Program-made: the position numbers and the translations under genes
NCBI GenBank assembly: GCA_964640185.1
Contig: CAZXGF010000014.1
Coordinates: forward strand, 3,573-67,572
Reading direction: 5' to 3'
Origin: an uncultured Verrucomicrobiota bacterium
GTDB taxonomy: Bacteria > Auribacterota > JABMQX01
DNA length: 64,000 bases
Shown: piece after piece, positions 1 to 64,000 of the stretch
Layout of the letters: each line of letters opens with the position of its first letter
Numbering within the stretch: the first letter of the stretch is position 1
The notes under the pieces: model-generated
The model's input: the letters and a program-made list of their open reading frames with translations, nothing else
Databases searched by the model: none
What the model was told of the DNA's origin: nothing

Positions 1-1805
1 TCTTGTCCCGTCGTGCGGAAGGTGAGCAGTTCGCCCTTCACCGGTTTTATCCAGGCGTTCAGGTTGTTGATGTCGCCCAGCAGCGGCGGCGCCGTCGCCA
101 CTCCCTCGAACTTATACCAGTTCTGCGACGTATGGGTGTTCTCCGTGGTGAGACCTTTGCCCCCGAGCTTCCCGGCGAGCACGAACGGCCCGTACATGAG
201 CGAGACAAGCGTCTTGTCGTCCGGCATGGCGTCCGGGTGCAGGCTCATCGGCATTGCCACCTCGAGCTTGTCGCCATCTTTCCAGGTGCGGTTGACCGCG
301 AGATAGCTGCACGGCTTGACGTTGCGCTTCAGCGGCTCGCCGTTGAGCTTCACGGTCACGCCTTTGCTCGCCCAGTACGGCACGCGAACTCGCATCGAAA
401 ACTTGACCGGCTTGTCTGTCCTGACTATCAGCGCCGTGCTCTCTCGTTCCGGAAACGTCGTCTCCTGCCGGACCTTGACACCCTTTTCCTTCCATTCCGC
501 CTCGGAGGCGATGAATTGATTCACAAACAAGCTGTCGCCGCTGTGGAAGTAGATGCTGTCGCCGTACTTGGCGTGGTTCTCTATGCCCGTTCCCGTGCAG
601 CACCAGAACGACTCGGTCGGCAGGTTGAACATCTTCCAGCGCCCCGTTGCCAGCGTCACAAAGTACATCATCATGCCGGTTTCGGGGTTCTGGGTACCGA
701 GAATGCTCGTCCAGAGCGCCCGTTCGTAGTAGTCGGCGTATTTCGGGTTCGGCTTCCAGCAGAACAGATGCCGGGTCAGCTTGAGCATGTTGTACGTGCA
801 GCAGGTTTCCTGAGTGTGGTCGCCGAGCTGGTCTGCCAGTTGATACGGGTCGCTTCGCCAATGCTCCTCGTTACTCGTCCCGCCGGTGCAGTACGTGCGG
901 GCACTGGTGACCTCGTTCCAGAAATACTCGGCGATTTTGCGGTCGCGTTCGTTGCCGCTCATTTCATACTGCCGGGCTGTGCCAATCATATTCGGGATGA
1001 ACGAGTTCACGTGCTCGCCCTTGAGCTTGTCTTCCCCCCTCGCCAGAGGTTCCACGTAACGTTTCTGGTCGAAGCGCCGGGCCATGGCGAGGTAATCCCT
1101 GTTGCCGGTCACCGAGTAAAGGTTTGCAAGGGTCTCGTTCATGCCGCCCTGCTCGGTGTGATTGAGGATGCGATCCATCTGGGCTTCGTCAATCTTACCG
1201 AGACGCCCCTTCAGCCAACCTGCCATCTTTTCGACGATTTCCAGAGCCTGCTCGTTGCCGCAGTGGCTGTACATGTCTTGCAAACCGGCGAAAACTTTGT
1301 GGAGGGTGTAGAAAGGCGCCCAAACGCGCTGACAATTCTCCACCCGATCAATGAGCGATTCCGGAAACGCGCTCAAGTAGCCGCTGTCGCCGAGCGCCTT
1401 CTGGCACTTCGCCAACTCGGCGAGGATGGCATCGGCCTTTGCCTTGAGTTTTTCATCCCCCGTGCTGGCATACATCAACGCGCACGCCGAGAGATAATGC
1501 CCCAGCGTATGCCCGCGAAGCTCGCAATTGGGCCGCTCCCACCCGCCGAGCGGCTCGGCATCGGTCGGCAGACCCGCATTGATCCGCCACGTGTGCAGAA
1601 GGCGGTCGGCGTCGAGCGAATGCAGGTATTTCCTGTCGCGTTCCATCGCATCCCTGAACGGGCCGTCGAGAAGCTTCACCTGTTTCAGATTGAACGGCCT
1701 CGCCTTGAGCGAGACCTTCAGTCGCTCGACCGGCTCCTGGCTCCAAACGCTTTCCGTAAGCAACGGCACGGTCAGCGCTGCAACGAGCAAGCTGATTCTC
1801 AACAT
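1..1805 (-). CDS. Beta-L-arabinofuranosidase-family glycoside hydrolase (GH146/GH127, DUF1680 type), secreted; 3' end runs off the window
   Basis: Not in the ORF track because there is no stop in the window. My translation from ATG 1805 (RBS AAGGAG) gives a signal peptide MLRISLLVAALTVPLL, then ELRGHTLGHYLSACA, EQGGMNE, ETCCTYNMLKLTRHLF and FWCCTGTGIENHAKYGDSIYF, motifs typical of this family. Confidence 0.88.
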   Translation of the reverse strand, partial: MLRISLLVAALTVPLLTESVWSQEPVERLKVSLKARPFNLKQVKLLDGPFRDAMERDRKYLHSLDADRLLHTWRINAGLPTDAEPLGGWERPNCELRGHTLGHYLSACALMYASTGDEKLKAKADAILAELAKCQKALGDSGYLSAFPESLIDRVENCQRVWAPFYTLHKVFAGLQDMYSHCGNEQALEIVEKMAGWLKGRLGKIDEAQMDRILNHTEQGGMNETLANLYSVTGNRDYLAMARRFDQKRYVEPLARGEDKLKGEHVNSFIPNMIGTARQYEMSGNERDRKIAEYFWNEVTSARTYCTGGTSNEEHWRSDPYQLADQLGDHTQETCCTYNMLKLTRHLFCWKPNPKYADYYERALWTSILGTQNPETGMMMYFVTLATGRWKMFNLPTESFWCCTGTGIENHAKYGDSIYFHSGDSLFVNQFIASEAEWKEKGVKVRQETTFPERESTALIVRTDKPVKFSMRVRVPYWASKGVTVKLNGEPLKRNVKPCSYLAVNRTWKDGDKLEVAMPMSLHPDAMPDDKTLVSLMYGPFVLAGKLGGKGLTTENTHTSQNWYKFEGVATAPPLLGDINNLNAWIKPVKGELLTFRTTGQ

Positions 1806-1845
1806 CGCCACAATCTCCTTTTCTTGGTGTCGGCAAAAAAACTCG

Positions 1846-4227
1846 TTACTTCGTGATGGTGATGACTCCCGCCGACCATCGTGGCATAGTGAACTTGATG
1901 GTCTGCTTTAGCGTTTTCACCTTGTGAGGAACGGGGCGGACCCTCTTCGGTTCATCCAACGTATTGCGGGCGCCCAGAGAATCGGGGGCCACGAGCTCCA
2001 TGCTCGCTTTCCTCGCCGGGAAATCTCCCTTGATTGTCAACTCAACCGCAACCTGTTTCTCGCCCGGGTTGACGACCTTGATGTAAAGCCTGTCGCCGTC
2101 AGCGGACTTCGTGGCTACCGCGTTCAGCGGGCCGGCGTCGCCAACAAGTTGAATCCTATTGGGCGCATAATGCTCACGCCACAATTTCATGACCACGTAA
2201 TTCGGCGCCGGAAACCAGGTGCAGTTATCGAAGTTGATAAACGCGTTGTCCCAGCTTCTCGCGGAGGCGTGTCGCAGAAACAAAGCCGGCCCCGCCATCC
2301 CGATGACGTCGCCGCAACGCTCGAACACGTTGAGGATCGAGCCGCAGTAAAGCCCCGTCCGCCAGTCGGTGCTTTGGGCGTTCCACTCCGAGACGTAGAG
2401 CTTCACCCTCGGATTGCTCGACCCGGCGATCATCTTCCCCAGGCCCCGCCAGAACGTTTCCGCCCGCCCGGGTCCGCTGCGATAGGCATCGGCACTTTCA
2501 TAATGATGCACGCTGAGATACTGGATAATATCAGCACACTGTTGCAGCACGACCTTGTCGCCTTCACCCCAGTTGCGACCGAGCTGCCCGCTGCCGCAGG
2601 CGGCGATGATGATGGATGAATCAACCTTCTTCATCGCGGCGACGAACTGCTTGACAACGTCCGCGTAATCGTCCGGTTTGAGCCGCCAGACCTCGTTATC
2701 TATCTCCCAATACTTGACGTTATACGGTTCGAGATGACCATTCTCGGCCCGCACCTTTCCCCAGTTTGAGTCGGCGTGTCCGTTGCAGTATTCGACCCAG
2801 TCGCAGGCGTCCCGGCAATAAGCGTCGCGTTTTTCCCGCGAGTCCGTCATGCCGATGTTTATGACAATCAGCGGCTCGGCGCCGACTTTTCGACACATGC
2901 GGATGAACTCGTCGGTCCCGAAAGAGTTGACATCCACGTCGTCCCAGATGCGGCGAGGATATTTGACTCGTTTGTGCTGCAGGCCGATGCCGTCCTTCCA
3001 GAGGTACTCCGAGGCGAAGCAACCGCCGGGCCAGCGGATGACAGGTGGCTTCAGGTCGGCGATAGCCTTCAGCAGGTCGGGACGAAAACCGCCTGTCTTG
3101 CGCGCAGATTTCGACATCATGCTGACCTGGTCAATGTACACTTTGGCCTTGCCGCGGACGCCGACCCGGATGGCGGCATTCTCGGCGCTCGCTTTCGGCT
3201 TGAGCTCAAAGGCGAACTGCTTCCACTCCGGGTTTGGCTCGGGCAATGCTCTTTCGGACAGCGTCTTCTCGCCGTCGAGCAGTCGCACGACAAGCCCTTC
3301 CGTTGCTTTGCCCCGTGCCCAAACCGAGCCGTAATACGTCTCGCCTCCGCGAATGCAGAGCGGCTTCTGCTGGAAACCGGTTTCACCGCTCTCGGAGACG
3401 ACAAGTTGGCACTTGTCGCAGTTGAGCGGGTTGTCGGCGCTCAAATAGGTTTTCCCGGGTCCGTACGCCTCCCACGAATGGGGCGATGCCGCCTGCCGCT
3501 TCACCTCGGGCAATCCCTCAAGGAGCTTCCTGCCGTCGAGCGAGGTCACCCGGACGTTGCGGTATCGGGCCTTCGTGCTCCATGTGCCGACGCCGACTCG
3601 CCCGGAGAGGTTGGCCCTGGCGTCGTCGGTGAAGTCAATCAGCTTGTCGCCGTCAAGCCAGACTCGAATATGTCGTCCTTCGCACCGGATTCGAATGCGA
3701 TACCATTTTCCACGCTCGATCTTTCCTGGAACACCGGGGCCGACCGTACCCCAGCGGTTCTCGCCCTTGACGCCACGTTCCAGAGAATGCCGCGAGTTGC
3801 CCCATCCGCCGAGGTTGGCCCAATAGAATTGTTTTTCCCTGCCGACGCGGAAGAGGATCAGGAACCCCTCCTGTCCGGCAATTTTCTGTGCCTCGAGGGT
3901 GAACTCGTAGTCGGTCCAGTCGGGGTTCCCGAAGACGAGCCGAACGTTCTCGGACAGGCCGTTTTGCACCAGGCAATCGTCCTCAATGCTCCACCGGCTG
4001 CCCGCGACGGCCCCGCCCTCGAAGCTGCGATCCCAGATAATCTCGCCCCAGAGGCCGCCGTTGACCGAATGGAAGATGTGTTCGAGGAAGTGACCGTAAA
4101 CCTTCTCGTCAATCCGGTTGACGACAGTGTCGGGGACCACCGAGAGTTCTACCGCCGACGCGCTCTGCACGCCGAGCACAGAGCCGATGATTAGCGCTAC
4201 CGCCCCACAGACCACACTTTGTTTCAT
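1846..4227 (-). CDS. Alpha-L-arabinofuranosidase (GH51) with an inserted DUF1080-like lectin-fold domain, secreted
   Basis: Signal peptide; IDEKVYGHFLEH, IRWPGGCFASEY, FGTDEF, VKYWEIDNEVW and VSEWN motifs; C-terminal GH51 beta-sandwich. A segment of about 180 aa (WSIEDD...RYRNVRV) interrupts the N-terminal region. Confidence 0.9.
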   Translation of the reverse strand: MKQSVVCGAVALIIGSVLGVQSASAVELSVVPDTVVNRIDEKVYGHFLEHIFHSVNGGLWGEIIWDRSFEGGAVAGSRWSIEDDCLVQNGLSENVRLVFGNPDWTDYEFTLEAQKIAGQEGFLILFRVGREKQFYWANLGGWGNSRHSLERGVKGENRWGTVGPGVPGKIERGKWYRIRIRCEGRHIRVWLDGDKLIDFTDDARANLSGRVGVGTWSTKARYRNVRVTSLDGRKLLEGLPEVKRQAASPHSWEAYGPGKTYLSADNPLNCDKCQLVVSESGETGFQQKPLCIRGGETYYGSVWARGKATEGLVVRLLDGEKTLSERALPEPNPEWKQFAFELKPKASAENAAIRVGVRGKAKVYIDQVSMMSKSARKTGGFRPDLLKAIADLKPPVIRWPGGCFASEYLWKDGIGLQHKRVKYPRRIWDDVDVNSFGTDEFIRMCRKVGAEPLIVINIGMTDSREKRDAYCRDACDWVEYCNGHADSNWGKVRAENGHLEPYNVKYWEIDNEVWRLKPDDYADVVKQFVAAMKKVDSSIIIAACGSGQLGRNWGEGDKVVLQQCADIIQYLSVHHYESADAYRSGPGRAETFWRGLGKMIAGSSNPRVKLYVSEWNAQSTDWRTGLYCGSILNVFERCGDVIGMAGPALFLRHASARSWDNAFINFDNCTWFPAPNYVVMKLWREHYAPNRIQLVGDAGPLNAVATKSADGDRLYIKVVNPGEKQVAVELTIKGDFPARKASMELVAPDSLGARNTLDEPKRVRPVPHKVKTLKQTIKFTMPRWSAGVITITK

Positions 4228-4289
4228 TATCGTGCCTCCTATTGTTCAGGGACAGTTGGCTTGAGAGTTCTCATTTTCTGGCCCACCGT

Positions 4290-4373
4290 CTCTCGCCAAG
4301 ACGCTAAGACGCGAAGAATCCTCCCTACGTGACTGTCAGTCCTCTTTTTTGCGTCTTCGCGCCTCTGCGAGAG
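4290..4373. repeat. Imperfect inverted repeat (REP-like hairpin)
   Basis: CTCTCGCCAAGACGCTAAGACGCGAAGA (4290-4317) pairs imperfectly with TTTTTGCGTCTTCGCGCCTCTGCGAGAG (4346-4373). Confidence 0.6.
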
Positions 4374-4422
4374 GTTTCCTCTTTCAAGTACTCAGCAGGC
4401 GGTCGCAGTTGAAAGCAAAGTC

Positions 4423-5551
4423 TCACTTCCCATTCGGATTCAGTTCCTCAAGCGTCCTCTTCGCTTTTTTGACTCGCCTCTCCTTGTACTGTCGCCTGGC
4501 TTCCAACACCTTTTGATATTCTCGACAACTCTTGTTAGAATACAACAGTTCGCACGCCAAGAGCATCACTTTCTTATTCGGAACGATGAGCCGATTGTAC
4601 GGTTCGGCGGGCAAAACATGGGGTGGTCGAAGCCGATGACCCGCGCGACGTTATTGGCAATTTCGGTGTTAGCGTTTTGCTGCTTGAGCAAGTGGGGGTG
4701 CTGTCTCGGGTTCCAGGGTTTGAACCGCTCGGCGCGGCTCGACGCCAGAATGTCCACTTTGTCATTGTTCAGGCAGGTGTTGTTGAGGACGCGGTTGTGG
4801 TCGCCCTTGACGATGATGCCCTTTTCCCGGCAGTTCCAGACGACGTTGTGGTGTACGAGGAGGTTGCGGGTCTGGTCGTCGCCGCGAATCCCGTTGCCGC
4901 CCCAGTTGAACGCATTGTGGTCGTGCACCCAGTTGTACCGGATAACCGTCCCCGCGAGTTGGAGCCCTCCCGATTGAATCAGCGCTCCCTCGCCTCGAAG
5001 ACGTAGTCCCGGACCTTAGCCTCCACGTTGTGCCCGGCTGGGCTCTTGCCATTGAGGTCCCACAGATAGAGCCTGCCGGCGCCGCGGTCCAGATACCACT
5101 CGGTGGGGATGTCCAGCGCCTCCAGTTTCCCGGACAGGAAGTAATGGTCGAAGCTCGCCCATTTCCTCTTCGATTCCAGCCGGCGAGAGAGGTCGCGGCG
5201 GTACGTGAACCGGTCACCGCCCGCTTTGTGAGTGCGGACGACCCGCCGCCACGTCTGCCACGTGCCGACGTTCAACGTCGCGACCGCACCGCTCCAATCA
5301 ACGCCCGTTTTTGCCAACTCAGGATCAACCATCATGCCGTACTCGCCGCCTCGCACATAGCAGGTGTCTCCCGCCTTCATCATATCAGCCGCTTTCTGAA
5401 TCGTGCGGAACGGCTGCTCCTGTGACCCGGAATTGCTGTCGGCGCCGTCCACCGCTACGAAATATTCGGCAGCCTCCGAGTGAAAGCTTATCGCAACAAA
5501 AATCGCGCTCAAGCCCAACCACTGCTCTGCCCGCTTCACAATCCGCAACAT
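4423..5551 (-). pseudogene. Internally deleted, frameshifted right-handed beta-helix protein (DUF1565/PL9-like N-terminus), fused to an unrelated 3' fragment
   Basis: EYFVAVDGADSNSGSQEQPFRTIQKAADMMKAGDTCYVRGG N-terminus; stop at 4979; beta-helix repeats (ALIQSGG...YNWVHDHN...HHNVVWNC) resume in another frame; far shorter than intact proteins of this type. Confidence 0.75.
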
Positions 5552-5650
5552 ATTTCTCAACGAATATTTCCCAGATATGCTTTGTCGAGCCATGCTTCCC
5601 AGCCCTCCAATCGGGTGAGTTTACATTTGAGTGGGTGGATTGCAGAACCT

Positions 5651-6106
5651 AACGCAGCCGTATTCATAGTCGAAAACGCCGGGATACCGGCCTCTCGATT
5701 CCCTCATGCTGCCCTTGTTACGCACAGGCTTCGGCCCGTGCAAAAGCCCATGGTATCGGCCTCTTGATTCGCTGCCTGCGTCCCTGTTAGGCACGGGCTT
5801 CAGCCCGTGCTCGGCGTGCGGCCCGGCATGTTTAAGCCGGCTTCAGCCGGGCTTCTCGGCCAGGGGCTTTAGCCATTTCCACCAGACCCTGGCGGTTTTT
5901 CGTCCCTCCGGCCGGAAACCTCATCTCCGGCCGCGCTTTCGAGCCGCTTGTGGTTCTTCATGTGCCGGACGATGTGACGGCAGATGTCGTGAGAAACATG
6001 CTGCGGCATGGATGAATCCTTTTAGTCGAGAAGCCCGGCTAAAGCCTGCTCCCACAGGAACATATAGCACATCCGATGACCCACCGGCTGAAGCCGGTGG
6101 CTAAAA
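5651..6106 (-). mobile_element. Non-autonomous REP-flanked IS200/RAYT-like derivative, copy 1, with a 46-codon mini-ORF at 5869-6009
   Basis: Palindromes GCACGGGCTTCAGCCCGTGC (5791-5810) and CCACCGGCTGAAGCCGGTGG (6081-6100), plus a tandem unit of about 68 bp. An inverted homolog lies at 58969-59386. The mini-ORF start resembles the IS200 TnpA first strand (H-I-V-W-x-T-K). Confidence 0.65.
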
Positions 6107-6109
6107 ACT

Positions 6110-6181
6110 GATGTCTTTCATAGCCTTTTCCTTTTTGCAGCACCCGAATGCGTGATCGAACTTACGAACCAGAACACTAAG
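6110..6181 (-). repeat. 72-bp dispersed repeat X, copy 1 (IS-end-like)
   Basis: Reverse complement matches 59485-59556 at 60/72 nt; also aligns to 52488-52558. Confidence 0.8.
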
Positions 6182-6512
6182 ACGCCAAGCGTCCCGTGCG
6201 TCTTATCACTCGGAGTTCTGCAACACGGCAGAAACAAACCAAAGGCAACTTCTCCACCCGTTAGACGTGGCCACACCCCCTCGGATCATCGTAACATCCG
6301 GGCGACTTTCTGTTATTATACACCAAGTGCCGAAGCGCTGTCCCAAACCAGCAAAAAGTGGCGGTCACCGGCATTCGACCCACGCGCGGCAGCTTTCGTC
6401 ATGTCGAAAGGGCTGTCGCTGTACTTCGGCGGCAAGAAAAGGAGGAAGAGAGAGCTTAACGGAAAAAGGATGGGAAATGATGGCTTGACGCCGAGCGCGA
6501 AGGAGGTATGCG

Positions 6513-8057
6513 ATGAGAAGACGCGATTTTATAAAGAGTCTCGGACTTGGCGCGGCAGCGATGGCGATGCCGCCCGCCGCATGGGGAAGACCCACTGCGC
6601 GAGCCCCGAACGTCATTTTCATTCTCGCCGACGATATGGGTTATGGGGATGTGCTGTGCTACAACCCCGACTCGAAAATCCCCACGCCTCACATGGATAG
6701 CCTGGCGAAACAAGGCGTGCGCTTCACCGACGCCCATTCGCCATCAGCCGTCTGCACGCCGACGCGTTACGGTATCATCACCGGGCGTTACTGCTGGCGC
6801 ACGTGGCTGAAAAGCGGCGTTGTGGGCGGCTACACGAATCCGCTAATCGAGCCCAGCCGCATGACCGTTGCCTCGTTCTTGAAGAAACGCGGCTACACGA
6901 CGGCATTCATTGGCAAGTGGCATCTGGGCCTGGGCTGGACGAGGCACAACGGCTACGTAGGCTCCTGGAAGGATGCAAAGGCTCATTTCGATGGCTCCTG
7001 GCAAGATGGCGACCCCGAGAAGGGCATGAATGTTGATTTCACCAAGCCGATTCACGGCGGACCGACGGACCTCGGCTTTGACTACGCCTATTACACGGCT
7101 GCCTGTTCGACCATTGACGGCCCCTTCTGCTATATCGAGAACAACCGCACCGTAGGTATTCCCAATAAACCCATCTTCGTGGACAAAAAGAAGCATCCGG
7201 ATTATCGCCCGCGCCCGGGCTTAAGCGCCCCCGGATTCGAGCTGGAGAACGTGGACCCCACGTTCACCAAGAAAGCCATCGAGTTCATTCAACGAAGCAA
7301 GGAGAAAAACCCCGACCAGCCCTTCTTCCTCTACTTGGCGCTTTCAGCCCCTCACGCGCCGTGGCTGCCGCCGGCATTTGTTCAGGGGAAAAGTCAGGCG
7401 GGACCTCGAGGCGACCAGGTCGTCTTAGTTGATTGGTGTGTCGGAGAGACCGTGAAGGCCCTGGAACGCATGCGCCTGACTGACAAGACGCTGATAATCG
7501 TCACGAGCGACAACGGGCCGAGAAGGGGCGTGAACGGCCAAAAGTCTGCTGGCAATCTTCGCGGATACAAGTCTCACACCTGGGAGGGCGGTCACCGCGT
7601 TCCGTTTATCGCACGCTGGCCGGGGAAGATCAATCCCACCACCACCAACGAGCCGATATGTCTCACAGACCTGATGGCCACTTGCGCAGCGATTCTTGGT
7701 GTCGAGCTGCCCGACAATGGCGGCCAGGATAGCTACAACATTCTGCCCGCTCTCCTGGGCGAGAAGCTCGATAAACCGCTCCGCGAAGCGATTGTGTCGC
7801 ACTCTGTGTTCGGCGTGTTTGCGATCCGGCAGGGACACTGGAAGCTGATCCTCGAAAACCGGGACTCCGGCGGGTGGGTCCGGCCTGGCGGAGGCGGGCC
7901 CAAGCCAGGCAGACCTGGGCAGTTGTATAACCTCGATGAAGACCCCGCCGAGCAGAATAATCTGTTCGACAAACATCCCGCCATCGTCAAACGCCTGGCG
8001 TCGCTACTCCAAAGATACATGGAACAAGGCTACAGCCGCCCCAGGAGCAAAAAGTGA
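6513..8057 (+). CDS. Arylsulfatase (formylglycine-dependent S1 sulfatase), Tat-exported
   Basis: MRRRDFIK twin-arginine signal; PNVIFILADDMG, CTPTRYGIITGRY (CxPxR), GKWHLG and EGGHRVPF motifs; RBS AGGAGG. Confidence 0.95.
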   Translation: MRRRDFIKSLGLGAAAMAMPPAAWGRPTARAPNVIFILADDMGYGDVLCYNPDSKIPTPHMDSLAKQGVRFTDAHSPSAVCTPTRYGIITGRYCWRTWLKSGVVGGYTNPLIEPSRMTVASFLKKRGYTTAFIGKWHLGLGWTRHNGYVGSWKDAKAHFDGSWQDGDPEKGMNVDFTKPIHGGPTDLGFDYAYYTAACSTIDGPFCYIENNRTVGIPNKPIFVDKKKHPDYRPRPGLSAPGFELENVDPTFTKKAIEFIQRSKEKNPDQPFFLYLALSAPHAPWLPPAFVQGKSQAGPRGDQVVLVDWCVGETVKALERMRLTDKTLIIVTSDNGPRRGVNGQKSAGNLRGYKSHTWEGGHRVPFIARWPGKINPTTTNEPICLTDLMATCAAILGVELPDNGGQDSYNILPALLGEKLDKPLREAIVSHSVFGVFAIRQGHWKLILENRDSGGWVRPGGGGPKPGRPGQLYNLDEDPAEQNNLFDKHPAIVKRLASLLQRYMEQGYSRPRSKK

Positions 8058-8083
8058 AGGACCTTTCCCGGGGGGCGCCGCCG

Positions 8084-8157
8084 CGGCTGCGTCTCCGTGG
8101 TACGGAGGTCCGCTCTTTTGTCCCGGGAGCGAACCGTATGTTTAGGAGCGATTTATC
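8084..8157. repeat. 74-bp dispersed repeat, copy A (relic of a coding sequence)
   Basis: Ungapped 60/74 match to 42125-42198; 9 of the 14 mismatches fall at one codon position. Confidence 0.75.
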
Positions 8158-8285
8158 ATGCCCCTTCAGGGCTTTTGGACTTCATCCTTTGCTATTCCCA
8201 AGGCGTTGCGGCAGATTTCTGTTGTGCGAGGCCTGCGTCGTGTGCTAAAAAACGGATGAAGGAAGAAACTCCTATGGGAGGTGAG

Positions 8286-9395
8286 ATGCTGCTCAAGGTC
8301 CTTTTGCTATATTCTCCCGACCATTCTGGCCACAAAATGGCCGCTACTGCCCTTGCGGAAGCGTTTGCCATTCGCCATCCCCGCGTAAAGGTAAGGGGGA
8401 TGAATCTAATCAAGCACACAAACCCTCTCCTGGGGGCGGCAGCGACGAAAACGTACCGAGGATTGATCCGGAATAACCCGTCCGTATGGCGATATTTCTA
8501 CGATAATCTGGCCTTCAAGGAAAAGACCGAGAAGCTCAGAGATGCGGTTCACCTCAGCAGCTACCTCCGCCTGCGGAAGATTATTGAGGAGTTCGAGCCG
8601 GACGCTGTCGTCTGCACGCAGGCGTTTCCGTGCATCATCGTTGACATGTATAAGAGTCTGACGGGTAATAGGGTGCCCCTGGTGGGCGTCGTGACGGATT
8701 TCTTCGTTAATCTTTACTGGAAACTGAACGGCGTGGATTTGTTCTGCGTCGCGGCGGAAGAATCTAAAAGCGATTTCCTCCAAATGGGAGGAACATCGGA
8801 TAAGATAGAAGTGACCGGCATTCCAATACGCCCGCGTTTCGCGCTGGCGGCGGATTCCCAGGAACAGCAGTCGTCTCCCTCACAGAGAGCGGTGTTGCTC
8901 ATGGGGGGAGTCCGGGGCCTTGGGCCGATGCTCCGGGTGGCAGAGAGGCTTTGCGACCTCAGCGAGCACGTGCAGGTCGTTGCTGTCACCGGGAGGAATA
9001 AACGGCTCCAGAAGAAGTTCGACGGCCTTGCACGGAAATATCCTGAGCGACTGGTCATCTTGACGTATGTGGACAACGTCCACGAGCTGATGTCTCGCTC
9101 CGAGCTGCTTATCTCAAAAGCGGGTGGCTTAACCACTTCCGAATCGCTTGCGAGAAGGCTACCGATGGTGCTGATGTCGCCGATTCCCGGACAGGAGGTG
9201 CGCAACGCGAGACTTCTCGTCGAAAAAGGGGTGGCGGTCCTGGCAAGCAGCGCCGACGAAGCCGCCCGAAAAGCCGCTGATCTCCTTCGAGACGGTGGCA
9301 GGTTGAGCCGGATGAAGAGAAGGATGGCGGAGCTAAGCCGCCCCGATTCCTCCTTCCGCATCGTTGATAGGATTCTGGCGATGCTGGGCGGATAA
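8286..9395 (+). CDS. MGDG-synthase/UgtP-like glycosyltransferase (GT28), glycolipid synthesis
   Basis: SGHKMAATAL, EPDAVVCTQAFP, VTDF, TGIPIRPRF and LISKAGGLTTSESLA...PIPGQEVRNA motifs; start moved to ATG 8286 behind GGAGGT. Confidence 0.88.
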   Translation: MLLKVLLLYSPDHSGHKMAATALAEAFAIRHPRVKVRGMNLIKHTNPLLGAAATKTYRGLIRNNPSVWRYFYDNLAFKEKTEKLRDAVHLSSYLRLRKIIEEFEPDAVVCTQAFPCIIVDMYKSLTGNRVPLVGVVTDFFVNLYWKLNGVDLFCVAAEESKSDFLQMGGTSDKIEVTGIPIRPRFALAADSQEQQSSPSQRAVLLMGGVRGLGPMLRVAERLCDLSEHVQVVAVTGRNKRLQKKFDGLARKYPERLVILTYVDNVHELMSRSELLISKAGGLTTSESLARRLPMVLMSPIPGQEVRNARLLVEKGVAVLASSADEAARKAADLLRDGGRLSRMKRRMAELSRPDSSFRIVDRILAMLGG

Positions 9396-9630
9396 GGATG
9401 GCAGGGCAAACCTTTTTGGAGGCGCGGGCACTAACTCGGTTTCATTGTCGCCGACATGCTTGGTGAGACCGCAATGCTCGTACCCTGCCCTCCGGGAATG
9501 GATTTCCCCCGGCAATTGTGCGGAAGGAACCTCCGATAGCCCCGGCGAACAGACGGCTGCCTCCCATCTCATCCAAAGCCGGCTCGCTGGACAATTCATG
9601 TTCGGCGAAGGAGCTCGTCAGGAGGGGGAT

Positions 9631-10344
9631 GTGGAAGTCTGCGCGCTTATCCCGGTTTACAACGAGGCGCCGTATATCGAGAAGGTCGTCAAAGGGTGTC
9701 TAAAGCATCTGATCGCGGCATACGTTGTGGATGACGGCTCCACCGACAACAGCGGGGAGCTCGCCCGGGACGCGGGCGCAATCGTTATGAGGCATCCGAT
9801 AAACAGGGGGAAGGGAGCCGCTCTCAGAATGGGGTTCGCCCACATTATGAAGGACGAAAGATGGGATGGCATCGTCGTCCTGGATGGGGACGGGCAGCAT
9901 GACTGGGAGGAGATTCCGAGGTTTATCTCCTATCTTCAGAAGGGAGGGTACGACATCGTTGTGGGCAACAGGATGCGTGATGTTCGCCCTATGCCGTTGT
10001 CCCGGAAGGCAACCAACTGTCTGTCATCGCGAATCTTGAGCACTCTGACAGGGCAGAAAATCGAGGACAGTCAATGCGGCTTTCGGTTCGTGAAAACCGA
10101 AGTTCTTAAAAAACTTGTTCTGACAACGACAAAATTCGATACCGAATCGGAGATGCTGGTCGAGGCGGCAAGGAAAGGGTTCAGGGTCGGGAACCTGCCG
10201 ATTCCGACGATTTACGGAGCGGAGAAAAGTTATTTTCGTCCCTTGCTGGATACACTTCGCTTCCTGCGAGTGGCGGCGAAATATGTCTTTCGACCAAGGG
10301 CAACGCCGCGGAAGGCTGACCCGGAGAGAAAAGAGAGATGCTGA
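9631..10344 (+). CDS. Glycosyltransferase family 2 (DPM1-like)
   Basis: LIPVYNEA, VVDDGSTD, NRGKGAAL, LDGDGQH and DSQCGFR motifs; GTG start behind GGAGGG. Confidence 0.9.
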   Translation: MEVCALIPVYNEAPYIEKVVKGCLKHLIAAYVVDDGSTDNSGELARDAGAIVMRHPINRGKGAALRMGFAHIMKDERWDGIVVLDGDGQHDWEEIPRFISYLQKGGYDIVVGNRMRDVRPMPLSRKATNCLSSRILSTLTGQKIEDSQCGFRFVKTEVLKKLVLTTTKFDTESEMLVEAARKGFRVGNLPIPTIYGAEKSYFRPLLDTLRFLRVAAKYVFRPRATPRKADPERKERC

Positions 10345-11009
10345 CGCCGGGTGAGAGAGAAGACAATTTCGCCCACAGAAGACAGGCCATGGTGCGAAAG
10401 CAGCTCGAGGGCAAGGGAATCAAGGACCCCCGAGTTTTAGACGCGATGCGGAGGGTGCCCAGAGAGAAATTCGTTCTGCCGAGTGACCGGAGGGAAGCTC
10501 ATGCGGACACTCCTTTGCCCATCAACTTCGGGCAGACAATTTCCCAGCCGTATATGGTGGCGCTGATGACGGAATGTCTGCAACTGGAAGGAGCGGAAAA
10601 AGTGCTTGAAATCGGCACGGGTTCCGGGTATCAAACAGCGATATTGTGTCTCCTTTGCGAGATGGTTTACTCGGTTGAAAAGCATCCTGAGCTTCATGCG
10701 AAGGCGAGCGCGGTGCTGAGGGAACTGGGACTGGAAAATCTTCGTCTTAAGGAGGGTGACGGGACAAAAGGCTGGCCTGAGAACGCCCCCTATGACGGCA
10801 TCATCGTAACCGCGGGGGCGCCGGAGATTCCGCAGCCTCTCATCGAGCAGTTGACAGTCGGGGGCCGGCTGGTGATACCCGTGGGCGACGCGTGCACGCA
10901 AGTTCTGAAAGAACTGGTAAAAACGAAAAGCGGGTACGACGTGAAGGACGTGTGCGGATGCAGGTTTGTTCCCCTGGTGGGCGAGTACGGGTGGAAGGAG
11001 TCAGGATAG
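10338..11009 (+). CDS. pcm: Protein-L-isoaspartate O-methyltransferase
   Basis: VPREKFV, GQTISQPYMVA, VLEIGTGSGYQTA, APYDGIIVTAGA and CRFVPLVG motifs. Confidence 0.96.
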   Translation: MLTPGEREDNFAHRRQAMVRKQLEGKGIKDPRVLDAMRRVPREKFVLPSDRREAHADTPLPINFGQTISQPYMVALMTECLQLEGAEKVLEIGTGSGYQTAILCLLCEMVYSVEKHPELHAKASAVLRELGLENLRLKEGDGTKGWPENAPYDGIIVTAGAPEIPQPLIEQLTVGGRLVIPVGDACTQVLKELVKTKSGYDVKDVCGCRFVPLVGEYGWKESG

Positions 11010-11118
11010 TCGGAGGAGAAAAAGTTTGCCTGCCGAAAAGGACGGCGAAGCGCGACAGGACTGGCGGCAACTGGTTTTGGCGGGAGCGGATGATGAGCCG
11101 TGAGCGGAAAGGAAATGT

Positions 11119-11751
11119 ATGGCAATTCTCGAAAACGTGGCAAGCTGGATAAAGGGCTTTCTCTCTCCGGAATACTTTCATTACTGGCTGATTGTTTTGT
11201 CCGCCACGGCGATTGTAGAGTCCTCGATTTTCCCGACACAGCTCCTGTTCCTGATGCCGCCGGACGTGCCGCTGGTGATTTTCGCCGTCCTCAAACCGGA
11301 GTCGGCGCTTCTTTTCGGGTTGGTGTGCACGGTTGGCTCGGTCATTGGAGGGGCATTCGGTTTCTTTCTGGGGAGACGAGGCGGGCGGCCGATCCTCCTC
11401 AAGTTTTTCGGCGAGGATAAGATTGCCGCCGTTGATAAGCTCTATGCAAAGTACGGCGTCGCGGCGGTGGGGATAGCTGGCTTCACGCCTCTGCCCTACA
11501 TTGCCTTCACATGGTCGGCGGGCGCTTTTAGGCTCGACTTTCGCCCCTTCATTTTGATATCATTATTAAGTCGAGGAACCAGATTCTTTGCAGAGGCGGT
11601 TTTCTGTAGGCTCTGGGGCGAGAAGTTTAGGAGCTTTTTTCAGCAATATTTCAACTGGGCGACCGTTGGCGTCGCAGCCGTGGTCGTGCTGCTGGCTCTG
11701 CTCGTTCGGCGAGTCATAAGCAGGAGGCGAAGAGCCAGGATGAAGGCTTAG
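11119..11751 (+). CDS. YqaA/DedA (VTT domain) membrane protein
   Basis: ESSIFP...PPDVPL, TVGSVIGGAFGFFLG and GFTPLPY...SAG motifs; hydrophobic; the usual neighbour of pcm. Confidence 0.85.
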   Translation: MAILENVASWIKGFLSPEYFHYWLIVLSATAIVESSIFPTQLLFLMPPDVPLVIFAVLKPESALLFGLVCTVGSVIGGAFGFFLGRRGGRPILLKFFGEDKIAAVDKLYAKYGVAAVGIAGFTPLPYIAFTWSAGAFRLDFRPFILISLLSRGTRFFAEAVFCRLWGEKFRSFFQQYFNWATVGVAAVVVLLALLVRRVISRRRRARMKA

Positions 11752-11863
11752 CGAGCATGCCGGCGGAGTCAAGGGCGTCTGGTGGAATTGACCCGGGTCG
11801 CCAGCGAAATGCTCGGGGCCCCAGCGGGGCGAAAGGTGTTCGCAGGCGATTCTGATATTATAT

Positions 11864-11937
11864 CGGGGTGTAGCTCAGTGGTTTAGAGCACTGCCTTCGG
11901 GAGGCAGGGGTCGCTGGTTCAAATCCAGTCACCCCGA
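11864..11937 (+). tRNA. tRNA-Pro (anticodon CGG)
   Basis: CGGGGTG acceptor stem pairs with CACCCCG; D-arm TAGCTCAGTGGTTTAGAGC; anticodon arm CTGCC-TTCGGGA-GGCAG; T-loop GGTTCAAATCC; CCA not encoded. Confidence 0.95.
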
Positions 11938-11985
11938 TTTTTGCACTGTGATACGGTGCCGTGGCTCGGCAGTGGGCTATAGAGG

Positions 11986-12255
11986 ATGAGACGTCTTCAC
12001 GTATTCTTCTCGGGGTACGTTCAAGGTGTGGGGTTTCGCTTCACGGCCCGGAGGGTTGCCCAATCGCTCGACTTGGTCGGCTGGGTGAAAAACTGTTACG
12101 ACGGGCGGGTGGAGCTCGTCGCTGAAGGCGAGCAAGAATTTCTCAAACAGATTCTGAATCAGCTCAACAGAGCCTTCGAACGTTACGTTAAGAGTTCGGA
12201 GGTGACCTGGTCGGAGGCGACCGGGGAGTTCACTTGCTTTTCCATAAGATTCTGA
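11986..12255 (+). CDS. acyP: Acylphosphatase
   Basis: [11 protein letters not shown] and [12 protein letters not shown] motifs; 89 aa. Confidence 0.93.
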
Positions 12256-12256
12256 G

Positions 12257-13075
12257 ATGAAGAACATCTGGCATTTGTCCATCGTCTCCTACAAAGACTC
12301 CATTCGCAAGCGGATACTGTGGGTCTTCCTCATCTTCTCTTTCGTGTTGATCTTCACTTCCGTGGCTCTGAAGGTGATTTCCCTGGACAGGGCGAGCGTT
12401 TTCGACCGGACGGCTGGTCTCGCTACGGCCGACCCCTCGGCTACGGAAGAGAAGATGACCAAGGACATGGGTGTTGCCAGCATTGCCATTTTCGCCGTCC
12501 TCATCGTTCTGTTCACCGCCGCCAGCCAGATTCCCGAAGAGGTCGAGGGGCGGACTCTGTACACTCTCCTGACCTTTCCCTTGAAACGGCGGCACTACAT
12601 TCTGGGAAAGTTCCTCGGGCAGGTGCTGGTGATACTGACGATTGTGCCGGTGATGACCGTTATCCTTTACGCCGCTCTTTTTGTCAGGTACAAATCATTT
12701 GACCCCGTGATGCTGAAGGGGATTTATGCCCTGATCGTTCAGCTATCGGTGCTGGCATCGGTTTGCGTGATGCTTTCGACGTTCGCACCGGTCAACTTCA
12801 ATATTATCTTCTGTTTCGTTCTTTTTCTGGCGGGACACACCACCGGATACATCAAGACCCTCGCGGAGGGGGCGAGCTTTCTGCCGGCGAAATGGGGGCT
12901 AATCGCTGCTTACACGGCAATCCCGAACTTCGAGTACTTCAACCTCTCCAACGAACTGGCATTGAAGGCTGACGTTTCGTACGCGTACCTGCTCTCGATA
13001 ACGCTTTACGGGCTGATATACGCGACGAGCATGTTGACGATCGGGGTGGCGGCTTTTAAGGACAGGCAGGTTTAG
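12257..13075 (+). CDS. ABC-2 type exporter permease
   Basis: Six hydrophobic segments; EVEGRTLYTLLTFPLKRRHYILGKFLG motif. Confidence 0.85.
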   Translation: MKNIWHLSIVSYKDSIRKRILWVFLIFSFVLIFTSVALKVISLDRASVFDRTAGLATADPSATEEKMTKDMGVASIAIFAVLIVLFTAASQIPEEVEGRTLYTLLTFPLKRRHYILGKFLGQVLVILTIVPVMTVILYAALFVRYKSFDPVMLKGIYALIVQLSVLASVCVMLSTFAPVNFNIIFCFVLFLAGHTTGYIKTLAEGASFLPAKWGLIAAYTAIPNFEYFNLSNELALKADVSYAYLLSITLYGLIYATSMLTIGVAAFKDRQV

Positions 13076-13120
13076 TTAAGGTTATACGCAATGGCCCCCA
13101 ATAGGAGAAGTAGGAAGGAG

Positions 13121-13555
13121 ATGAAAAAGATAAGAATTGCTCTTGGTTCAAACGATGGCGAGAACGTTTGGGTAGGTCATATGGGTATGGCAAAAGACTT
13201 TTATGTATATGATGTTTCTCGCGATCGAAACTTGAGTTTTGTAGAGAAGAGAAAGAATACATCGCCGAATGAAGAAGGAAAACATGGGGTTCGTGAAAAG
13301 ATGAAAGCAGTCATGGACATACTTAAAGATGCGGATGTTATTATAGGTAAGACAATAAGCCCTAACTTCGTACGAATAGCGGTTAACACAAAACTTCAAC
13401 CTGTCGTAATAAGGATTGATAAGATTTCCGAAATTATGAAAGCAGTTGTAAAATGCTTTAGTGAAATTTGCAGCGTGGTTGAAGAAAGGCAAAAGGGTAA
13501 CAGATCCAAAGAGATACCTGAATTAGGCAAAAAGGATTTAGAAAAAATTGATTAG
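13121..13555 (+). CDS. NifB/NifX-family (dinitrogenase Fe-Mo cofactor-binding-like) small protein; low-GC insertion
   Basis: KIRIALGSNDGENVWVGHMGMAKDFYVYD and DADVII...ISPNF pattern; sampled lines 28-45% GC against about 55-60% in the flanks; start behind AAGGAG. Confidence 0.75.
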   Translation: MKKIRIALGSNDGENVWVGHMGMAKDFYVYDVSRDRNLSFVEKRKNTSPNEEGKHGVREKMKAVMDILKDADVIIGKTISPNFVRIAVNTKLQPVVIRIDKISEIMKAVVKCFSEICSVVEERQKGNRSKEIPELGKKDLEKID

Positions 13556-13702
13556 AAATAATACAGCATAAAAGGTTGGTGCCTTCTGGCATTGACCCAA
13601 GTTTTTGTGACGCAAAAACTTCTTTTATGCTGGAGACCAACAATGGTGGCCCGGGGCATCACCCGGGAGCAACAACGAAGCTAAGAGGTCAGCGAAGCCA
13701 AC

Positions 13703-14566
13703 ATGAACAGGAACGTCGTGGTAAGAACGATAGACCTCACCAAGGTCTATAGGACCTTCTGGGGCAGGACGTACGTGCGTGCCCTGAACAAGGTCAACAT
13801 GGAAGTTTACGAAGGAGAAGTTTTTGCCCTGCTCGGGCCGAACGGCTCGGGGAAAACCACTACCATGAAGCTCCTTCTGGGAATCATGTTTCCGACGGAG
13901 GGGCGGGTGGAGGTTTTAGGCAAGTCCCCTCGAAACGTCGAGATCAAAAACGATCTCGGCTTCATGCCGGAGGAATCGTACCTCTATCGCTTCCTGAACG
14001 CCAACGAGACCTTGAACTTTTACGGGAGTTTGATGGGCCTGGACGGAAAAACGAGGAAGAAGAGGATTGACGAAGTGCTGGAGACGGTGGGGCTGACCGA
14101 GGCCCGGAAGAGGCGGACGAGAGAGTACTCCAAAGGGATGTCGCGACGAATAGGAATGGCCCAGGTTCTCCTGAAGGATCCAAAGCTTGTGATACTTGAC
14201 GAGCCGACAATCGGGCTCGACCCTATGGGTGCGAGGGAGATGAAAGACGTCATATTGGGGCTGAAGGAAAGAGGGAAAACTGTCATCATGTCGTCGCACC
14301 TTCTCTCCGAGGTGCAGGACATCTCCGACCGCATAGCCATCCTCCACCGAGGGGACCTGATTAAGACGGATTACGTGGGGAACCTTCTGACCATAGAGGA
14401 CACCTGGCAGATCATCGCCAGGAACCTGAACGAAGGAACGCGGGGAAAGGTTCGGGACGTGATTCGGGAAGGCGGTGGGGAGCTGCAAGCGATTGGCCAT
14501 GCGAGGGAGTCCCTGGAATCGCTCTTCCTGAAAACCATCAGAAAAGAGGAAGAAGTCGAAAAGTGA
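13703..14566 (+). CDS. ABC transporter ATP-binding protein
   Basis: Walker A GPNGSGKTT, signature YSKGM, Walker B LVILDEPT, H-loop SSH. Confidence 0.95.
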   Translation: MNRNVVVRTIDLTKVYRTFWGRTYVRALNKVNMEVYEGEVFALLGPNGSGKTTTMKLLLGIMFPTEGRVEVLGKSPRNVEIKNDLGFMPEESYLYRFLNANETLNFYGSLMGLDGKTRKKRIDEVLETVGLTEARKRRTREYSKGMSRRIGMAQVLLKDPKLVILDEPTIGLDPMGAREMKDVILGLKERGKTVIMSSHLLSEVQDISDRIAILHRGDLIKTDYVGNLLTIEDTWQIIARNLNEGTRGKVRDVIREGGGELQAIGHARESLESLFLKTIRKEEEVEK

Positions 14567-15447
14567 TCGCTTTTCTGACACCCCTGAAAACCTATTGGCC
14601 GGAGATTCAGATCGGGTTGGGAGTGGTTTGTCTAACGTTGCTTGTGGCGGGGGGCTCGTTGAGGACTGTCCGAGCGATCGCCTTCAACACCATCAGAGAA
14701 GAACTGCGTAAAAAAATACTGTTCTTTCTCGTTCTTTTCGGCATCGTGCTCATAGTGGCTTCGGGCGCCATATCGAGAGTGCAGCCCGGAAGGGAAGGGG
14801 AAGCCGTAGCCCAGGTGGGGCTGTTTGTCGTCGGGCTATTCGGAATGCTGGTGGCGGTTTTTTCAGCGACCACTGCTCTCTTTTCGGAAATCAGAAGTCG
14901 CACAATCTTTCTTCTCTTTTCGCATCCCGTCTGGAGCTTTCACATTATTCTGGGGAAGTTTCTTGGAGTAGTGGGCGTCGTTTTTGTTTCGGTGGCGCTG
15001 ATGGGGACGGGATTGGTGGTCTATTTCACCCTGACGCCGTGGTGGACGCTGACGGGGAGAGTCGCGCTGGCGGTCGTGCTCTTATTCTTCCAGCTCGTCA
15101 TGTTGACAGCGATGTGCGTGCTTGGCTCAACCTTCTTGTCCCGAATAACGAACATTCTCCTTTCGCTGGTTCTCTTTTTCATCGGCAGCGGGTATCTGTT
15201 TTTCAAAGATGTGACGGCGATGATGAAGGTCACTTTGATGAAGTACTACGTTCTCGCCTTCCTCTACATCCTGCCCAACTTTCAGAAGTTCGTAGTGCCG
15301 GCGAAAGCGTTCTCAGGCGAATCTTCGCTCGGGGCCATTCGCGTTCTTTCCGCTGTGGGCGATTCTCTTTTTCGGGCAGCCGCAATGGTAGCTTTGGGAA
15401 TACTCTTTTTCCGTGTGAAGGAAGTGGGAACCGAGAGATGGGAGTGA
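14563..15447 (+). CDS. ABC-2 type exporter permease (paralog of 12257..13075)
   Basis: EIRSRTIFLLFSHP...ILGKFLG and YILPNF motifs; multiple TM segments. Confidence 0.85.
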   Translation: MIAFLTPLKTYWPEIQIGLGVVCLTLLVAGGSLRTVRAIAFNTIREELRKKILFFLVLFGIVLIVASGAISRVQPGREGEAVAQVGLFVVGLFGMLVAVFSATTALFSEIRSRTIFLLFSHPVWSFHIILGKFLGVVGVVFVSVALMGTGLVVYFTLTPWWTLTGRVALAVVLLFFQLVMLTAMCVLGSTFLSRITNILLSLVLFFIGSGYLFFKDVTAMMKVTLMKYYVLAFLYILPNFQKFVVPAKAFSGESSLGAIRVLSAVGDSLFRAAAMVALGILFFRVKEVGTERWE

Positions 15448-15455
15448 GCTGAAAA

Positions 15456-16706
15456 GTGCTCGACAGGAAGCTTGTACATTACCTCGTCGCGGTCATCCTG
15501 TTGGCGAGCCTCGTCCCTCTTCAGACAAATATTGAGCAGAGGAGGGTCGAGGAGAAGCTCGTCGTACAGCGCCAAGGGAGTGTTCGCCCCGGGGAGACGG
15601 CCATCGGACTTCTTCTGGCGGGCTTCCGGGGACTGGCTGCCAACATGCTGTGGTTCCGGGCGACAGTTCTTTTCGAGCAGCAGCGAGTCACCGAAGAGAT
15701 CCCCCTTTTCCAGGCCATTTCCTACCTCCAACCGCGCTTTCGCGCGACGTGGTCCTTCGGGGGCTGGCACATGGCCTACAATGTTTCCGCGTCCTTCTAC
15801 GACCGGAAGGACCTCACGGACGAGCAGGTGGATGACCGCCGATACCAGTGCTTCGAAATCGCTGAGCAGTTCCTCAGAAAAGGGATCAAGTACAACTACT
15901 ATCACTACGACCTCCATTGGGACCTCGGATTCTCCATCCTCTATTACAAGATATATAGGCTCAACAAGGAGAAGGGATGGCCGGGAGGGAACGAAGCTTT
16001 GCGGGCGGCATTGAAGGAAATGAGAATCGCCTCGCTGTTTCAGCCCCCTCTGGCCCAGCATCCCGCGTACGTGGGCAGAATCATCGCCATCATCATGAAA
16101 GAGGGCGATATGCTGGATGAAGCGTATAAGCAATGGTACAGGCTGAAGACCTGGCCCCACGAACAGGAGAACTTGAGGATCGTCGCAAAGCACATGAAGC
16201 GGGTCGTCGAGACGATAAAGATAAGCGACGCCAAGGCTTATGCGCTCGCCCTCGAAAAGGACGAGAAGCTGCAAGACGCCTATAAAACCTGGTACAACCT
16301 GCTGACCGGAGCCAAACAGAAGAAGGTGGAGCTTGCCGAGGATAAGTTCTCAGACCCGAGAGACATAAAGAAAACGGATAAGGACGTGGAGTCCTTTACG
16401 GAAAACGTCGCTCGCCTCGGGGAGGCGTTGAAGAAGCAGCGAGTGGATGTCGAGCCGCTTCAAAAGGCTGCCCCCGAAGAGAAAACGCCGCCGGCTCTGC
16501 GGAAGCGAATTGACGAGCATTTCAACTCCTTGGAAAAGGAGGCCACGAAAGAGCAGGCAGCCGACAAAGCAGAAACCATGAAAATGTACCGAGAACTGAC
16601 TAAAGCCGCGCCGGGGCTTGACTGGTGGTGGGTGATGCGATTCGTCCTGCTGTTGGTGCTGGCGGCGGGGCGCCTGATTTTTGGGAAGGAAACGTATGCG
16701 AGTTGA
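15456..16706 (+). CDS. Membrane-anchored helical (TPR-like) hypothetical protein linked to the ABC-2 exporter
   Basis: N-terminal and C-terminal TM segments; conserved-looking LAGFRGLAANMLW and WSFGGWHMAYNVS blocks; tightly coupled to its neighbours. Confidence 0.6.
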   Translation: MLDRKLVHYLVAVILLASLVPLQTNIEQRRVEEKLVVQRQGSVRPGETAIGLLLAGFRGLAANMLWFRATVLFEQQRVTEEIPLFQAISYLQPRFRATWSFGGWHMAYNVSASFYDRKDLTDEQVDDRRYQCFEIAEQFLRKGIKYNYYHYDLHWDLGFSILYYKIYRLNKEKGWPGGNEALRAALKEMRIASLFQPPLAQHPAYVGRIIAIIMKEGDMLDEAYKQWYRLKTWPHEQENLRIVAKHMKRVVETIKISDAKAYALALEKDEKLQDAYKTWYNLLTGAKQKKVELAEDKFSDPRDIKKTDKDVESFTENVARLGEALKKQRVDVEPLQKAAPEEKTPPALRKRIDEHFNSLEKEATKEQAADKAETMKMYRELTKAAPGLDWWWVMRFVLLLVLAAGRLIFGKETYAS

Positions 16707-17439
16707 CCCGATACCGGCGAAATACGCGATTTTTGGGGATGTGCATGGAAATCTGGAGGCACTGAACGCTGTCCTTGAGTCCATGAAGGAGGAGGGAGTC
16801 ACCCACTACGCCTGCGTCGGCGATACCGTCGGGTACGGGGGCAACCCCGTGGAGTGTGTGGAGAAGATTCGAGCGCTGGGCTGCAAAGTCGTCCTCGGCA
16901 ATCACGACGCAGGTGTGGTTGGCAAGACCGATATTCGCTTTTTCAACAGCGCCGCCAGGGAGGCTGTGGAGTGGTCAAAAGAAACGCTCAACGGCACTTC
17001 GACGAGTTTCCTCTCAGCTCTCCCGTACGTCGCCAGGGAGGAATGTTTCACGCTCGTACATGCCAGCCTCGGCCACCCGGAGCAGTGGACGTACATCTTC
17101 AGCTCTTTCGAGGCGGAATCGTTCTTCCCCTATCAGGAAGATGCAGTGTGCTTTGTGGGGCACACGCACATCCCATGCTGCTTCTCCACGAACCCCTCGC
17201 GCCCTTTGAGCCGGGCGAGGAGCATTCGCTTGAAGCCCGCGACGAAATATATCATCAATGTCGGCAGCGTTGGGCAGCCGAGGGATAACAACCCTATGGC
17301 GTCCTATGTGGTGTACGATTTGATGGAGAATCTAATAAAGTTCGTTCGCGTGCCGTACGACGTAGCCACGGCGCAGAAGAAAATCATCGCCGCCGGCCTG
17401 CCTCACGTCCTCGCCATGAGACTGGAGTGGGGGAAGTGA
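16696..17439 (+). CDS. Metallophosphoesterase (calcineurin-like, YfcE/PrpA type)
   Basis: GDVHGN, VGDTVGYG, LGNHD, VHAS, GHTH and NVGSVGQPRD motifs. Confidence 0.92.
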   Translation: MRVDPIPAKYAIFGDVHGNLEALNAVLESMKEEGVTHYACVGDTVGYGGNPVECVEKIRALGCKVVLGNHDAGVVGKTDIRFFNSAAREAVEWSKETLNGTSTSFLSALPYVAREECFTLVHASLGHPEQWTYIFSSFEAESFFPYQEDAVCFVGHTHIPCCFSTNPSRPLSRARSIRLKPATKYIINVGSVGQPRDNNPMASYVVYDLMENLIKFVRVPYDVATAQKKIIAAGLPHVLAMRLEWGK

Positions 17440-17966
17440 TACCACGTGGGCGCAGCCGCTTTGTGGCGTGTTGGAGGTGGCTTGCAGTCCTGGCCTGGGC
17501 TGGATTTATCTGGTGGCTCACCTCGCTCCCTCCTGAAAAGGTACCGGAGCTCGGCTTCACTCACTGGGAAGACAAGCTGGTCCATGCCGCCCTGTTCTGC
17601 GTGTGGGGACTCCTCGTCTGCTGGGCCGCCCCGCGCGGGGCCGGGTCGCTCCACGGTCTCTCAAGGATCGCGGTTGCATTGCTATCTGTCCTTGCGGCGG
17701 CAGCCTATGGGGTTTTGACGGAGCTGCATCAGGCCGGCATAGGGCGCAACGCAGATATGCTCGACGTCCTCGCGGACGTGGCAGGAGCGGCGGTGGCTCC
17801 CTATCTCTACTTCTCTTCAAAACTGAAAAACCTGCTGAAAAGAATCACACCGAAGCGAGGAGGTTGTATGCGGCATCTCGGCAGCCAAGCTCGTTCCTCT
17901 CCATCGAAGCCGGACGCTGAACGTTCCCTCAAGCCTCCGGAGCAACCTAAGCCTTCTGGTTCATAA
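17427..17966 (+). CDS. VanZ-family membrane protein
   Basis: DKLVHAALF, YGVLTELHQ and GRNADMLDVLADVAG motifs. Confidence 0.85.
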   Translation: MGEVIPRGRSRFVACWRWLAVLAWAGFIWWLTSLPPEKVPELGFTHWEDKLVHAALFCVWGLLVCWAAPRGAGSLHGLSRIAVALLSVLAAAAYGVLTELHQAGIGRNADMLDVLADVAGAAVAPYLYFSSKLKNLLKRITPKRGGCMRHLGSQARSSPSKPDAERSLKPPEQPKPSGS

Positions 17967-18030
17967 GTTCCACCACGCATTTGGGTGCTGCATATTGGAG
18001 GCAGCCACACACTCTTCGCAGCTTGGATGA

Positions 18031-20133
<2,103 letters not shown>

Positions 20134-20187
20134 GTTCCCTATCCCCATGTGCGACACACCTGTCAAGAGCGAAATGCTGTTGCCTGC

Positions 20188-20275
20188 AATGCCTCAGTTA
20201 CCGGCGGCTGAGGCTGGAACCGCAGAGCACGCAGAGGGACGTGGCATGGGCATCTTGCCCATGAGTGTTCACGGG
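20188..20275 (+). repeat. Dispersed repeat Y, copy 1 (CCTCAG/CTGAGG hairpin plus GCATGGGCATCTTGCCCATG REP)
   Basis: Homologous to 33211-33306 (same strand) and 59730-59788 (opposite strand). Confidence 0.8.
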
Positions 20276-20678
20276 TCCCCGCCCCGGCCGGCTATCCGCC
20301 CGAGACGGAGGGATTACTCCTGACACCTCAAAGGTCTTGACACGGGGACTTAGTTGCGGCAGTCTCAGGGCGTGCAAGTGATTGACAAGGAACCGGAGGT
20401 TTACCGGCTCCTGGAAGGATTGGCTGCTCCTTTGCGGTAGCTTTGAGCCAACGGTTTTCTCGTCGCGATTGCGTGGCGAAACGAGTTCCCACGACGCGGG
20501 CAGTGCCCGTGCCAAACCTTCCTATTAAGACCTCGCCACCCTTTGCTGACTGTACAGGGGCACAGTGAAAAGAAAGCAATGGTGCCTGATGCCTCTCGAC
20601 GCCGACAGACAGTCCACAAAAGCAAATGCACTGGAATTCGCCTATGCTCAAATCTTTGGCAAGAAAGGAGAAGGTCTG

Positions 20679-23600
20679 ATGAATCGCAGGAAGGTTTTGA
20701 CGGTCGCTCTACTGGTTACCCTGGCGTCCATTTCATTTTCTTCCCTCTGTCAGGACAAGCTGCTCATTATCGCTCCCGATGAATTCATTGACGAACTTCA
20801 ACCTCTGCGAGGCTTCAAAGAATGTAGCGGGAGACCGACGAAGCTGGTGAGTTTAACCGAGGTTTACAACAACTCTCTCTTCAACGGAGTGGACGAGCCG
20901 GAGGAGATCAAAAAGTGCATCGCCCATTACGAGAAAACCGCAGGCGTGAAATCCGTCCTTCTGGTGGGCGATGTGGACAAGTTCCCCGTCAGGTGGCGAT
21001 GGTGGGGAAGGTGGTTGCCGGAAGACCCGTACTTCCAGGGCGCATGGTCAGTGGTAAGCAACGCCTACGAGCAGTCCAACGAGCAAGATAAAAAGCCGTT
21101 TTGCTCCTGGGTGGACGTGGGTCCGCACAGTGAATACACAATCGAGGTGGATTGCACACCGCTGTCCGGCCACGCCACGTTGAGGGAGTTCCGGGTCTTC
21201 TTCGCCAATGCAGACATAGCGGGGGCTCGTCTCCGCGTGGATTTTCTGCCTTCGCAGGCGCGACTGGTCCTCTGTGAGAAAAACCTCTATGCGGCTCACA
21301 GTTTTCCATTGAACCAGACCTATCACGTGAAAATCGAGGTGGGTTCGAACAACGTCAAGGTCTGGGTGGGAAACACGAAACTCCACGACACGACTTTGAG
21401 CGCTTACAGCGTCGAAGGGCGGGGACTCATCGGTCTTGGCACGTATATGTGCCGCTGCAGGTTCGACAACTTCAAAGTCACCTCAAAGACCAGTGCAGTC
21501 CTGTGCAATGATGATTTCGGGGACGGAAAGGCCGATGACTTTACTCCCGCCCCCACAATGGAGGAGCGGGGATGGGCCGCCAGCGACCTGTACTACGCGG
21601 ACCTCTACAAGGAGGGAACGAAGACGTTCGATGACTGGAATGGCAACAAGAGTGCCAACGGCCACCACGAGCAACTGTACGGCGAGATCGAATGGGATGC
21701 TTCCGTCGCAGAATACTGTGTGGGATGCACCCTAAACAACGACAAGATTGATTTCCTGCCCGATGTGGGGGTGGGAAGGATCCCGGCGTCAACGAAGGAG
21801 GAGGTTGCCCGTTACGTGGACAAGGCGATTCGGTACGAACTGGATACCCGCCCCAACGGTCCCTGGTTCAAGAAAGCCGTGAATTATCAGGGCACGGTCG
21901 GGAATGCGTATACGATTGAGCAGGTGGATGCCGCTTTGAAGGCCAAAGGGTTTTCGGTCGTCAACCGGTGGTGGATGGGCGACTTGGCGAACTACAGTCC
22001 CGGTGACCGGCCCGAGGAGGTCATCAAGGGCTTCAATGGCGGCGCCGGATTCATCAATTATATAGGGGGACATGGCAGCAGCGACTGCTGGAGCTGCATA
22101 GGATTCTGTGGCGGCGGCACCGCACCGACAGAGATAACGAACTCGGGCATGCTTCCGATCGTGTTTTCCCCCGCCTGCTTCACTGGAAGGTTCACCTATA
22201 CGCCTCCTGCGGAGCCATACAGGGACGTGTACGGGAATTCGCACCAGGGAACAGCCAAGTGCCAGCGATTTCCTGGACCCCCCAATGCCGCGCAATACGC
22301 GCCGCCCAGCCCTATCCAGAGCGGTTTCGACGCCGGTTGCCTGGCAGAAGACCTTCTGTTCAAGTTCGGCAACCCGGCTGGCTCCGCGGGGGCCGTCGCG
22401 TATCTTGGAGCACGTTCAGCGGGGAGATACGGTCATGAACTGGCCGAGTTGTTCTATAAGGGCTACTCCGATTCGGCAAACCCGAGAAATACGCTGGGGA
22501 AACTGTGGTCGTATATGATCCGGGAATATTACAAAAAGAGGAGCCTCAAGAAGTACGAAACCACAAGCTATTTGGTCAATCAGTCGGGGACATGGGAGCA
22601 CGGGCATTACTTCGATGAACCGCAGAAGATCATCGTGTTTGGCGACCCTTCCCTGGTTATAGGAGGAGTGTCCGTCCCACCGGACGTGTTCGACGACCAG
22701 TTGCCCACAGGCGAACCTCGCAACGATACGTTCGCCGACCGGGCTATCATTCCGCTGGTAATCGAAGCCCGGCCTGCAAGCAGAAAGCTGCCGAGGGTGT
22801 CGCTCACTTTCGACGTCAAAGACGACGCCGATTTCTTCGAGATCCAGCTCGAGGCCGAACCACCGGGCATGGCGGACTGCTTGGAGCCGGGAGATCCGGG
22901 GTACGAGGATCCAAACCTGGTCCAGGGCTACCTGACGATTTACGCCAATTCCTGCATCCCTTCCGGCCCCGTGAAGGTATCCAAGGATCTCCAGAAATTC
23001 GACCTGAAACTCTACAATGTCCGTGGGCAGGAATATTATGATCCAGAGAACGTCACAAAAACGGGGTACAGCCTCACCCTCCAGTGCCCCCATCAGGTTT
23101 TCCCCGACGGCAAGATTCGTTTCTCCGTCCAGGGTAAGAGCGCCCTCCGCAATTTCTACAAAGTGACGTTGCTGTACCGGCGAAGTGTCCATCCGATTGA
23201 CGTGCCAAGCTGGGTGTTTGATCCGTTGCCCTACCCGCCGCTATTTCGGTTTCCGTTGCCTTGGCCGCCCTGGAGGCAGGCGGTCCGATGGATCTATCCG
23301 TCGAACCCGGAGGTCATCAACAGCTTCTTCGAGAACCCGGAGCCGGGCCCGTTGCCGCGCGAGTACGGCATATTCGGATGGCATGAGGAGGGCGACCTGA
23401 ATCTGTACCTTTTCACGGAAGGGGGCGATCACCTGGAGATGACATTGTACGACCTTGACGGCCAGATAATCGCCACAACGGTTGCCGAAGGCGATAGCCC
23501 TCTCGGTGAGCGAGCACCAGGGGATTCTTACGGACACATCCATGTGCCGGACCTTCCTCCAGGAACATATGTTCTGGGCTTCGGCCCCGGGGATTTCGCA

Positions 23601-24173
23601 ACCGAGTACTACTGGACCACTTCTCTCGCTCCTGCAGTCAGGGAAATCTTCCTGAACCGGGAAAAGCATTTCGAGATGGTCTGGGACAGCCTTGCAGAAC
23701 AGATGTACACGATCTACTCGTGCCCCGACCTCCAGACAGGATGGTGGAACGAGGAAGCCTCGGTCTGGGCCGAAGGCCCACTCATGTCGTGGGCCGACGC
23801 GAACGTCAGAGGGATTCGTAAGTTTTACAGGGTCGGCGTCAGCATGGAACCCGGGATGTTCCTCGGCGCCTGGGTCAACGAGTCTTCCGAGACAAACAAC
23901 ATTACGCACCTTGAGATTCGAGAGGAAGAGGACGAGCTCTTCGTCCATGTGTGGGGGAAATGCCACCCGGAGGATTGCGATTGGGGGGAACAAGGAACCG
24001 CTGTCGCTGACGCTTACGACGGCACCCTCACTATCGTATGGGATCACGGCTTTGCGATTGAAGAGCAAGAGTTGTCCATGATCCGTGAGGGCTACCTCAA
24101 GCTGGTCGGCCACAAACAGTATTTCGATGAAAGACCAGAGGTGTTCTACACGGACTTCTTTGAGAGACCGTGA
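20679..24173 (+). CDS. Secreted C25 (gingipain-family) cysteine peptidase with an inserted lectin-fold domain and C-terminal modules
   Basis: Signal peptide; LLIIAPDEF, VLLVGDVDKFP, SDLYYADL, PDVGVGRIP, catalytic His in INYIGGHG and Cys in VFSPACFTG, FGDPSL; FYRV module near 23640-23845; terminal WGKCHPEDCDWG domain; start at ATG 20679 behind AAGGAG. Confidence 0.85.
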   Translation: MNRRKVLTVALLVTLASISFSSLCQDKLLIIAPDEFIDELQPLRGFKECSGRPTKLVSLTEVYNNSLFNGVDEPEEIKKCIAHYEKTAGVKSVLLVGDVDKFPVRWRWWGRWLPEDPYFQGAWSVVSNAYEQSNEQDKKPFCSWVDVGPHSEYTIEVDCTPLSGHATLREFRVFFANADIAGARLRVDFLPSQARLVLCEKNLYAAHSFPLNQTYHVKIEVGSNNVKVWVGNTKLHDTTLSAYSVEGRGLIGLGTYMCRCRFDNFKVTSKTSAVLCNDDFGDGKADDFTPAPTMEERGWAASDLYYADLYKEGTKTFDDWNGNKSANGHHEQLYGEIEWDASVAEYCVGCTLNNDKIDFLPDVGVGRIPASTKEEVARYVDKAIRYELDTRPNGPWFKKAVNYQGTVGNAYTIEQVDAALKAKGFSVVNRWWMGDLANYSPGDRPEEVIKGFNGGAGFINYIGGHGSSDCWSCIGFCGGGTAPTEITNSGMLPIVFSPACFTGRFTYTPPAEPYRDVYGNSHQGTAKCQRFPGPPNAAQYAPPSPIQSGFDAGCLAEDLLFKFGNPAGSAGAVAYLGARSAGRYGHELAELFYKGYSDSANPRNTLGKLWSYMIREYYKKRSLKKYETTSYLVNQSGTWEHGHYFDEPQKIIVFGDPSLVIGGVSVPPDVFDDQLPTGEPRNDTFADRAIIPLVIEARPASRKLPRVSLTFDVKDDADFFEIQLEAEPPGMADCLEPGDPGYEDPNLVQGYLTIYANSCIPSGPVKVSKDLQKFDLKLYNVRGQEYYDPENVTKTGYSLTLQCPHQVFPDGKIRFSVQGKSALRNFYKVTLLYRRSVHPIDVPSWVFDPLPYPPLFRFPLPWPPWRQAVRWIYPSNPEVINSFFENPEPGPLPREYGIFGWHEEGDLNLYLFTEGGDHLEMTLYDLDGQIIATTVAEGDSPLGERAPGDSYGHIHVPDLPPGTYVLGFGPGDFATEYYWTTSLAPAVREIFLNREKHFEMVWDSLAEQMYTIYSCPDLQTGWWNEEASVWAEGPLMSWADANVRGIRKFYRVGVSMEPGMFLGAWVNESSETNNITHLEIREEEDELFVHVWGKCHPEDCDWGEQGTAVADAYDGTLTIVWDHGFAIEEQELSMIREGYLKLVGHKQYFDERPEVFYTDFFERP

Positions 24174-24460
24174 ACGGTTTGCTTCATGGATATGAAATGC
24201 CGTACACCTGTCTCAGCATGGACGGAATGAGCACCGCCGCGTCGGACGTTCCGGCGCCCTGTCGCGCCGTCGAGATTGGCGGGGCGGGGTCGCCGAGCGC
24301 TGGATGGCGTCGCGGCACGTTCCGTGTAGCGTGGACGACTTCGGCTCCGAGGCCTGCTCGACACGGGGTCGAGACTCTCCCACTTCATTTCTGTGGGCAG
24401 TGAGCCGGAGAGCAAAGAAGGAATGAGAAGAACCGATTGACTCTTGAGAGGACGGCAGCT

Positions 24461-26290
24461 ATGAGAAGAACATGGACAGCAATTGTATGTCTCCTGATTG
24501 TATCCTTGAGTGGCCTGGCTACGGCCTGGGAAATGTGGTATGTGGACATTTCTGTGCCGACGCCCGGTGATGGAACCTCCTGGGCGAAGGCGTTCAATCG
24601 CATCCAGCACGGAATTGATGCGGCGAAAAACGGCGACGTTGTCATGGCGGCACAGGGGGAATACCATGAGAACATCCGCTTCAAGGGGAAAAACATCAGT
24701 CTCACGGGGATGGATCGGCCCAACACCGTCATTTCCGGTGATTCGGTTGGTCCCGCAGTAACGTTTCTGGGGATGGAGGACAACACATGCTCGCTTTCCG
24801 AATTCACCATTCGGTCGGGACGCGCCCCTAACGGCGGAGGAATCCTGGGCAACGGCTGCCGGGCGAGGATACAGAATAACGACATCACTTCAAACGTTGC
24901 GGAAGAGTGCGGCGGGGGTCTGTACGGCTGCCACGGTCTAATCCAGGGCAACACAATCATGAGCAATCAGGCGAAATTGAATGGCGGCGGCTTGTACCAT
25001 TGTGACGGGATGATCTATAACAACACCATCCTCTGGAACATAGCGGAAGGTTACAGAGACAAATACGTCGTGCCTCCTCACGGTCGTGGAGGCGGGCTGT
25101 GCGCCTGCCACGGCACCATTCAAGGCAATACAATTAGAGTCAATGAAGCCCTTTTCGGGGGCGGGCTCTGCGAATGCTGCGCGACCATTCAATACAATAC
25201 CATCGTGTCGAATCAGGCGGTTATGGTTACCATTCCGAGTCATGGGGCTTTTGGAGGTGGAGGTGGGGGACTCTGCTCGTGCGGGGCCATTATTCGGTAC
25301 AACACGATTCAGGCCAACACCGGGGAGTTCAACGGAGGTGGTCTGGCTGATTGTAACGGTATCATTCAGGAGAACACAATCAGCGGTAATGTAGCCGACA
25401 TCCAGGGCGGCGGCCTGGCCGCTTGCGATGGTCTGATTCAAGATAATATCATTGAGGGGAACTTCGCGGACTTCTGCGGAGGTTTGATTGCCTGTATGGG
25501 CAAAATCCTGAACAATTTCATCTTCGATAACTACTCCGATACCGGTGCCGGGGGCCTCGGTTTTTGCGATGCCTTGATCCGCGGCAACCTGATCCTGGGA
25601 AACACGGCGAGCGGGGGCCAGGGCGGTGGTCTGTTCCGCTGTCACGAGCACATCTCGTGCAACACTATTGTGGGAAACTGGGCGGATGAGGGCGGTGGAA
25701 TCTACTGGTGCGAGGGCACAGTCCGCAACAACATCGTTTGGGGCAACGACGCTAACGTCGGTCGTCAGATTCACTACCAAACGAATCCGACGTATTGCTG
25801 CATCGAGGGCTGGACCGCAGGGGGTGAAGGGAACATCATCAGCGGCCCGGTATTCGTTGACCCCGATGGCCCGGATAGTGATCCCAGCACGTTCGAAGAC
25901 AACGACTACAGGCTCGGGTCGCGGTCACCGTGCATAGACAAGGGATACAATGAACCGTGGATGATGTGGGCTGCAAGGGACTTGGATGGCAACAATCGCG
26001 TTTTCAAAGGAAGCTTCTCCTCCACTGTGGACATGGGCGCTTACGAGTTCGGCTCTCGCGTGTTCCAGATCGTTGATGTGAAAAGAACTACTCGCGGGGT
26101 CATAGAATTGACGTGGGATAGCAATTCGGGCGAGAGCTACGCTGTCTGGTCTCGCTTCTCTCTCCCAAGCGGCGGGGTCGTTGGTTTCTGGATAAAGGAG
26201 GCAACAGTTTCGTCCCAAGGTTCGAGCACACAATGGTCCGATACCTCCGCCAGCGGCGAAAGCAAGTTCTACCGGGTTGAGTTGCAGTAG
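24461..26290 (+). CDS. Secreted right-handed beta-helix protein with 12 Cys-containing GGGL repeats, choice-of-anchor-Q-like region and C-terminal FYRV module
   Basis: Signal peptide; WYVD...GDGTSWAKAFNRIQHGID; repeats GGGL-x-x-C-x-x-x-I-x-x-N-x-I; P.FVD...DYRL...SPCIDKG...VDMGAYEF. Confidence 0.85.
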   Translation: MRRTWTAIVCLLIVSLSGLATAWEMWYVDISVPTPGDGTSWAKAFNRIQHGIDAAKNGDVVMAAQGEYHENIRFKGKNISLTGMDRPNTVISGDSVGPAVTFLGMEDNTCSLSEFTIRSGRAPNGGGILGNGCRARIQNNDITSNVAEECGGGLYGCHGLIQGNTIMSNQAKLNGGGLYHCDGMIYNNTILWNIAEGYRDKYVVPPHGRGGGLCACHGTIQGNTIRVNEALFGGGLCECCATIQYNTIVSNQAVMVTIPSHGAFGGGGGGLCSCGAIIRYNTIQANTGEFNGGGLADCNGIIQENTISGNVADIQGGGLAACDGLIQDNIIEGNFADFCGGLIACMGKILNNFIFDNYSDTGAGGLGFCDALIRGNLILGNTASGGQGGGLFRCHEHISCNTIVGNWADEGGGIYWCEGTVRNNIVWGNDANVGRQIHYQTNPTYCCIEGWTAGGEGNIISGPVFVDPDGPDSDPSTFEDNDYRLGSRSPCIDKGYNEPWMMWAARDLDGNNRVFKGSFSSTVDMGAYEFGSRVFQIVDVKRTTRGVIELTWDSNSGESYAVWSRFSLPSGGVVGFWIKEATVSSQGSSTQWSDTSASGESKFYRVELQ

Positions 26291-26490
26291 CTTGGTGAGG
26301 CGTCTGCTTACGGCGGGCAAGTACGCTCCTGCCAACGCTGATCTGAACAAGGGAACCGTATGGGCGGTTGACCAACTTCGGTCCAACAAATGAGTCCAGA
26401 CCGAGTGCTTTTGGATTCCCTCTTCCCTGCGCGACCGAAGCGGCAAAGGAGGGCATAAGGGCTTCAGTAACAACGAAGGAGGGCTGTCTT

Positions 26491-28074
26491 ATGTTGAATC
26501 GCAATCTGCTAATGAATGCTGTCTTGGTCAGCTTTCTGGCGGCCGCGGCCCCGGCGACTGCTTGGGGGGACTCGAGCACCCTCGTGAGGCCGGGCCAATC
26601 GAGGTTTTACCGCGTGCGCTCCAATGGAGAGCCGCCCGACAGCGCGAACATACTCTCCATCGAAATTGCCGGTGACATGATTTCCTTGACATGGGAACCC
26701 TTCGGCACAAGCGTCTATCGCGTGCAATACACTGACGACCTTACTTCCGAAAATTGGTCCGACGTGCCCGGCACTACTTGGCCAATAGCGGAGGAACAGT
26801 GGAGCGGCGACGATATATCACCCCCGATCTACTACGTCTCGACTGTCGGAAATGACAGCAATCCCGGCACGATAGATCAGCCCTGGCGCACCATTCAGCA
26901 CGCCGCGGAAATGGTGGCCGCCGGCGATACGGTCTACATCAGGGGGGGAACGTACAACGAACAAGTGCTGATGGAAACCAGCGGAAGCGCTGCCGAAGGG
27001 TACATTACGTTCGCTGCTTATCCCGGGGAAACGCCGGTGATCGACGGAACCGGCGAGATCGGGAACAACGGTGTACTGATCCCTGTCGGCTACATCAGGC
27101 TGCTTGGCCTGGAGATTCAGAACTGGCCGGACTGCGGCCTTTGGATGGAAGGCGCCTACCACTTCGAGATCGCCGACTGCAAAGTCCACGACGTCTCGTG
27201 CGGGATTGGAGTCGCATACGGCGCCCATGATTTCGTGCTGAACCGGGTGGAGATGTACAGGTTCACTCTGTACGGGTTCGATGCCTCCCCTTCTGGAGGA
27301 GCAGACTGTTACAACGGTACGTTCAACGATTGCGTCGCCCACACGTGCAGGGACCCCGAGCAGAATGTGGACGGGTTTGCTCTCGGTCACGGCACCCAGC
27401 ACGGTTTTGTGTTCAACCGCTGCCAGACCTATGGAGTGTTTGACGGATTCGACATGAGTTCGCGGAACACCACACTGAATCGCTGTTCGGCCCACGACTG
27501 TATGAATGGCGGATACAAGATCTGGCAGAAAGATATAACGCTGGTCAACTGTCTCAGCTACCACAACGGGGAGACCAACGTGGAGTTGGATTGGTCGGGG
27601 GAGGCGAAAACGACAACTCTGAGGAACTGCACGTTTGTGGATTGCGGGACATTCAATGTCTGGGTTGAGAACGCCGCTGACTGCGTGCACATGTACAACT
27701 GCATCCTTGTGGGCGGCGACAACATTGCACTGGCAATAGAGGCTCTCGCCAGCTATCAAGGCGACTACAACGTGTTCCACAACGACAATGCCGAGCGTGC
27801 TATCGTGGTCTGGGGGGAGGATGCAGAGTTCTCTTTACAGATGATCCAGGATGGAGATTGGTCCACGCACAGCGGTCAAGACCTACATTCACTTGTCTGC
27901 TCCGATCCAAACTCTCAGCTTTTCGAGGACTTGGGCAACTGGGACTTTCACTTGAGAGAGGGGAGCATTGCCATAGATAAAGGCACCGCAGACAACGCGC
28001 CGCCCAACGGCCATGACGGCGTGAGCAGACCCCAGGGCGCGGGCTTTGACATAGGCGCTTACGAGAGGAGGTAA
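26491..28074 (+). CDS. Secreted right-handed beta-helix protein (DUF1565/PL9-like, choice-of-anchor-Q-like end) with an N-terminal FYRV-type module
   Basis: Signal peptide; YYVSTVGNDSNPGTIDQPWRTIQHAA...AGDTVYIRGGTY; DFHLREGSIAIDKG...FDIGAYE; start at ATG 26491 behind AAGGAGG. Confidence 0.85.
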   Translation: MLNRNLLMNAVLVSFLAAAAPATAWGDSSTLVRPGQSRFYRVRSNGEPPDSANILSIEIAGDMISLTWEPFGTSVYRVQYTDDLTSENWSDVPGTTWPIAEEQWSGDDISPPIYYVSTVGNDSNPGTIDQPWRTIQHAAEMVAAGDTVYIRGGTYNEQVLMETSGSAAEGYITFAAYPGETPVIDGTGEIGNNGVLIPVGYIRLLGLEIQNWPDCGLWMEGAYHFEIADCKVHDVSCGIGVAYGAHDFVLNRVEMYRFTLYGFDASPSGGADCYNGTFNDCVAHTCRDPEQNVDGFALGHGTQHGFVFNRCQTYGVFDGFDMSSRNTTLNRCSAHDCMNGGYKIWQKDITLVNCLSYHNGETNVELDWSGEAKTTTLRNCTFVDCGTFNVWVENAADCVHMYNCILVGGDNIALAIEALASYQGDYNVFHNDNAERAIVVWGEDAEFSLQMIQDGDWSTHSGQDLHSLVCSDPNSQLFEDLGNWDFHLREGSIAIDKGTADNAPPNGHDGVSRPQGAGFDIGAYERR

Positions 28075-28535
28075 GGCGCACAGCAAGGGCGGCGCGCCCC
28101 GGAAGCCCGGCTCTTCGAGCAGCAAAGAGTGTCCCGATTCTCCGGCGCGATTCTGCGCGAACCAGTTTCAGCTACGCGTCGTTTCGGCCCCACCCTTAGA
28201 ATCGCCTGACATTCATTTGAACGGCAAACGGACACCAGGAGGCGAAACGAAAGAATGGAAAACGGGAACTGCGAAAAGAAAAACCACTGGCCCCGAACTC
28301 TCGGTGTCGGTTTGTCGGGCGCGAGCAGAGATGTTCTCCGCGACAGTCATAAGTTATTGGCGGCTGCTTTTGCGCTGTGGGCCATCTGCTGAAGTGGCTT
28401 TGGCATCCTGCTTCCCATCGCTGCGATAATCATTGACGTTTTCATCATCTCGGTTCTCCGCCGCAAGAACAATTACGTTTCCGCCGTTTCCCCGGTTTGT
28501 CAAAAGGCGGAGCTTTGAGCTGCTAAGCATGAGTT

Positions 28536-29113
28536 GTAACTATTCAGGTAGCATAGCCGTTGAGAATGGGGATTTCAAGGCAGGCAGAAAAAAAGTGTAG
28601 CAGCCGTTCTCCCATCTCGGTAAGTTATTCCACGGAGGAAATCAACGGGGCTCTGCGCCCCCTCCTTCCCCTGCGGGTTTCTGTGGTGGCGCAGCGTTGC
28701 GAGGATCACGCTCCATTCCGGTGTCTGTTGTCGCGTCATCACTATCTGGGACTGCGAAACACCGTGGGGGAAAACCTGAGCTATCTGGTTCGGGACAATA
28801 CCGGGCGGCCGCTGTCGTGCCGGTTGTTTGGCAGCGCCGCTTGGAAGACGGCGCCGCGGGATGTCTTTATCGGCTGGGACGCTCCAACCCGGGGAAGAAA
28901 CCTTTCGAAGCAAAACCGGCGGTAGTGATTTCTGCCGCATCCGGAGTTACATTTCAACCGTCCGAAAACATGCCCTCAATGTCATTGACGCCATCCACAG
29001 CGTTTTCCCGGGAACTCCTTTCCTCCCGTCACTCGATAGCTGATAACGCCTTTCCAAGAAGCTTTGCTTGCCTCCATGCACGCGAAGTCAGCGGAAAGTA
29101 TCTGAATAATTAC
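28536..29113 (+). mobile_element. Internally deleted IS66-family element carrying a DUF4338 (DruA-like) fragment
   Basis: Terminal IRs GTAACTATTCAGGTA (28536-28550) and TATCTGAATAATTAC (29099-29113), 13/15 match; fragment HHYLGLRNTVGENLSYLV...FGSAAWK...RD.FIGW; IS66 transposase tail FCRIRSYISTVRKH..NVIDAI..VF.G.PF.P; no target duplication visible. Confidence 0.75.
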
Positions 29114-29298
29114 GCCGGGGCTTCGATCAGACCGGAGATGCGAAAGCACATAGGGACTTGGTTTCGCGAGAAGTTTCGCGAAGACTTGTTGGAAACGGAC
29201 TTTGAGGATATACTGGAGGAAGGGTGGCATGGGACCACCTTTGCCCGAACTGGGCCGACAGGCCTGCTTGTGATTTTTCCGTAAAGGAGACTACCACC

Positions 29299-30762
29299 GT
29301 GAACAAGACCATGAGTCGTCGCAGCTTCATTTCGAAAGCCGCTTTGGGCGCCACGGGGCTACTGATTCTCAAGGACAGCCGATCGGCCCGCGGCGCGCCT
29401 GCCAATGGAAGAATCAACGTCGCTCTCATCGGAGTGGGGGGCCGTGGCAGGTGGTTTGTTGACACGATACCGAGGATGGAAAACGTGGTTGCCATCTGCG
29501 ACGTCAATGACCGCAAGATTGCCGAGGCCCATAAGCGGTGGGCGAATCTCGCGGACCGTTTTGCGGTTTCATCGCACCAATGGGAGCGGTCGGCAGCCCC
29601 GGCCTTCCGCCGGCTGGCCGACGAAAAAGTCCGGGCGTTTCACGACTTCCGCAAGATGCTCGACGAGATGGGAAAGCGGATTGATGCGGTCATCATCGCC
29701 ACTCCCGAGCACACCCACGCTGTCGCATCGGCGGCTGCCATCCGGGCAGGCAAGCACGTTTTCTGCGAGAAGCCGTTAACGCGAATCGTGCATGAGTCCC
29801 GCGCCCTCGCGGACCTGGCCAGGAAACACAAGGTCGCGACTTCCATGGGCAACCAGGGAACTGCGAGCGGGCAGTTCCGTCGCGCCCTCGAGCTCATCCG
29901 GGATGGCACAATCGGAGAGATTAAAGAGGTACATGTTTGGAACACCAGCGGTGGCGCCGATCGGAAGAAGCCGCCCCAGGGAAGCCGACCTGTTCCCGAT
30001 TACTTGAACTGGGACCTGTGGCTCGGCCCGGCAGCGTTCCGGCCTTACCATCCTGAGTGGATGATCCGGAACCTCTGGCGAGATTTCGGCACCTCCCAAC
30101 TGGGCAACTGGGCCAGTCACAGCGCGAACCTCGCCTTCATGGCCCTGAAGGTGCATGAGCTGTGGCAGGCTGACCCCTCGAGGCAACCGAGGCAGCTCAT
30201 CTGCTTCGAGGCCAACTGCTCGGTGATCAACCATCGCTCGTTTCCCCGCTGGGAAGTTGTGAGCTGGGAGGTCCCTGCTCGCGCTGAGTTCCCGCCAATC
30301 ACGTTCACCTGGCACAACGGCAGGGCTGCCAGCAGTCGAGACCTTCTCGAAAATCTCATTGGCGACGGTCTGGATTGGGGTGACAAGAAAGAGAAAAAGT
30401 ACCTGGACCATGCAGGCGCCGTGATTGTTGGCACGAAGGGAAGGATTCACGCCACCGCCCACAACGCCACGTTCCGCCTCTTGCCCGAGGCGGACTTCAA
30501 GGATGTCGCGAGAGACCGCCCAAAGACGGTAGATGCCTCCCGCGGCCACGAGATGGACTGGTTCATCGCCTGCCGCGGCGGCAAGCCCGCCTGGGCGAGA
30601 TTCGAATATGCTGGTCCATTGACGGAGTTCCTCATGCTTGGCAACGTCGCCACTCAGGTCGAGGGCCGTCTCGAATTTGACCCTGTGGAGTGCAAAATCG
30701 TCAACAATGCACGCGCGGATAACCTCCTGCGCAGCAAGTATCGGCAAGGATGGACCTTGTGA
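29299..30762 (+). CDS. Gfo/Idh/MocA-family oxidoreductase, Tat-exported
   Basis: SRRSFISK Tat motif; INVALIGVGGRG, DAVIIATPEHTH, GKHVFCEKPL, MGNQG and WDLWLGPA motifs; GTG start behind AAGGAG. Confidence 0.93.
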   Translation: MNKTMSRRSFISKAALGATGLLILKDSRSARGAPANGRINVALIGVGGRGRWFVDTIPRMENVVAICDVNDRKIAEAHKRWANLADRFAVSSHQWERSAAPAFRRLADEKVRAFHDFRKMLDEMGKRIDAVIIATPEHTHAVASAAAIRAGKHVFCEKPLTRIVHESRALADLARKHKVATSMGNQGTASGQFRRALELIRDGTIGEIKEVHVWNTSGGADRKKPPQGSRPVPDYLNWDLWLGPAAFRPYHPEWMIRNLWRDFGTSQLGNWASHSANLAFMALKVHELWQADPSRQPRQLICFEANCSVINHRSFPRWEVVSWEVPARAEFPPITFTWHNGRAASSRDLLENLIGDGLDWGDKKEKKYLDHAGAVIVGTKGRIHATAHNATFRLLPEADFKDVARDRPKTVDASRGHEMDWFIACRGGKPAWARFEYAGPLTEFLMLGNVATQVEGRLEFDPVECKIVNNARADNLLRSKYRQGWTL

Positions 30763-30769
30763 AAAGGGT

Positions 30770-32617
30770 ATGAGCATGAAAGTAAGATTCTTTGCAGTCA
30801 CCGCCCTTATGATGTTGGTTCTCGCCGCATCCCTTCTCGCGGCTGAACCTGCGAAATCGCCCGAAGGCATTTCCAGGCATAGAGAAGACCAAATCCGCGC
30901 TGCGGCTACGGCGAAGCCGCGCGTCGTACCCAAAAGAAATCGCCGAGTGCTCATCTGGAGCACGCCCTCCCACCTCATAGATAAGGACCCCCACAGGGGC
31001 TACTGTGTTCCCTATGGTCTGTGTGCTATGCGAATCCTCGGGGAGAAGACCGGCGCCTTCGAGCCCGTTGTGAGCGGCGACATCGCGCTTTTCCTGCCCG
31101 AGAATATCCGGCAATTCGACGCCATCGTGATGAACAACAGTTGCAGGGCGTGGATTACTCCGAGTGACGCCGCGATGGAGACCCTGAAGGCGTACGGCAA
31201 AACCAAACAGGCCGTGGAGAAGATACTCCGCGAAAGCCTCCTCGACTACGTTGCAAACGGTGGCGGGATCGTCGCGTATCACTTCGCCATCGGCGCAAAC
31301 GCCCACTGGCCGGAATTCCACCAGCTTCTTGGAGCCGCTTTCACAGGCCATCCCTGGAACGAAGAGGTCGCCGTGATGGTCGAGGAGCCGAGTCACCCGC
31401 TCGTGGCCGCCTTTGGCGGTAAGGACTTCCGCCTCGCCGACGAGATATACCAGTTCGGCCCTCCCTACGATCGCAGGAAGCTCCGCGTGTTGCTGTCGCT
31501 TGATACCGAGCGCACAAACATGGGCGTCAAGTGGATTCGGCGGGAGGATAACGACTTCGCTCTGGCCTGGGTGAAATCGTTTGGCAAGGGACGCATCTTC
31601 TACTCGGCCTTCGGGCATCGCACGGAGATCTGGTGGAATCCGACAATACTCCGGTTCTACCTGGACGCCATCCAGTTCGCTGTGGGAGACCTGGAGGCGC
31701 CCACCGCGCCGCGGGACACAGCTCCGGTCCACCGTGCCCCAGGGCCGACCCCGCCGGATGTGCGCGAGGCCAAGATGAACGCCCGCCGGGTTCCCATACC
31801 CACCGAGGAGCAGATTGATCGGATCAAGGAGGCAGCACCCGAAACGGCGCCGACGAAGCCCGCCAAGCCTCGCCGAGTGCTGGTCTGGGGACATGCTTGG
31901 ACACACACTCCGAACGCCTTCGCGGAGAAAGCCATCGAGATTCTCGGCAAGAAGACCGGAGCTTTCCAGGCCGTCGTCAGCGACGACCCGAGACTCTTGC
32001 TGGGAGATCGCCTGCCGCAGTTCGACGCCCTCGTGCTTAACAACATCCACGAGCGCGAGCCATTCCTTCCGGAGGAATTCAACAAGCTCGACCCCGAGAG
32101 GCAGGCTGCAGCCAGGAAGTTCGATCAGGCCGTCAAGCAGAGTATCATCGAGTATGTCCGTGGCGGCAAAGGATTGGTCGGCATCCACGCAGCGACCGCC
32201 GCCTTCCAAAACTGGCCCGAGTACGGCGACCTGATAGGCGGCTATTACGGCGGCCATATCCATCAGGAGGTGACCATCAAACTCGATGATCCTGCCCACC
32301 CTATCAACGCTTGTTTCGAAGGAAAGCCCTTCCAGATAATGGACGAGGTGTACATCTTTCGCGCACCTTACTCCCGCAAGAACCTCCGTGTCATCGCCAG
32401 CCTTGATTTGAGCCGGATGGCGGACCCGGACAAGCGCCCTGATAGGGATTACGCCGTCTCATGGGTCAAGGCTTTTGGCAAAGGCCGTGTCTTCTACACG
32501 ACGCTGGGGCACGAACCGAAGACGTACTGGAACCCGCTCTTTCTGCGGCACCTCCTCGCCGGCATCCAGTTTGTCATTGGGGACATGGAGGGAGAAACAG
32601 CCCCCATCACAAAGTGA
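30770..32617 (+). CDS. Secreted protein with two tandem ThuA-like (class I glutamine amidotransferase-like) domains
   Basis: Two copies of QFDA(I/L)V(M/L)NN...GG(G/K)G..H...F..DE(I/V)Y...LRV(L/I).SLD...(W)VK.FGKGR(I/V)FY...GH. Confidence 0.88.
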   Translation: MSMKVRFFAVTALMMLVLAASLLAAEPAKSPEGISRHREDQIRAAATAKPRVVPKRNRRVLIWSTPSHLIDKDPHRGYCVPYGLCAMRILGEKTGAFEPVVSGDIALFLPENIRQFDAIVMNNSCRAWITPSDAAMETLKAYGKTKQAVEKILRESLLDYVANGGGIVAYHFAIGANAHWPEFHQLLGAAFTGHPWNEEVAVMVEEPSHPLVAAFGGKDFRLADEIYQFGPPYDRRKLRVLLSLDTERTNMGVKWIRREDNDFALAWVKSFGKGRIFYSAFGHRTEIWWNPTILRFYLDAIQFAVGDLEAPTAPRDTAPVHRAPGPTPPDVREAKMNARRVPIPTEEQIDRIKEAAPETAPTKPAKPRRVLVWGHAWTHTPNAFAEKAIEILGKKTGAFQAVVSDDPRLLLGDRLPQFDALVLNNIHEREPFLPEEFNKLDPERQAAARKFDQAVKQSIIEYVRGGKGLVGIHAATAAFQNWPEYGDLIGGYYGGHIHQEVTIKLDDPAHPINACFEGKPFQIMDEVYIFRAPYSRKNLRVIASLDLSRMADPDKRPDRDYAVSWVKAFGKGRVFYTTLGHEPKTYWNPLFLRHLLAGIQFVIGDMEGETAPITK

Positions 32618-33210
32618 GTTCTGACAACTGTCCAGAGTCAATGGGGCAAAAAACCCGATGAATTGCCAGCAACTGTCCTGGCAAAAGGGGCTGCTCAGGC
32701 AGAAAAGAAGACCGCCTGGTCAAAGAGATCATAATCCCCCGAGATATCCTCGCAGCGACAGATCTCAGAGACCCATAGGCAAGGCAAGCAACTTGGTGAA
32801 CGCGAACGAGAAACAGGCACAATGACGTATCCATATTGGAAATAACCTGTGTACTGCGAACGAGATGGCAAAAACACCATTATTCGTGCGATGGAGCCAA
32901 AAATAGGAAGAAAAATCAAGGCTGAGAAGATGAATTCGGAAAATAGGCGGGGATGAGGAGCGAAAACCCCCAGCCTGTGAAGCGCGGAATGCGACCCGAT
33001 TCCGGCCTTTTCCCGTCCGGTTCATGTTCCCCTTCGAATGAACCCACCGTTCTTTTTCTTGTTCCGATAAGTTGTGTCCTTTCCTTCAGGTGAAACCGAA
33101 CCGTCCAGGCCAGCGCGCAGGAGAATCAGTTTCTCGATGGCACAATCACCGCCTGCGTGAGGAGCGAAAAAGAAGCCCGCTGACATGCGAACTAAATACA
33201 GCCCCAACGC

Positions 33211-33324
33211 GATACCTCACTTACGGGGGGCTGAGCGTGGAACCGCAGAGCCCGCAGAGCGCGCACGGGGACGTGGCATGGGCATCTTGCCCATGAGTGT
33301 TCACGGGCGAGACGCCCGTGGCAC
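33211..33324 (+). repeat. Dispersed repeat Y, copy 2, extended by the REP palindrome CACGGGCGAGACGCCCGTG
   Basis: Aligns to 20188-20275. Confidence 0.8.
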
Positions 33325-33958
33325 GAGGGCGCCTCGCCACATCCGAGCGCCACGCTATCATTTTGCCTTGACGGCACACAGAGGCGAAAGCTGGCCATAC
33401 GCGAAAACGGAACGTCCCCACAAGGTCCTCAGCCGCCCGTGGGGCTGTCCTGTCCCTCCATTGGAGATAGGCAAATATTCTCTCCGCGCTCTCTGCGCTT
33501 TCTGCCGTGAGTTCATCTCCCCCTGAGACTGAGGAATCGCGCCGCAACCGAGAAAAGGGTTGACAACCGACTATACCGCGCGGTTATTCTTGGATTAAAA
33601 TAACAGAGTTATTCGATGAACCCTGTGTCCATCATACGATTTGCCTTTTCACAGCGTCCAGGCTTTTTGCACGGCGGAATCCTTTGGGGAGACAATGGTG
33701 TGGGTAAGCTACTGTCTTGTGGTGTGCATGCGGTGGACATTGACGTGACGTCGCCGTTACTCGTTTCACCTGAAAACCGCCGTATTGTCCTCTCCATCCC
33801 CGGCGCAGTAAAAGTTCTGTCAGCCGAAAAAGGCGTCTCAAGATGAGCAATGGTAAACGATACCCGATGGTGTCCAGAATCGCCAAGAGCGTCTTTATCA
33901 TTAACTTTAGTGGCTATCGTGGCAATAATTATGTAACAAAAAATGGGAGGGTCTCAAA

Positions 33959-36900
33959 ATGAGAAAAGGAATCTTTAATTGCATGTTTTGGGCTGTATTT
34001 CTGAGCGTGGGATTGGCTGTGGGTGTCGCAAATGCGGACATCGAGGAAGGTCTGGTCGGGCACTGGACGTTTGACGAGGGCGAGGGCACAACCGCCGAAG
34101 ACAGCTCCGGCAACAACAACCATGGCACCCTCATGAATGGGCCGCTGTGGGTGGCCGGCCAGCTAGGTGGCGCTCTGGAGTTTGATGGCACCGATGACTT
34201 CGTGGAGGTGCCCCATGCCGCGAGCCTGACGGTGGACACCGAAGTCACTGTAGCGGCATGGATAAATGCTTCGAGGCATAACAGCGCTGGTGGTGACTGG
34301 CAAGGGATTCTTGCAAAGTCCAATGATCCCAGATCGTATAGCTTTTACACTTATGTGGACGGGACACTGCATTTCAGCACAACCAGCGCTGGCGCTTACG
34401 TTGGTTCGAACAGCACCGGAACAGTGCCGCTCAATGAATGGGTACACGTTGCTGCAATGGTGGTGGATGGCGACCACAGGTATTATATCAATGGACAACC
34501 TGCTGGTGAGCTTGTAGCAGATATCAGCCTGCCAGGCGCCTCAGACACAGCCACTGTTCTTATCGCCATGAGTAATGAGACCGGCAACAATTTCCTCGGC
34601 ATGATTGACGACGTCCGCATCTACAACCGGGCCTTGAGCGAGGAGGACATCCTCCAGTTGTACAACTGGGTCGGCGGGGCCAACGCCGGAGACGACCAGT
34701 GGGTCGAGGCTGGGGACACGGTAAGCCTGGACGGCGCGGCCCCCCCCGACGCCACCAGCTTTGCCTGGCAACAGGTCATCATTGCCGACGAGCCGGTCGT
34801 CACAATCACCGATTCCGACAAGCCTACCTGTAGCTTTGACTGCCCGGTCCGCGACATCGGTTACACTCTGACTTTCCGCCTGACAGTGGAATCCCCGGAG
34901 ACGGGCACAACTACCGACGAATGTCTGGTCATGGCCCGTGCTCCCAACCCGCCCAAGATCGCCCCCAGTAACCTGCGAACGGTACGGACGGACAGGGGCT
35001 TCTGCCTGTACTGGGACAACGTTTTCGACGCGGAGGCTTACCAGATAGAGATAGAATATTACCCCACGGTCTGGGTCCCTGTCGCCCCGAACGTTACGGC
35101 TCTCGAATACCTGGTCAAGGATCAGGACCCCGGTAACGTGGTTCCCATCAGAGTGTCGGGGAGGAACAATCATGGAATTGGCGCCGTCTCCGACCCGGTT
35201 TCCATGACTATTATGCGGAATCTGTCGCTGCCGGCGCCGACTGGAGGCACGCCGCCTTCCGCGACTTTTGACTACGATGGCAATGCCGTCGGGGCGTTGA
35301 ATGACGGCAACGTCGAGAGCAGCACCGACAGCTACGGCACTGCAGCCGAGACCGAGGATTTCTGGGGATATACCTGGGATACCCCGTTGTGGCTCGACGA
35401 GATAGCGTATTACACCGGCCAGTTTTACTCCGATGGCGGATGGTTTACGGACCTAACCGTTGAGTACACGGAGGATGGGACCACATGGGTGGAGGCTCCG
35501 AATGTAAAGCTCATCCCGGACTACGACTTCGTTGATTCTTCCGGCGGCCGAGAAGACTTCACCAGATATACAATCACATTCGGGACCGTCAGAGGCACAG
35601 GGATGCGAATCTTCGGGACGCCTGGCGGCATGAACACCTTCACGTCAATAGCGGAGCTGGAGATTTATGGCAACCAGGCGCGAGGTGATCTCGTCGTTCA
35701 GGGACTGGACGCAGAAGTTCCGGAGAACGGCACTGCCACTCTCGACGGAAGCTATACCATGTCGCTCATAGGAGATATTACCAGCTACTCGTGGGCCCAG
35801 ACGAGCGGGCCGACCGTGGCCATCGCCGACTCGACCGCTGCCGTTACGACCTTCACCGCTCCGGCTGTGGAGGAAGATACCGTTCTGGTTTTCTCGTTGA
35901 CGGCGGGCGACGGCACTAACGAGGGAACGGACGACGATGTCCGCATCACGGTGAAGAACGTCACCACCACGGCTGTCGCGGGCGTTGACCAGACGGTGGA
36001 GGAGGGAACCGTTGTGAGTCTCGACGGCACGGGCTCCCTGACTGCGACCGGCAACCTGACCTATTCCTGGAGTCAAACCGCGGGGCCGGACGTGACTCTG
36101 AGCGACGCCGCTGCCCCAACATGCTCCTTCATCGCTCCTGAGATATGGCCGTACGTGCAGCGGTTGACCTTCCGGCTGGATGTGGACGATGGCGAGGGCG
36201 GCACGGGCAGCGACGAGGTCAACGTCAATGTCACGAACTCCGTGTTTGAGACGAAGCCTCTGCCGACGTACTACTTTCAGGACCTCCTGCACCTGGGCAA
36301 TACGCCGGAGGACCGTTTTCTCGGCCCGCTGGACCTGAGCCTGGACACCAACGACTACCTCGCGGATTGGGGTGGGCAGGCGAACGTTAATCCTGTGGAG
36401 GGCGAGGCGTACGACTTCACCGACACAGGCATAAGCACGACGGTCAATCCGATGGTATGGACGCCCGTCCACAGGGACGACGGCTGGTTCATGTGGGAAC
36501 TGCGAGCCGGCCAGGCTCTTGACAACTTCGGCCAGATTTACCACATCTACATCTTCTCGCCGGATGAACGGGAGGCGCGGGTGCATGCCCGTTACGACGA
36601 TGAGGTCCGCATCTGGAACAATGGCGGGCTGGCTCATACCGATAACTCCTGGGACCTCGGCGTTGAGCGTTCCTCGGAGTTCACCCTCGATGAGGGAGTC
36701 AACTCCATGACGCTGAGGTTCGAGGAAGGGGAAGGAGGGAACAGCATTGCGGCAAGGATCACCGACGCCAACGACGTTCCATTCACCGACCTTTCGTACG
36801 CCCTGTCTGTCCGGAGTCCTCTCCCGGCTGCGTACGGACTGAGGGCTCTGCCCGTGTCGTATGCTTCCCCGGGGACCGTAAACGTTCAAGTTTCGGTGAG

Positions 36901-38749
36901 GGCAGACCCCGACCACCTCCCGGGAACCATAGCCGTCAGGGAAATCCTTCCGGAAGGCGTGACGGTTGCTGATGATGGCGGCGGCACACCGGGCGCAGGA
37001 ACGCTGACCTGGGTTTTTGGGAGCGTCTCTTCTGCGAAGGTCTCCTATTCAGTGTCGGTTCCGGCGGGCACTACCGCTGGGCTGGAGTTCAGGGGAGATG
37101 TCAACGGAGAGAACACTCTCGGCGACACCGAGACGTATGCCGTTCCCTCCGCGCCTCAGTATGTAAGCCTGGACATGATGCTTGGGGCACAGTTAAGCTG
37201 GAGTCCCCCGCCGGAAGAAGGAGCAGATGCCTATCACGTCTATCGCAGCGTGGACGGCGGCGACTGGGAGGAGGTAGCGTTTACAAGGCAGACCTCTTAC
37301 TCGGAAGGCGTCGTCGAGGGGAGCACGTACAGCTACAAGATCACAGCCGTCAACAAGAACGGCGTGGAAGGGCCCTTCAGCGACGCCACGGAACCCGCCA
37401 CGGTAACCCTGCCGATAACAAGGGAGGCGGAGAACTACAACTATGGCGGAGGGCAATACCCCGGATCGGAAAACTGTCCCGCCGCCAATGAGGCGCCGGA
37501 CTCCGACACAGTCGGCACACCGGCGGATTACGACTTCTATTTCAACAACACCTGGCCCGTGGGCGACCCGGCGCGCGCCTACCGACCGGAGGATGATGTG
37601 TTCACGGAGCTTCGGGTGGATACCCCGAACGTTGGAGGGATGACCGTGGGCGACTGGCTGCGGTACACCTTTGATGTTCCTGCGCCGGGAGCAGGGGAGC
37701 CCACGGACGGCTGGGCCATGATAGGAATCAAGGCAGCCTCGCCGAGCGGCGGGACGGCTGAGCTGTACTGGGATGAAGGCCTCCTCGGGACTCTCAGCTT
37801 CAACACGGGCGATTGGGGAGTGTTCCGCTGGTACGCCCTCGAGGACGCCTTCCGGACAACTCCGGGAGAGCATACGCTAAGGGTGAAGCTGGCGTCCGGA
37901 GGCATGAACATTGACATCATCGGCGTCGGCTTCAACCAGAAAATAAGTCGCGAGGCCATCTTCGAGGACGACTTCGAGGATTATACCAACCTTTACGATT
38001 GGAACGATCTGGAGACTGTCGGCAATTGGGACGTGACCAATGGCTCAGGCGAGCCGGATGTCGGATGGCGGTTGTGGAACACCGCGGGCAATTACCTGGG
38101 CGATGAGACGGAGGACCGACATCCCGCCATCGCTGGCATGACCGGCAACTACGTCATCACGGATAGCGACCTCGTCGGCACGGCGGACCTCAACGAGGAA
38201 CTCGTCACCCCGGACATAGACTGCACCGACTACATAAGACTGAAGCTCGACTTCAGCAAGAACTTCAGGGTCTATCCTGACGACGCGGATCACACCCAGA
38301 TTGCGGAGGTGGACATCCGGGAGGTCGGCGGCGGCTGGGTCAACCTGCTGTCCTACAACGTGAACTCAATTGACCCCAACCTCGATCCGGCAATTGACAG
38401 CAGCCCGGAGAAGCTGGACCTGTCGGCTTATGACGGAGAGACATTCCAGCTCAGGTGGCATTTCTACGAAGCCACGTGGGATTGGTGGTGGGCCATTGAC
38501 AACGTCATGGTCTCCGGCGAGCCGAAGCCGACGGAGGTGACTAAAAGGGTGGTTCTGTCGGTCGAGATTGCGGCAGGCAACCTGAATCTGACATGGAATG
38601 CCTTCGGCGCCACGGGAGAGTACTACGTCGAGCACACCACTGACTTGGTAAGCTGGACGGAAGTGCCGGGGGGGCCGATCAGCGGCACCAGCGCGGCCGT
38701 GTCCGTCACCGGAGAGGACGCAGGCTTCTACCGCATCCGCGGCGACTGA
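33959..38749 (+). CDS. 1596-aa secreted multidomain surface protein: LamG, PKD-like repeats, FN3, CBM-like/F5-8, PA14-like, CBM6/35-like, cleaved-adhesin/choice-of-anchor-J-like and C-terminal FYR module
   Basis: Signal peptide; GLVGHWTFDEG...IDDVRIYNRAL; three AG.D-V.EG..V.LDG..S...YSW.Q..GP-type repeats; REAENYNYG; IFEDDFEDY...WWAIDNV; no recognisable catalytic domain. Confidence 0.85.
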   Translation: MRKGIFNCMFWAVFLSVGLAVGVANADIEEGLVGHWTFDEGEGTTAEDSSGNNNHGTLMNGPLWVAGQLGGALEFDGTDDFVEVPHAASLTVDTEVTVAAWINASRHNSAGGDWQGILAKSNDPRSYSFYTYVDGTLHFSTTSAGAYVGSNSTGTVPLNEWVHVAAMVVDGDHRYYINGQPAGELVADISLPGASDTATVLIAMSNETGNNFLGMIDDVRIYNRALSEEDILQLYNWVGGANAGDDQWVEAGDTVSLDGAAPPDATSFAWQQVIIADEPVVTITDSDKPTCSFDCPVRDIGYTLTFRLTVESPETGTTTDECLVMARAPNPPKIAPSNLRTVRTDRGFCLYWDNVFDAEAYQIEIEYYPTVWVPVAPNVTALEYLVKDQDPGNVVPIRVSGRNNHGIGAVSDPVSMTIMRNLSLPAPTGGTPPSATFDYDGNAVGALNDGNVESSTDSYGTAAETEDFWGYTWDTPLWLDEIAYYTGQFYSDGGWFTDLTVEYTEDGTTWVEAPNVKLIPDYDFVDSSGGREDFTRYTITFGTVRGTGMRIFGTPGGMNTFTSIAELEIYGNQARGDLVVQGLDAEVPENGTATLDGSYTMSLIGDITSYSWAQTSGPTVAIADSTAAVTTFTAPAVEEDTVLVFSLTAGDGTNEGTDDDVRITVKNVTTTAVAGVDQTVEEGTVVSLDGTGSLTATGNLTYSWSQTAGPDVTLSDAAAPTCSFIAPEIWPYVQRLTFRLDVDDGEGGTGSDEVNVNVTNSVFETKPLPTYYFQDLLHLGNTPEDRFLGPLDLSLDTNDYLADWGGQANVNPVEGEAYDFTDTGISTTVNPMVWTPVHRDDGWFMWELRAGQALDNFGQIYHIYIFSPDEREARVHARYDDEVRIWNNGGLAHTDNSWDLGVERSSEFTLDEGVNSMTLRFEEGEGGNSIAARITDANDVPFTDLSYALSVRSPLPAAYGLRALPVSYASPGTVNVQVSVRADPDHLPGTIAVREILPEGVTVADDGGGTPGAGTLTWVFGSVSSAKVSYSVSVPAGTTAGLEFRGDVNGENTLGDTETYAVPSAPQYVSLDMMLGAQLSWSPPPEEGADAYHVYRSVDGGDWEEVAFTRQTSYSEGVVEGSTYSYKITAVNKNGVEGPFSDATEPATVTLPITREAENYNYGGGQYPGSENCPAANEAPDSDTVGTPADYDFYFNNTWPVGDPARAYRPEDDVFTELRVDTPNVGGMTVGDWLRYTFDVPAPGAGEPTDGWAMIGIKAASPSGGTAELYWDEGLLGTLSFNTGDWGVFRWYALEDAFRTTPGEHTLRVKLASGGMNIDIIGVGFNQKISREAIFEDDFEDYTNLYDWNDLETVGNWDVTNGSGEPDVGWRLWNTAGNYLGDETEDRHPAIAGMTGNYVITDSDLVGTADLNEELVTPDIDCTDYIRLKLDFSKNFRVYPDDADHTQIAEVDIREVGGGWVNLLSYNVNSIDPNLDPAIDSSPEKLDLSAYDGETFQLRWHFYEATWDWWWAIDNVMVSGEPKPTEVTKRVVLSVEIAAGNLNLTWNAFGATGEYYVEHTTDLVSWTEVPGGPISGTSAAVSVTGEDAGFYRIRGD

Positions 38750-38770
38750 GCCGGCAGCCAACGCAGAGAC

Positions 38771-38803
38771 AAACGGCCCCGCCCTCCCGGCGGGGCCGTT
38801 TCT
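38771..38803 (+). terminator. Rho-independent terminator after the large surface-protein gene
   Basis: 13-bp perfect stem AAACGGCCCCGCC / GGCGGGGCCGTTT with a 5-nt loop, followed by T-rich bases. Confidence 0.75.
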
Positions 38804-39036
38804 CGTCCCGCAAGCGCGCCCGGGATACCTGATTCCTGATTGCGGAGGTTTTGGGCCGACTTTCGCACTTGGCTGGGAGTGTCGGGTTTTCGGAGGGGTT
38901 CTCGCCGAGGGGATGAGCAAGGCGACAATGCCCCTGCGGGTCGCCGCAAGAATTCTTTCTTGACACAGTCTCGGCGTGACACGAATATCTTGTCAGTAAC
39001 GAACGGCGAACGGCTCAGACTGAAGGGCAATGGCAC

Positions 39037-39795
39037 ATGAAAGACAATCGAATTGACGGGCGGAAGGCGGAAGAGCTTCGGGCTATCAAAATCGTGCCCG
39101 ATTATCTGGAAAACCCGCTGGCAAGCGTGTACGTGGAGTTCGGAAAGACGAGGCTTATCTGCGCGGCGTCCGTGGAGGAATCTGTTCCGAGGTGGCTGCG
39201 GGAAGGTTCCGTGGAGGAGAAGATGGGCTGGGTGACGTCCGAGTACTCGATGCTCCCGTATGCCTCCGGTTTGCGGCGCACTCCGAGAGAATCCTCGAGA
39301 GGAAGAATTGGTGGGAGAACGCACGAGATCCAGCGGCTTATCGGCCGGAGTTTTCGCTCGGTGGTTGACCTGAGGGCGCTCGGCGAGAGGACAGTGTGGG
39401 TTGATTGCGATGTGCTGCAAGCTGATGGCGGCACGCGAACGGCTGCCATCTCGGGGGGCTTCGTCGCCGTTGCCATCGCCCTGGAGAAAATCAAAAAGGC
39501 TTTCTCCATTGAGTCGCCGCTGTGGCGGGAGCATGTCGCCGCCGTCAGCGTGGGGATTGTGAATGAGAGAATCCTCCTCGACCTGTGCTACGAGGAGGAC
39601 AGCCGGGCAGACGTGGACATGAATGTGGCGGCTACCGAAAGCGGCAAACTGGTGGAGGTGCAGGCGACCGCCGAGGGGCCTCCGTTCAGCAACCGCGCGT
39701 TGCAGCAAATGCTTTCCCTTGCGAAGAAGGGGATTCGCGATATAATAGAGATGCAAAAGAAAGCGATTCGTCAGGGAATTTCCCACCTCAAATAG
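39037..39795 (+). CDS. rph: Ribonuclease PH
   Basis: EYSMLP, GRTHEIQRLIGRSFR, DCDVLQADGGTRTAAI and DLCYEEDS..DVDMNV motifs. Confidence 0.97.
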   Translation: MKDNRIDGRKAEELRAIKIVPDYLENPLASVYVEFGKTRLICAASVEESVPRWLREGSVEEKMGWVTSEYSMLPYASGLRRTPRESSRGRIGGRTHEIQRLIGRSFRSVVDLRALGERTVWVDCDVLQADGGTRTAAISGGFVAVAIALEKIKKAFSIESPLWREHVAAVSVGIVNERILLDLCYEEDSRADVDMNVAATESGKLVEVQATAEGPPFSNRALQQMLSLAKKGIRDIIEMQKKAIRQGISHLK

Positions 39796-39807
39796 GAGTT
39801 TCCGCAA

Positions 39808-40906
39808 ATGCTTGAGGAAGTGAAAGGTAAACTCGCCGACGTACGATTTCGCCTCCTTAAAATGAAGGAGTATCTTTGACTTCGATAAGAAGGCCAAAGA
39901 GCTTGCCACCCTTGAAGAAAAGATGTCCCAGCCCGGTTTCTGGAATGAGCCTGAGTCTGCCCAGGGTTTGATTGCGCAGGCGAACCAGTTGCGGGCGTGG
40001 GTGGCGCCACTGCGGGAGCTGACCGCGGCTGCGGAAGATACCGTAGTCCTGCTGGAGCTCGCGACGGAGGAGGAAAACCCGGACGACTCCCTTAGAGAGC
40101 TCTCGGGCGAGCTGGACAGAATAGCCGCTCAACTGGATGCGCTCGAACTCAAGAGGATGCTTGGCGGACCGAACGATAAGAGAAACGCCATTGTCAGCAT
40201 CAACGCCGGAGCGGGTGGTACGGAAGCATGCGATTGGGCGGACATGCTGTTCAGGATGTACAAGAGATGGGCGGAAGGCCACGGGTTTCGCGTTGAGGTT
40301 CTCGACGTGCTGGCGGGGGACGGGGCTGGGATAAAGAACGCCACTGTGGTCGTTCGTAACGATTACGCCTACGGCTATCTGAAAGCGGAGAAAGGCGTCC
40401 ACCGCCTTGTTCGAATCTCTCCCTTCGACGCCAACAAACGACGGCACACATCCTTCGCATCGGTTGGCGTCTCGCCGGAAATTGAGGACGACGTTCACGT
40501 GGAGATTGACGAGAATGACCTGCGGGTAGATACCTTTCACTCGAGCGGTCCCGGCGGGCAACATGCCAACGTGACCGATTCTGCCGTTCGCATAACGCAC
40601 ATCCCGACGGGGATCGTCGTGCGCTGCCAGAACGAGAGGTCCCAGCACAAGAACAGGGCCACGGCGATGAAGGTTCTCAGGTCACGCCTCTACGAACACG
40701 AGATGCGGAAAAGGGAAGAGGAATTGAAAAAGGCGCACGGTGAGAAAATGGAAATCGCGTGGGGCAGCCAGATTCGGTCTTATGTGTTTCAGCCGTACAC
40801 GATGGTGAAGGATCACCGGACGAAAGTGGAGACCTCGAACGTGGAAGCGGTCATGGACGGGGAGCTTGACCGGTTCATCCATTCCTATCTCAAACAGTTT
40901 GGTTAG
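39808..40906 (+). CDS. prfB: Peptide chain release factor 2, translated through a programmed +1 frameshift
   Basis: A 23-codon upstream frame ends CTT TGA C at 39874-39880 and the +1 frame continues D-F-D-K...; the SPF and GGQ motifs are present downstream. Confidence 0.97.
39865..39880 (+). promoter_or_regulatory. prfB autoregulatory +1 frameshift site
   Basis: AAGGAG TAT CTT TGA C: an internal Shine-Dalgarno-like sequence 3 nt before the slippery CTT-TGA-C. Confidence 0.93.
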
Positions 40907-40963
40907 GGTTCTTCGCATCAGCAGGAGGCGGGCGAGGGGCAAGGGACTGCTCTCCGTGCGGAG

Positions 40964-42052
40964 CTATTGAGTTTCTCCCCAGGAAGTTGCTTGCGGGGAA
41001 TCAGCCAACTCCGGGGATGTCCTGGCAGATGAAGAAGATTCCCGTGCTTTTCTTCGGAGGAGGCGCTTGGTGAGTTGGTTGTTGATAAACCGAACCACGC
41101 CTCTGGAAAACTCCTGCCCGAAGACCTCTACGACCTGACGAAGGTCATCGGCCATGATGTTTTTCTCAAAGGCAATGGCCTCAAAATACTTTCCAAGCTC
41201 GTAGCAACATTCTTCCCGGCACAATCTCTTGTCGAGCCTATACAACATCACCGCTTTCAACAAACCGAGCCGTTCTTCGGGATTTCTTTCCTGTTCTTCG
41301 TCGAAGAATTCCAGAACCTCATTTAGCTTTCTCGCGTCGTAATTGTACTTCGTCCAGATGAGAGCGTCGGCGAATTCGTCGAAGAATGGCCGGAAACGCT
41401 CTCCTTTATCCGGACGGAGGTCAACAATCCGCTGAGCCAGGCGGGCAGCCGGCTGGCTTTTCCCCTGCCGACGATATAGCTGCAAGAGCGCGTGCAGCCC
41501 CTTGATTGAGTGAGGGTAGCTCCGCAAAAGAGACATCAACGCGTTCTGTTGCTCCTTGGGCCTTTTGAGCTTCTCCAGCGTTTCGGCGAGGCAGAGAAAT
41601 GCCTCCTCCGAAGGGAATATCCCGTTGGCCTTCCGCCAGGCCTGTGCCGCCTTCTGATATTGCCCCACCGCAGCGAACCCGCGTGCCAGTTGATAAAGGG
41701 CTTCGAGGTGATCCGGCAAAAGGCTGACAGCTTTCTGGGAATACCCGATGGCCGATTCGTGGCGGCCCTCCTCAAACGCTATCACACCCAACAGCAGGCT
41801 CACACGCGATGCGAACGCGCGATGCCCGTGCTTCTCTCCGAATTCCAATAGCTCTCCCAGCCGCTTGAGCGCTTCTTTTTTCCGTGCCCTTTTGCAGACA
41901 GGCCTCGCCTTCTCTTCTATCCACCCGACGATGTCGTTCTCCTCGTCACCCGTATGATAGGCAAAATCCACCGTCACCATCTCGCAGAGTTGCCAGAAGG
42001 TATATGCCGAATACTTCAGCTTCCCGTTATTGATGTCGTAAATCTCTATCAC
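40964..42052 (-). CDS. Tetratricopeptide-repeat protein
   Basis: Repeated helical pairs (AIGYSQKAVSLLPDHLEALYQLARGFAAVGQYQKAAQAWRKA); convergent with prfB. Confidence 0.75.
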   Translation of the reverse strand: MIEIYDINNGKLKYSAYTFWQLCEMVTVDFAYHTGDEENDIVGWIEEKARPVCKRARKKEALKRLGELLEFGEKHGHRAFASRVSLLLGVIAFEEGRHESAIGYSQKAVSLLPDHLEALYQLARGFAAVGQYQKAAQAWRKANGIFPSEEAFLCLAETLEKLKRPKEQQNALMSLLRSYPHSIKGLHALLQLYRRQGKSQPAARLAQRIVDLRPDKGERFRPFFDEFADALIWTKYNYDARKLNEVLEFFDEEQERNPEERLGLLKAVMLYRLDKRLCREECCYELGKYFEAIAFEKNIMADDLRQVVEVFGQEFSRGVVRFINNQLTKRLLRRKARESSSSARTSPELADSPQATSWGETQ

Positions 42053-42124
42053 GCCGTCCTCCCAATAAAGACCGATAATAGCAGACGACTCGCCTTTTGT
42101 CCAACATTCGTTTTTCCACGGATG

Positions 42125-42198
42125 CGGCTACGTTTAAGTGGCACGGAGGTCCGGTCTGTTGTCCCTGGAGCAAACCGTATATCTGGCAGCGACTTATC
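42125..42198. repeat. 74-bp dispersed repeat, copy B
   Basis: 60/74 ungapped match to 8084-8157. Confidence 0.75.
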
Positions 42199-42417
42199 CC
42201 CGCCCCTAACTGAGGCGTTACTCCGTCGTCGTATTCGTTGGTGCATTCATAGCGACAAGGGGGTAGAATCTGCCGGGCATAAGGTGAGAGCCCGGCGGGC
42301 GCGGGTGAGGCCAAGACGCTCTTCACCGAGCGAAGGATTGCTGGGTGAAAGGGCCTATCGAGTCGTTGCGGGAGAAAGTAAACAAAGACCCTTGATTGAT
42401 TCTGTGAGGAGTAAAGT

Positions 42418-45096
42418 ATGGAAAAGATATGGCTAAGCAGAAGAAGTTACGGGAAGTGGGGATTCGTTTTTGGCATCCCGGCAGCTATGGTTCTGATTGG
42501 GGCGACGGCTCTCGCGGCGGACCCTGCGTATTATGTAAGGAAAGACACCTGGCGGGAGACGATGCGTGCTTCCCGGGAAGCGCTGAGCCGACAGGAGCGC
42601 CGGGAAGGAATCAGAGTACCGCTGCCGAATCTGGGCGAGTCCGATTTTACCATCACGGCCTGGCTCAGGACAGAGGCTGACGGCGGAACCATCGTTTCTA
42701 AGTGCCCTCGCCTCGGCGAATGGAAGCGTTACGGCAAGGCCTTCTTTGTCCGGAATGGCAAACTTGGGTGTGACAGCGCCTACGTCGGGTTCATGGGATC
42801 GGACACAAACGTGAACGACGGGCAGTGGCATCACACTGCTTTGACGAAAAAGGGTGAAGAACTGGCCATTTCTGTGGACGGCAGATTGATCCGGAAGGGC
42901 GAGCTGCTGCTGGAGCCGGACGAGCCCGAGCATGTGATGAAAATCGGTTATTGCACACCTGATTTTCCCGAAGAGCAAAGCGGCTTTCAAGGCGAAATAG
43001 ATGAGGTGCGCATCTATAACAGAAAACTGTCACCGGACGAGATAAAAGCCACTGCTGAAAATTCTGACGACGTGACGGAAGGTCTGGCAGGCTTTTGGAA
43101 CTTCGAAGATGGCGCTTCAGACGTTTCCGGCAACAGAAATGATGGAAAGATACATAGCGCAACACGCTCCGAGGGAAAGTTCGGAAACGCTGTAAGATTT
43201 GACGGAAACAGCAGTGTTACGCTCCCGTCTTCTGCACCCGTGGCGGCTCGCCGTGAGGTATGGGAGCTCATCGCTCGTGACTTTACGGATGAAAAGCCGA
43301 AGAGAGAAATGGAACGGGAACAGGCTGACAACATCTGGAAAGCTGACTGGAATACCGGCGACGTGAAGGAGTTGGCAAGCCGTTATACTAAGGCTGCTCG
43401 TGATATTGGTGGTTTGCTCGCTAAGATAAGCAAGTTGGCGTCCGGGACCGAAAACTCCGCTGATCTCGAAAAAGTTGCGAGCCTCTATCACCTTTCCATA
43501 TTCAGCTATCAATCCAGTGCCAGCGTGCGGACGAAGATAAAGGCAATGCGGGATGGGGTCGCCTACCTGGAAGAATTACACAGCCGGGATGATGTGAAAT
43601 GGCAGAAGTACAAATCTGCTGTAGCGGCGCTCGCCAGCCCCGCGTTCCGCGGGGTGACGGCCAGCTTGGCTCACGGCGATGAATCCGCAATAAGGAGACT
43701 GGCAAGTATTGAAAGCGATGCCGAGGAACTTCGGTCGAAAATCCCGCTGACACTTCCTTCCGGGCCAAAAGGCCCGGGCCGTTTTGGCGCGTATTATACG
43801 AAGCTGAAATACAGTCTCGAATGGGACAGGCTTTGGCGGGTGGGCCCCGACGCTGATGTGGTAGTGCGGTTTGATGACGGGGGCCATCGGTTTGTCTTCT
43901 GGCGAGGCACCAGTTACATCCCCTGCTGGGTTACCGACGCCGGCGGATGGTACACAAACGAGTTCTTCGAGCGACGCGGCGGTGAGCGTAGCGGCACGAT
44001 GAGCATGGTGGAGCCGATGTCGGACAAGCAATGCCGATACTCTCGTGTGCGCATCATCGAAAGCAACGACGCCCGAGTGGTCGTTCATTGGCGTTACGCG
44101 CCGGTGGACCTAAAGTACCATCTCGCCTATATTGATAAGGAATCAGGTTGGGGCGACTGGGCGGATGAATATTACACGATCTACCCCGACGCCGTCGGAG
44201 TACGCAAGGCCAAATTATACACTTCGGCGACTGAAGACTGGATTGAATACCAGGAGAGTATTGTGGTCAATCAGCCGGGCACCCGACCGGAAGACAATTT
44301 GCACTATGCGGCTGTAACCCTCGCGAACATGAAAGGCGATAGCCACACCTACTCATGGGAGCACACATGGCCGGATAAGTTCGACAAACCGCCCGATGGC
44401 AATATCCAGGTGGTGAATCTTAAGGGCAAGACTCGGCCTTTCTCGATTGTGGACCCCGACGGGGCGTTCGCCAGGGCGTACCCAAAATATGGCGCCAAAA
44501 CGAAGTTTCACTGCTGGAGCCACTGGCCGGTATCGCAGGAAGAGTCGGATACCACGGTGGCCACTACTTTCGACAGGCCTTCTCACACCTCGCTATCCCA
44601 CATCAAGTGGAAACCGTATGCCGAGGAAGAGAAATCGAGAACGTGGGTAATGCTTCATGGTATGACCGACCGGGACGGCGGGGAACTGGCCGTCCTCGCG
44701 AAATCGTGGCTGCACGCGCCGCAGCTTGAGATGGTCAGCCGCGGTTTTACCTCTGCGGGCTATGACCTGACCCAACGTGCCTACGTATTGACGTGCAACA
44801 AAGCAGGCGAGCCCGCACCACTGGCTTTTCGAATCAATGCAAGCGAGGATTCGCCTTCTGTCAATCCCGCCTTTGTAATCAAACGCTGGGGTAAAATCGG
44901 CGCCGCCTTGAAACTGAACGGGAGGGCTATCAAGCGGAGTAAGGATTTCCGTTTTGGGCATCGGCCAAGCGACGACGGCTACGATCTTATCGTATGGATC
45001 AAGACCGAATCGAACAAGCCGCTCAGCGTTTCTCTTTCGCGGGTCGGCCGCTTGACGTGGCATCCCGCCGGAGGCGGGACCCGTGGAGAATCATAG
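42418..45096 (+). CDS. Secreted LamG-domain protein with a helical linker and an uncharacterised C-terminal domain of about 440 aa (paralog 1)
   Basis: Signal peptide; GEIDEVRIYNRKLS (LamG); C-terminal block shared with 45192..47270. Confidence 0.8.
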   Translation: MEKIWLSRRSYGKWGFVFGIPAAMVLIGATALAADPAYYVRKDTWRETMRASREALSRQERREGIRVPLPNLGESDFTITAWLRTEADGGTIVSKCPRLGEWKRYGKAFFVRNGKLGCDSAYVGFMGSDTNVNDGQWHHTALTKKGEELAISVDGRLIRKGELLLEPDEPEHVMKIGYCTPDFPEEQSGFQGEIDEVRIYNRKLSPDEIKATAENSDDVTEGLAGFWNFEDGASDVSGNRNDGKIHSATRSEGKFGNAVRFDGNSSVTLPSSAPVAARREVWELIARDFTDEKPKREMEREQADNIWKADWNTGDVKELASRYTKAARDIGGLLAKISKLASGTENSADLEKVASLYHLSIFSYQSSASVRTKIKAMRDGVAYLEELHSRDDVKWQKYKSAVAALASPAFRGVTASLAHGDESAIRRLASIESDAEELRSKIPLTLPSGPKGPGRFGAYYTKLKYSLEWDRLWRVGPDADVVVRFDDGGHRFVFWRGTSYIPCWVTDAGGWYTNEFFERRGGERSGTMSMVEPMSDKQCRYSRVRIIESNDARVVVHWRYAPVDLKYHLAYIDKESGWGDWADEYYTIYPDAVGVRKAKLYTSATEDWIEYQESIVVNQPGTRPEDNLHYAAVTLANMKGDSHTYSWEHTWPDKFDKPPDGNIQVVNLKGKTRPFSIVDPDGAFARAYPKYGAKTKFHCWSHWPVSQEESDTTVATTFDRPSHTSLSHIKWKPYAEEEKSRTWVMLHGMTDRDGGELAVLAKSWLHAPQLEMVSRGFTSAGYDLTQRAYVLTCNKAGEPAPLAFRINASEDSPSVNPAFVIKRWGKIGAALKLNGRAIKRSKDFRFGHRPSDDGYDLIVWIKTESNKPLSVSLSRVGRLTWHPAGGGTRGES

Positions 45097-45191
45097 GCAA
45101 GAGCCCATGCCGCCATAACTGTCAGGATAGCCTCTCGTAATGAAAATATGTAGTCTGAACACTGTAAGAAAGAGAACGCAAGGAATAGGAA

Positions 45192-47270
45192 ATGAGAAAA
45201 TCGTTTTTCATCACGAGCCTGTTATTGTTATCCATGCCCATACATGCTACCGATAACGGATTAGTCGCGTGGTGGAAGTTTGACGAAGAGCGGGGCAAAA
45301 TCGCACTCGATAGCGTCGCGCAAAGGGGAGATAGCGTTTTGGGAAACTTTTGGTATCTTCCTGGGGTTTCCGGGAGCAGTGCGAAATTCGACGGCTTCAC
45401 AACTCACATCGTTCGCACGGCGGCCGACGCTCCGCGGTTGCTCGACGCCTTCAGTGTGGAGGCTTGGGTCGCACCTCAGGCGTATCCATACAATTGGTGT
45501 GCGATTGTGAATCAAGAACGGGACCACCGGGCGGGCTACTTTTTCGGAATAGATGACTTCGGGCGAGTTGGCTTACATATAGCAGTTGACGGCAAATGGC
45601 GTGAATGTACGTCGAAGGAAACGATACCTTTTATGACGAAGTGGTCCCACATCGCAGGCACATTCAGCAAAGAGAAGGGGATTGCCGTTTACATCAACGG
45701 CGAATCGGCCGCCAGTCTGCCGCTCAAGGGTGAATTGATCTTTGCCGGCGATGTAAACCTTCAGATTGGCAGAAACCATAAGAAAACTAAAATGAATCCG
45801 AAAGCATTGGTTCGGCGGGATGTTAATTTCCCCACGTCCTATTCTTTTGACGGCATCATAGATGAACTGAAAATCTATAATCGCGCTCTGTCTGCCGAGG
45901 AGATAAGACAATCCTACCGGCACAGCGACCCGAAAACTACGCCTCCCCTGAAATGGCGAAAGCTGCCTGAGCTGCCAAAAGGCTCAGGTGATTTTGGCGC
46001 GATATACTGCAAACTAAAGTTTTATCCGGAGTGGGACGCTCTCTGGCGGGTTGGCGACCGCCCGGATATCGTCGTGAATTTCGACGGCAATCCCTACCAG
46101 ATGGTCTTCTGGCGCGGCACCAACTACAACATGAATTTGGTTGGAGAGAATGGCAAATGGGTTGCTGACCAGAGTGCCGAGGGCGGCGGCGGCAATGTTA
46201 CCGGCTGCTGCGAGCACATGTCTGATAAGCAGTGCCGTTACTCTCACGTGCGGCTTATCGAAAATCACGACGCCCGGGTGGTGGTGCATTGGCGTTATGC
46301 CCTGTGCGATGTGTTGTACCGAATCGCCAATTTGCGCGATGGCTGGGGAGCTTGGGCGGATGAGCATTATTACATCTACCCGGATGGCGTAGCCGTGCGA
46401 GCCTTTAACGTTTACGGTATGGGTGGAGGATGCAGCATTACCGAACCGGCGTCTCTCAATAATCTGGGCGAAAGGGCAGAGGACAACCTCCGAGTTGATG
46501 CGATCGTCACAGCCAACATGAAGGGCCAAATCCGCGCGCACAGGTGGGACCCGTGGCCGAGCAGCGGCAGGACGGCTGCCCCTTTCACCAACGCGCTGCC
46601 CGACGCCAACATCTGCGTGGTGAATTTCAGGTCTCGATCCAAGCCATTCTACATTTACGAGCCGGGCGCCCGGATCATTCCGTATGGCGGCGGCCTCAGG
46701 GAAGTGCGCGACTATTCAACATTCCCCACCTGGAATCATTGGCCAGTCTCGCAGGCTCCGTCAGATGGGCGGTACGCCTTCGCCACGGACAGAGTTTCCA
46801 GCTCGGCGGTAACGTCGCCTGAGCCACCTATGACAAGGAGGGAAGACGGTGTCATGGTGGGCAGGTTCATCATGGGGCTGACGAATCAACCCATCGAGAA
46901 GCTCGCTCCCATCGCTCGATCGTGGCTTCAGGCGCCGGAAGTCCGGGTCACAGGCACAGCTTTCAACAGCGAAGGATATAGCCGTGACCAACGCGCCTTT
47001 ATCCTGGCGAGCAATCATCCCGGCGGCGCCGAGACCCTTGAGCTGAACATTGCAGCTTCCGAAAAGTCCCCGTTGGTAAACCCCGCGTTTGTCATCAAAG
47101 GATGGGGGGAGGCAGGCGTCGCGCTCACGCTCGAAGGGCAACCGGTTCCGCCTGGCAAGAACTTCCGCTTCGGGCATCGCTACACTTTGGAAGGCGCCGA
47201 CCTGGTTGTATGGATCGAGGCGGAAGCGATGGCGCCGATACAAGTGGCATTCGCACCCGTAAAGGAATGA
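45192..47270 (+). CDS. Secreted LamG-domain protein with an uncharacterised C-terminal domain of about 440 aa (paralog 2)
   Basis: Signal peptide; GLVAWWKFDE...GIIDELKIYNRAL; shared EWD.LWRVG / FWRGT / MSDKQCRYS / VVVHWRYA / HWPV.Q / FRFGHR motifs. Confidence 0.8.
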   Translation: MRKSFFITSLLLLSMPIHATDNGLVAWWKFDEERGKIALDSVAQRGDSVLGNFWYLPGVSGSSAKFDGFTTHIVRTAADAPRLLDAFSVEAWVAPQAYPYNWCAIVNQERDHRAGYFFGIDDFGRVGLHIAVDGKWRECTSKETIPFMTKWSHIAGTFSKEKGIAVYINGESAASLPLKGELIFAGDVNLQIGRNHKKTKMNPKALVRRDVNFPTSYSFDGIIDELKIYNRALSAEEIRQSYRHSDPKTTPPLKWRKLPELPKGSGDFGAIYCKLKFYPEWDALWRVGDRPDIVVNFDGNPYQMVFWRGTNYNMNLVGENGKWVADQSAEGGGGNVTGCCEHMSDKQCRYSHVRLIENHDARVVVHWRYALCDVLYRIANLRDGWGAWADEHYYIYPDGVAVRAFNVYGMGGGCSITEPASLNNLGERAEDNLRVDAIVTANMKGQIRAHRWDPWPSSGRTAAPFTNALPDANICVVNFRSRSKPFYIYEPGARIIPYGGGLREVRDYSTFPTWNHWPVSQAPSDGRYAFATDRVSSSAVTSPEPPMTRREDGVMVGRFIMGLTNQPIEKLAPIARSWLQAPEVRVTGTAFNSEGYSRDQRAFILASNHPGGAETLELNIAASEKSPLVNPAFVIKGWGEAGVALTLEGQPVPPGKNFRFGHRYTLEGADLVVWIEAEAMAPIQVAFAPVKE

Positions 47271-47346
47271 GGTCGGAACGATTGGATGGCACGCGGCGGC
47301 TGGCTTTTACCTTCTGGCCCGACATGACAAATACGTTGCATAATTG

Positions 47347-47355
47347 TGCTATAAT
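47347..47355 (+). promoter_or_regulatory. Candidate extended -10 sigma70 promoter for the sugar ABC operon
   Basis: TGcTATAAT, 134 nt upstream of the substrate-binding protein start. Confidence 0.5.
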
Positions 47356-47488
47356 GTAGTTAGACGTCTCCCTCCCGCATTTGTGAAAAGAAAAGTTGGG
47401 CCATGGAGTATATTGAATGGGCGGTCGTGGGTCGAACGCCTTTGATCCGGCTGATGAAAACAGTTGCACGCATTGAAAGGAAGAAAAC

Positions 47489-48505
47489 ATGAAAAGAGCG
47501 CTTCCAATTATCGTTCTGGTAGGCCTGGCTGTGATAGTCATTGTTGTTGTCGCGATTCGCAAAAAGGAGGAGGCCGAGCCGATTGTCTGGTACGGGCCGA
47601 TGCCGCATCCATACGTGAGCGAAGTAAAAGCAGGCGTCGAGGCCTGTGGGAAGGATTTCGGCGCAAAGATTTTCACAATGGTCGGGCAGGAATGGACCCA
47701 GGACAACGAAAACATCAATGTCGAGGCGCTTTCGACAAAGGGGCACAAGGCGTTCAGCGTTTATCCGGGCGACGCCGCCGGCGCCAACGGACTTTTCGCC
47801 GCGCTGCGAAGGAAGGGGCAACTGGTCGTTGCTTACGGGGCGGAACCTGCGCTGCCGACGCCCGCGTCATTCACCGTCGCCACTGACATCAAGGGCGCGG
47901 CGATGACGGCCTGCGAAGAGCTCATCAAAATGATGGGCGAAAAAGGCAATATCCTCAACGTTCTGGAAACGGTCACCGACATCAACACCAAAAAGCGGGA
48001 CGAGGGTATCAACGAGGTCGTCGCCAAGTATCCCAACGTCAATATCGTCCAGACCATCGCCGACATGACGCAGGTCAGCGAGGCTACCAACAAAATCCAG
48101 AGCGCCCTGGCTGCGCGCGCCGACGAGATAGATGGGATCATCACAACCGGATACAACCCGACTATCGCGGCCGCCGCCATCCTTACCGAGTGGCACAAGA
48201 ATCCCAATCACAAGAGAATCCGCTTCATCGGCATAGACACGGGCGCGACGGTCCTTCAGGCGATACGCGACGGGTACATTGACGCGACAATCGCCCAGAA
48301 CCCGTTCGGCCACGGGTATATCTCATGCGCGATTCTGAAGATGATGCTGGATGGTTGGAAGCCGAAGAAGGACTACCAGTTCATCAACGCCGGAATCGTC
48401 AAGGTCACCAAGAAAAACGTTGGCACCTATCCCGACGAAGTCCGCAAGATCACCGACGGCATCGTGACCGACCTAAAAACGAAGTACCTCCTCCCACCCA
48501 AGTGA
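47489..48505 (+). CDS. Sugar ABC transporter substrate-binding protein (RbsB/Peripla_BP_4 type)
   Basis: N-terminal membrane anchor; IRFIGID...I.DG.IDATIAQNPFGHGY motif. Confidence 0.9.
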   Translation: MKRALPIIVLVGLAVIVIVVVAIRKKEEAEPIVWYGPMPHPYVSEVKAGVEACGKDFGAKIFTMVGQEWTQDNENINVEALSTKGHKAFSVYPGDAAGANGLFAALRRKGQLVVAYGAEPALPTPASFTVATDIKGAAMTACEELIKMMGEKGNILNVLETVTDINTKKRDEGINEVVAKYPNVNIVQTIADMTQVSEATNKIQSALAARADEIDGIITTGYNPTIAAAAILTEWHKNPNHKRIRFIGIDTGATVLQAIRDGYIDATIAQNPFGHGYISCAILKMMLDGWKPKKDYQFINAGIVKVTKKNVGTYPDEVRKITDGIVTDLKTKYLLPPK

Positions 48506-48553
48506 GATAAGATCGGCGGGGAACAACTACGTGGCCCGCCGCAAAGAGAGGGA

Positions 48554-50068
48554 ATGGGCGTGCTCGAACTGCACTCGATAAGCAAGAGTTTCCCCGGCGT
48601 CAAGGCGCTGGACAACGTGTCTCTCCGGTTTGATGCGGGAGAGATCCACGCGCTCGTCGGCGAGAACGGCGCCGGGAAGAGCACCGCCATCAAGGTCATC
48701 ACCGGAATCCTCCAGCCCGATTCCGGGGAGGTCTTTTTCGAGGGCCGGCCGCTGCGCTGTCGCAGTTATCGAGACAGCCTGGAACGGGGTATCAATGTCG
48801 TTGACCAGGAGATCCAGGTTATCCCGGACAGCAGCATCGCCGAGAACATTATGCTTGACAAGATGATCACACGCGGCAAAACGGGGATCATCAACTGGAA
48901 GGCGATTAACCGGGTTGCGAAAAAGTACATGGACACGGTCGGCCTGAAGTTTCCGCCAACGACCGTGATGAGGCGCCTCAGCGCCGCCCATAAGCAGCTT
49001 GCCCAGATCGCCAAGGCCCTGGCCGCCAACGCCCGAGTGCTGCTTCTGGACGAGCCGACGAGTTCTCTGTCGGAACACGAGGCCCGGCACCTGTTTCAGA
49101 TTCTCCGTGCCCTGAGAACGTCCGGCGTTACCATCGTCTTCGTCTCCCATAAGTGCGAGGAGGTCTTTGCTCTCTGCGACAAGGTCAGCGTCCTGCGGGA
49201 TGGCCGGTGCGTCGGGACACGCCGCATCCCCGATTTGACCATCAACGAGCTTATCAAGATGATGATCGGCCGAACGTGCGAGGATGAGCACCTCGGCGAC
49301 CTGGACGTCAATCGCAGCCGGGAGATGCTGCGGGCCGAGCACATCGTCCGCTACGAAAAGGCCGCCGACGTGAGCTTCACGTTGTATGAAGGCGAGATTC
49401 TCGGCTTTTACGGACTGGTCGGGTCCGGCAGAACAGAGCTGGCGAGGATTCTCATCGGGGAGGACAAGCTGGATGGCGGCGGGATTTATGTGCGGGGTGA
49501 AAAGGCGCACATCCGAAGCGTCGCCGACAGCCTATATCGGTACCGCATCGGGTACGTCACGGAGAACCGTAAGGAGGAAGGCCTCCTTCTCAAGGCGCCA
49601 GTGCACACCAACATTACTATTACAGTCTGGCAAAACATCATCAACAAGCTCACCCGCCGCGTCAGCCCACAAAAGGAGCTGGTGATAGCCAACCGGATGG
49701 TCGCTGCTCTCGACATCCGCGCCACCGGGTTAGGCCAGAGGACTGAGAACCTCAGCGGCGGCAACCAGCAGAAGGTGAGCATCTCCAAGTGGCTCGCAGC
49801 CGACTGCGACATCCTTATCATTGATGAACCCACCGTCGGGGTGGACGTCGGCGCCAAGGAGCAAATTCACCGTCTGATCTGGGAGCTCGCCAAGAAACAC
49901 CGAAAATCCATCATCCTCATCTCATCCGATATGCCTGAGATTATCAAGGTCTCCAGCCGCATCCTCGTGTTCAAGAACCAACGCATCGTGGGTGAACTGA
50001 CGGGAATCGGCGACAAGAATAAGACATACGACGAAATCAGTACGGCGATCGGGCATTACCTCGCCTGA
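48554..50068 (+). CDS. Sugar ABC transporter ATP-binding protein (RbsA-like, two NBDs)
   Basis: GENGAGKST, LDEPT, LSGGNQQKV and IDEPTVGVDVGAK motifs. Confidence 0.95.
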   Translation: MGVLELHSISKSFPGVKALDNVSLRFDAGEIHALVGENGAGKSTAIKVITGILQPDSGEVFFEGRPLRCRSYRDSLERGINVVDQEIQVIPDSSIAENIMLDKMITRGKTGIINWKAINRVAKKYMDTVGLKFPPTTVMRRLSAAHKQLAQIAKALAANARVLLLDEPTSSLSEHEARHLFQILRALRTSGVTIVFVSHKCEEVFALCDKVSVLRDGRCVGTRRIPDLTINELIKMMIGRTCEDEHLGDLDVNRSREMLRAEHIVRYEKAADVSFTLYEGEILGFYGLVGSGRTELARILIGEDKLDGGGIYVRGEKAHIRSVADSLYRYRIGYVTENRKEEGLLLKAPVHTNITITVWQNIINKLTRRVSPQKELVIANRMVAALDIRATGLGQRTENLSGGNQQKVSISKWLAADCDILIIDEPTVGVDVGAKEQIHRLIWELAKKHRKSIILISSDMPEIIKVSSRILVFKNQRIVGELTGIGDKNKTYDEISTAIGHYLA

Positions 50069-50100
50069 GCAAGCCGGGGGAAACCAGTGGATACGCAACC

Positions 50101-51192
50101 ATGAAAAACAGCTCGACCGAGAACGAAACAACCGCTTCTCTTGAAAACAGCCAAAAGCCCGATTTGGGCAAGTATGGCGGGACCCCGTCCGCCCTCCATG
50201 AGCTGTTCAGCGGCAGGACCCTCGGGCTGGTTCTGTCCGCCGCAATCCTGTTTGCCATTCTGGCCGCGCGGTCTCGGAGCTTCCTGTCAACCTATACAAT
50301 GACTGTCATTTCCAGGCAGGCGGCCTTCTTTGCGCTCATTGCTCTATCGCAGGGGGTGTGCCTCGTAGTTGGAGGAATGAACCTTTCCGTGGGCGCCATC
50401 GGCAGCATCGCCACCGTGACCCTTGGACTTTGCATGGACAACTTCGGTCTGTCCTCTTGGGTAGCCGTGCCGATCGTTCTGGCTGTGGGCGCCGTCGCCG
50501 GCTTAATCAACGGCCAACTTATCACCCGCCTCCAGATCAACTCCTTCATCGTGACTCTTTCCATGATGTTCGTTTACATGGGGCTGCGATCGGGCATTTC
50601 CGGCGGTGCTCCTTACCGGGTGCCGGAATCGTTCACGTTCATTGGCCAGCAGGACCTGTTTGGCGTTCCATACGTTTTCCTCATCACGATAGTTGTTCTC
50701 GCCGCCGTCTCGTACATGTTCCGTGACACCGTCTTCGGCAGGAGACTGCTCGCCACGGGCGGCAACGCGGATGCAGCGAGGCTTTCGGGCATTGACACCG
50801 ACAGGATGATAGTGTGGGCTAACGTCTTATCCGGCGTGTTTGCTTCTCTCGCCGCCACCCTGTGGGCCTCCAAGCTGGGCTCCGCGGCCCCGGAAACCGG
50901 GGACGGGTGGCTCATCGTTTCCTTCGCTGTCGCCATCATCGGCGGCACCGGCCTCAGCGGCGGCGTCATTTCGGCCATTGGGATTTTTATGGGCGCCACA
51001 ATTTTCATGTTGATTAAGCACGGTCTGGTGGAAGTAAAGGCCAACGCTTACTATGCCAACTCCTTCCTGGGCGCGCTGATTCTCCTGGCAATCATCGTGG
51101 ACCGCGCCAGGGAGATTTACGGGAAGCGAATGCAGTCCGCTGCCCAGCGACACGCAGCTCAGCTTTCTGACAAGGCCCCAGGCGGCCAGTGA
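50101..51192 (+). CDS. Sugar ABC transporter permease (RbsC-like)
   Basis: GGMNLSVG, FIVTL, ATGGNADAARLSGI and AIIGGTGLSGG motifs. Confidence 0.93.
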   Translation: MKNSSTENETTASLENSQKPDLGKYGGTPSALHELFSGRTLGLVLSAAILFAILAARSRSFLSTYTMTVISRQAAFFALIALSQGVCLVVGGMNLSVGAIGSIATVTLGLCMDNFGLSSWVAVPIVLAVGAVAGLINGQLITRLQINSFIVTLSMMFVYMGLRSGISGGAPYRVPESFTFIGQQDLFGVPYVFLITIVVLAAVSYMFRDTVFGRRLLATGGNADAARLSGIDTDRMIVWANVLSGVFASLAATLWASKLGSAAPETGDGWLIVSFAVAIIGGTGLSGGVISAIGIFMGATIFMLIKHGLVEVKANAYYANSFLGALILLAIIVDRAREIYGKRMQSAAQRHAAQLSDKAPGGQ

Positions 51193-51401
51193 CGGAGCAC
51201 TAACGAAATCTCCCGCCGTCGTCTCACGGCGTCAGCCGCCCGGGAACAGTGGTGGGCTATCCGGAATCACCTCTCGGAAGCTCGCCCTAAACATCAACGT
51301 CTGCCCCTGGGGGCAATGCAATCGGAGAGGCGAGTTTCTTTGGCTTGAGCAGTCGGAGCATCGAAAGAGACCTGCGATGCAATCGGAGGAGCGCGAGGCA
51401 C

Positions 51402-52328
51402 ATGTCTGACGTTGTTTGTCTTGGCCAGTTCACGGCAGATGTCGTGGTAAGCTCAGTGAAATCTCTGCCGGAAAAAGGCAAAGCAATATTTGTCGAGAAT
51501 ATTAGGCTCCACAACGGCGGTTGTGCCTGCAACACGGCCATCGCCCTGGGCAAGCTCGGCGTCAAAACCGCCGTTATAGGCAAGGTGGGATGCGACGCGT
51601 TCGGCGACTTCCTTATTAAGGTAATGAAGGATGCGAACCTGGATACATCAGCCATGCTTCGGGACCCTTCCGTTGACACTTCCTCGACGGTGGTACTGGT
51701 GAGCCCAGACGGAGAGCGCTCATTCTTACACTACTACGGCGGGAACGCAAGAATGTCGGAGGACGAGGTCAATTACGACATCATCGAGACTGCAAAGATA
51801 CTCCATGTTGCCGCCGCCTTCCTCGTGCCGGGATTGGATGGAGTACCCATGGCCCGAGTTTTGGCAAGGGCAAGAAAGATGGGCGTGAAAACCATACTCG
51901 ACACCGCCTGGGACGCCGAGGGGCGATGGATGCAACTTGTGGAGCCCTGTCTCCATCACGTTGATATGTTTGTCCCCAGCCTTGATGAAGCGCAGATGTT
52001 AACCAAAAAGCAGAAACCATCTGAAATTGCCAAAGTGCTTCAGAGCTACGGTGTTACTACCGTCGTGATCAAGCTTGGCGCCGACGGCTGTTTCGCCCGA
52101 ACCTCTGACCACGAATTCTCTGTGCCGGCGTTCCGAGTTGATAGAATAGTGGACACCCTTGGCGCAGGTGATTGTTTCGTGGCAGGATTCATCGCGGCGT
52201 TGGTCAAGGGATGGGAACTGAAAAAGACTTGCACGTTTGCAAATGCCGTAGGAGCCGCGTGTGTATCTGCCAGAGGCGCCTCCGGCGTCAGACCCATGCA
52301 GGAAATAGCAAAGCTATATCGCGTATAG
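51402..52328 (+). CDS. PfkB-family carbohydrate kinase
   Basis: GGCACNTAIAL..LG, IGKVGCDAFG, VIKLGADG and DTLGAGDCFVAG motifs. Confidence 0.93.
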   Translation: MSDVVCLGQFTADVVVSSVKSLPEKGKAIFVENIRLHNGGCACNTAIALGKLGVKTAVIGKVGCDAFGDFLIKVMKDANLDTSAMLRDPSVDTSSTVVLVSPDGERSFLHYYGGNARMSEDEVNYDIIETAKILHVAAAFLVPGLDGVPMARVLARARKMGVKTILDTAWDAEGRWMQLVEPCLHHVDMFVPSLDEAQMLTKKQKPSEIAKVLQSYGVTTVVIKLGADGCFARTSDHEFSVPAFRVDRIVDTLGAGDCFVAGFIAALVKGWELKKTCTFANAVGAACVSARGASGVRPMQEIAKLYRV

Positions 52329-52420
52329 AGCTGATGTCTCGGAGTGTGCGCGCTCAGGCTGCCGCATTCCCTACACACGGCATGTATGTGTCATTATGGG
52401 GATTGATTCCTGATACGAGT

Positions 52421-52558
52421 CCACCGGCTGAATCCGATGGGTGAACCGTGTTGGTAAATGCGGCGACGTGTTACGGATGCAAAATCCGATGTGTTTCACA
52501 GCCTTTTCCGTTTGCGGCCCCGGAATACATGACCGAACTTACGAACCGGAATGCTAAG
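52421..52558 (-). repeat. Degenerate REP palindrome (52421-52440) plus repeat X, copy 2 (52488-52558)
   Basis: CCACCGGCTGAATCCGATGG differs from 6081-6100 at 2 nt; 52488-52558 aligns to 6110-6181 with one gap. Confidence 0.75.
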
Positions 52559-52563
52559 TTTCC

Positions 52564-54981
52564 TCACAATTCTTTAATCTGTTTTAGCTTGCCGTTTAGC
52601 CTGTAAGCGTTTCCAGGCTTCGTTTCCAATTCGACTGCCGCACTGCCGTAACGAACTGTGCACTTATTACCAAGCTTTGACCGAATTGTTGCGGCAGTGA
52701 GATTGCCATTTTTCCATGTCATGTCCACTTCGAAGCCTCCGCGTGCGCACAGTCCCTTGACGCTTCCATTCGGCCACGCTCTGGGCAAAGCAGGCAGCAA
52801 ATGGATTTGGCCGGTAGGACTTTGCAGCAGCATTTCAGCAATACCAGCCACCGCCCCGAAAGTGCCATCAACTTGTGGGGTGCCGAAGCATTTGGAGAAC
52901 AGATTTATACATGTGTTGGCACGGACCTCATTCTTAAAAAGTCTGTAAGCTTTATCACCATCTTTCATGCGCGCCCAAAGGCACATCTGCCAGGTCATTC
53001 CAAAACCAGTTCCGCCCTCGCCCCTCATCTCCAGCGACTTAGCCACAGCCTTGACTAAGTCAGGCGTTCTGTACACAGATATTTCTCTCCCCGGATACAT
53101 ACCCCAAAGATGCGAGAAGTGACGATGATGGTCTTCAGGACTGTCGAGGTCTTCGAGCCATTCCTGGAGTTGCCCGTGCCGGCCGACCTGGTTCGGCGCC
53201 AACCGCTTGCTTGCTCCAATAACCTGTTCGCGGAAATCCTTATCAAGGCCAAGTATCTCAGATGCCCTGGCACAACTGTTGAACAAATATCTCAGTATTT
53301 GCATATCCATTGTGGGGCCCGCACACATGCTCGCCGTTTGTCCCTCGGCTGTTTTGGGCGCGTTTCGCGGGCAATTTTCTGGCGAAGACGAAGGGCACGT
53401 CACCAACCATTTATACTTTGGATGCGCCTGCAACGTTTCCAGGAAAAACTCAGCCGCACCCTTCATAGTGGGATATGCTTTTTTAAGGAACTGCTTGTCT
53501 TCTGTGAACAAGTAATGTTCCCACAGATGAGTGCACAACCACGCACCTCCGCACCTCCAGCTACCCCAATAAGGTCCGTTGATTGGAGCCGTAGCCCGCC
53601 ATAAATCTGTATTATGCCCCAGCACCCAGCCTTTCTTCGCGCCATAGGTCAGAGTCGCAGTGTGCGCTCCCTGCTTTGCCAATTCAGGTATCATCGCAAG
53701 CAGCGGCTCATGACAGTCAGAAAGATTTGCGACCTCCGCAGGCCAATAGTTCATTTCCAGATTGACATTAGTCGTGTACTTGCAGTCCCAAGACGGGTGC
53801 ATTGAACCGTTCCAGATACCTTGCAGATTAGCGGGTTGACAACCCGGCCGAGAGCTGCTTATCAATAGGTAACGGCCGAACTGAAACAATAACGCCGCAA
53901 GGTCCGGGTCGTCAGATTTGTCAAAAGCTTTCAGCCTTTCGTCTGTTGGAAGATTGCTCGCCGCGGTCCTATCCAAGTCTATCCTCACCCTATCAAAAAG
54001 CCGCTGATGCTCGGTGATATGGTCCTTGCGAAGTTGTTCGTATGATTTTCGCTGAATCCCAAACATACATTTTTCGACCAGAGCTTTCGGGTTTCCGCTA
54101 ATGTCCTTATAATTCTTAAAATTCGTTGCCGCTGCTAACACCAAAGTAACCGCATCGGCGCGAACAGAATTGAGCCGGTCCTGCTCATTGGAATTGTCAA
54201 TAAACATTCTGCCGCCTTCCGGCAACGCTTTCATCTGAGCATAGTATCTCAATCGCCCCTCAATTTCCCTGTATGTGCCGGTTTTTCCCCGCAGCACTAA
54301 TGTATCAGGCTCAATCGCACTGGTAACAAAACTCTCGTCGCTGGGCCATTTGACGTTTATGCGGCCCCCTAATTTGACGCTGAAAGAAACTTTGCCGGGC
54401 TTGTCCGCAGTGAGCCGGACGACTATCACCTGGTCAACCGGACTTGAGAAAATCTCACGGCTATATTTCACATCATCAACTTGATACACAATCCGGGCAA
54501 TTGCCGTCTCAAGGTCAAGCTCTCTGCGATAATTCTTCGCGCTAAAATGGCCGGGGAAATTAAACCAGAGGTCACCGAGTATCTGGTATTTCATCTGTTC
54601 ATGATCGTGCTTACGATTCATAGCCATCGCGGTCTTGCCGAACAGGTCCTGAGCCTCGGCAACCTTACCGGCAAAAATCAAACGCTGTATCTCAGGCATT
54701 GCCGCAGCGCCTTTCGGGTTGCTCGGCTCATACGGACTCCCTGTCCAGATAGTATCTTCATTCAGAATAATCTGCTCGTCGGCAATCTTGCCGAAGACCA
54801 ATGCTCCCAGGCGGCCGTTTCCGATTGGCAATGCCCCCGCCCATTTTGTAGCTGGTTGCTTGTACCACAGTGTCAAACCACCGTCGGCGGCGGCGACGTT
54901 CCCGCCGAGCGCAGTTAAAACCATAAGCCCCACCGAAAACTGTCCTATCGCACGAATTCCTCCCAATCTTAAGCTATCCAT
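52564..54981 (-). CDS. Alpha-L-fucosidase-family glycoside hydrolase (GH95), secreted
   Basis: LWYKQPA..W..ALPIGNGRLG, NEDTIWTG, FQFGRYLLISSSR, ANLQGIW, YTTNVNLEMNYW, HRHFSHL and PQVDGTFG motifs; RBS AGGAGG. Confidence 0.95.
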   Translation of the reverse strand: MDSLRLGGIRAIGQFSVGLMVLTALGGNVAAADGGLTLWYKQPATKWAGALPIGNGRLGALVFGKIADEQIILNEDTIWTGSPYEPSNPKGAAAMPEIQRLIFAGKVAEAQDLFGKTAMAMNRKHDHEQMKYQILGDLWFNFPGHFSAKNYRRELDLETAIARIVYQVDDVKYSREIFSSPVDQVIVVRLTADKPGKVSFSVKLGGRINVKWPSDESFVTSAIEPDTLVLRGKTGTYREIEGRLRYYAQMKALPEGGRMFIDNSNEQDRLNSVRADAVTLVLAAATNFKNYKDISGNPKALVEKCMFGIQRKSYEQLRKDHITEHQRLFDRVRIDLDRTAASNLPTDERLKAFDKSDDPDLAALLFQFGRYLLISSSRPGCQPANLQGIWNGSMHPSWDCKYTTNVNLEMNYWPAEVANLSDCHEPLLAMIPELAKQGAHTATLTYGAKKGWVLGHNTDLWRATAPINGPYWGSWRCGGAWLCTHLWEHYLFTEDKQFLKKAYPTMKGAAEFFLETLQAHPKYKWLVTCPSSSPENCPRNAPKTAEGQTASMCAGPTMDMQILRYLFNSCARASEILGLDKDFREQVIGASKRLAPNQVGRHGQLQEWLEDLDSPEDHHRHFSHLWGMYPGREISVYRTPDLVKAVAKSLEMRGEGGTGFGMTWQMCLWARMKDGDKAYRLFKNEVRANTCINLFSKCFGTPQVDGTFGAVAGIAEMLLQSPTGQIHLLPALPRAWPNGSVKGLCARGGFEVDMTWKNGNLTAATIRSKLGNKCTVRYGSAAVELETKPGNAYRLNGKLKQIKEL

Positions 54982-55164
54982 AACGACCTCCTGTTGATAT
55001 TATCGGCCAGACGCAGCTTTCCTTGCGGCCTCGGGTTTGCGCATCAAAAACAACGTACTTGACCGGCCTGCGGCGCCGCGCAGCCCTCCATACAAAGCGA
55101 AAGGACGAGAACCAGTCCCAATCTCGCTCCTCTTCTCATCGCCCGTCAGCCTTCTCCGTTGGGG

Positions 55165-58100
55165 TCATTTCTCTCCCATGCATATCAAACGACCGTCTCC
55201 GGTCGAGATATAAAGCTGCCCGTCGGCGGCGGCCATGCCGTCCCATACGGGCATGGATTCAAGATTGTATTCCGCCACCCTCTTCCCGTCGGAGGCGGAC
55301 ACTGCCCATAGCAAAGCGCCTTTTCGCCCTTCAAGGGCGGCGGCCTGTTCCTCGAGCTTCTCGCGAATCCGGGCAGCATCCGGGTGGCGGAACGCATCCT
55401 TTTCATCCACCACGTTTGGCGGGCCGGCGACGAAGAGCGTTTTGCCTGCCAACACCATGGCGCGGACTTCAAGCGGAGGATTCTCACGCACCCACTTGTA
55501 GCTCACCGCGGAAAGGTCCGCCAATGAGAAGCCCTCTCGAACCTTCCAGTCAGCGGCTGAGACGTTCTTCTTAGTGCCGGCATTGATTCGGCGACGCGCG
55601 TTGACCACATGACGGATCGGTTCGGCTTTGATCTCCTTGTCGGCGGCAAAGAGCTGGTACTCCAGCACCGAGGATTGGCACAAGAACTGAGGCTTGCGCC
55701 CAAATCCATATACGGTTGACCCATCCACCGCGAGAAGCCGCCCGGCTGGAACGTAACGCGCGGCGCGGAACCAGCCGCCCCACCCCGAGGCGACACTCCT
55801 GCCAAACATCCAATAGGAGCGGTGAAACCATGAGCCGTCCAGAAAACCGGCGGGCGAGAACAGATGTATCCCCTCGCCGACTTGTTCGGTGACGTTCGTC
55901 GGGCCGATATTCTGGCGAGTGCCCTGGAGGTCAAACCGCTGGGACCGCATATAGAGATACCGACCGTCGCTTGATAGAACGTCCGGAAGCGCAACGGGCA
56001 TATTCAGGCCTCGCACTTTCGCCTGGAGATTCTCGCCGGTTTCCGGGTCGCGGTCGTCGAGAATGGTCTCGGATAATTTGCGTCCCGTTTTCGGGTCAAG
56101 CCGACACAGGCGTAACCCGCCGTCCACGAACATTGACCTGCCGGCGACGCAGCACGCGACGCCTCCCTCGACCAGCACGCTGCCGTGAACCGGCCAGACC
56201 GATTCCAATTGTTCAAAAGACATCAATCGCCGATCCTCCGGCGCCGCGCGGAAACGCCAAATCAGGTCGCCCTCTGAGGCGCCAAGACAATACACCCCAG
56301 CCGTCAGCGGACCCGAACAGCACTCGGCCCTGATATAGCGTCGGAGGCGAGTCAACCCGCCCACCGGCCACGTAGCTCCAGATCGTTTTTCCCGAACTCC
56401 CGTCGAGGGCATAGACCGTGTGGGTGTCCACGGACGCCACGTAAACCCTGTTTCCGGCAATCACCACAGCGCTGAGTTTGCCGCCCAGGTCCCTCTGCCA
56501 CGCTCGCTTCAAGTCGGCGGGAACAGACGTTTTCGTGAAGCCGCTGCGCGCCGGATCGTGGCGATAGGTCGGCCAATCTTCAGAATTGCGGATTGCGGAT
56601 TCCGGATTGCGGATTTGCCCGTAGGCTGGGCCGCGCTCGAGCCTGCCATCGTCCGAGGCGCCACGCTGATCCCGCGGGGTTGTGGACTTTGCAGAGAGGG
56701 CGCAGAATCCGTACAGCTTAGACTCAAGGTAGCAGGCGCAGCTATGCGGCGGCGCATAAACCAAACCGTTACAGGGCATGATGCCGTAAATGCACCCGCC
56801 TCGAACCCAATGATGAGTAATCCAGTGCTTCGAGCGAAAATCAATGAATTCGATGCCGGTTCTCGACGGGAGGAGGTAGTGGTCTGTTGCCTTAGCCCGA
56901 TAGCATCTATGATGGAACCAGTAGATTTTCACATCGGGCGGGAACTCGCTCTTGACCTCACCCGTGTGTGGGTCTCGTCCGGTGAATACACCCGAATCCC
57001 TACCGTTTGCGGTTGCCCCCGACCATACCAGTTCATCAACGACGAGAAGGTCCTCGGGAGATTGGTGTCCGGAACGGGGGTGTCTCGCGCTCCACAGCAT
57101 CTTGCCGGTTTTCGCCGACAACGCCACCATGGACCTTGTTCCCCCCGAAAACAGGACGACGTCCTTATACACAACCAGCGTCGGGCCGAAACAGGTTGGG
57201 ACAGGAGATCGTCTTGCGACCAGCTCTGAGCTCCACACTTCCCCGCCGGTTTTCCGATTCAGGCAAACGACCTTCTCGCCGTCGTGGAAGAAGACCTGTT
57301 TTTGGTCTGCCGCCAGCGTCAGCGGAGCCACCGCATACTGCTTTTTCCACAACGCATCGCCCGTGTCCGCTCGCACGGCCATGACCCACCGCTTTTGCTC
57401 ATCCCACGCCCAGCCATGGTTCGCGCGCGCCGTCTCGTCCCAGCAATACGTGTATATCGGCGTGTACCTTTTTCGCTTCGTCGGAGAATCGTTGACCAAC
57501 AGGAAAAGCACGCCTTCCGAAGCGAGCACCTCCTCGGTGGCACGGCTGCCCTGGTAAGTCCGGACGGTCTCTCCCGTCGCCGCATCCAGAGCTGTCAGCG
57601 GCGAGTCAAGCCCGAGAGTGACATAAACCCTGTCCCCCACGGCGACCAAGCGCCGAGGAAGCTGGGCGGGCCCGCTCTTCAAGGGCCAGCGATGGGTGTA
57701 CCACGAGGAAATTCGCCGTTTCCACAAGATGATGCCGCTGAATGCGTCCCGCGCAATCAGAGACCATTTTGGCGGCAACTGGATGGAAGCAGTGGGCCCT
57801 TCATCGAAAATGTAGAAGATCCGCCCGCCGGCCGATACCAGCGCGCTCATGCTGGCCATGTGGTCGTGATGCCGCGCCCATCTTGGGCTTCCAATCCATT
57901 GTAGGCGGCGGGGCGGGCCGATGACCGCGTCATGGGCCACCGCGTTGCCGCTTGCGTCATGGAGGTAATGTGTCCATTCGTCAATTTCGTCCGGGCGGGG
58001 CTTGACCGCCTTCGTCCAGCGGTCGCCCTGCTTGAGATACGCCACGCCATTGGGAGCCAGAACCCGAAGTACCTCCTCCATAGAGACATCGCCCAGCTCT

Positions 58101-58459
58101 TCTGATACGAGAAGGTTCACGAGGTTATCGTTGTATGGCAGGCAGGCCTTCGTCCAGTGCTCGACCGAAACCTTGCCATAGAGACCAAGCGACCGGATGT
58201 GTGCGCGCGCCTGTTCGATGTTGGCGGCATCCGCATCCAAGCCGTGAACGACATAGCTGTCGCTGACATGCAGCGCGGCCGTGAGCTTCCCGTCGCCACA
58301 ACCGACGTGGGCGATCAACCCGCCTGTGATGCCCGTCGCCTCCAGGACCTGCTTGGCATCTCGTTCCTGTGCCGCCTGCTGAGGCTTTGCCACAGCCAAA
58401 GTGCACGGCATTGCCATCAAACAGCATAGCGCTGCAATAAATCGGATTCTTCTCCTCAT
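55165..58459 (-). pseudogene. PQQ-binding-like beta-propeller protein with an N-terminal SAM-methyltransferase-like domain, split by a 1-nt frameshift (about 1097 aa if repaired)
   Basis: ORFs 56213..58459 and 55165..56460 join if one base is removed from the CCCC run at 56295-56298, restoring SADGWVYCL; HVGCGDG, EWTHYLHDASGNA and WP.YRHD..RSG motifs. Confidence 0.85.
56585..56612. repeat. Four tandem ATTGCGG-type heptamers within the PQQ-propeller gene
   Basis: ATTGCGG ATTGCGG ATTCCGG ATTGCGG; on the coding strand it reads IRNPESAIRN. Confidence 0.8.
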
Positions 58460-58968
58460 GAGGACTTATCCTTTCTGTTGAAGGTCCCTTGCCACAGTCT
58501 GCCCCTTCGAAACTGCATTTCGCCGTTTCCAGCCACGATTATAATTCGAATGGTCATCTGCGATGCAAGTTTCGGGCGTTCCGCAAAGATGCTCCTCTCT
58601 TCGCTCCTGCCTTCGACAATATTGACGAGCATATCACCGGAGCGATTCGAACATTCGAGTTGGAACCGTACCTTCATTCCACTGAAGAGAGTCTGCCTGA
58701 ATAGCTGAACCGTATGGCTGTGTCCCGCTTTTCCTATTTTGCCATCAATTATTGGCAGGAGCTTTTCCCGGCAAGCCCCCGATGTTTTCGCAAGCACACA
58801 GCTTCACATCATATTTCCCAGGAATACATACTGCAAGTTTTTTGGAGTGTGGCTCCATTTCAGTGGCATGCCATGACGCCTTCTTTCGTCCTTCTCGCAG
58901 GCGGCATTCACGCCGTCCCTATGTGGAGTCTCCATCTCTATCGCACAATTGAGGACACGAGGATAGCA

Positions 58969-59386
58969 TTTTAGCCCCGCCAAGGCGGGGCTTCAGCCGG
59001 GCTTCTCGATCAAAAGGATTCATCCGTGCCGCAACGTGTTTTTCACGACATCTGCCTCCGCATCGTCTGGCAGACGAAGAACGACGAGCGGCTGGAAAGG
59101 CCGGCCAGAGATGACGTTTTCGGCCGGAAGCACGAAAAACCGCCAGGGGCTGGTAAGAACGGCTAAAGCCCGTGACCCCGCTGAAGCGGGGCTGAAGCTG
59201 GCTTAAAAAGGCCGGGGCCGCACGCCAAGCACGGGCTGAAGCCCGTGCCTAACAGGGGCGCCGGCAGAATCAAGAGGCCCATATCATGGGCTTTTGCAAG
59301 GGCTGCAGCCGGTGCCTAACAAGGGCGCCATGAGGGAATCGAGAGGCGGGTATCCTGGCGTTTTAGACTATAAATAGGGCTACGTT
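58969..59386 (+). mobile_element. Non-autonomous REP-flanked IS200/RAYT-like derivative, copy 2, with a 46-codon mini-ORF at 59026-59166
   Basis: Inverted homolog of 5651-6106; the mini-ORF is 116/141 nt identical to copy 1; GCACGGGCTGAAGCCCGTGC palindrome present. Confidence 0.7.
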
Positions 59387-59484
59387 TCCCGACGAATATC
59401 AACCCTCCTCTATTGCTTTGTGCCATGCTTTTCCGCGAAAGGTTTATCACATTGTGGTATCTTATTATCTGGCCTGCCGGTCTG

Positions 59485-59606
59485 CTAAGCGTTCTGGTTT
59501 GTAAGTTCCGTCACGTATTCGGGTTCTGCAAAGACGAAAAGGCCATGAAACACATAAGATTTTGCATCCACAATACGTGGCCGTATTTACGAACACTTGT
59601 ACTAAG
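59485..59606 (+). repeat. Repeat X, copy 3 (59485-59556), possibly a MITE of about 115 bp bounded by CTAAG direct repeats
   Basis: 60/72 match to the reverse complement of 6110-6181; CTAAG at 59485-59489 and 59602-59606; weak inverted partner TTTACGAACACTTGTAC. Confidence 0.55.
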
Positions 59607-59729
59607 GTAACGCCGCCCCGCCGTGGCGGGGCAGTCCCGAGGGCGTCTCGCCCTCGGCAGGGGCAGGGGAGTTCCCCGACATCCCCCGCGGAACGCGGGG
59701 CGGGACAGGATGCAGGCGATAGGTAAACC

Positions 59730-59788
59730 TCTCTGCATGGTCTGCGGACTGTGCGGTTCCACCCTCAGCCGCCGGTAACTGAGGCATT
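59730..59788 (-). repeat. Dispersed repeat Y, copy 3 (hairpin part only)
   Basis: Reverse complement AATGCCTCAGTTACCGGCGGCTGAGGGTGGAACCGCA is nearly identical to 20188 onward. Confidence 0.8.
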
Positions 59789-59825
59789 ACCCTGTTTTTG
59801 ATTTTTTCCTTGCATTACGGAAAGG

Positions 59826-59880
59826 ATTGCAGCAAATTGCAGCAAATTTCGCGTGAAACATGTTCAACATGTTCAACATG
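59826..59880. repeat. Two short tandem direct repeats (integrase arm-site-like)
   Basis: ATTGCAGCAA x2 (59826-59845) and AACATGTTC x2 plus AACATG (59857-59880). Confidence 0.7.
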
Positions 59881-59965
59881 GAGATTTATGTAACGCCTGG
59901 CGAGACAATCACCTATGTGATAACCGGCAGCGGGCAAAAGAGTTACAGAATCGCAGGTTGTTGAA

Positions 59966-60010
59966 CTCATAACCCGGAGGTCGTTGGTTCGAATCCAAGC
60001 CCCGCTACCA
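59966..60010 (+). pseudogene. 3' half of an initiator-type tRNA-Met (CAT); att-site-like remnant
   Basis: CTCATAA CCCGG AGGTC GTTGG TTCGAAT CCAAG CCCCGCT A CCA gives anticodon loop, T-arm, acceptor 3' strand and CCA; the upstream sequence forms neither a D-arm nor the 5' anticodon stem. Confidence 0.85.
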
Positions 60011-60022
60011 ATTGAAGTCGCG

Positions 60023-60054
60023 CAGGGACAGGCATTGAGGTCTGTCCCTGTTTT
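60023..60054 (+). terminator. Rho-independent terminator downstream of the tRNA-Met 3' half
   Basis: CAGGGACAG / CTGTCCCTG 9-bp stem followed by TTTT. Confidence 0.7.
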
Positions 60055-60504
60055 CTGCGCTCGGAGCGAAGGCTTTGTCCGTGACTTTAGGTGTTTTCCG
60101 GGCGGTTTTCGAAATCTTCTCGCCACAAACGCTCCCACAGTTCGGGCCGCGTTATTCTGGGGTAGAAAACGGCATGGGGCAGCATTTGCGACGATATTTT
60201 GGTGGATGCGGCGCGCTCCTTTGCCCGTCCAAAACCAAGATGCGACACTGCACTCCTTCGTCCGGGTTCGCAAGCAGATTCTGCTCCCGCCGCCACCATT
60301 GCCGACTGCTCTCTCAGAACCGTCTTTCCGGCCTGTGTTCAGACGCCTCCGCTTACGTGAGCTACCCGGGTGGTCGAAACGAAGAACATTTAGCTCCTCG
60401 CGTTTCAGCTCGAAGTTTCATTAACTCATGCACTCCGCGAGCGTTCCGATGCGGCTCGCATAGACCCCTCCCTTGCCGTAAGAGCGGTGGAAGCGCCGTG
60501 GTGT

Positions 60505-61725
60505 TCACTCATCGCGACGTTCAAGGGCCTCCGCGAGCAGGTCCGCGACATGATGGACCGGCAGGTCAATACCTCCGTGAGCGAGCTGGTCACGAAGCTG
60601 AAGAATGCAGCCGGGGCATTCCGTCACCAGTAGGTCGGCTCGTGGCGCTCCTCGGACCGCTTCGACTTTTCTCTCCGCAATCCTCGAAGACATGCCGTAG
60701 TGATGCACGCTGAACAAGCCGCCCATTCCGCAACAGAAATCTTCTCCTTCCGATGGAAGATACCTCGCTGCCCTGCGAAGCACCGCCCGAGGCTGCTCGG
60801 TGATGTCTCGCCCATACCTCAAATGACACGGGTCGTGGTAGAGAACCGCTTTATCGAGCGGGACCATTTCTCTATTGAGCTGCCCTGCGAGGAATTCGCT
60901 GAAACCGAAGACCCTGCGAGTGAATTGCTCCGCCTTCTCTCCGAGAAGCTTTGGGTACTCATCCTTGAGGGTCTTGCCACAGCTCGCGCAGGGGACAACA
61001 ATCGGCAACTCTCCCGCGAATGCTCGCAGATTGAGCTCCGCCAGCCGACGCGCCTGCTTTATGTCCCCGAGTGAGAGCACCGGCGTTCCGCAACAAAGCT
61101 GGTCTCGCGGGACGACCACTGAATATCCCAGTTTCCGAAGAACGCGGGTTGTGGATTCTATCATCTCCGGATAGGCGTAGTTCATCATGCAGCCGACGAA
61201 GAGATACACTGCTTTTCCCGATGCTTGCCCGTCGGAGCCGAAGCGCTGCAAAGCTGTCCGAGAGGCGACATGAGGGATTCGCCTTCGCCCTTTGAACAGA
61301 AGGGGAATGTGGCGGGTCATCCCTTTCCTTCTCGGGAGAAGAAACTGCAACAGATACGCCAGCCGGACGACGAGGTCCATAAGTTTTCGCCTGGTCAACA
61401 CGAATCTGAAGACGAACTTGTTCCAGAGCGAGAGGCCGTATTTCCGAGGCATTCGCCGGCGAAGGACTGTGATGACCGTCTGCACATCAACACCGCTCGG
61501 ACACGCCCACGAGCACCGCAGACATTTCAGGCACGATTGGATACTCTCTTTGAGTCTTGGCGTGAAAAACAGTCCCCTCGAAAGCACCGCTTCCGCGAGA
61601 GCGACCCTCCCTCTGGCGACTCTTTTCTCATCGGTGGTCAGCAGGTATGTCGGGCAGACAGAGAGGCACTTTCCGCACCGGGAGCACTTGGTCAGTTGAG
61701 AGCGTGCGAGTTGCAGGGGATTCAT
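60505..61725 (-). CDS. GlcF/LutA-like (Fe-S)-binding protein with two 4Fe-4S motifs and two CCG domains
   Basis: CSRCGKCLSVCP, CLKCLRCSWACP, LFVGC, QLCCG, YHDPCHL, FCCGMGG and TECPGC motifs. Confidence 0.9.
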   Translation of the reverse strand: MNPLQLARSQLTKCSRCGKCLSVCPTYLLTTDEKRVARGRVALAEAVLSRGLFFTPRLKESIQSCLKCLRCSWACPSGVDVQTVITVLRRRMPRKYGLSLWNKFVFRFVLTRRKLMDLVVRLAYLLQFLLPRRKGMTRHIPLLFKGRRRIPHVASRTALQRFGSDGQASGKAVYLFVGCMMNYAYPEMIESTTRVLRKLGYSVVVPRDQLCCGTPVLSLGDIKQARRLAELNLRAFAGELPIVVPCASCGKTLKDEYPKLLGEKAEQFTRRVFGFSEFLAGQLNREMVPLDKAVLYHDPCHLRYGRDITEQPRAVLRRAARYLPSEGEDFCCGMGGLFSVHHYGMSSRIAERKVEAVRGAPRADLLVTECPGCILQLRDQLAHGGIDLPVHHVADLLAEALERRDE

Positions 61726-62480
61726 CTTTCGATTTTCCGGCGAAGAAGCGATTCGATGCTTGGATAATGGGTCAGGTCGAAGTGAATAGGGGTAACGGAA
61801 ACGTAGTTGTCGGAAACCGCGGTGACATCAACGTCGGAAGGCTCCGACAGGTCAACACGTTTACCGCTGAGGGTGAAAATCACTTTGTCGGGGGAGATTT
61901 CCTGAGTCTCGAACTGCTCCCCGTAAGAGCTTCTTGACTGCTTTGTGACGGCGACGCCTTTAATTTGGTCTTCCGGCACGCCCGGCACGTTCACGTTCAG
62001 CAGAACACCCGCCGGAAGGAACTGATCTTCGAGCAGAGTTGCGGCAAGCTTCCCGGCAAATCTCGCCGCGTATGAAAAGTCCGGCGACTCCCTCGAATCC
62101 AGTGAGATTGCCACGGCGGGTATGCCCATGATTGCCGCCTCCACGGCGGCGGAGACTGTCCCGGAATAGATGACGTCAATCCCCACATTCGAGCCCAAGT
62201 TGATTCCAGAAAAAACGATGTCGGGCCGGATTGCTCTCATACCTTTGACAGCGATTTTGACGCAGTCCACGGGCGTGCCGTCAACAGCGTAGGCAGTCGT
62301 CCCGTCGAGCATAACTTTCTCGACGGCGACCGGACGGGAAATGGTCACCGCGTGAGCCACTCCGCTTCTCTCCCGCGAGGGAGCGAAGACCACTATCTCG
62401 CCGATTTTACTCAGCTCCTTTCGGAGGGCGGAAAGACCCTCCGCGTAAATGCCATCGTCATTCGTTAGCAGTATTGACAT
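61722..62480 (-). CDS. surE: 5'/3'-nucleotidase SurE
   Basis: [27 protein letters not shown] and YSGTVSAA motifs. Confidence 0.97.
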   Translation of the reverse strand: MSILLTNDDGIYAEGLSALRKELSKIGEIVVFAPSRERSGVAHAVTISRPVAVEKVMLDGTTAYAVDGTPVDCVKIAVKGMRAIRPDIVFSGINLGSNVGIDVIYSGTVSAAVEAAIMGIPAVAISLDSRESPDFSYAARFAGKLAATLLEDQFLPAGVLLNVNVPGVPEDQIKGVAVTKQSRSSYGEQFETQEISPDKVIFTLSGKRVDLSEPSDVDVTAVSDNYVSVTPIHFDLTHYPSIESLLRRKIER

Positions 62481-63726
62481 GCTCGGCCTTTTCAACCTCG
62501 AAGTCAGCGGTCTTCTCCAATTTCTTTCTCAGCCCTTCGGCGAGAGAAAAGTGTCTTTTGAACGTCCTCCGGTCATTCTTCCCTATCGCCGAAAGAGCCC
62601 GCGAATACTCCTGAAGAATGGTGGCATATTCGGGCCGGGCCCTCAGCCTGAGCTGGAAAAGCTCGGACGCTTTCTCCCTGGCGATTCGCCGCACCGTACG
62701 CTTGTTCCGATGCCGAAACAGTCCCCTTAAATCAGTTGTGAGAACTTTTTCCTGGAGGGTATCCCTGTCAATGACCGGAATTGTTACAGTTAGAACGCGA
62801 TCCAGGGATGCTTTTGTTTCCGAAAGAAGCATCCTGGGCGCGCCGATAGTCCGCTCAGCCCGCTCAACGGCAAACTCTTTCCATCTGTCCTGAAGTCGGT
62901 CCAGCGTGGCGAAACCCTCCGCGAACTCCAGCAGAAGAGCCCGGACGAAATCGCGCTCGGCCCGGAAGCTCATAATGGCCCGCCGCAGCTTCGAATCGCC
63001 ATCCTCTTGATGAAGCAGGAAGTCCACAACGCTTCCGCTTTCCTTGAAGAACAGTTCTCTTTCGGCTTCGTCGGCCGGTAGGCTCTTGAGGGAAAAAAGC
63101 TCCTCGATGGGAAGGAAATTGCCGCTGCTAACGACATCGCTGACAAACCGCCGCAGGCGAGCGGCGTTTTCCCGCGAGAGATTCTCAGCCACCCCGCACG
63201 AGAGCCACGGGGGAAGCGCAACCGCTGGCGGTCCTCTTTTTTCTGGCGGAACGGCTTGAGCAATATCCTCCAGGCACAGCGCGACGAGCTGAAGAACCAT
63301 GACATCGTTTCTTCTGTTCGGATAGACGTCGTCTTTTAATCTCGCGAAGGTATTCCGGGCGACGGAAATGCTCCACAGCGGCATCTCGCCGCCCGGCGTT
63401 TTCCTGTTCCGTACACGGAGGCGAATGCTCGCGGCCCGCTTCCAATGCCTCTCGTGTCCCAAGAGATTGAAGACCTTTTTTCTCGTCAGCTCTGCCAAAC
63501 TCGCTGCCGAGGCCGCAGTTGTAGCCTCCGGAGCCTCGACGAGAAAATTGCCGTCGTAGCTTCTGACCACCGCGGACTTTCCCTGGTTCCCGCAGCCAAG
63601 TGCTGCTGAAAACGACACGGCAAAAGCAAGGAAAACGCGAACCCGCGGCAGAGATGAAGCAGCCGCCGCCGCGAAGCGCGACGACCCGCCCCCGATTGAA
63701 GTGGAATTGTGACGAGTGCTAAACAT
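62458..63726 (-). CDS. Hypothetical exported or lipoprotein-like helical protein
   Basis: 422-aa ORF co-oriented and overlapping with dtd and surE; hydrophobic stretch ending in ALGC; [10 protein letters not shown]...[12 protein letters not shown] resembles zincin-like (MA) helical modules but has no HExxH. Confidence 0.6.
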
Positions 63727-64000
63727 CTACAATCAACGTAACTGGGCCTTCGTTCACCAGCGACACCTTCATCATCGCTCCGAAAACTCCGCTGGCGACC
63801 TTTAGCCGGAAGCTCTTCATTCTCTCAATGAAATACTCGTAGAGCCACTCGGCTTTTTGCGGCTCGGCGGCGTGCGTGTAACTTGGCCTGCGGCCTTTTC
63901 GACAGTTGCCATACAGAGTGAACTGGGAGACGACCAGCACCTCCCCGCCGACGTCGAGGCACGACAGATTCATCTTTCCGGCATCGTCCAGAAAAAACCG
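63719..64000 (-). CDS. dtd: D-aminoacyl-tRNA deacylase (5' part outside the window)
   Basis: [36 protein letters not shown] and NEGPVTL motifs. Confidence 0.95.

Follow-up and report, generated by a model that had tools for sequence, protein, structure and literature searches.

A predicted FN3-like module shared by a C25 peptidase and three neighbouring exported proteins: a candidate portable C-terminal attachment domain

SLH domains and cell-wall-binding repeats are non-catalytic, portable, terminal units, which occur singly or in tandem on diverse exported passengers. In the type IX secretion system (T9SS) of Bacteroidota, the cargo bears a shared C-terminal domain (CTD); PorU, a C25 protein, has such a CTD too, and the T9SS cargo genes lie away from porU. 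Gingipains also prime the type V pili of Bacteroidota. According to NCBIfam naming, the position right after a choice-of-anchor domain is the usual place of sorting or anchor tags. For the surface-bound Amuc0953 of the verrucomicrobium Akkermansia muciniphila, a T9SS-like CTD was proposed in 2026 on the basis of AF3 modelling, together with the suggestion that systems like T9SS exist beyond Bacteroidota (PMC13524802).

The window analysed here, a stretch of 64,000 nucleotides in all, contains a C25 peptidase gene close to three other genes for exported proteins. A preceding sequence-only reading had noticed a related module on these four signal-peptide proteins and had interpreted it as a possible tail-recognition and anchoring system, with the peptidase in the role of PorU. 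The observation of a shared module is confirmed, while the interpretation is partly supported: the C-terminal placement and the surface-type passengers hold for the family at large, and the role given to the peptidase does not.

Module copies in four exported proteins

The gene models of the four carriers are JGI gene calls on identical contigs. All four carriers, together with every module copy and segment mapped in them, lie on the + strand, and each starts with a Sec-type signal peptide. The C25 (gingipain-family) cysteine peptidase (20679..24173, 1164 aa, Pfam Peptidase_C25) is followed by beta-helix protein 1 (24461..26290, 609 aa), by the pectate-lyase-like beta-helix protein 2 (26491..28074, 527 aa), and by an exported multidomain protein of 1596 aa (33959..38749). 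The four-carrier stretch is located between ligA and prfB, with GFO/IDH/MocA and ThuA genes interspersed. It had been labelled an accessory block; the GC content, 0.54-0.61 throughout, gives no sign of accessory DNA. T9SS core genes (PorV, Sov/SprA, PorK-N) were not found within the 64-kb window. The tRNA-Pro at 11863-11938 was the sole find of the Rfam and tRNA scans, and a promoter and terminator scan of the region 20-39.5 kb gave signals not clearly above chance.

Copy 1, of the KFYRV type (23622..23840), lies inside the C25 peptidase, 110 aa before the stop. Copy 2 (26057..26287) is the C-terminus of beta-helix protein 1, which ends in KFYRVELQ and stops three residues past FYRV. Copy 3 (26644..26826) is situated just past the signal peptide of beta-helix protein 2, and copy 4 (38537..38746) closes the 1596-aa protein with GFYRIRGD and the stop. 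Thus copies 2 and 4 have the canonical C-terminal placement; the module is non-terminal in the other two, internal in one and N-terminal in the other, as had been read earlier at coordinates that agree with these. FYR[VIL] occurs four times, once per carrier, in the six-frame ORFs of at least 50 aa of the whole 64 kb.

By pairwise comparison the copies form two pairs, with a weak signal between the pairs: the C25 and beta-helix 1 copies are 36% identical over 58 aa (E 1e-12), and the copies of beta-helix 2 and the 1596-aa protein are 50% identical over 42 aa (E 3e-12). An independent profile was built from database copies only, each less than 45% identical to every window copy. It matched all four window copies, with E-values of 2.8e-17, 7e-22, 1.3e-11, and 3e-6 for copies 1 to 4 respectively, and nothing else in the window (next best E >1). 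Therefore, the four copies belong to one family, well beyond chance.

The C25 protein consists of the peptidase core, unassigned middle domains, the module, and a tail domain of 110 aa (23841..24170) with a CHPEDCDWG motif; this tail has no credible Pfam match (the best is at chance level, E 0.16) and is kept in the same place in four close orthologues. Both beta-helix proteins match the choice-of-anchor Q model NF041518 above its cut-off of 25 bits, at 28.8 bits in protein 1, where this domain directly precedes the module, and at 41.4 bits in protein 2, where it stands at the very end; the latter protein also has Pfam matches to Beta_helix, Pel9A-like, and DUF1565. The 1596-aa protein carries LamG_3, three K319L-like PKD domains, FN3, a CBM6-like region, a 'WWAIDNV' domain, and the module, which comes last. 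Its relatives P0002, P0003, and P0047 have the same tail architecture.

Beta-helix protein 2 requires one correction of the sequence-only reading. The N-terminal copy was recovered, but FYRV is not at the end of this module; it lies upstream, as an isolated SRFYRV strand (26599..26616) nine residues before copy 3. Copy 3 itself covers only positions 6-62 of the 78 profile positions, ending before strand F and running into the beta-helix cap, since the downstream 'IYYVS' already belongs to the beta-helix as its N-terminal cap, at which the DUF1565/Pel9A match begins. The SRFYRV strand is kept in the orthologues P0017 and P0152 and matches the profile weakly and only in part, over positions 53-75. 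In an AF2 model of the N-terminus of beta-helix protein 2 it is drawn as a strand with low confidence (pLDDT ~59; region mean 58). It may be what is left of an upstream copy that was lost, or else a permuted strand F.

Predicted fold, placement and passengers of the module family

The module family comprises 1008 representative proteins (clusters at 50% identity) at E<=1e-3, and 66 at E<=1e-10. It is absent from Pfam and NCBIfam. The Pfam fn3 model (PF00041) does not match the module, for which only Tissue_fac and fn3_SORL1 appeared, below threshold. Word-indexed protein searches with module alignments returned nothing or 11 short fragments, a tblastn search of plasmids with a two-copy module gave no match, and a literature search on the motif, on choice-of-anchor domains, and on PVC sorting domains found nothing on the module.

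A structure prediction, which had been proposed earlier as a check, gave a confident result. The AF2 model of copy 4 (pLDDT 88.9, pTM 0.75) of this module of about 75 residues has strands at 7-13, 16-21, 29-35, 53-57, and 65-70, and the predicted fold is a six-strand beta-sandwich of the FN3 type (A-B-C-C'-E-F). The top Foldseek matches in the PDB are nearly all FN3 domains, among them Tencon, titin, iduronidase, and cytokine receptors, with TM 0.45-0.69 and probability up to 1.0 but weak E-values (>=0.02). The only significant PDB profile matches were the 'Fn3-like protein' of C. thermocellum 3mpc_A (E 6.2e-5, profile positions 9-74) and CtXyl5A 5g56 (E 2e-3). The invariant W, Y, L, and Y of the module are usual FN3 core residues; the conserved F, R, and second W, which are specific to this family, are not part of that canonical core. 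Judged by model and profile, the module is an uncatalogued member of the FN3 superfamily. In the 3mpc alignment FYRV pairs with a YYYVV strand, past which about 28 target residues remain. Together with the model and with the tandem period of the module, 72-82 aa, this alignment suggests that FYR[VI] is strand F and that the canonical strand G is missing.

Across the family, the extreme C-terminus of exported proteins is the predominant place of the module, so that the tail placement noticed in the window is overwhelmingly borne out on surface-type passengers; in this it resembles a T9SS CTD, although two of the four window copies depart from it. The last copy is at most 5 aa from the C-terminus in 122 of the 150 best-scoring proteins, and at most 6 aa from a verified stop in 88/94 ORFs from 73 metagenome loci, which were gathered with a hand-built degenerate DNA pattern. 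C-terminal placement is also found in 19 of 24 flank ORFs outside the selection by this pattern. The end point is sharply fixed, with 3-4 residues between FYR[VIL] and the protein end in 78/84 and 92/112 cases in two sets. Such a strict position would be expected equally of a secretion or sorting tag, which is a counterpoint to the reading favoured below.

Tandem arrays of 2-11 copies each are present in 73 of the 150 best proteins. The passengers are diverse (49 Pfam families among 63 proteins) and include beta-helix, cadherin/Big_9, LamG, PKD, and CBM types; three giant cadherin-like proteins stand side by side, each with the module as its end. Sec signal peptides were present on all judgeable carriers. 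In the metagenome loci, 72 of 94 module copies are on one paralogous beta-helix family, of the beta-helix 1 type. No partner gene recurs in 0.5 Mb of flanks, where the beta-helix passenger alone is a genuine recurring family; neighbour families that seemed to recur at the 73 loci were rejected as alternative-frame shadows of beta-helix genes.

The C25 peptidase and rival explanations

The C25 protein matches Pfam PF01364 with 156.4 bits against a cut-off of 23 (E 1.7e-45). Its catalytic His and Cys are conserved, aligned to the GHGS and AC.NG motifs of RgpB (1cvr, E 2.7e-15), with GGHGSS paired with TGHGSE and PACFTGRF with VACVNGDF. By these motifs, it is probably an active secreted gingipain relative. 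An identity as PorU was rejected, as the protein reaches 36.3 and 45.2 bits with the PorU and PorU2 models (NF033707, NF052324) against 420 and 450 bits. It has no T9SS-type CTD by PF18962 or PF13860. A T9SS CTD identity was rejected for the module too, which has no Por_Secre_tail match in Pfam/NCBIfam at E<=10 and whose profile aligns to a true T9SS CTD with an hhalign probability of 0.12%. Among C25 proteins with a name, the nearest relatives come from archaea and Deltaproteobacteria, groups that are not known to have a T9SS.

The distribution of the peptidase is also separate from that of the module. About 25 C25 orthologues (~750 aa, 42-51% identity) are without the module, and the module architecture is found in only 4 of 92 C25 homologues, the four closest orthologues. 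A search of genome contigs with the C25 protein gave one relative of 28% identity, in a Phycisphaerales MAG, and the C25 profile recovered a 28%-identical relative at E 1e-84; at this sensitivity, none of the 76 module-bearing loci (0.58 Mb) has a C25 gene. Conversely, the module is absent from three loci that encode more distantly related C25 proteins. Within the lineage of the window, module genes repeatedly surround the C25 gene, and the L086 locus contains a 79% orthologue plus four more module genes. These adjacencies, the intact His and Cys, and the example of PorU are what favour a PorU-like sortase that would recognise the module of its neighbours, clip it, and attach the cargo to the surface. 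C25-free neighbourhoods would be compatible with a trans-acting system, since T9SS cargo genes are not beside porU either. However, the PorU scores, the lack of co-occurrence in both directions at the loci searched, the many orthologues without the module, the T9SS-free relatives, and the predicted FN3-like rather than CTD-like fold of the module all count against it. A cleaved signal is also a poor fit because of the tandem arrays, and as far as architecture can tell, removal by a sortase is unlikely to be obligatory, given the tandem and internal copies. Therefore, processing of the module by a PorU-like C25 peptidase, as first envisaged, is now regarded as highly unlikely. The sequence-only reading had also named findings that would speak against a sorting system, namely an Ig/FN3-like family, no positional bias, and no association with C25 genes: the predicted FN3-like fold and, at the loci searched, the lack of association were found, but the positional bias is strong.

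Three further explanations were considered. The module may be a C-terminal secretion or surface-attachment tag with a function like that of the T9SS CTD, read by envelope machinery other than C25. This would account for the extreme C-terminal placement across unrelated passengers, for the Sec signal peptides, and for the module directly after the choice-of-anchor Q domain in beta-helix protein 1, and 'a comparable system' has been proposed with the T9SS-like CTD of Amuc0953 (PMC13524802). A pure export signal would not usually come in arrays of up to 11 copies, or as internal and N-terminal copies that look functional; the flanks show no recurrent partner gene, and there is no match to a true T9SS CTD. 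Membership of the Amuc0953 CTD in the module family was considered and rejected, as the module profiles gave no match at E<=10 to 9s8x_A (1263 aa), which is the probable Amuc0953 chain and may not include the CTD; therefore, the two are probably different families. A tag of this kind seems rather doubtful overall. The same holds for its bolder form, in which the G-less FN3 tail would be a new sorting or attachment tag of a lineage without T9SS, a counterpart of the T9SS CTD with a different fold, possibly completed by a donated strand; we would only tentatively entertain it. Alternatively, the module may be a passive FN3 spacer or cap without a partner, its C-terminal bias coming from spread by 3'-end recombination among paralogues. 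Among solved structures, its closest relatives are FN3 linkers from clostridial glycoside hydrolases (3mpc, 5g56 CtXyl5A), the conserved residues include the FN3 core set, and most type-1 copies in the metagenome loci are on one paralogous family. Yet nothing is left to space at the extreme end of a protein, the bias is repeated over 49 passenger families with a fixed end point, and F, R, and the second W are conserved outside the core, so that a mere spacer appears unlikely. A donated strand might, finally, complete the G-less sandwich in trans, by which carriers would dock or polymerise, with the C25 peptidase perhaps priming them in the manner of gingipains. The predicted absence of strand G and the SRFYRV strand, retained in beta-helix protein 2 and its orthologues beside a copy without its own strand F and drawn as a strand by AF2, would agree with this, but the model of that region is poor, no donor motif was found, and there is no C25 association beyond the window's lineage; it is the sort of scheme to which we attach very little probability.

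Proposed role and comparison with known systems

The reading that we favour, to which we would give about an even chance, is that the module is a portable C-terminal binding or attachment domain that is spread by domain shuffling and is not clipped by the C25 peptidase, which acquired a copy. The sequence-only reading had raised this as a caveat to its own proposal, and the tandem arrays, the varied passengers, and the lack of a C25 link now bring it to the fore. The module would act as a portable, non-catalytic unit, single or in tandem, at the C-terminus of Sec-exported, surface-type passengers. Most likely, as the architecture suggests, it would keep the passenger attached to the cell envelope, to a polymer, or to a partner; the contact may be made by the face exposed by the missing G strand together with the free C-terminus. 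The copies of beta-helix protein 1 and the 1596-aa protein would have retained the ancestral C-terminal place. The other two copies may have arisen by domain shuffling, in a lineage that has many genes of this kind, since their closest relatives are C-terminal copies on other proteins: for copy 1, those of beta-helix proteins (38-49% identity), and for copy 3, those of the database proteins P0002 and P0018 (66% identity). Thus the internal C25 copy, nested among beta-helix-type tails, and the N-terminal copy of beta-helix protein 2, from the tail type of P0002 and P0003, may both have been displaced, and the C25 gene would encode a separate secreted protease, probably active, that merely gained a module copy.

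The module occurs in more than 1000 protein clusters, and its carriers include many large surface proteins from uncultured polysaccharide degraders. Since the domain is outside the curated libraries, annotation passes over the final 75 residues of these proteins; a family profile would serve as a simple marker for module-bearing surface proteins. The near-invariant C-terminal position and the truncated FN3 architecture make the module a concrete candidate for the surface retention of enzymes and adhesins outside the sortase, exosortase, and T9SS systems, and the tempting annotation of the adjoining C25 protease as a PorU-like sortase is removed as unsupported.

Among known systems, the FN3-like linkers of CAZymes (3mpc; CtXyl5A 5g56) share with the module the W, Y, L, Y core, the predicted sandwich, and attachment to secreted polysaccharide-active or adhesin-type passengers. 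The module differs in that it appears to end after strand F, with about 75 aa in comparison with 90-100 aa, is not recognised by Pfam fn3, and has its own FYR[VI] and second conserved W; in nearly every case it closes the protein, whereas the linker FN3 is internal. Like the module, the T9SS CTD (PF18962/TIGR04183) is a small beta-sandwich that has many different passengers and stands at the very end of Sec-exported surface proteins, and the likeness extends to a C25-family protein nearby that itself has a module copy. However, the module is without sequence or profile similarity to the CTD, has FN3 domains as its structural neighbours, and forms tandem arrays, and the C25 protein of the window scores about tenfold below the cut-offs of the PorU models, with no C25 gene at the 76 module-bearing loci. 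Amuc0953 resembles the module carriers as a Sec-exported, beta-helix-containing, surface-bound enzyme of the PVC group with a final small beta-domain (PMC13524802). Although fold and sequence are unrelated, SLH domains and cell-wall-binding repeats may offer the working analogy for the function of the module.

Four copies of one FN3-like domain

The four copies of the module lie on the forward strand at 23622-23840 (C25 peptidase), 26057-26287 (beta-helix 1), 26644-26826 (beta-helix 2), and 38537-38746 (1596-aa protein), and they form one family. They fall into two close pairs: the copies of the C25 peptidase and beta-helix 1 share 36% identity in a 58-aa alignment (E 1e-12), and those of beta-helix 2 and the 1596-aa protein share 50% in a 42-aa alignment (E 3e-12). 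Similarity between the two pairs is weak. An independent profile of 102 database copies, each <45% identical to every window copy as a guard against circularity, matched just the four ORFs (E 7e-22, 2.8e-17, 1.3e-11, and 3e-6) and no other window ORF below E 1. In the six-frame translation of the window (every ORF of 50 aa or more), FYR[VIL] occurs just four times, once per module protein. The four shared segments proposed by the sequence-only reading were thus recovered at agreeing coordinates.

The module that it assigned to beta-helix 2 is present, but FYRV is not at its end: it lies 9 residues upstream as an SRFYRV strand (26599-26616), and the copy spans only positions 6-62 of the 78 in the profile, without its own strand F. 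The 'IYYVS' after the copy is the beta-helix cap, where a DUF1565/Pel9A match begins. SRFYRV is kept in the database orthologues P0017 and P0152, and either reflects a circular permutation or is what is left of an upstream copy since lost (for comparison, the homologue P0002 has a two-copy tail). AlphaFold2 rendered it as a strand (pLDDT ~59) in a poor model of the N-terminal region (mean pLDDT 58).

No Pfam or NCBIfam model matched the isolated segments, even at E<=10, or proteins consisting almost wholly of module copies, and an exhaustive HMMER search of 1.84 billion representatives, run with a profile of four sequences, gave 1008 protein hits at E<=1e-3, of which 66 reached E<=1e-10. The copy of the 1596-aa protein was modelled confidently by AlphaFold2 from a 45-sequence alignment (pLDDT 88.9, pTM 0.75) as a small domain built of beta-strands alone (7-13, 16-21, 29-35, 53-57, and 65-70). 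Its best Foldseek PDB matches are FN3 domains (Tencon, titin Fn3, iduronidase C-terminal domain, and cytokine receptors), with TM-scores of 0.45-0.69 and modest E-values of at least 0.02; the first 50 include no T9SS C-terminal domain (CTD). The module profile also matches the Clostridium thermocellum 'Fn3-like protein' 3mpc (E 6e-5) and the Fn3 of CtXyl5A (5g56; E 2e-3). In the 3mpc alignment FYRV falls on the YYYVV strand F, leaving ~28 target residues beyond, and tandem arrays repeat every 72-82 residues, a period too short for a seventh strand. Therefore, structure matches, alignment, and period together indicate a divergent member of the FN3 superfamily whose last strand is F, strand G being missing in both model and alignment. 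The invariant W, Y, L, and Y make up the FN3 core; a second W and, within FYR, the F and R are specific to the module family.

Position, passengers, and genomic setting

The module occupies a C-terminal position, often in tandem and on diverse passengers. In 122 of the best 150 of the 1008 representatives, the last copy ends no more than 5 residues before the C-terminus, and 73 of the 150 have at least two copies, with a maximum of 11. A degenerate DNA pattern (W-T-D...K-F-Y-R-[IV]-E), which demanded no stop codon, yielded 73 loci (508 kb) on JGI metagenome contigs, a sample of one module subtype from a few projects. In these loci a verified stop comes no more than 6 residues after the module in 88/94 carrier ORFs, and 19 of 24 flank carrier ORFs not matching the pattern have it C-terminally. 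The stop follows FYR[VIL] by 3-4 residues in 78/84 locus ORFs and 92/112 representatives (Pro is the final residue in 44 of the 112). Since about three quarters of the carrier ORFs of the KFYRIE subtype, that of the C25 and beta-helix 1 copies, are one paralogous beta-helix family like beta-helix 1 (72/94), the bias within this subtype is partly inherited; the bias across the whole family is not inherited this way. The KFYR[IV]E matches (L011-L083) come mostly from few JGI projects (Ga03155xx, Ga0315289, Ga0315274, Ga0315312, Ga0209979, and Ga0114930), some metagenomes of which hold the window's own contig, which points to an expansion restricted to a habitat or clade. Repetitive beta-helix genes there and at window 24385-27780 yield alternative-frame ORFs of up to ~600 aa, and apparent ORF 'families' of 121, 26, and 12 members, on the minus strand or in other frames, were rejected as repeat artefacts.

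Across 63 proteins, the passengers represent 49 Pfam families, chief among them fn3, Big_9, Beta_helix, Cadherin_5, MBG_2, Cadherin_4, and LamG_3. In one metagenome locus (L084:440-19378), three giant proteins of the cadherin/Big_9/MBG kind (1474, 1289, and 3125 aa), encoded side by side, all have the module at their end, and their genes adjoin polysaccharide-synthesis genes (UDP-glucose dehydrogenase, Wzy, and epimerase); in another locus, eight tandem copies end one protein. A domain with the motif '...LRWxFxxAxxDxWWAIDNVxV' (38400-38530), which has no Pfam or NCBIfam match, always precedes the D/I-type module, as in the 1596-aa protein and in the tails of P0002, P0003, and P0047.

Gene calls on identical JGI and Logan contigs, consistent with the ORF list of the window, place on the forward strand ligA (18040-20133), the C25 peptidase (1164 aa, 20679-24173), beta-helix protein 1 (609 aa, 24461-26290), beta-helix protein 2 (527 aa, 26491-28074), a GFO/IDH/MocA oxidoreductase (29224-30762), a double ThuA protein (30638-32617), and the LamG/PKD/FN3 protein (1596 aa, 33959-38749), with prfB next. 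All four module proteins start with a Sec-type signal peptide, and GC is even (0.54-0.61); here genes for exported proteins follow one another between housekeeping genes, and the stretch is not a compositionally distinct island. Elsewhere in the window are a sulfatase, GH95, an arabinofuranosidase, LamG proteins, and sugar ABC transport genes; secretion-system genes were not found in the 64 kb. This gene content resembles that of the PVC group; in GTDB the sole match is a Phycisphaerales MAG, at 28% identity to the C25 protein. The ThuA protein is exported (659 aa, two tandem domains) and adjoins the oxidoreductase, which has a twin-arginine signal. The gaps at 28075-29223 and 32618-33958 (1.1-1.3 kb) hold no convincing gene and no Rfam match, JGI calling only one 45-aa ORF in the former. 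prfB (RF2; 39808-40906, +) has its classic programmed +1 frameshift, an ordinary, well-known feature (ATG 39808; CTT TGA C 39874-39880, AGGAG just upstream; downstream frame 39878-40906).

The C25 peptidase and the module

Judged by its sequence, the peptidase is a genuine C25 member, with a Pfam match of 156 bits and its His and Cys aligned to those of gingipain R (E 2.7e-15). Among 92 homologues detected, only the four closest (71-100% identity) carry the module, and in each of them 110 residues follow it. About 25 orthologues of ~750 aa (42-51% identity) align to the N-terminal 55-63% only and have another conserved tail; more distant named relatives are from archaea and Deltaproteobacteria. 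The 110-aa domain after the module (23841-24170; CHPEDCDWG motif) is kept in the four close orthologues and has no Pfam match. The ~750-aa orthologues P0157-P0173 (loci L087 and L088) share the end ...GQLR(M/A)RNGGxIKFY-stop, and in L087 a small FlgD_ig protein is encoded two genes upstream of the C25 gene, with a 479-aa gene between.

A C25 profile from 78 homologues recovered its positive controls, the window gene and, at E 1e-84, the Phycisphaerales relative of 28% identity, and found no C25 gene in the 73 pattern loci or in those of the homologues P0002, P0014, and P0001 (76 module loci, 0.58 Mb). Conversely, the module is absent from the loci of two ~750-aa orthologues and of the Phycisphaerales relative. 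Four further module genes flank a 79%-identical C25 orthologue from another sample. The association therefore does not extend beyond the narrow lineage of the window, in which module genes are simply common. The C25 copy is nearest to C-terminal copies on beta-helix proteins (38-49% identity), and the beta-helix 2 copy to C-terminal copies in P0002 and P0018 (66%); therefore, both non-terminal copies look like secondary acquisitions. Overall, the loci and homologues examined show no neighbourhood or architectural link between module and C25.

Anchoring, sorting, and the type IX system

Most likely, the module is a portable end-domain without catalytic activity, by which exported passengers are tethered to the envelope, to a polymer, or to each other, since repeats arrayed in tandem at the end of varied exported proteins are the hallmark of anchoring modules. 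The sequence-only reading had named a portable binding or anchoring domain as its caveat, and this is what the tandem terminal copies favour. A sorting tag independent of C25 is a live alternative, in keeping with the strict end point of the module and its occurrence after a choice-of-anchor Q domain in beta-helix 1; a cleaved signal, on the other hand, would not be arrayed or kept internally, which argues for tethering. Working from an AF3 model, a recent paper (PMC13524802) independently proposed a T9SS-like CTD in a verrucomicrobium; that domain is not detectably of the module family.

The leading proposal of that reading, a C25/PorU-like sorting system, is disfavoured. The peptidase does not fit the models of PorU, the C25-family sortase of Bacteroidota type IX secretion (T9SS), or of PorU2, as it falls about tenfold under both cut-offs (36.3 of 420 and 45.2 of 450 bits), and none of the 76 module loci has a C25 gene. 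T9SS cargo genes are also scattered in the genome; therefore, lack of adjacency alone does not exclude a trans-acting protease. The module differs from a T9SS CTD proper, the PF18962 tail of the homologue P0222, with a profile-profile probability of 0.12%.

Follow-up and report, generated by a model that had tools for sequence, protein, structure and literature searches.

Gene organization of the locus

The window (the whole 64,000-nucleotide stretch of DNA that was analysed) contains two adjacent open reading frames on the + strand whose translations, P0001 (892 aa; 42418..45096) and P0002 (692 aa; 45192..47270), have a long C-terminal domain in common. This unnamed domain spans aa 446–876 of P0001 (43753..45045, + strand), as delimited by BLASTP against P0002 and by family-wide conservation, and aa 258–690 of P0002 (45963..47261, + strand), on the basis of a domain-only AlphaFold2 model, Foldseek against the PDB and conservation. 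The two copies share 190 of 444 aligned residues (43%; BLASTP, E 3e-107), and the conserved blocks listed in a preliminary description of the locus can all be read in their alignment: FGA.Y.KLK..EWD.LWRVG, FWRGT.Y, E.MSDKQCRYS.VR.IE..DARVVVHWRYA and WG.WADE.Y.IYPD, followed by HWPVSQ, SWL.AP, NPAFVIK.WG and FRFGHR. The LamG (concanavalin-A-like jelly-roll) modules claimed there for both proteins were recovered with PF13385 at aa 64–210 of P0001 (42607..43047, + strand; E 5.2e-17, and PF02210 at E 8.9e-7) and aa 84–238 of P0002 (45441..45905, + strand; E 6.1e-26). Their scores (62.8 and 91.8 bits, respectively) exceed the Pfam gathering cut-off of 27.6 for PF13385, and a jelly-roll fold also appears in the predicted model of the LamG part.

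From the N-terminus, P0001 consists of a signal or anchor sequence, LamG, the partial start of a second LamG with a helical spacer, and the shared domain (a predicted supersandwich; see below); its nearest relatives are metagenome proteins of ~880 aa (76–81% identical). P0002 consists of a signal peptide, LamG and the supersandwich domain, with relatives that are up to 78% identical. The signal-like N-termini—MRKSFFITSLLLLSMPIHA followed by TD in P0002, and a hydrophobic stretch up to ALA, followed by AD, in P0001—were judged by eye, as were all signal sequences in the family. P0001 and P0002 are old paralogs that share the C-terminal domain behind N-terminal LamG modules, and they fall into two old subfamilies, with probable differences in linkage or decoration specificity.

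As the preliminary description had it, a sugar ABC transporter and a PfkB kinase lie directly downstream and GH95 lies nearby, all with Pfam matches. The transporter comprises a CUT2-type periplasmic sugar-binding protein (Peripla_BP_4; 47489..48505, + strand; PF13407, E 1.8e-39), a two-domain, AraG/RbsA/XylG-like sugar ABC ATPase (48554..50068, + strand; PF00005 twice) and an AraH/RbsC-like sugar ABC permease (BPD_transp_2; 50101..51192, + strand; PF02653) that scores under the cut-offs. No NCBIfam cut-off is reached by the binding protein either (its highest score is 39.7 bits, with RbsB) and its PDB relatives are generic ribose/monosaccharide-binding proteins (E 1e-15 or weaker), and the ATPase scores 465 bits with AraG and 440 bits with RbsA, both under the NCBIfam cut-offs. 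The PfkB-family sugar kinase (51345..52328, + strand; PF00294, E 2.5e-65) is closest to Escherichia coli YdjH (best PDB match, 3h49, E 1.2e-49; next, a fructokinase, 1.4e-34) and scores under the NCBIfam cut-offs for IolC and ribokinase. A ribose reading of transporter and kinase (RbsB/RbsA/ribokinase-like) was rejected, given scores far under the NCBIfam cut-offs and a kinase closest to YdjH. The genes that adjoin the orthologous transporter in one relative (G001), namely GH28, GH36, GFO/IDH/MocA, URO-D and MTTB, did not single out one transported sugar. Convergent with the cluster is the GH95 gene (alpha-L-fucosidase/alpha-L-galactosidase family; 52564..54981, − strand; PF22124 at E 2.2e-168, PF14498 and PF21307), one of seven GH95-like matches in the 5.3-Mb genome. 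The genes within 42418–52328 may form a single transcription unit, given that this interval contains no convincing + strand terminator-like site.

Sequence novelty, spread and conservation of the family

Beyond LamG-type families, P0001 and P0002 yielded no Pfam (E ≤1) or NCBIfam match, and searches of PDB sequences with phmmer and two family profiles returned chance matches only (E 0.25 or above). The PDB library contains the GH174 structure entry 8jd7, and no GH174 match was obtained at E ≤10 (phmmer, two profiles, PDB chains). Nothing placed the domain in GH186 either: Pfam gave no MdoG match and the profiles retrieved no OpgG chain from the PDB. A tblastn search of the family against 72,556 plasmids, in which a fucoidan megaplasmid was sought, gave no match, and literature searches returned no paper on the family and no biochemical, genetic or expression result for any member. 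On sequence grounds, the domain falls, as first supposed, in no named family among those compared (Pfam, NCBIfam, PDB sequences and aldose epimerases).

The family comprises 1,380 clusters at 50% identity and reaches across at least eight phyla of bacteria, and orthologs from different phyla are 40–50% identical over 440 aa. Carriers are marine, sediment, digester and soil bacteria; the cultured ones, Flagellimonas algicola AsT0115 and Flagellimonas sp. CMM7, make the function directly testable. Within the phylum of the window, 5 of 61 genomes carry the family, a sporadic occurrence that suggests horizontal acquisition in the lineage. Four of the five genomes lack GH29, and with these numbers genome-level co-occurrence with GH29 was uninformative in this phylum; that genus g11 carries the family with no GH29 at E 1e-20 counts against the function proposed below.

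Across 125 representatives of <60% identity, residues conserved at ≥90% are E330, E341, D345, E357, R362, R368, D390, Y396, D398, H516 and N630 (P0002 numbering); D292 also counts among the family-conserved polar residues of P0002, and D390–E391, in the WADE motif, is near-invariant. In P0001, the family-conserved residues are E518, E532, D536, E548, R553, R559, D583, Y589, D591 and H702, with positions transferred by hand from the P0001/P0002 BLASTP alignment. A set of acidic, basic and His residues, the kinds first proposed as catalytic, is conserved family-wide, and their part in catalysis is that of candidates. As read from alignments, the conservation pattern of the domain is one that active sites typically show and binding modules do not. 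The partners in 33 long multidomain relatives are only LamG, Calx-beta, PKD, Ig-like, fn3, F5/8-C, a T9SS tail or dockerin; since all of these serve binding or display, the unnamed domain is the sole candidate for a catalytic core. Stand-alone versions of 430–550 aa also occur.

Predicted fold of the unnamed domain

The AlphaFold2 model of whole P0002 (pLDDT 86.1, pTM 0.84) matched clostridial neurotoxin Hc N-domains and a GH43 accessory domain in Foldseek (TMq ~0.25). These matches cover the LamG part only and were discarded as a clue to the unnamed domain, which was therefore folded again on its own (pLDDT 86.4, pTM 0.91). The resulting model has an N-terminal beta-supersandwich, a middle part of lower confidence, one helix and a C-terminal beta-sandwich. 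Its best Foldseek match in the PDB is LacZ domain 5 (E 5.6e-8), followed by OpgG of GH186 (8ip2; E 1.8e-6, TMq 0.34, TM ~0.33); further matches include the GH174 endo-1,3-fucanase 8jd7 (E 3.6e-4, probability 0.98; TMq 0.31, TMt 0.28, rmsd 19 Å) and the aldose 1-epimerases 3imh, 1l7k and 1ns2 (TMt 0.39–0.43). Such matches are weak (TM 0.28–0.35) and extend to non-catalytic supersandwich domains (LacZ D5, YidC P1 and lyase C-domains). The model confidently predicts a galactose-mutarotase-like beta-supersandwich with a C-terminal beta-sandwich, a distant fold resemblance at TM ~0.3. Beta-sandwich folds already serve as catalytic scaffolds in GH186 and GH174 (PMC12534559). The fold therefore has precedent, in the mutarotase-like supersandwich and in the scaffolds of these two families.

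Gene neighbourhoods across the family

We examined the neighbourhoods of 142 family proteins in 82 loci, which include tandem arrays of up to six. The commonest neighbours, by number of loci among the 82, are SSF transporter (21), Zn-ADH (20), GH29 (18), sulfatase (12), GH141-like (11), aldo-keto reductase (10), RhaM (10), GH95 (6), Fe-ADH (6) and FucU (5), in addition to GH127, GH2, BT1020-like and SusC/D; pre-computed gene calls agree with this result. The expected tie of homologs to carbohydrate loci was confirmed as a strong one and can be put more exactly, as one to loci for L-fucose and complex fucosylated or sulfated glycans. Family genes lie directly upstream of monosaccharide transporters and mutarotases (FAM-FAM-FAM-SSF-FucU, GH141-rhaM-FAM and FAM-ABC, where FAM is a family gene), an adjacency that suggests an exo-acting product. 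Genes for URO-D-type and MTTB-type methyltransferases turn up repeatedly close to both the family and the orthologous transporter. By eye, family members have Sec-type N-termini and neighbouring sulfatases have Tat signals. A point against the function proposed below is that the context is heterogeneous and that some loci have no carbohydrate genes, namely L005, which lies behind a type II secretion operon, and L003, L016 and L070. Many members lie in soil Acidobacteriota loci without sulfatases. Features generic to secreted CAZymes are found together in the family, that is, signal peptides (by eye), CBM/display fusions, glycan loci and conserved acid/base residues, the last as candidates for catalysis.

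Proposed function and alternatives

In the most likely reading, to which we give a probability of roughly one half, the 440-aa domain common to the two proteins provides the catalytic module of an as yet unclassified enzyme that degrades fucose-bearing glycans, and we regard the family as a credible candidate for a new family of enzymes that cut sugar chains. Its members would be secreted or act in the periplasm, most likely as glycoside hydrolases; the galactose-mutarotase-like beta-supersandwich, backed by the C-terminal beta-sandwich, would form the catalytic scaffold and the N-terminal LamG would act as a carbohydrate-binding or positioning module. Substrates would be L-fucose-bearing, often sulfated, complex glycans. 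The released 6-deoxyhexose-type monosaccharide or small sugar would enter the cell through the neighbouring CUT2 ABC transporter and then be phosphorylated by the YdjH-like PfkB kinase, directly or after isomerisation, and the convergent GH95 may strip other fucosyl or galactosyl caps. Catalysis, substrate, exo-acting mode and the tie to the transporter of the window are each points that we infer.

It is unlikely that the proteins instead capture glycans without catalysis, with LamG and the beta-sandwich holding fucosylated glycans at the surface or in the periplasm and passing them to glycosidases and transporters, a role filled in Bacteroidota by SusE/F-type surface glycan-binding proteins. 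The all-beta architecture of binding-type folds in the models, the non-catalytic supersandwich domains among the nearest fold matches and the tandem multi-copy arrays adjoining transporters would suit this role. However, glycan-binding proteins are usually poorly conserved, and here about a dozen charged or His residues are very highly conserved across phyla; the domain is itself fitted, in the manner of catalytic modules, with CBM-like modules, dockerin and T9SS tails; and the family extends to phyla that have no Sus-like systems.

Less probable still is a non-hydrolytic enzyme on the same scaffold, whether a polysaccharide lyase, a periplasmic 6-deoxyhexose mutarotase or epimerase, or a remover of methyl ether, acetyl or sulfate groups. 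In favour of this reading are the aldose 1-epimerase fold matches, the recurring URO-D-type and MTTB-type genes, the neighbouring mutarotases FucU and RhaM, and the conserved His, Glu and Asp residues, which could suit acid/base epimerisation or beta-elimination. Comparison of the 125 family representatives with 18 aldose epimerases in HHalign nevertheless gave a probability of 0.3%, with no PF01263 match, and the family motifs E.MSDK, ARVVVHWRY, WADE..IYPD and HWPV were not seen in the aligned epimerases. A cytoplasmic FucU or RhaM is already encoded in the same loci, and LamG, PA14, dockerin and T9SS modules, or up to six paralogs, would be hard to explain for a mutarotase.

We consider least probable that the proteins are divergent members of GH187 or GH174, that is, endo-alpha-1,3-L-fucanases on sulfated fucans, in which case the family would not be new: GH174 and GH187 are reported to be beta-sheet-dominated glycosidases (PMC12534559), Fun187A (~101 kDa) is close in size to P0001 (PMC11943901), dbCAN v3 detects neither family reliably (PMC11685898), so that annotation pipelines would miss them, and the Foldseek match to 8jd7 and a context rich in fucose and sulfatase genes fit as well, but the two family profiles retrieved no GH174 chain from the PDB sequences even at E 10, the loci of many soil Acidobacteriota members have no sulfatases, the adjoining monosaccharide transporters and mutarotases suggest an exo-acting product, and the best 120 relatives of a Flagellimonas (Flavobacteriaceae) protein include none named fucanase and none from Wenyingzhuangia, the genus that yielded the founding members of GH174 and GH187.

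Glycans rich in fucose, such as algal fucoidans, animal sulfated fucans, plant RG-II and microbial exopolymers, count among the polysaccharides that best resist degradation, and knowledge of the enzymes able to open them is incomplete (PMC11685898, PMC12534559). With more than 1,000 sequence clusters and a place inside fucose loci, the family described here is an obvious candidate for a missing activity. We propose tentatively that the domain founds a new glycoside hydrolase family with no sequence relation to any CAZy family, which would add a further mutarotase-like supersandwich scaffold to those of GH186 and GH174 and account for an unassigned step in the breakdown of fucosylated or sulfated glycans. 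If true, this family would span Planctomycetota, Acidobacteriota, Bacteroidota, Verrucomicrobiota and other phyla, with fucoidans, RG-II-like pectins and microbial EPS as examples of its targets, and would represent an enzyme absent from current models of recalcitrant fucan turnover. Genome annotation at present hides the family as ‘LamG domain-containing protein’. Once an activity is assigned, carbon-cycle models and the annotation of CAZymes in genomes of the PVC group and Acidobacteriota would improve, and the toolbox for making defined fuco-oligosaccharides would grow.

Comparison with known systems

The family resembles GH29, GH95 and GH141 in occurring in the same loci, in its secreted location and in its multiplicity within loci, but has no sequence relation to them, and their folds (a TIM barrel, an (alpha/alpha)6 toroid and a beta-helix, respectively) are unrelated. 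With aldose 1-epimerase (PF01263), LacZ domain 5 of GH2, PL8 lyases and YidC P1 it shares the general beta-supersandwich topology; it differs from them in that its proteins are exported, have a modular build and occur in multiple copies. Similar in layout are the periplasmic GH186 proteins OpgG and OpgD (8ip2), in which a catalytic beta-supersandwich is followed by a C-terminal Ig-like beta-sandwich within ~480 aa, although they share no MdoG or PDB sequence match with the family and act in osmoregulated periplasmic glucan synthesis rather than in fucose catabolic loci. GH174 (Fun174A, 8jd7) is likewise secreted, belongs to fucan loci and has an ‘unusual’ beta-sheet-dominated glycosidase fold linked to the present domain by Foldseek. 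Its acidic key residues D119, E120 and E218 include a D–E dyad (PMC11943901), to which the near-invariant D390–E391 would be a putative equivalent. In contrast to these likenesses, profile HMMs detect no similarity to GH174 at E 10 and the structural match is distant (TM 0.28–0.31, rmsd 19 Å); the present family is also far more widespread, reaching soil Acidobacteriota and anaerobic Planctomycetota, often in loci without sulfatases.

Paired genes and domain layout

The window encodes two co-directional proteins on the forward strand, identified by ORF translation: P0001 (892 aa; 42418–45096) and P0002 (692 aa; 45192–47270). Pairwise alignment of residues 446–876 of P0001 with 258–690 of P0002 gave 43% identity across 444 residues (E 3e-107), and contained every sequence block that the preliminary description had quoted. 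Pfam detected only an N-terminal LamG/concanavalin-like module (PF13385; residues 64–210 of P0001 and 84–238 of P0002), and an NCBIfam search of both proteins yielded no meaningful match. The N termini of both resemble export signals (judged by eye). In P0001, LamG and the conserved domain are separated by a spacer of ~165 aa (residues 275–440; 43240–43737) that looks helical from sequence, matches no family and is preceded by the apparent first strands of a second LamG. Downstream of P0002 on the same strand are genes for a Peripla_BP_4 binding protein (47489–48505), a two-domain sugar ABC ATPase (48554–50068), a BPD_transp_2 permease (50101–51192) and a PfkB kinase (51345–52328), with no convincing terminator-like site interrupting the forward strand between 42418 and 52328; a GH95 gene (52564–54981) is convergent with this cluster. 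The arrangement first noted—tandem paralogs with LamG in a transporter, kinase and GH95 setting—is fully confirmed. Two reverse-strand propeller genes lie past GH95: one encodes a methyltransferase domain fused with PQQ/BamB-like beta-propeller repeats (56213–58459), and the other, directly beyond GH95, a second propeller protein (55165–56460).

Family size, spread and ancestry

A search with the P0002 domain recovered >3,500 clusters at 90% identity (best matches 78% identical). Those that bear a name, mostly from Planctomycetota/Sedimentisphaerales, are called just 'hypothetical' or 'LamG domain-containing protein'. HMMER, run exhaustively over 1.84 billion representatives clustered at 50% identity, gave 1,380 matches at E ≤1e-3 (857 at ≤1e-10 and 326 at ≤1e-30). 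Scanning one genome per species identified 274 stretches encoding a relative; the 75 loci kept from these belong to Planctomycetota, Acidobacteriota (Terriglobia), Bacteroidota (Flagellimonas, Allomuricauda, Seonamhaeicola, Chitinophaga and Bacteroidales), Melioribacter, Verrucomicrobiota, Lentisphaerota, Caldisericaceae, Calditrichia and TA06. Among cultured bacteria, Flagellimonas algicola AsT0115 and Flagellimonas sp. CMM7 carry the family. P0001 falls in its own subfamily (relatives 76–81% identical), which indicates that the paralogy of the pair is old rather than the product of a recent duplication, and a Sedimentisphaerales MAG carries the same P0001–P0002-type pair in the same order.

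The window genome has two family copies only, along with 7 GH95-like and 6 GH29 matches. The only other carriers in a 61-genome sample of the phylum were four small genomes, all from a single different genus; the remaining 56 lacked the family. Three relatives from the same taxonomic family as the window genome (G001, G030 and G046) lack these genes yet retain GH29; they conserve the upstream TPR gene (58–65% identity) and not GH95, and carry binding-protein orthologs (55–57%) elsewhere in the genome. The sporadic distribution, the Sedimentisphaerales or Planctomycetota labels of the nearest relatives of both paralogs and the slightly lower GC at 42–46 kb (0.535–0.547 versus about 0.57–0.59 nearby) suggest that the pair was horizontally acquired.

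Gene neighbourhood and candidate substrate

We surveyed the neighbourhood by BLAST-clustering the ORFs of 82 loci and the window and annotating cluster representatives with Pfam. These 82 loci encode 142 family proteins, in tandem arrays of up to six genes. Recurrent neighbours encode SSF transporters (21 loci), Zn-ADH (20), GH29 alpha-L-fucosidases (18 loci; 24 genes), TonB-dependent receptors (15), sulfatases (12 loci; 20 genes) with Tat-type signals as judged by eye, GH141-like beta-helix proteins (11), aldo-keto reductases (AKR) and RhaM mutarotases (10 each), two PfkB clusters (7 and 5), Amidohydro_2, BNR/sialidase-like, URO-D-like and SDR proteins (7 each), Fe-ADH and GH95 (6 each), and FucU and SusD (5 each), besides GH127, GH2, BT1020-like propeller and GH78-like rhamnosidase genes. 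Independent pre-computed gene calls agree with this picture. The association with carbohydrate loci proposed as a check was thus found, and some loci lack such genes (for example L005, where the family gene follows a type II secretion operon).

The composition of the recurrent modules varies with the phylum: FAM(×2–6)–SSF–FucU–UROD–ZnADH–Sulf–Sulf–PfkB in Planctomycetota (FAM, family gene), GH141–rhaM–FAM with AKR/Amidohydro_2/SSF/ZnADH in Acidobacteriota, SusC/D–GH95–...–FAM–AKR in Flavobacteriaceae, and, in both the window and a TA06 MAG, FAM with the same CUT2 ABC transporter downstream. In the TA06 MAG (L021, 321–12553), the transporter is followed by genes for an AraD-like class II aldolase/epimerase, an FGGY kinase and an isomerase, a predicted classical isomerase–kinase–aldolase route. 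Judged by annotation, the neighbours form a gene set for the release, uptake, mutarotation and catabolism of L-fucose or 6-deoxyhexose, within loci for complex fucosylated glycans, sulfated too in marine or anoxic settings. Since family genes lie directly upstream of monosaccharide transporters and mutarotases, our preference, held at low confidence, is for an exo activity that releases monosaccharides. One locus encodes a GH29 alpha-L-fucosidase fused with a RhaM-type mutarotase domain (L006, 3124–4980), which suggests that the RhaM-like proteins of family loci act on L-fucose, not rhamnose.

The transporter genes of the window (binding protein, ATPase and permease) encode CUT2 monosaccharide proteins of a generic type, all scoring far under every NCBIfam cut-off. 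Its PfkB kinase is nearest to Escherichia coli YdjH (3h49; E 1.2e-49, next match 1.4e-34), and much closer to it than to ribokinases or fructokinases. YdjH has been characterised as a kinase for unusual 2-keto sugars, and genes for Zn-dependent dehydrogenases and an aldo-keto reductase share its cluster. The ZnADH, AKR and PfkB neighbours that recur together in other phyla look similar to this ydj cluster and, by analogy, may provide an oxidoreductive, isomerase-independent 6-deoxyhexose route. URO-D-like genes beside the family (L004, L017, L023, L053 and L079 being among the carriers), and the URO-D-like and MTTB-like methyltransferase genes that follow an orthologous sugar-binding protein and permease in G001 (locus L102, contig C72, 9290–14834), hint that an O-methylated sugar undergoes corrinoid-dependent demethylation.

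Predicted fold and putative enzyme function

AlphaFold2 gave confident models of whole P0002 (pLDDT 86.1, pTM 0.84) and of the isolated domain (pLDDT 86.4, pTM 0.91). We read the domain model as a beta-supersandwich of the galactose-mutarotase type, a middle segment of lower confidence, a single helix and a C-terminal beta-sandwich predicted with very high confidence. Foldseek matches of the whole protein were dominated by the LamG jelly-roll. The domain alone matched LacZ domain 5 (6sd0; E 5.6e-8), OpgG/GH186 (8ip2; E 1.8e-6), xanthan lyase (6f2p), GH174 endo-1,3-fucanase (8jd7; E 3.6e-4), galactose mutarotases (3imh, 1l7k and 1ns2) and YidC P1, all weakly (TM-scores just 0.28–0.43). In some relatives of about 910 aa (P0123; L038, 13502–16258, reverse strand; L012, 6477–9206; L014, 3693–9185), an extra copy of the N-terminal lobe only, with motifs F.AYYT..., VRIIE...VHWRY and EYF.I.PDG, precedes LamG, so the supersandwich lobe can stand as a unit of its own.

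Three indirect lines suggest that the domain is probably an enzyme. First, residues of the kinds originally put forward as catalytic candidates (E, D, H and R) are among those conserved family-wide: D292, E330, E341, D345, E357, R362, R368, D390, Y396, D398, H516 and N630 (P0002 numbering) are ≥90% conserved across 125 representatives under 60% identity, and the polar residues at this level fall in the motifs E.MSDK, ARVVVHWRY, WADE..IYPD and HWPV. Second, the fusion partners in 33 long relatives are only LamG, Calx-beta, PKD-like, Ig-like, fn3, F5/8-C, T9SS sorting tails and dockerin, which leaves the unnamed domain as the only catalytic-core candidate; versions of 430–550 aa with no Pfam-detectable partner also occur. 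Third, GH186 and GH174 set a precedent for a comparable beta-sandwich scaffold serving as the catalytic domain of a glycosidase (PMC12534559). The weak fold matches, in contrast, count against an enzyme. The earlier proposal of extracellular glycan enzymes is partly supported: we put the probability of a catalytic glycan-degrading role at about 0.5, and regard the family, which resides in fucose loci, as a credible candidate for an uncharacterised family of CAZymes.

Comparison with known families

The preliminary description recognised no named family, and this held in Pfam, NCBIfam, sequence and profile searches of solved structures (phmmer and two profiles, E ≤10; no relative of the domain) and HHalign; the Foldseek likeness stands at the level of fold, with no sequence-level family match. 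For GH187, like GH174 a beta-sheet-dominated glycosidase family, names and context give weak, indirect signs against membership: neither a protein from Wenyingzhuangia nor one named as a fucanase is among the 120 closest relatives of a Flavobacteriaceae member, and many family members lie in sulfatase-free soil loci. For GH174 the only match is the Foldseek one, the phmmer and profile searches having found no relation in sequence, and the same holds for GH186. Aldose 1-epimerases likewise match by fold only, with an HHalign probability of 0.3% against 18 such enzymes. Given these failed tests and the weak signs against GH187, we file the domain as an unclassified family, a member of none of these, that probably works in the manner of the beta-sandwich glycosidases.
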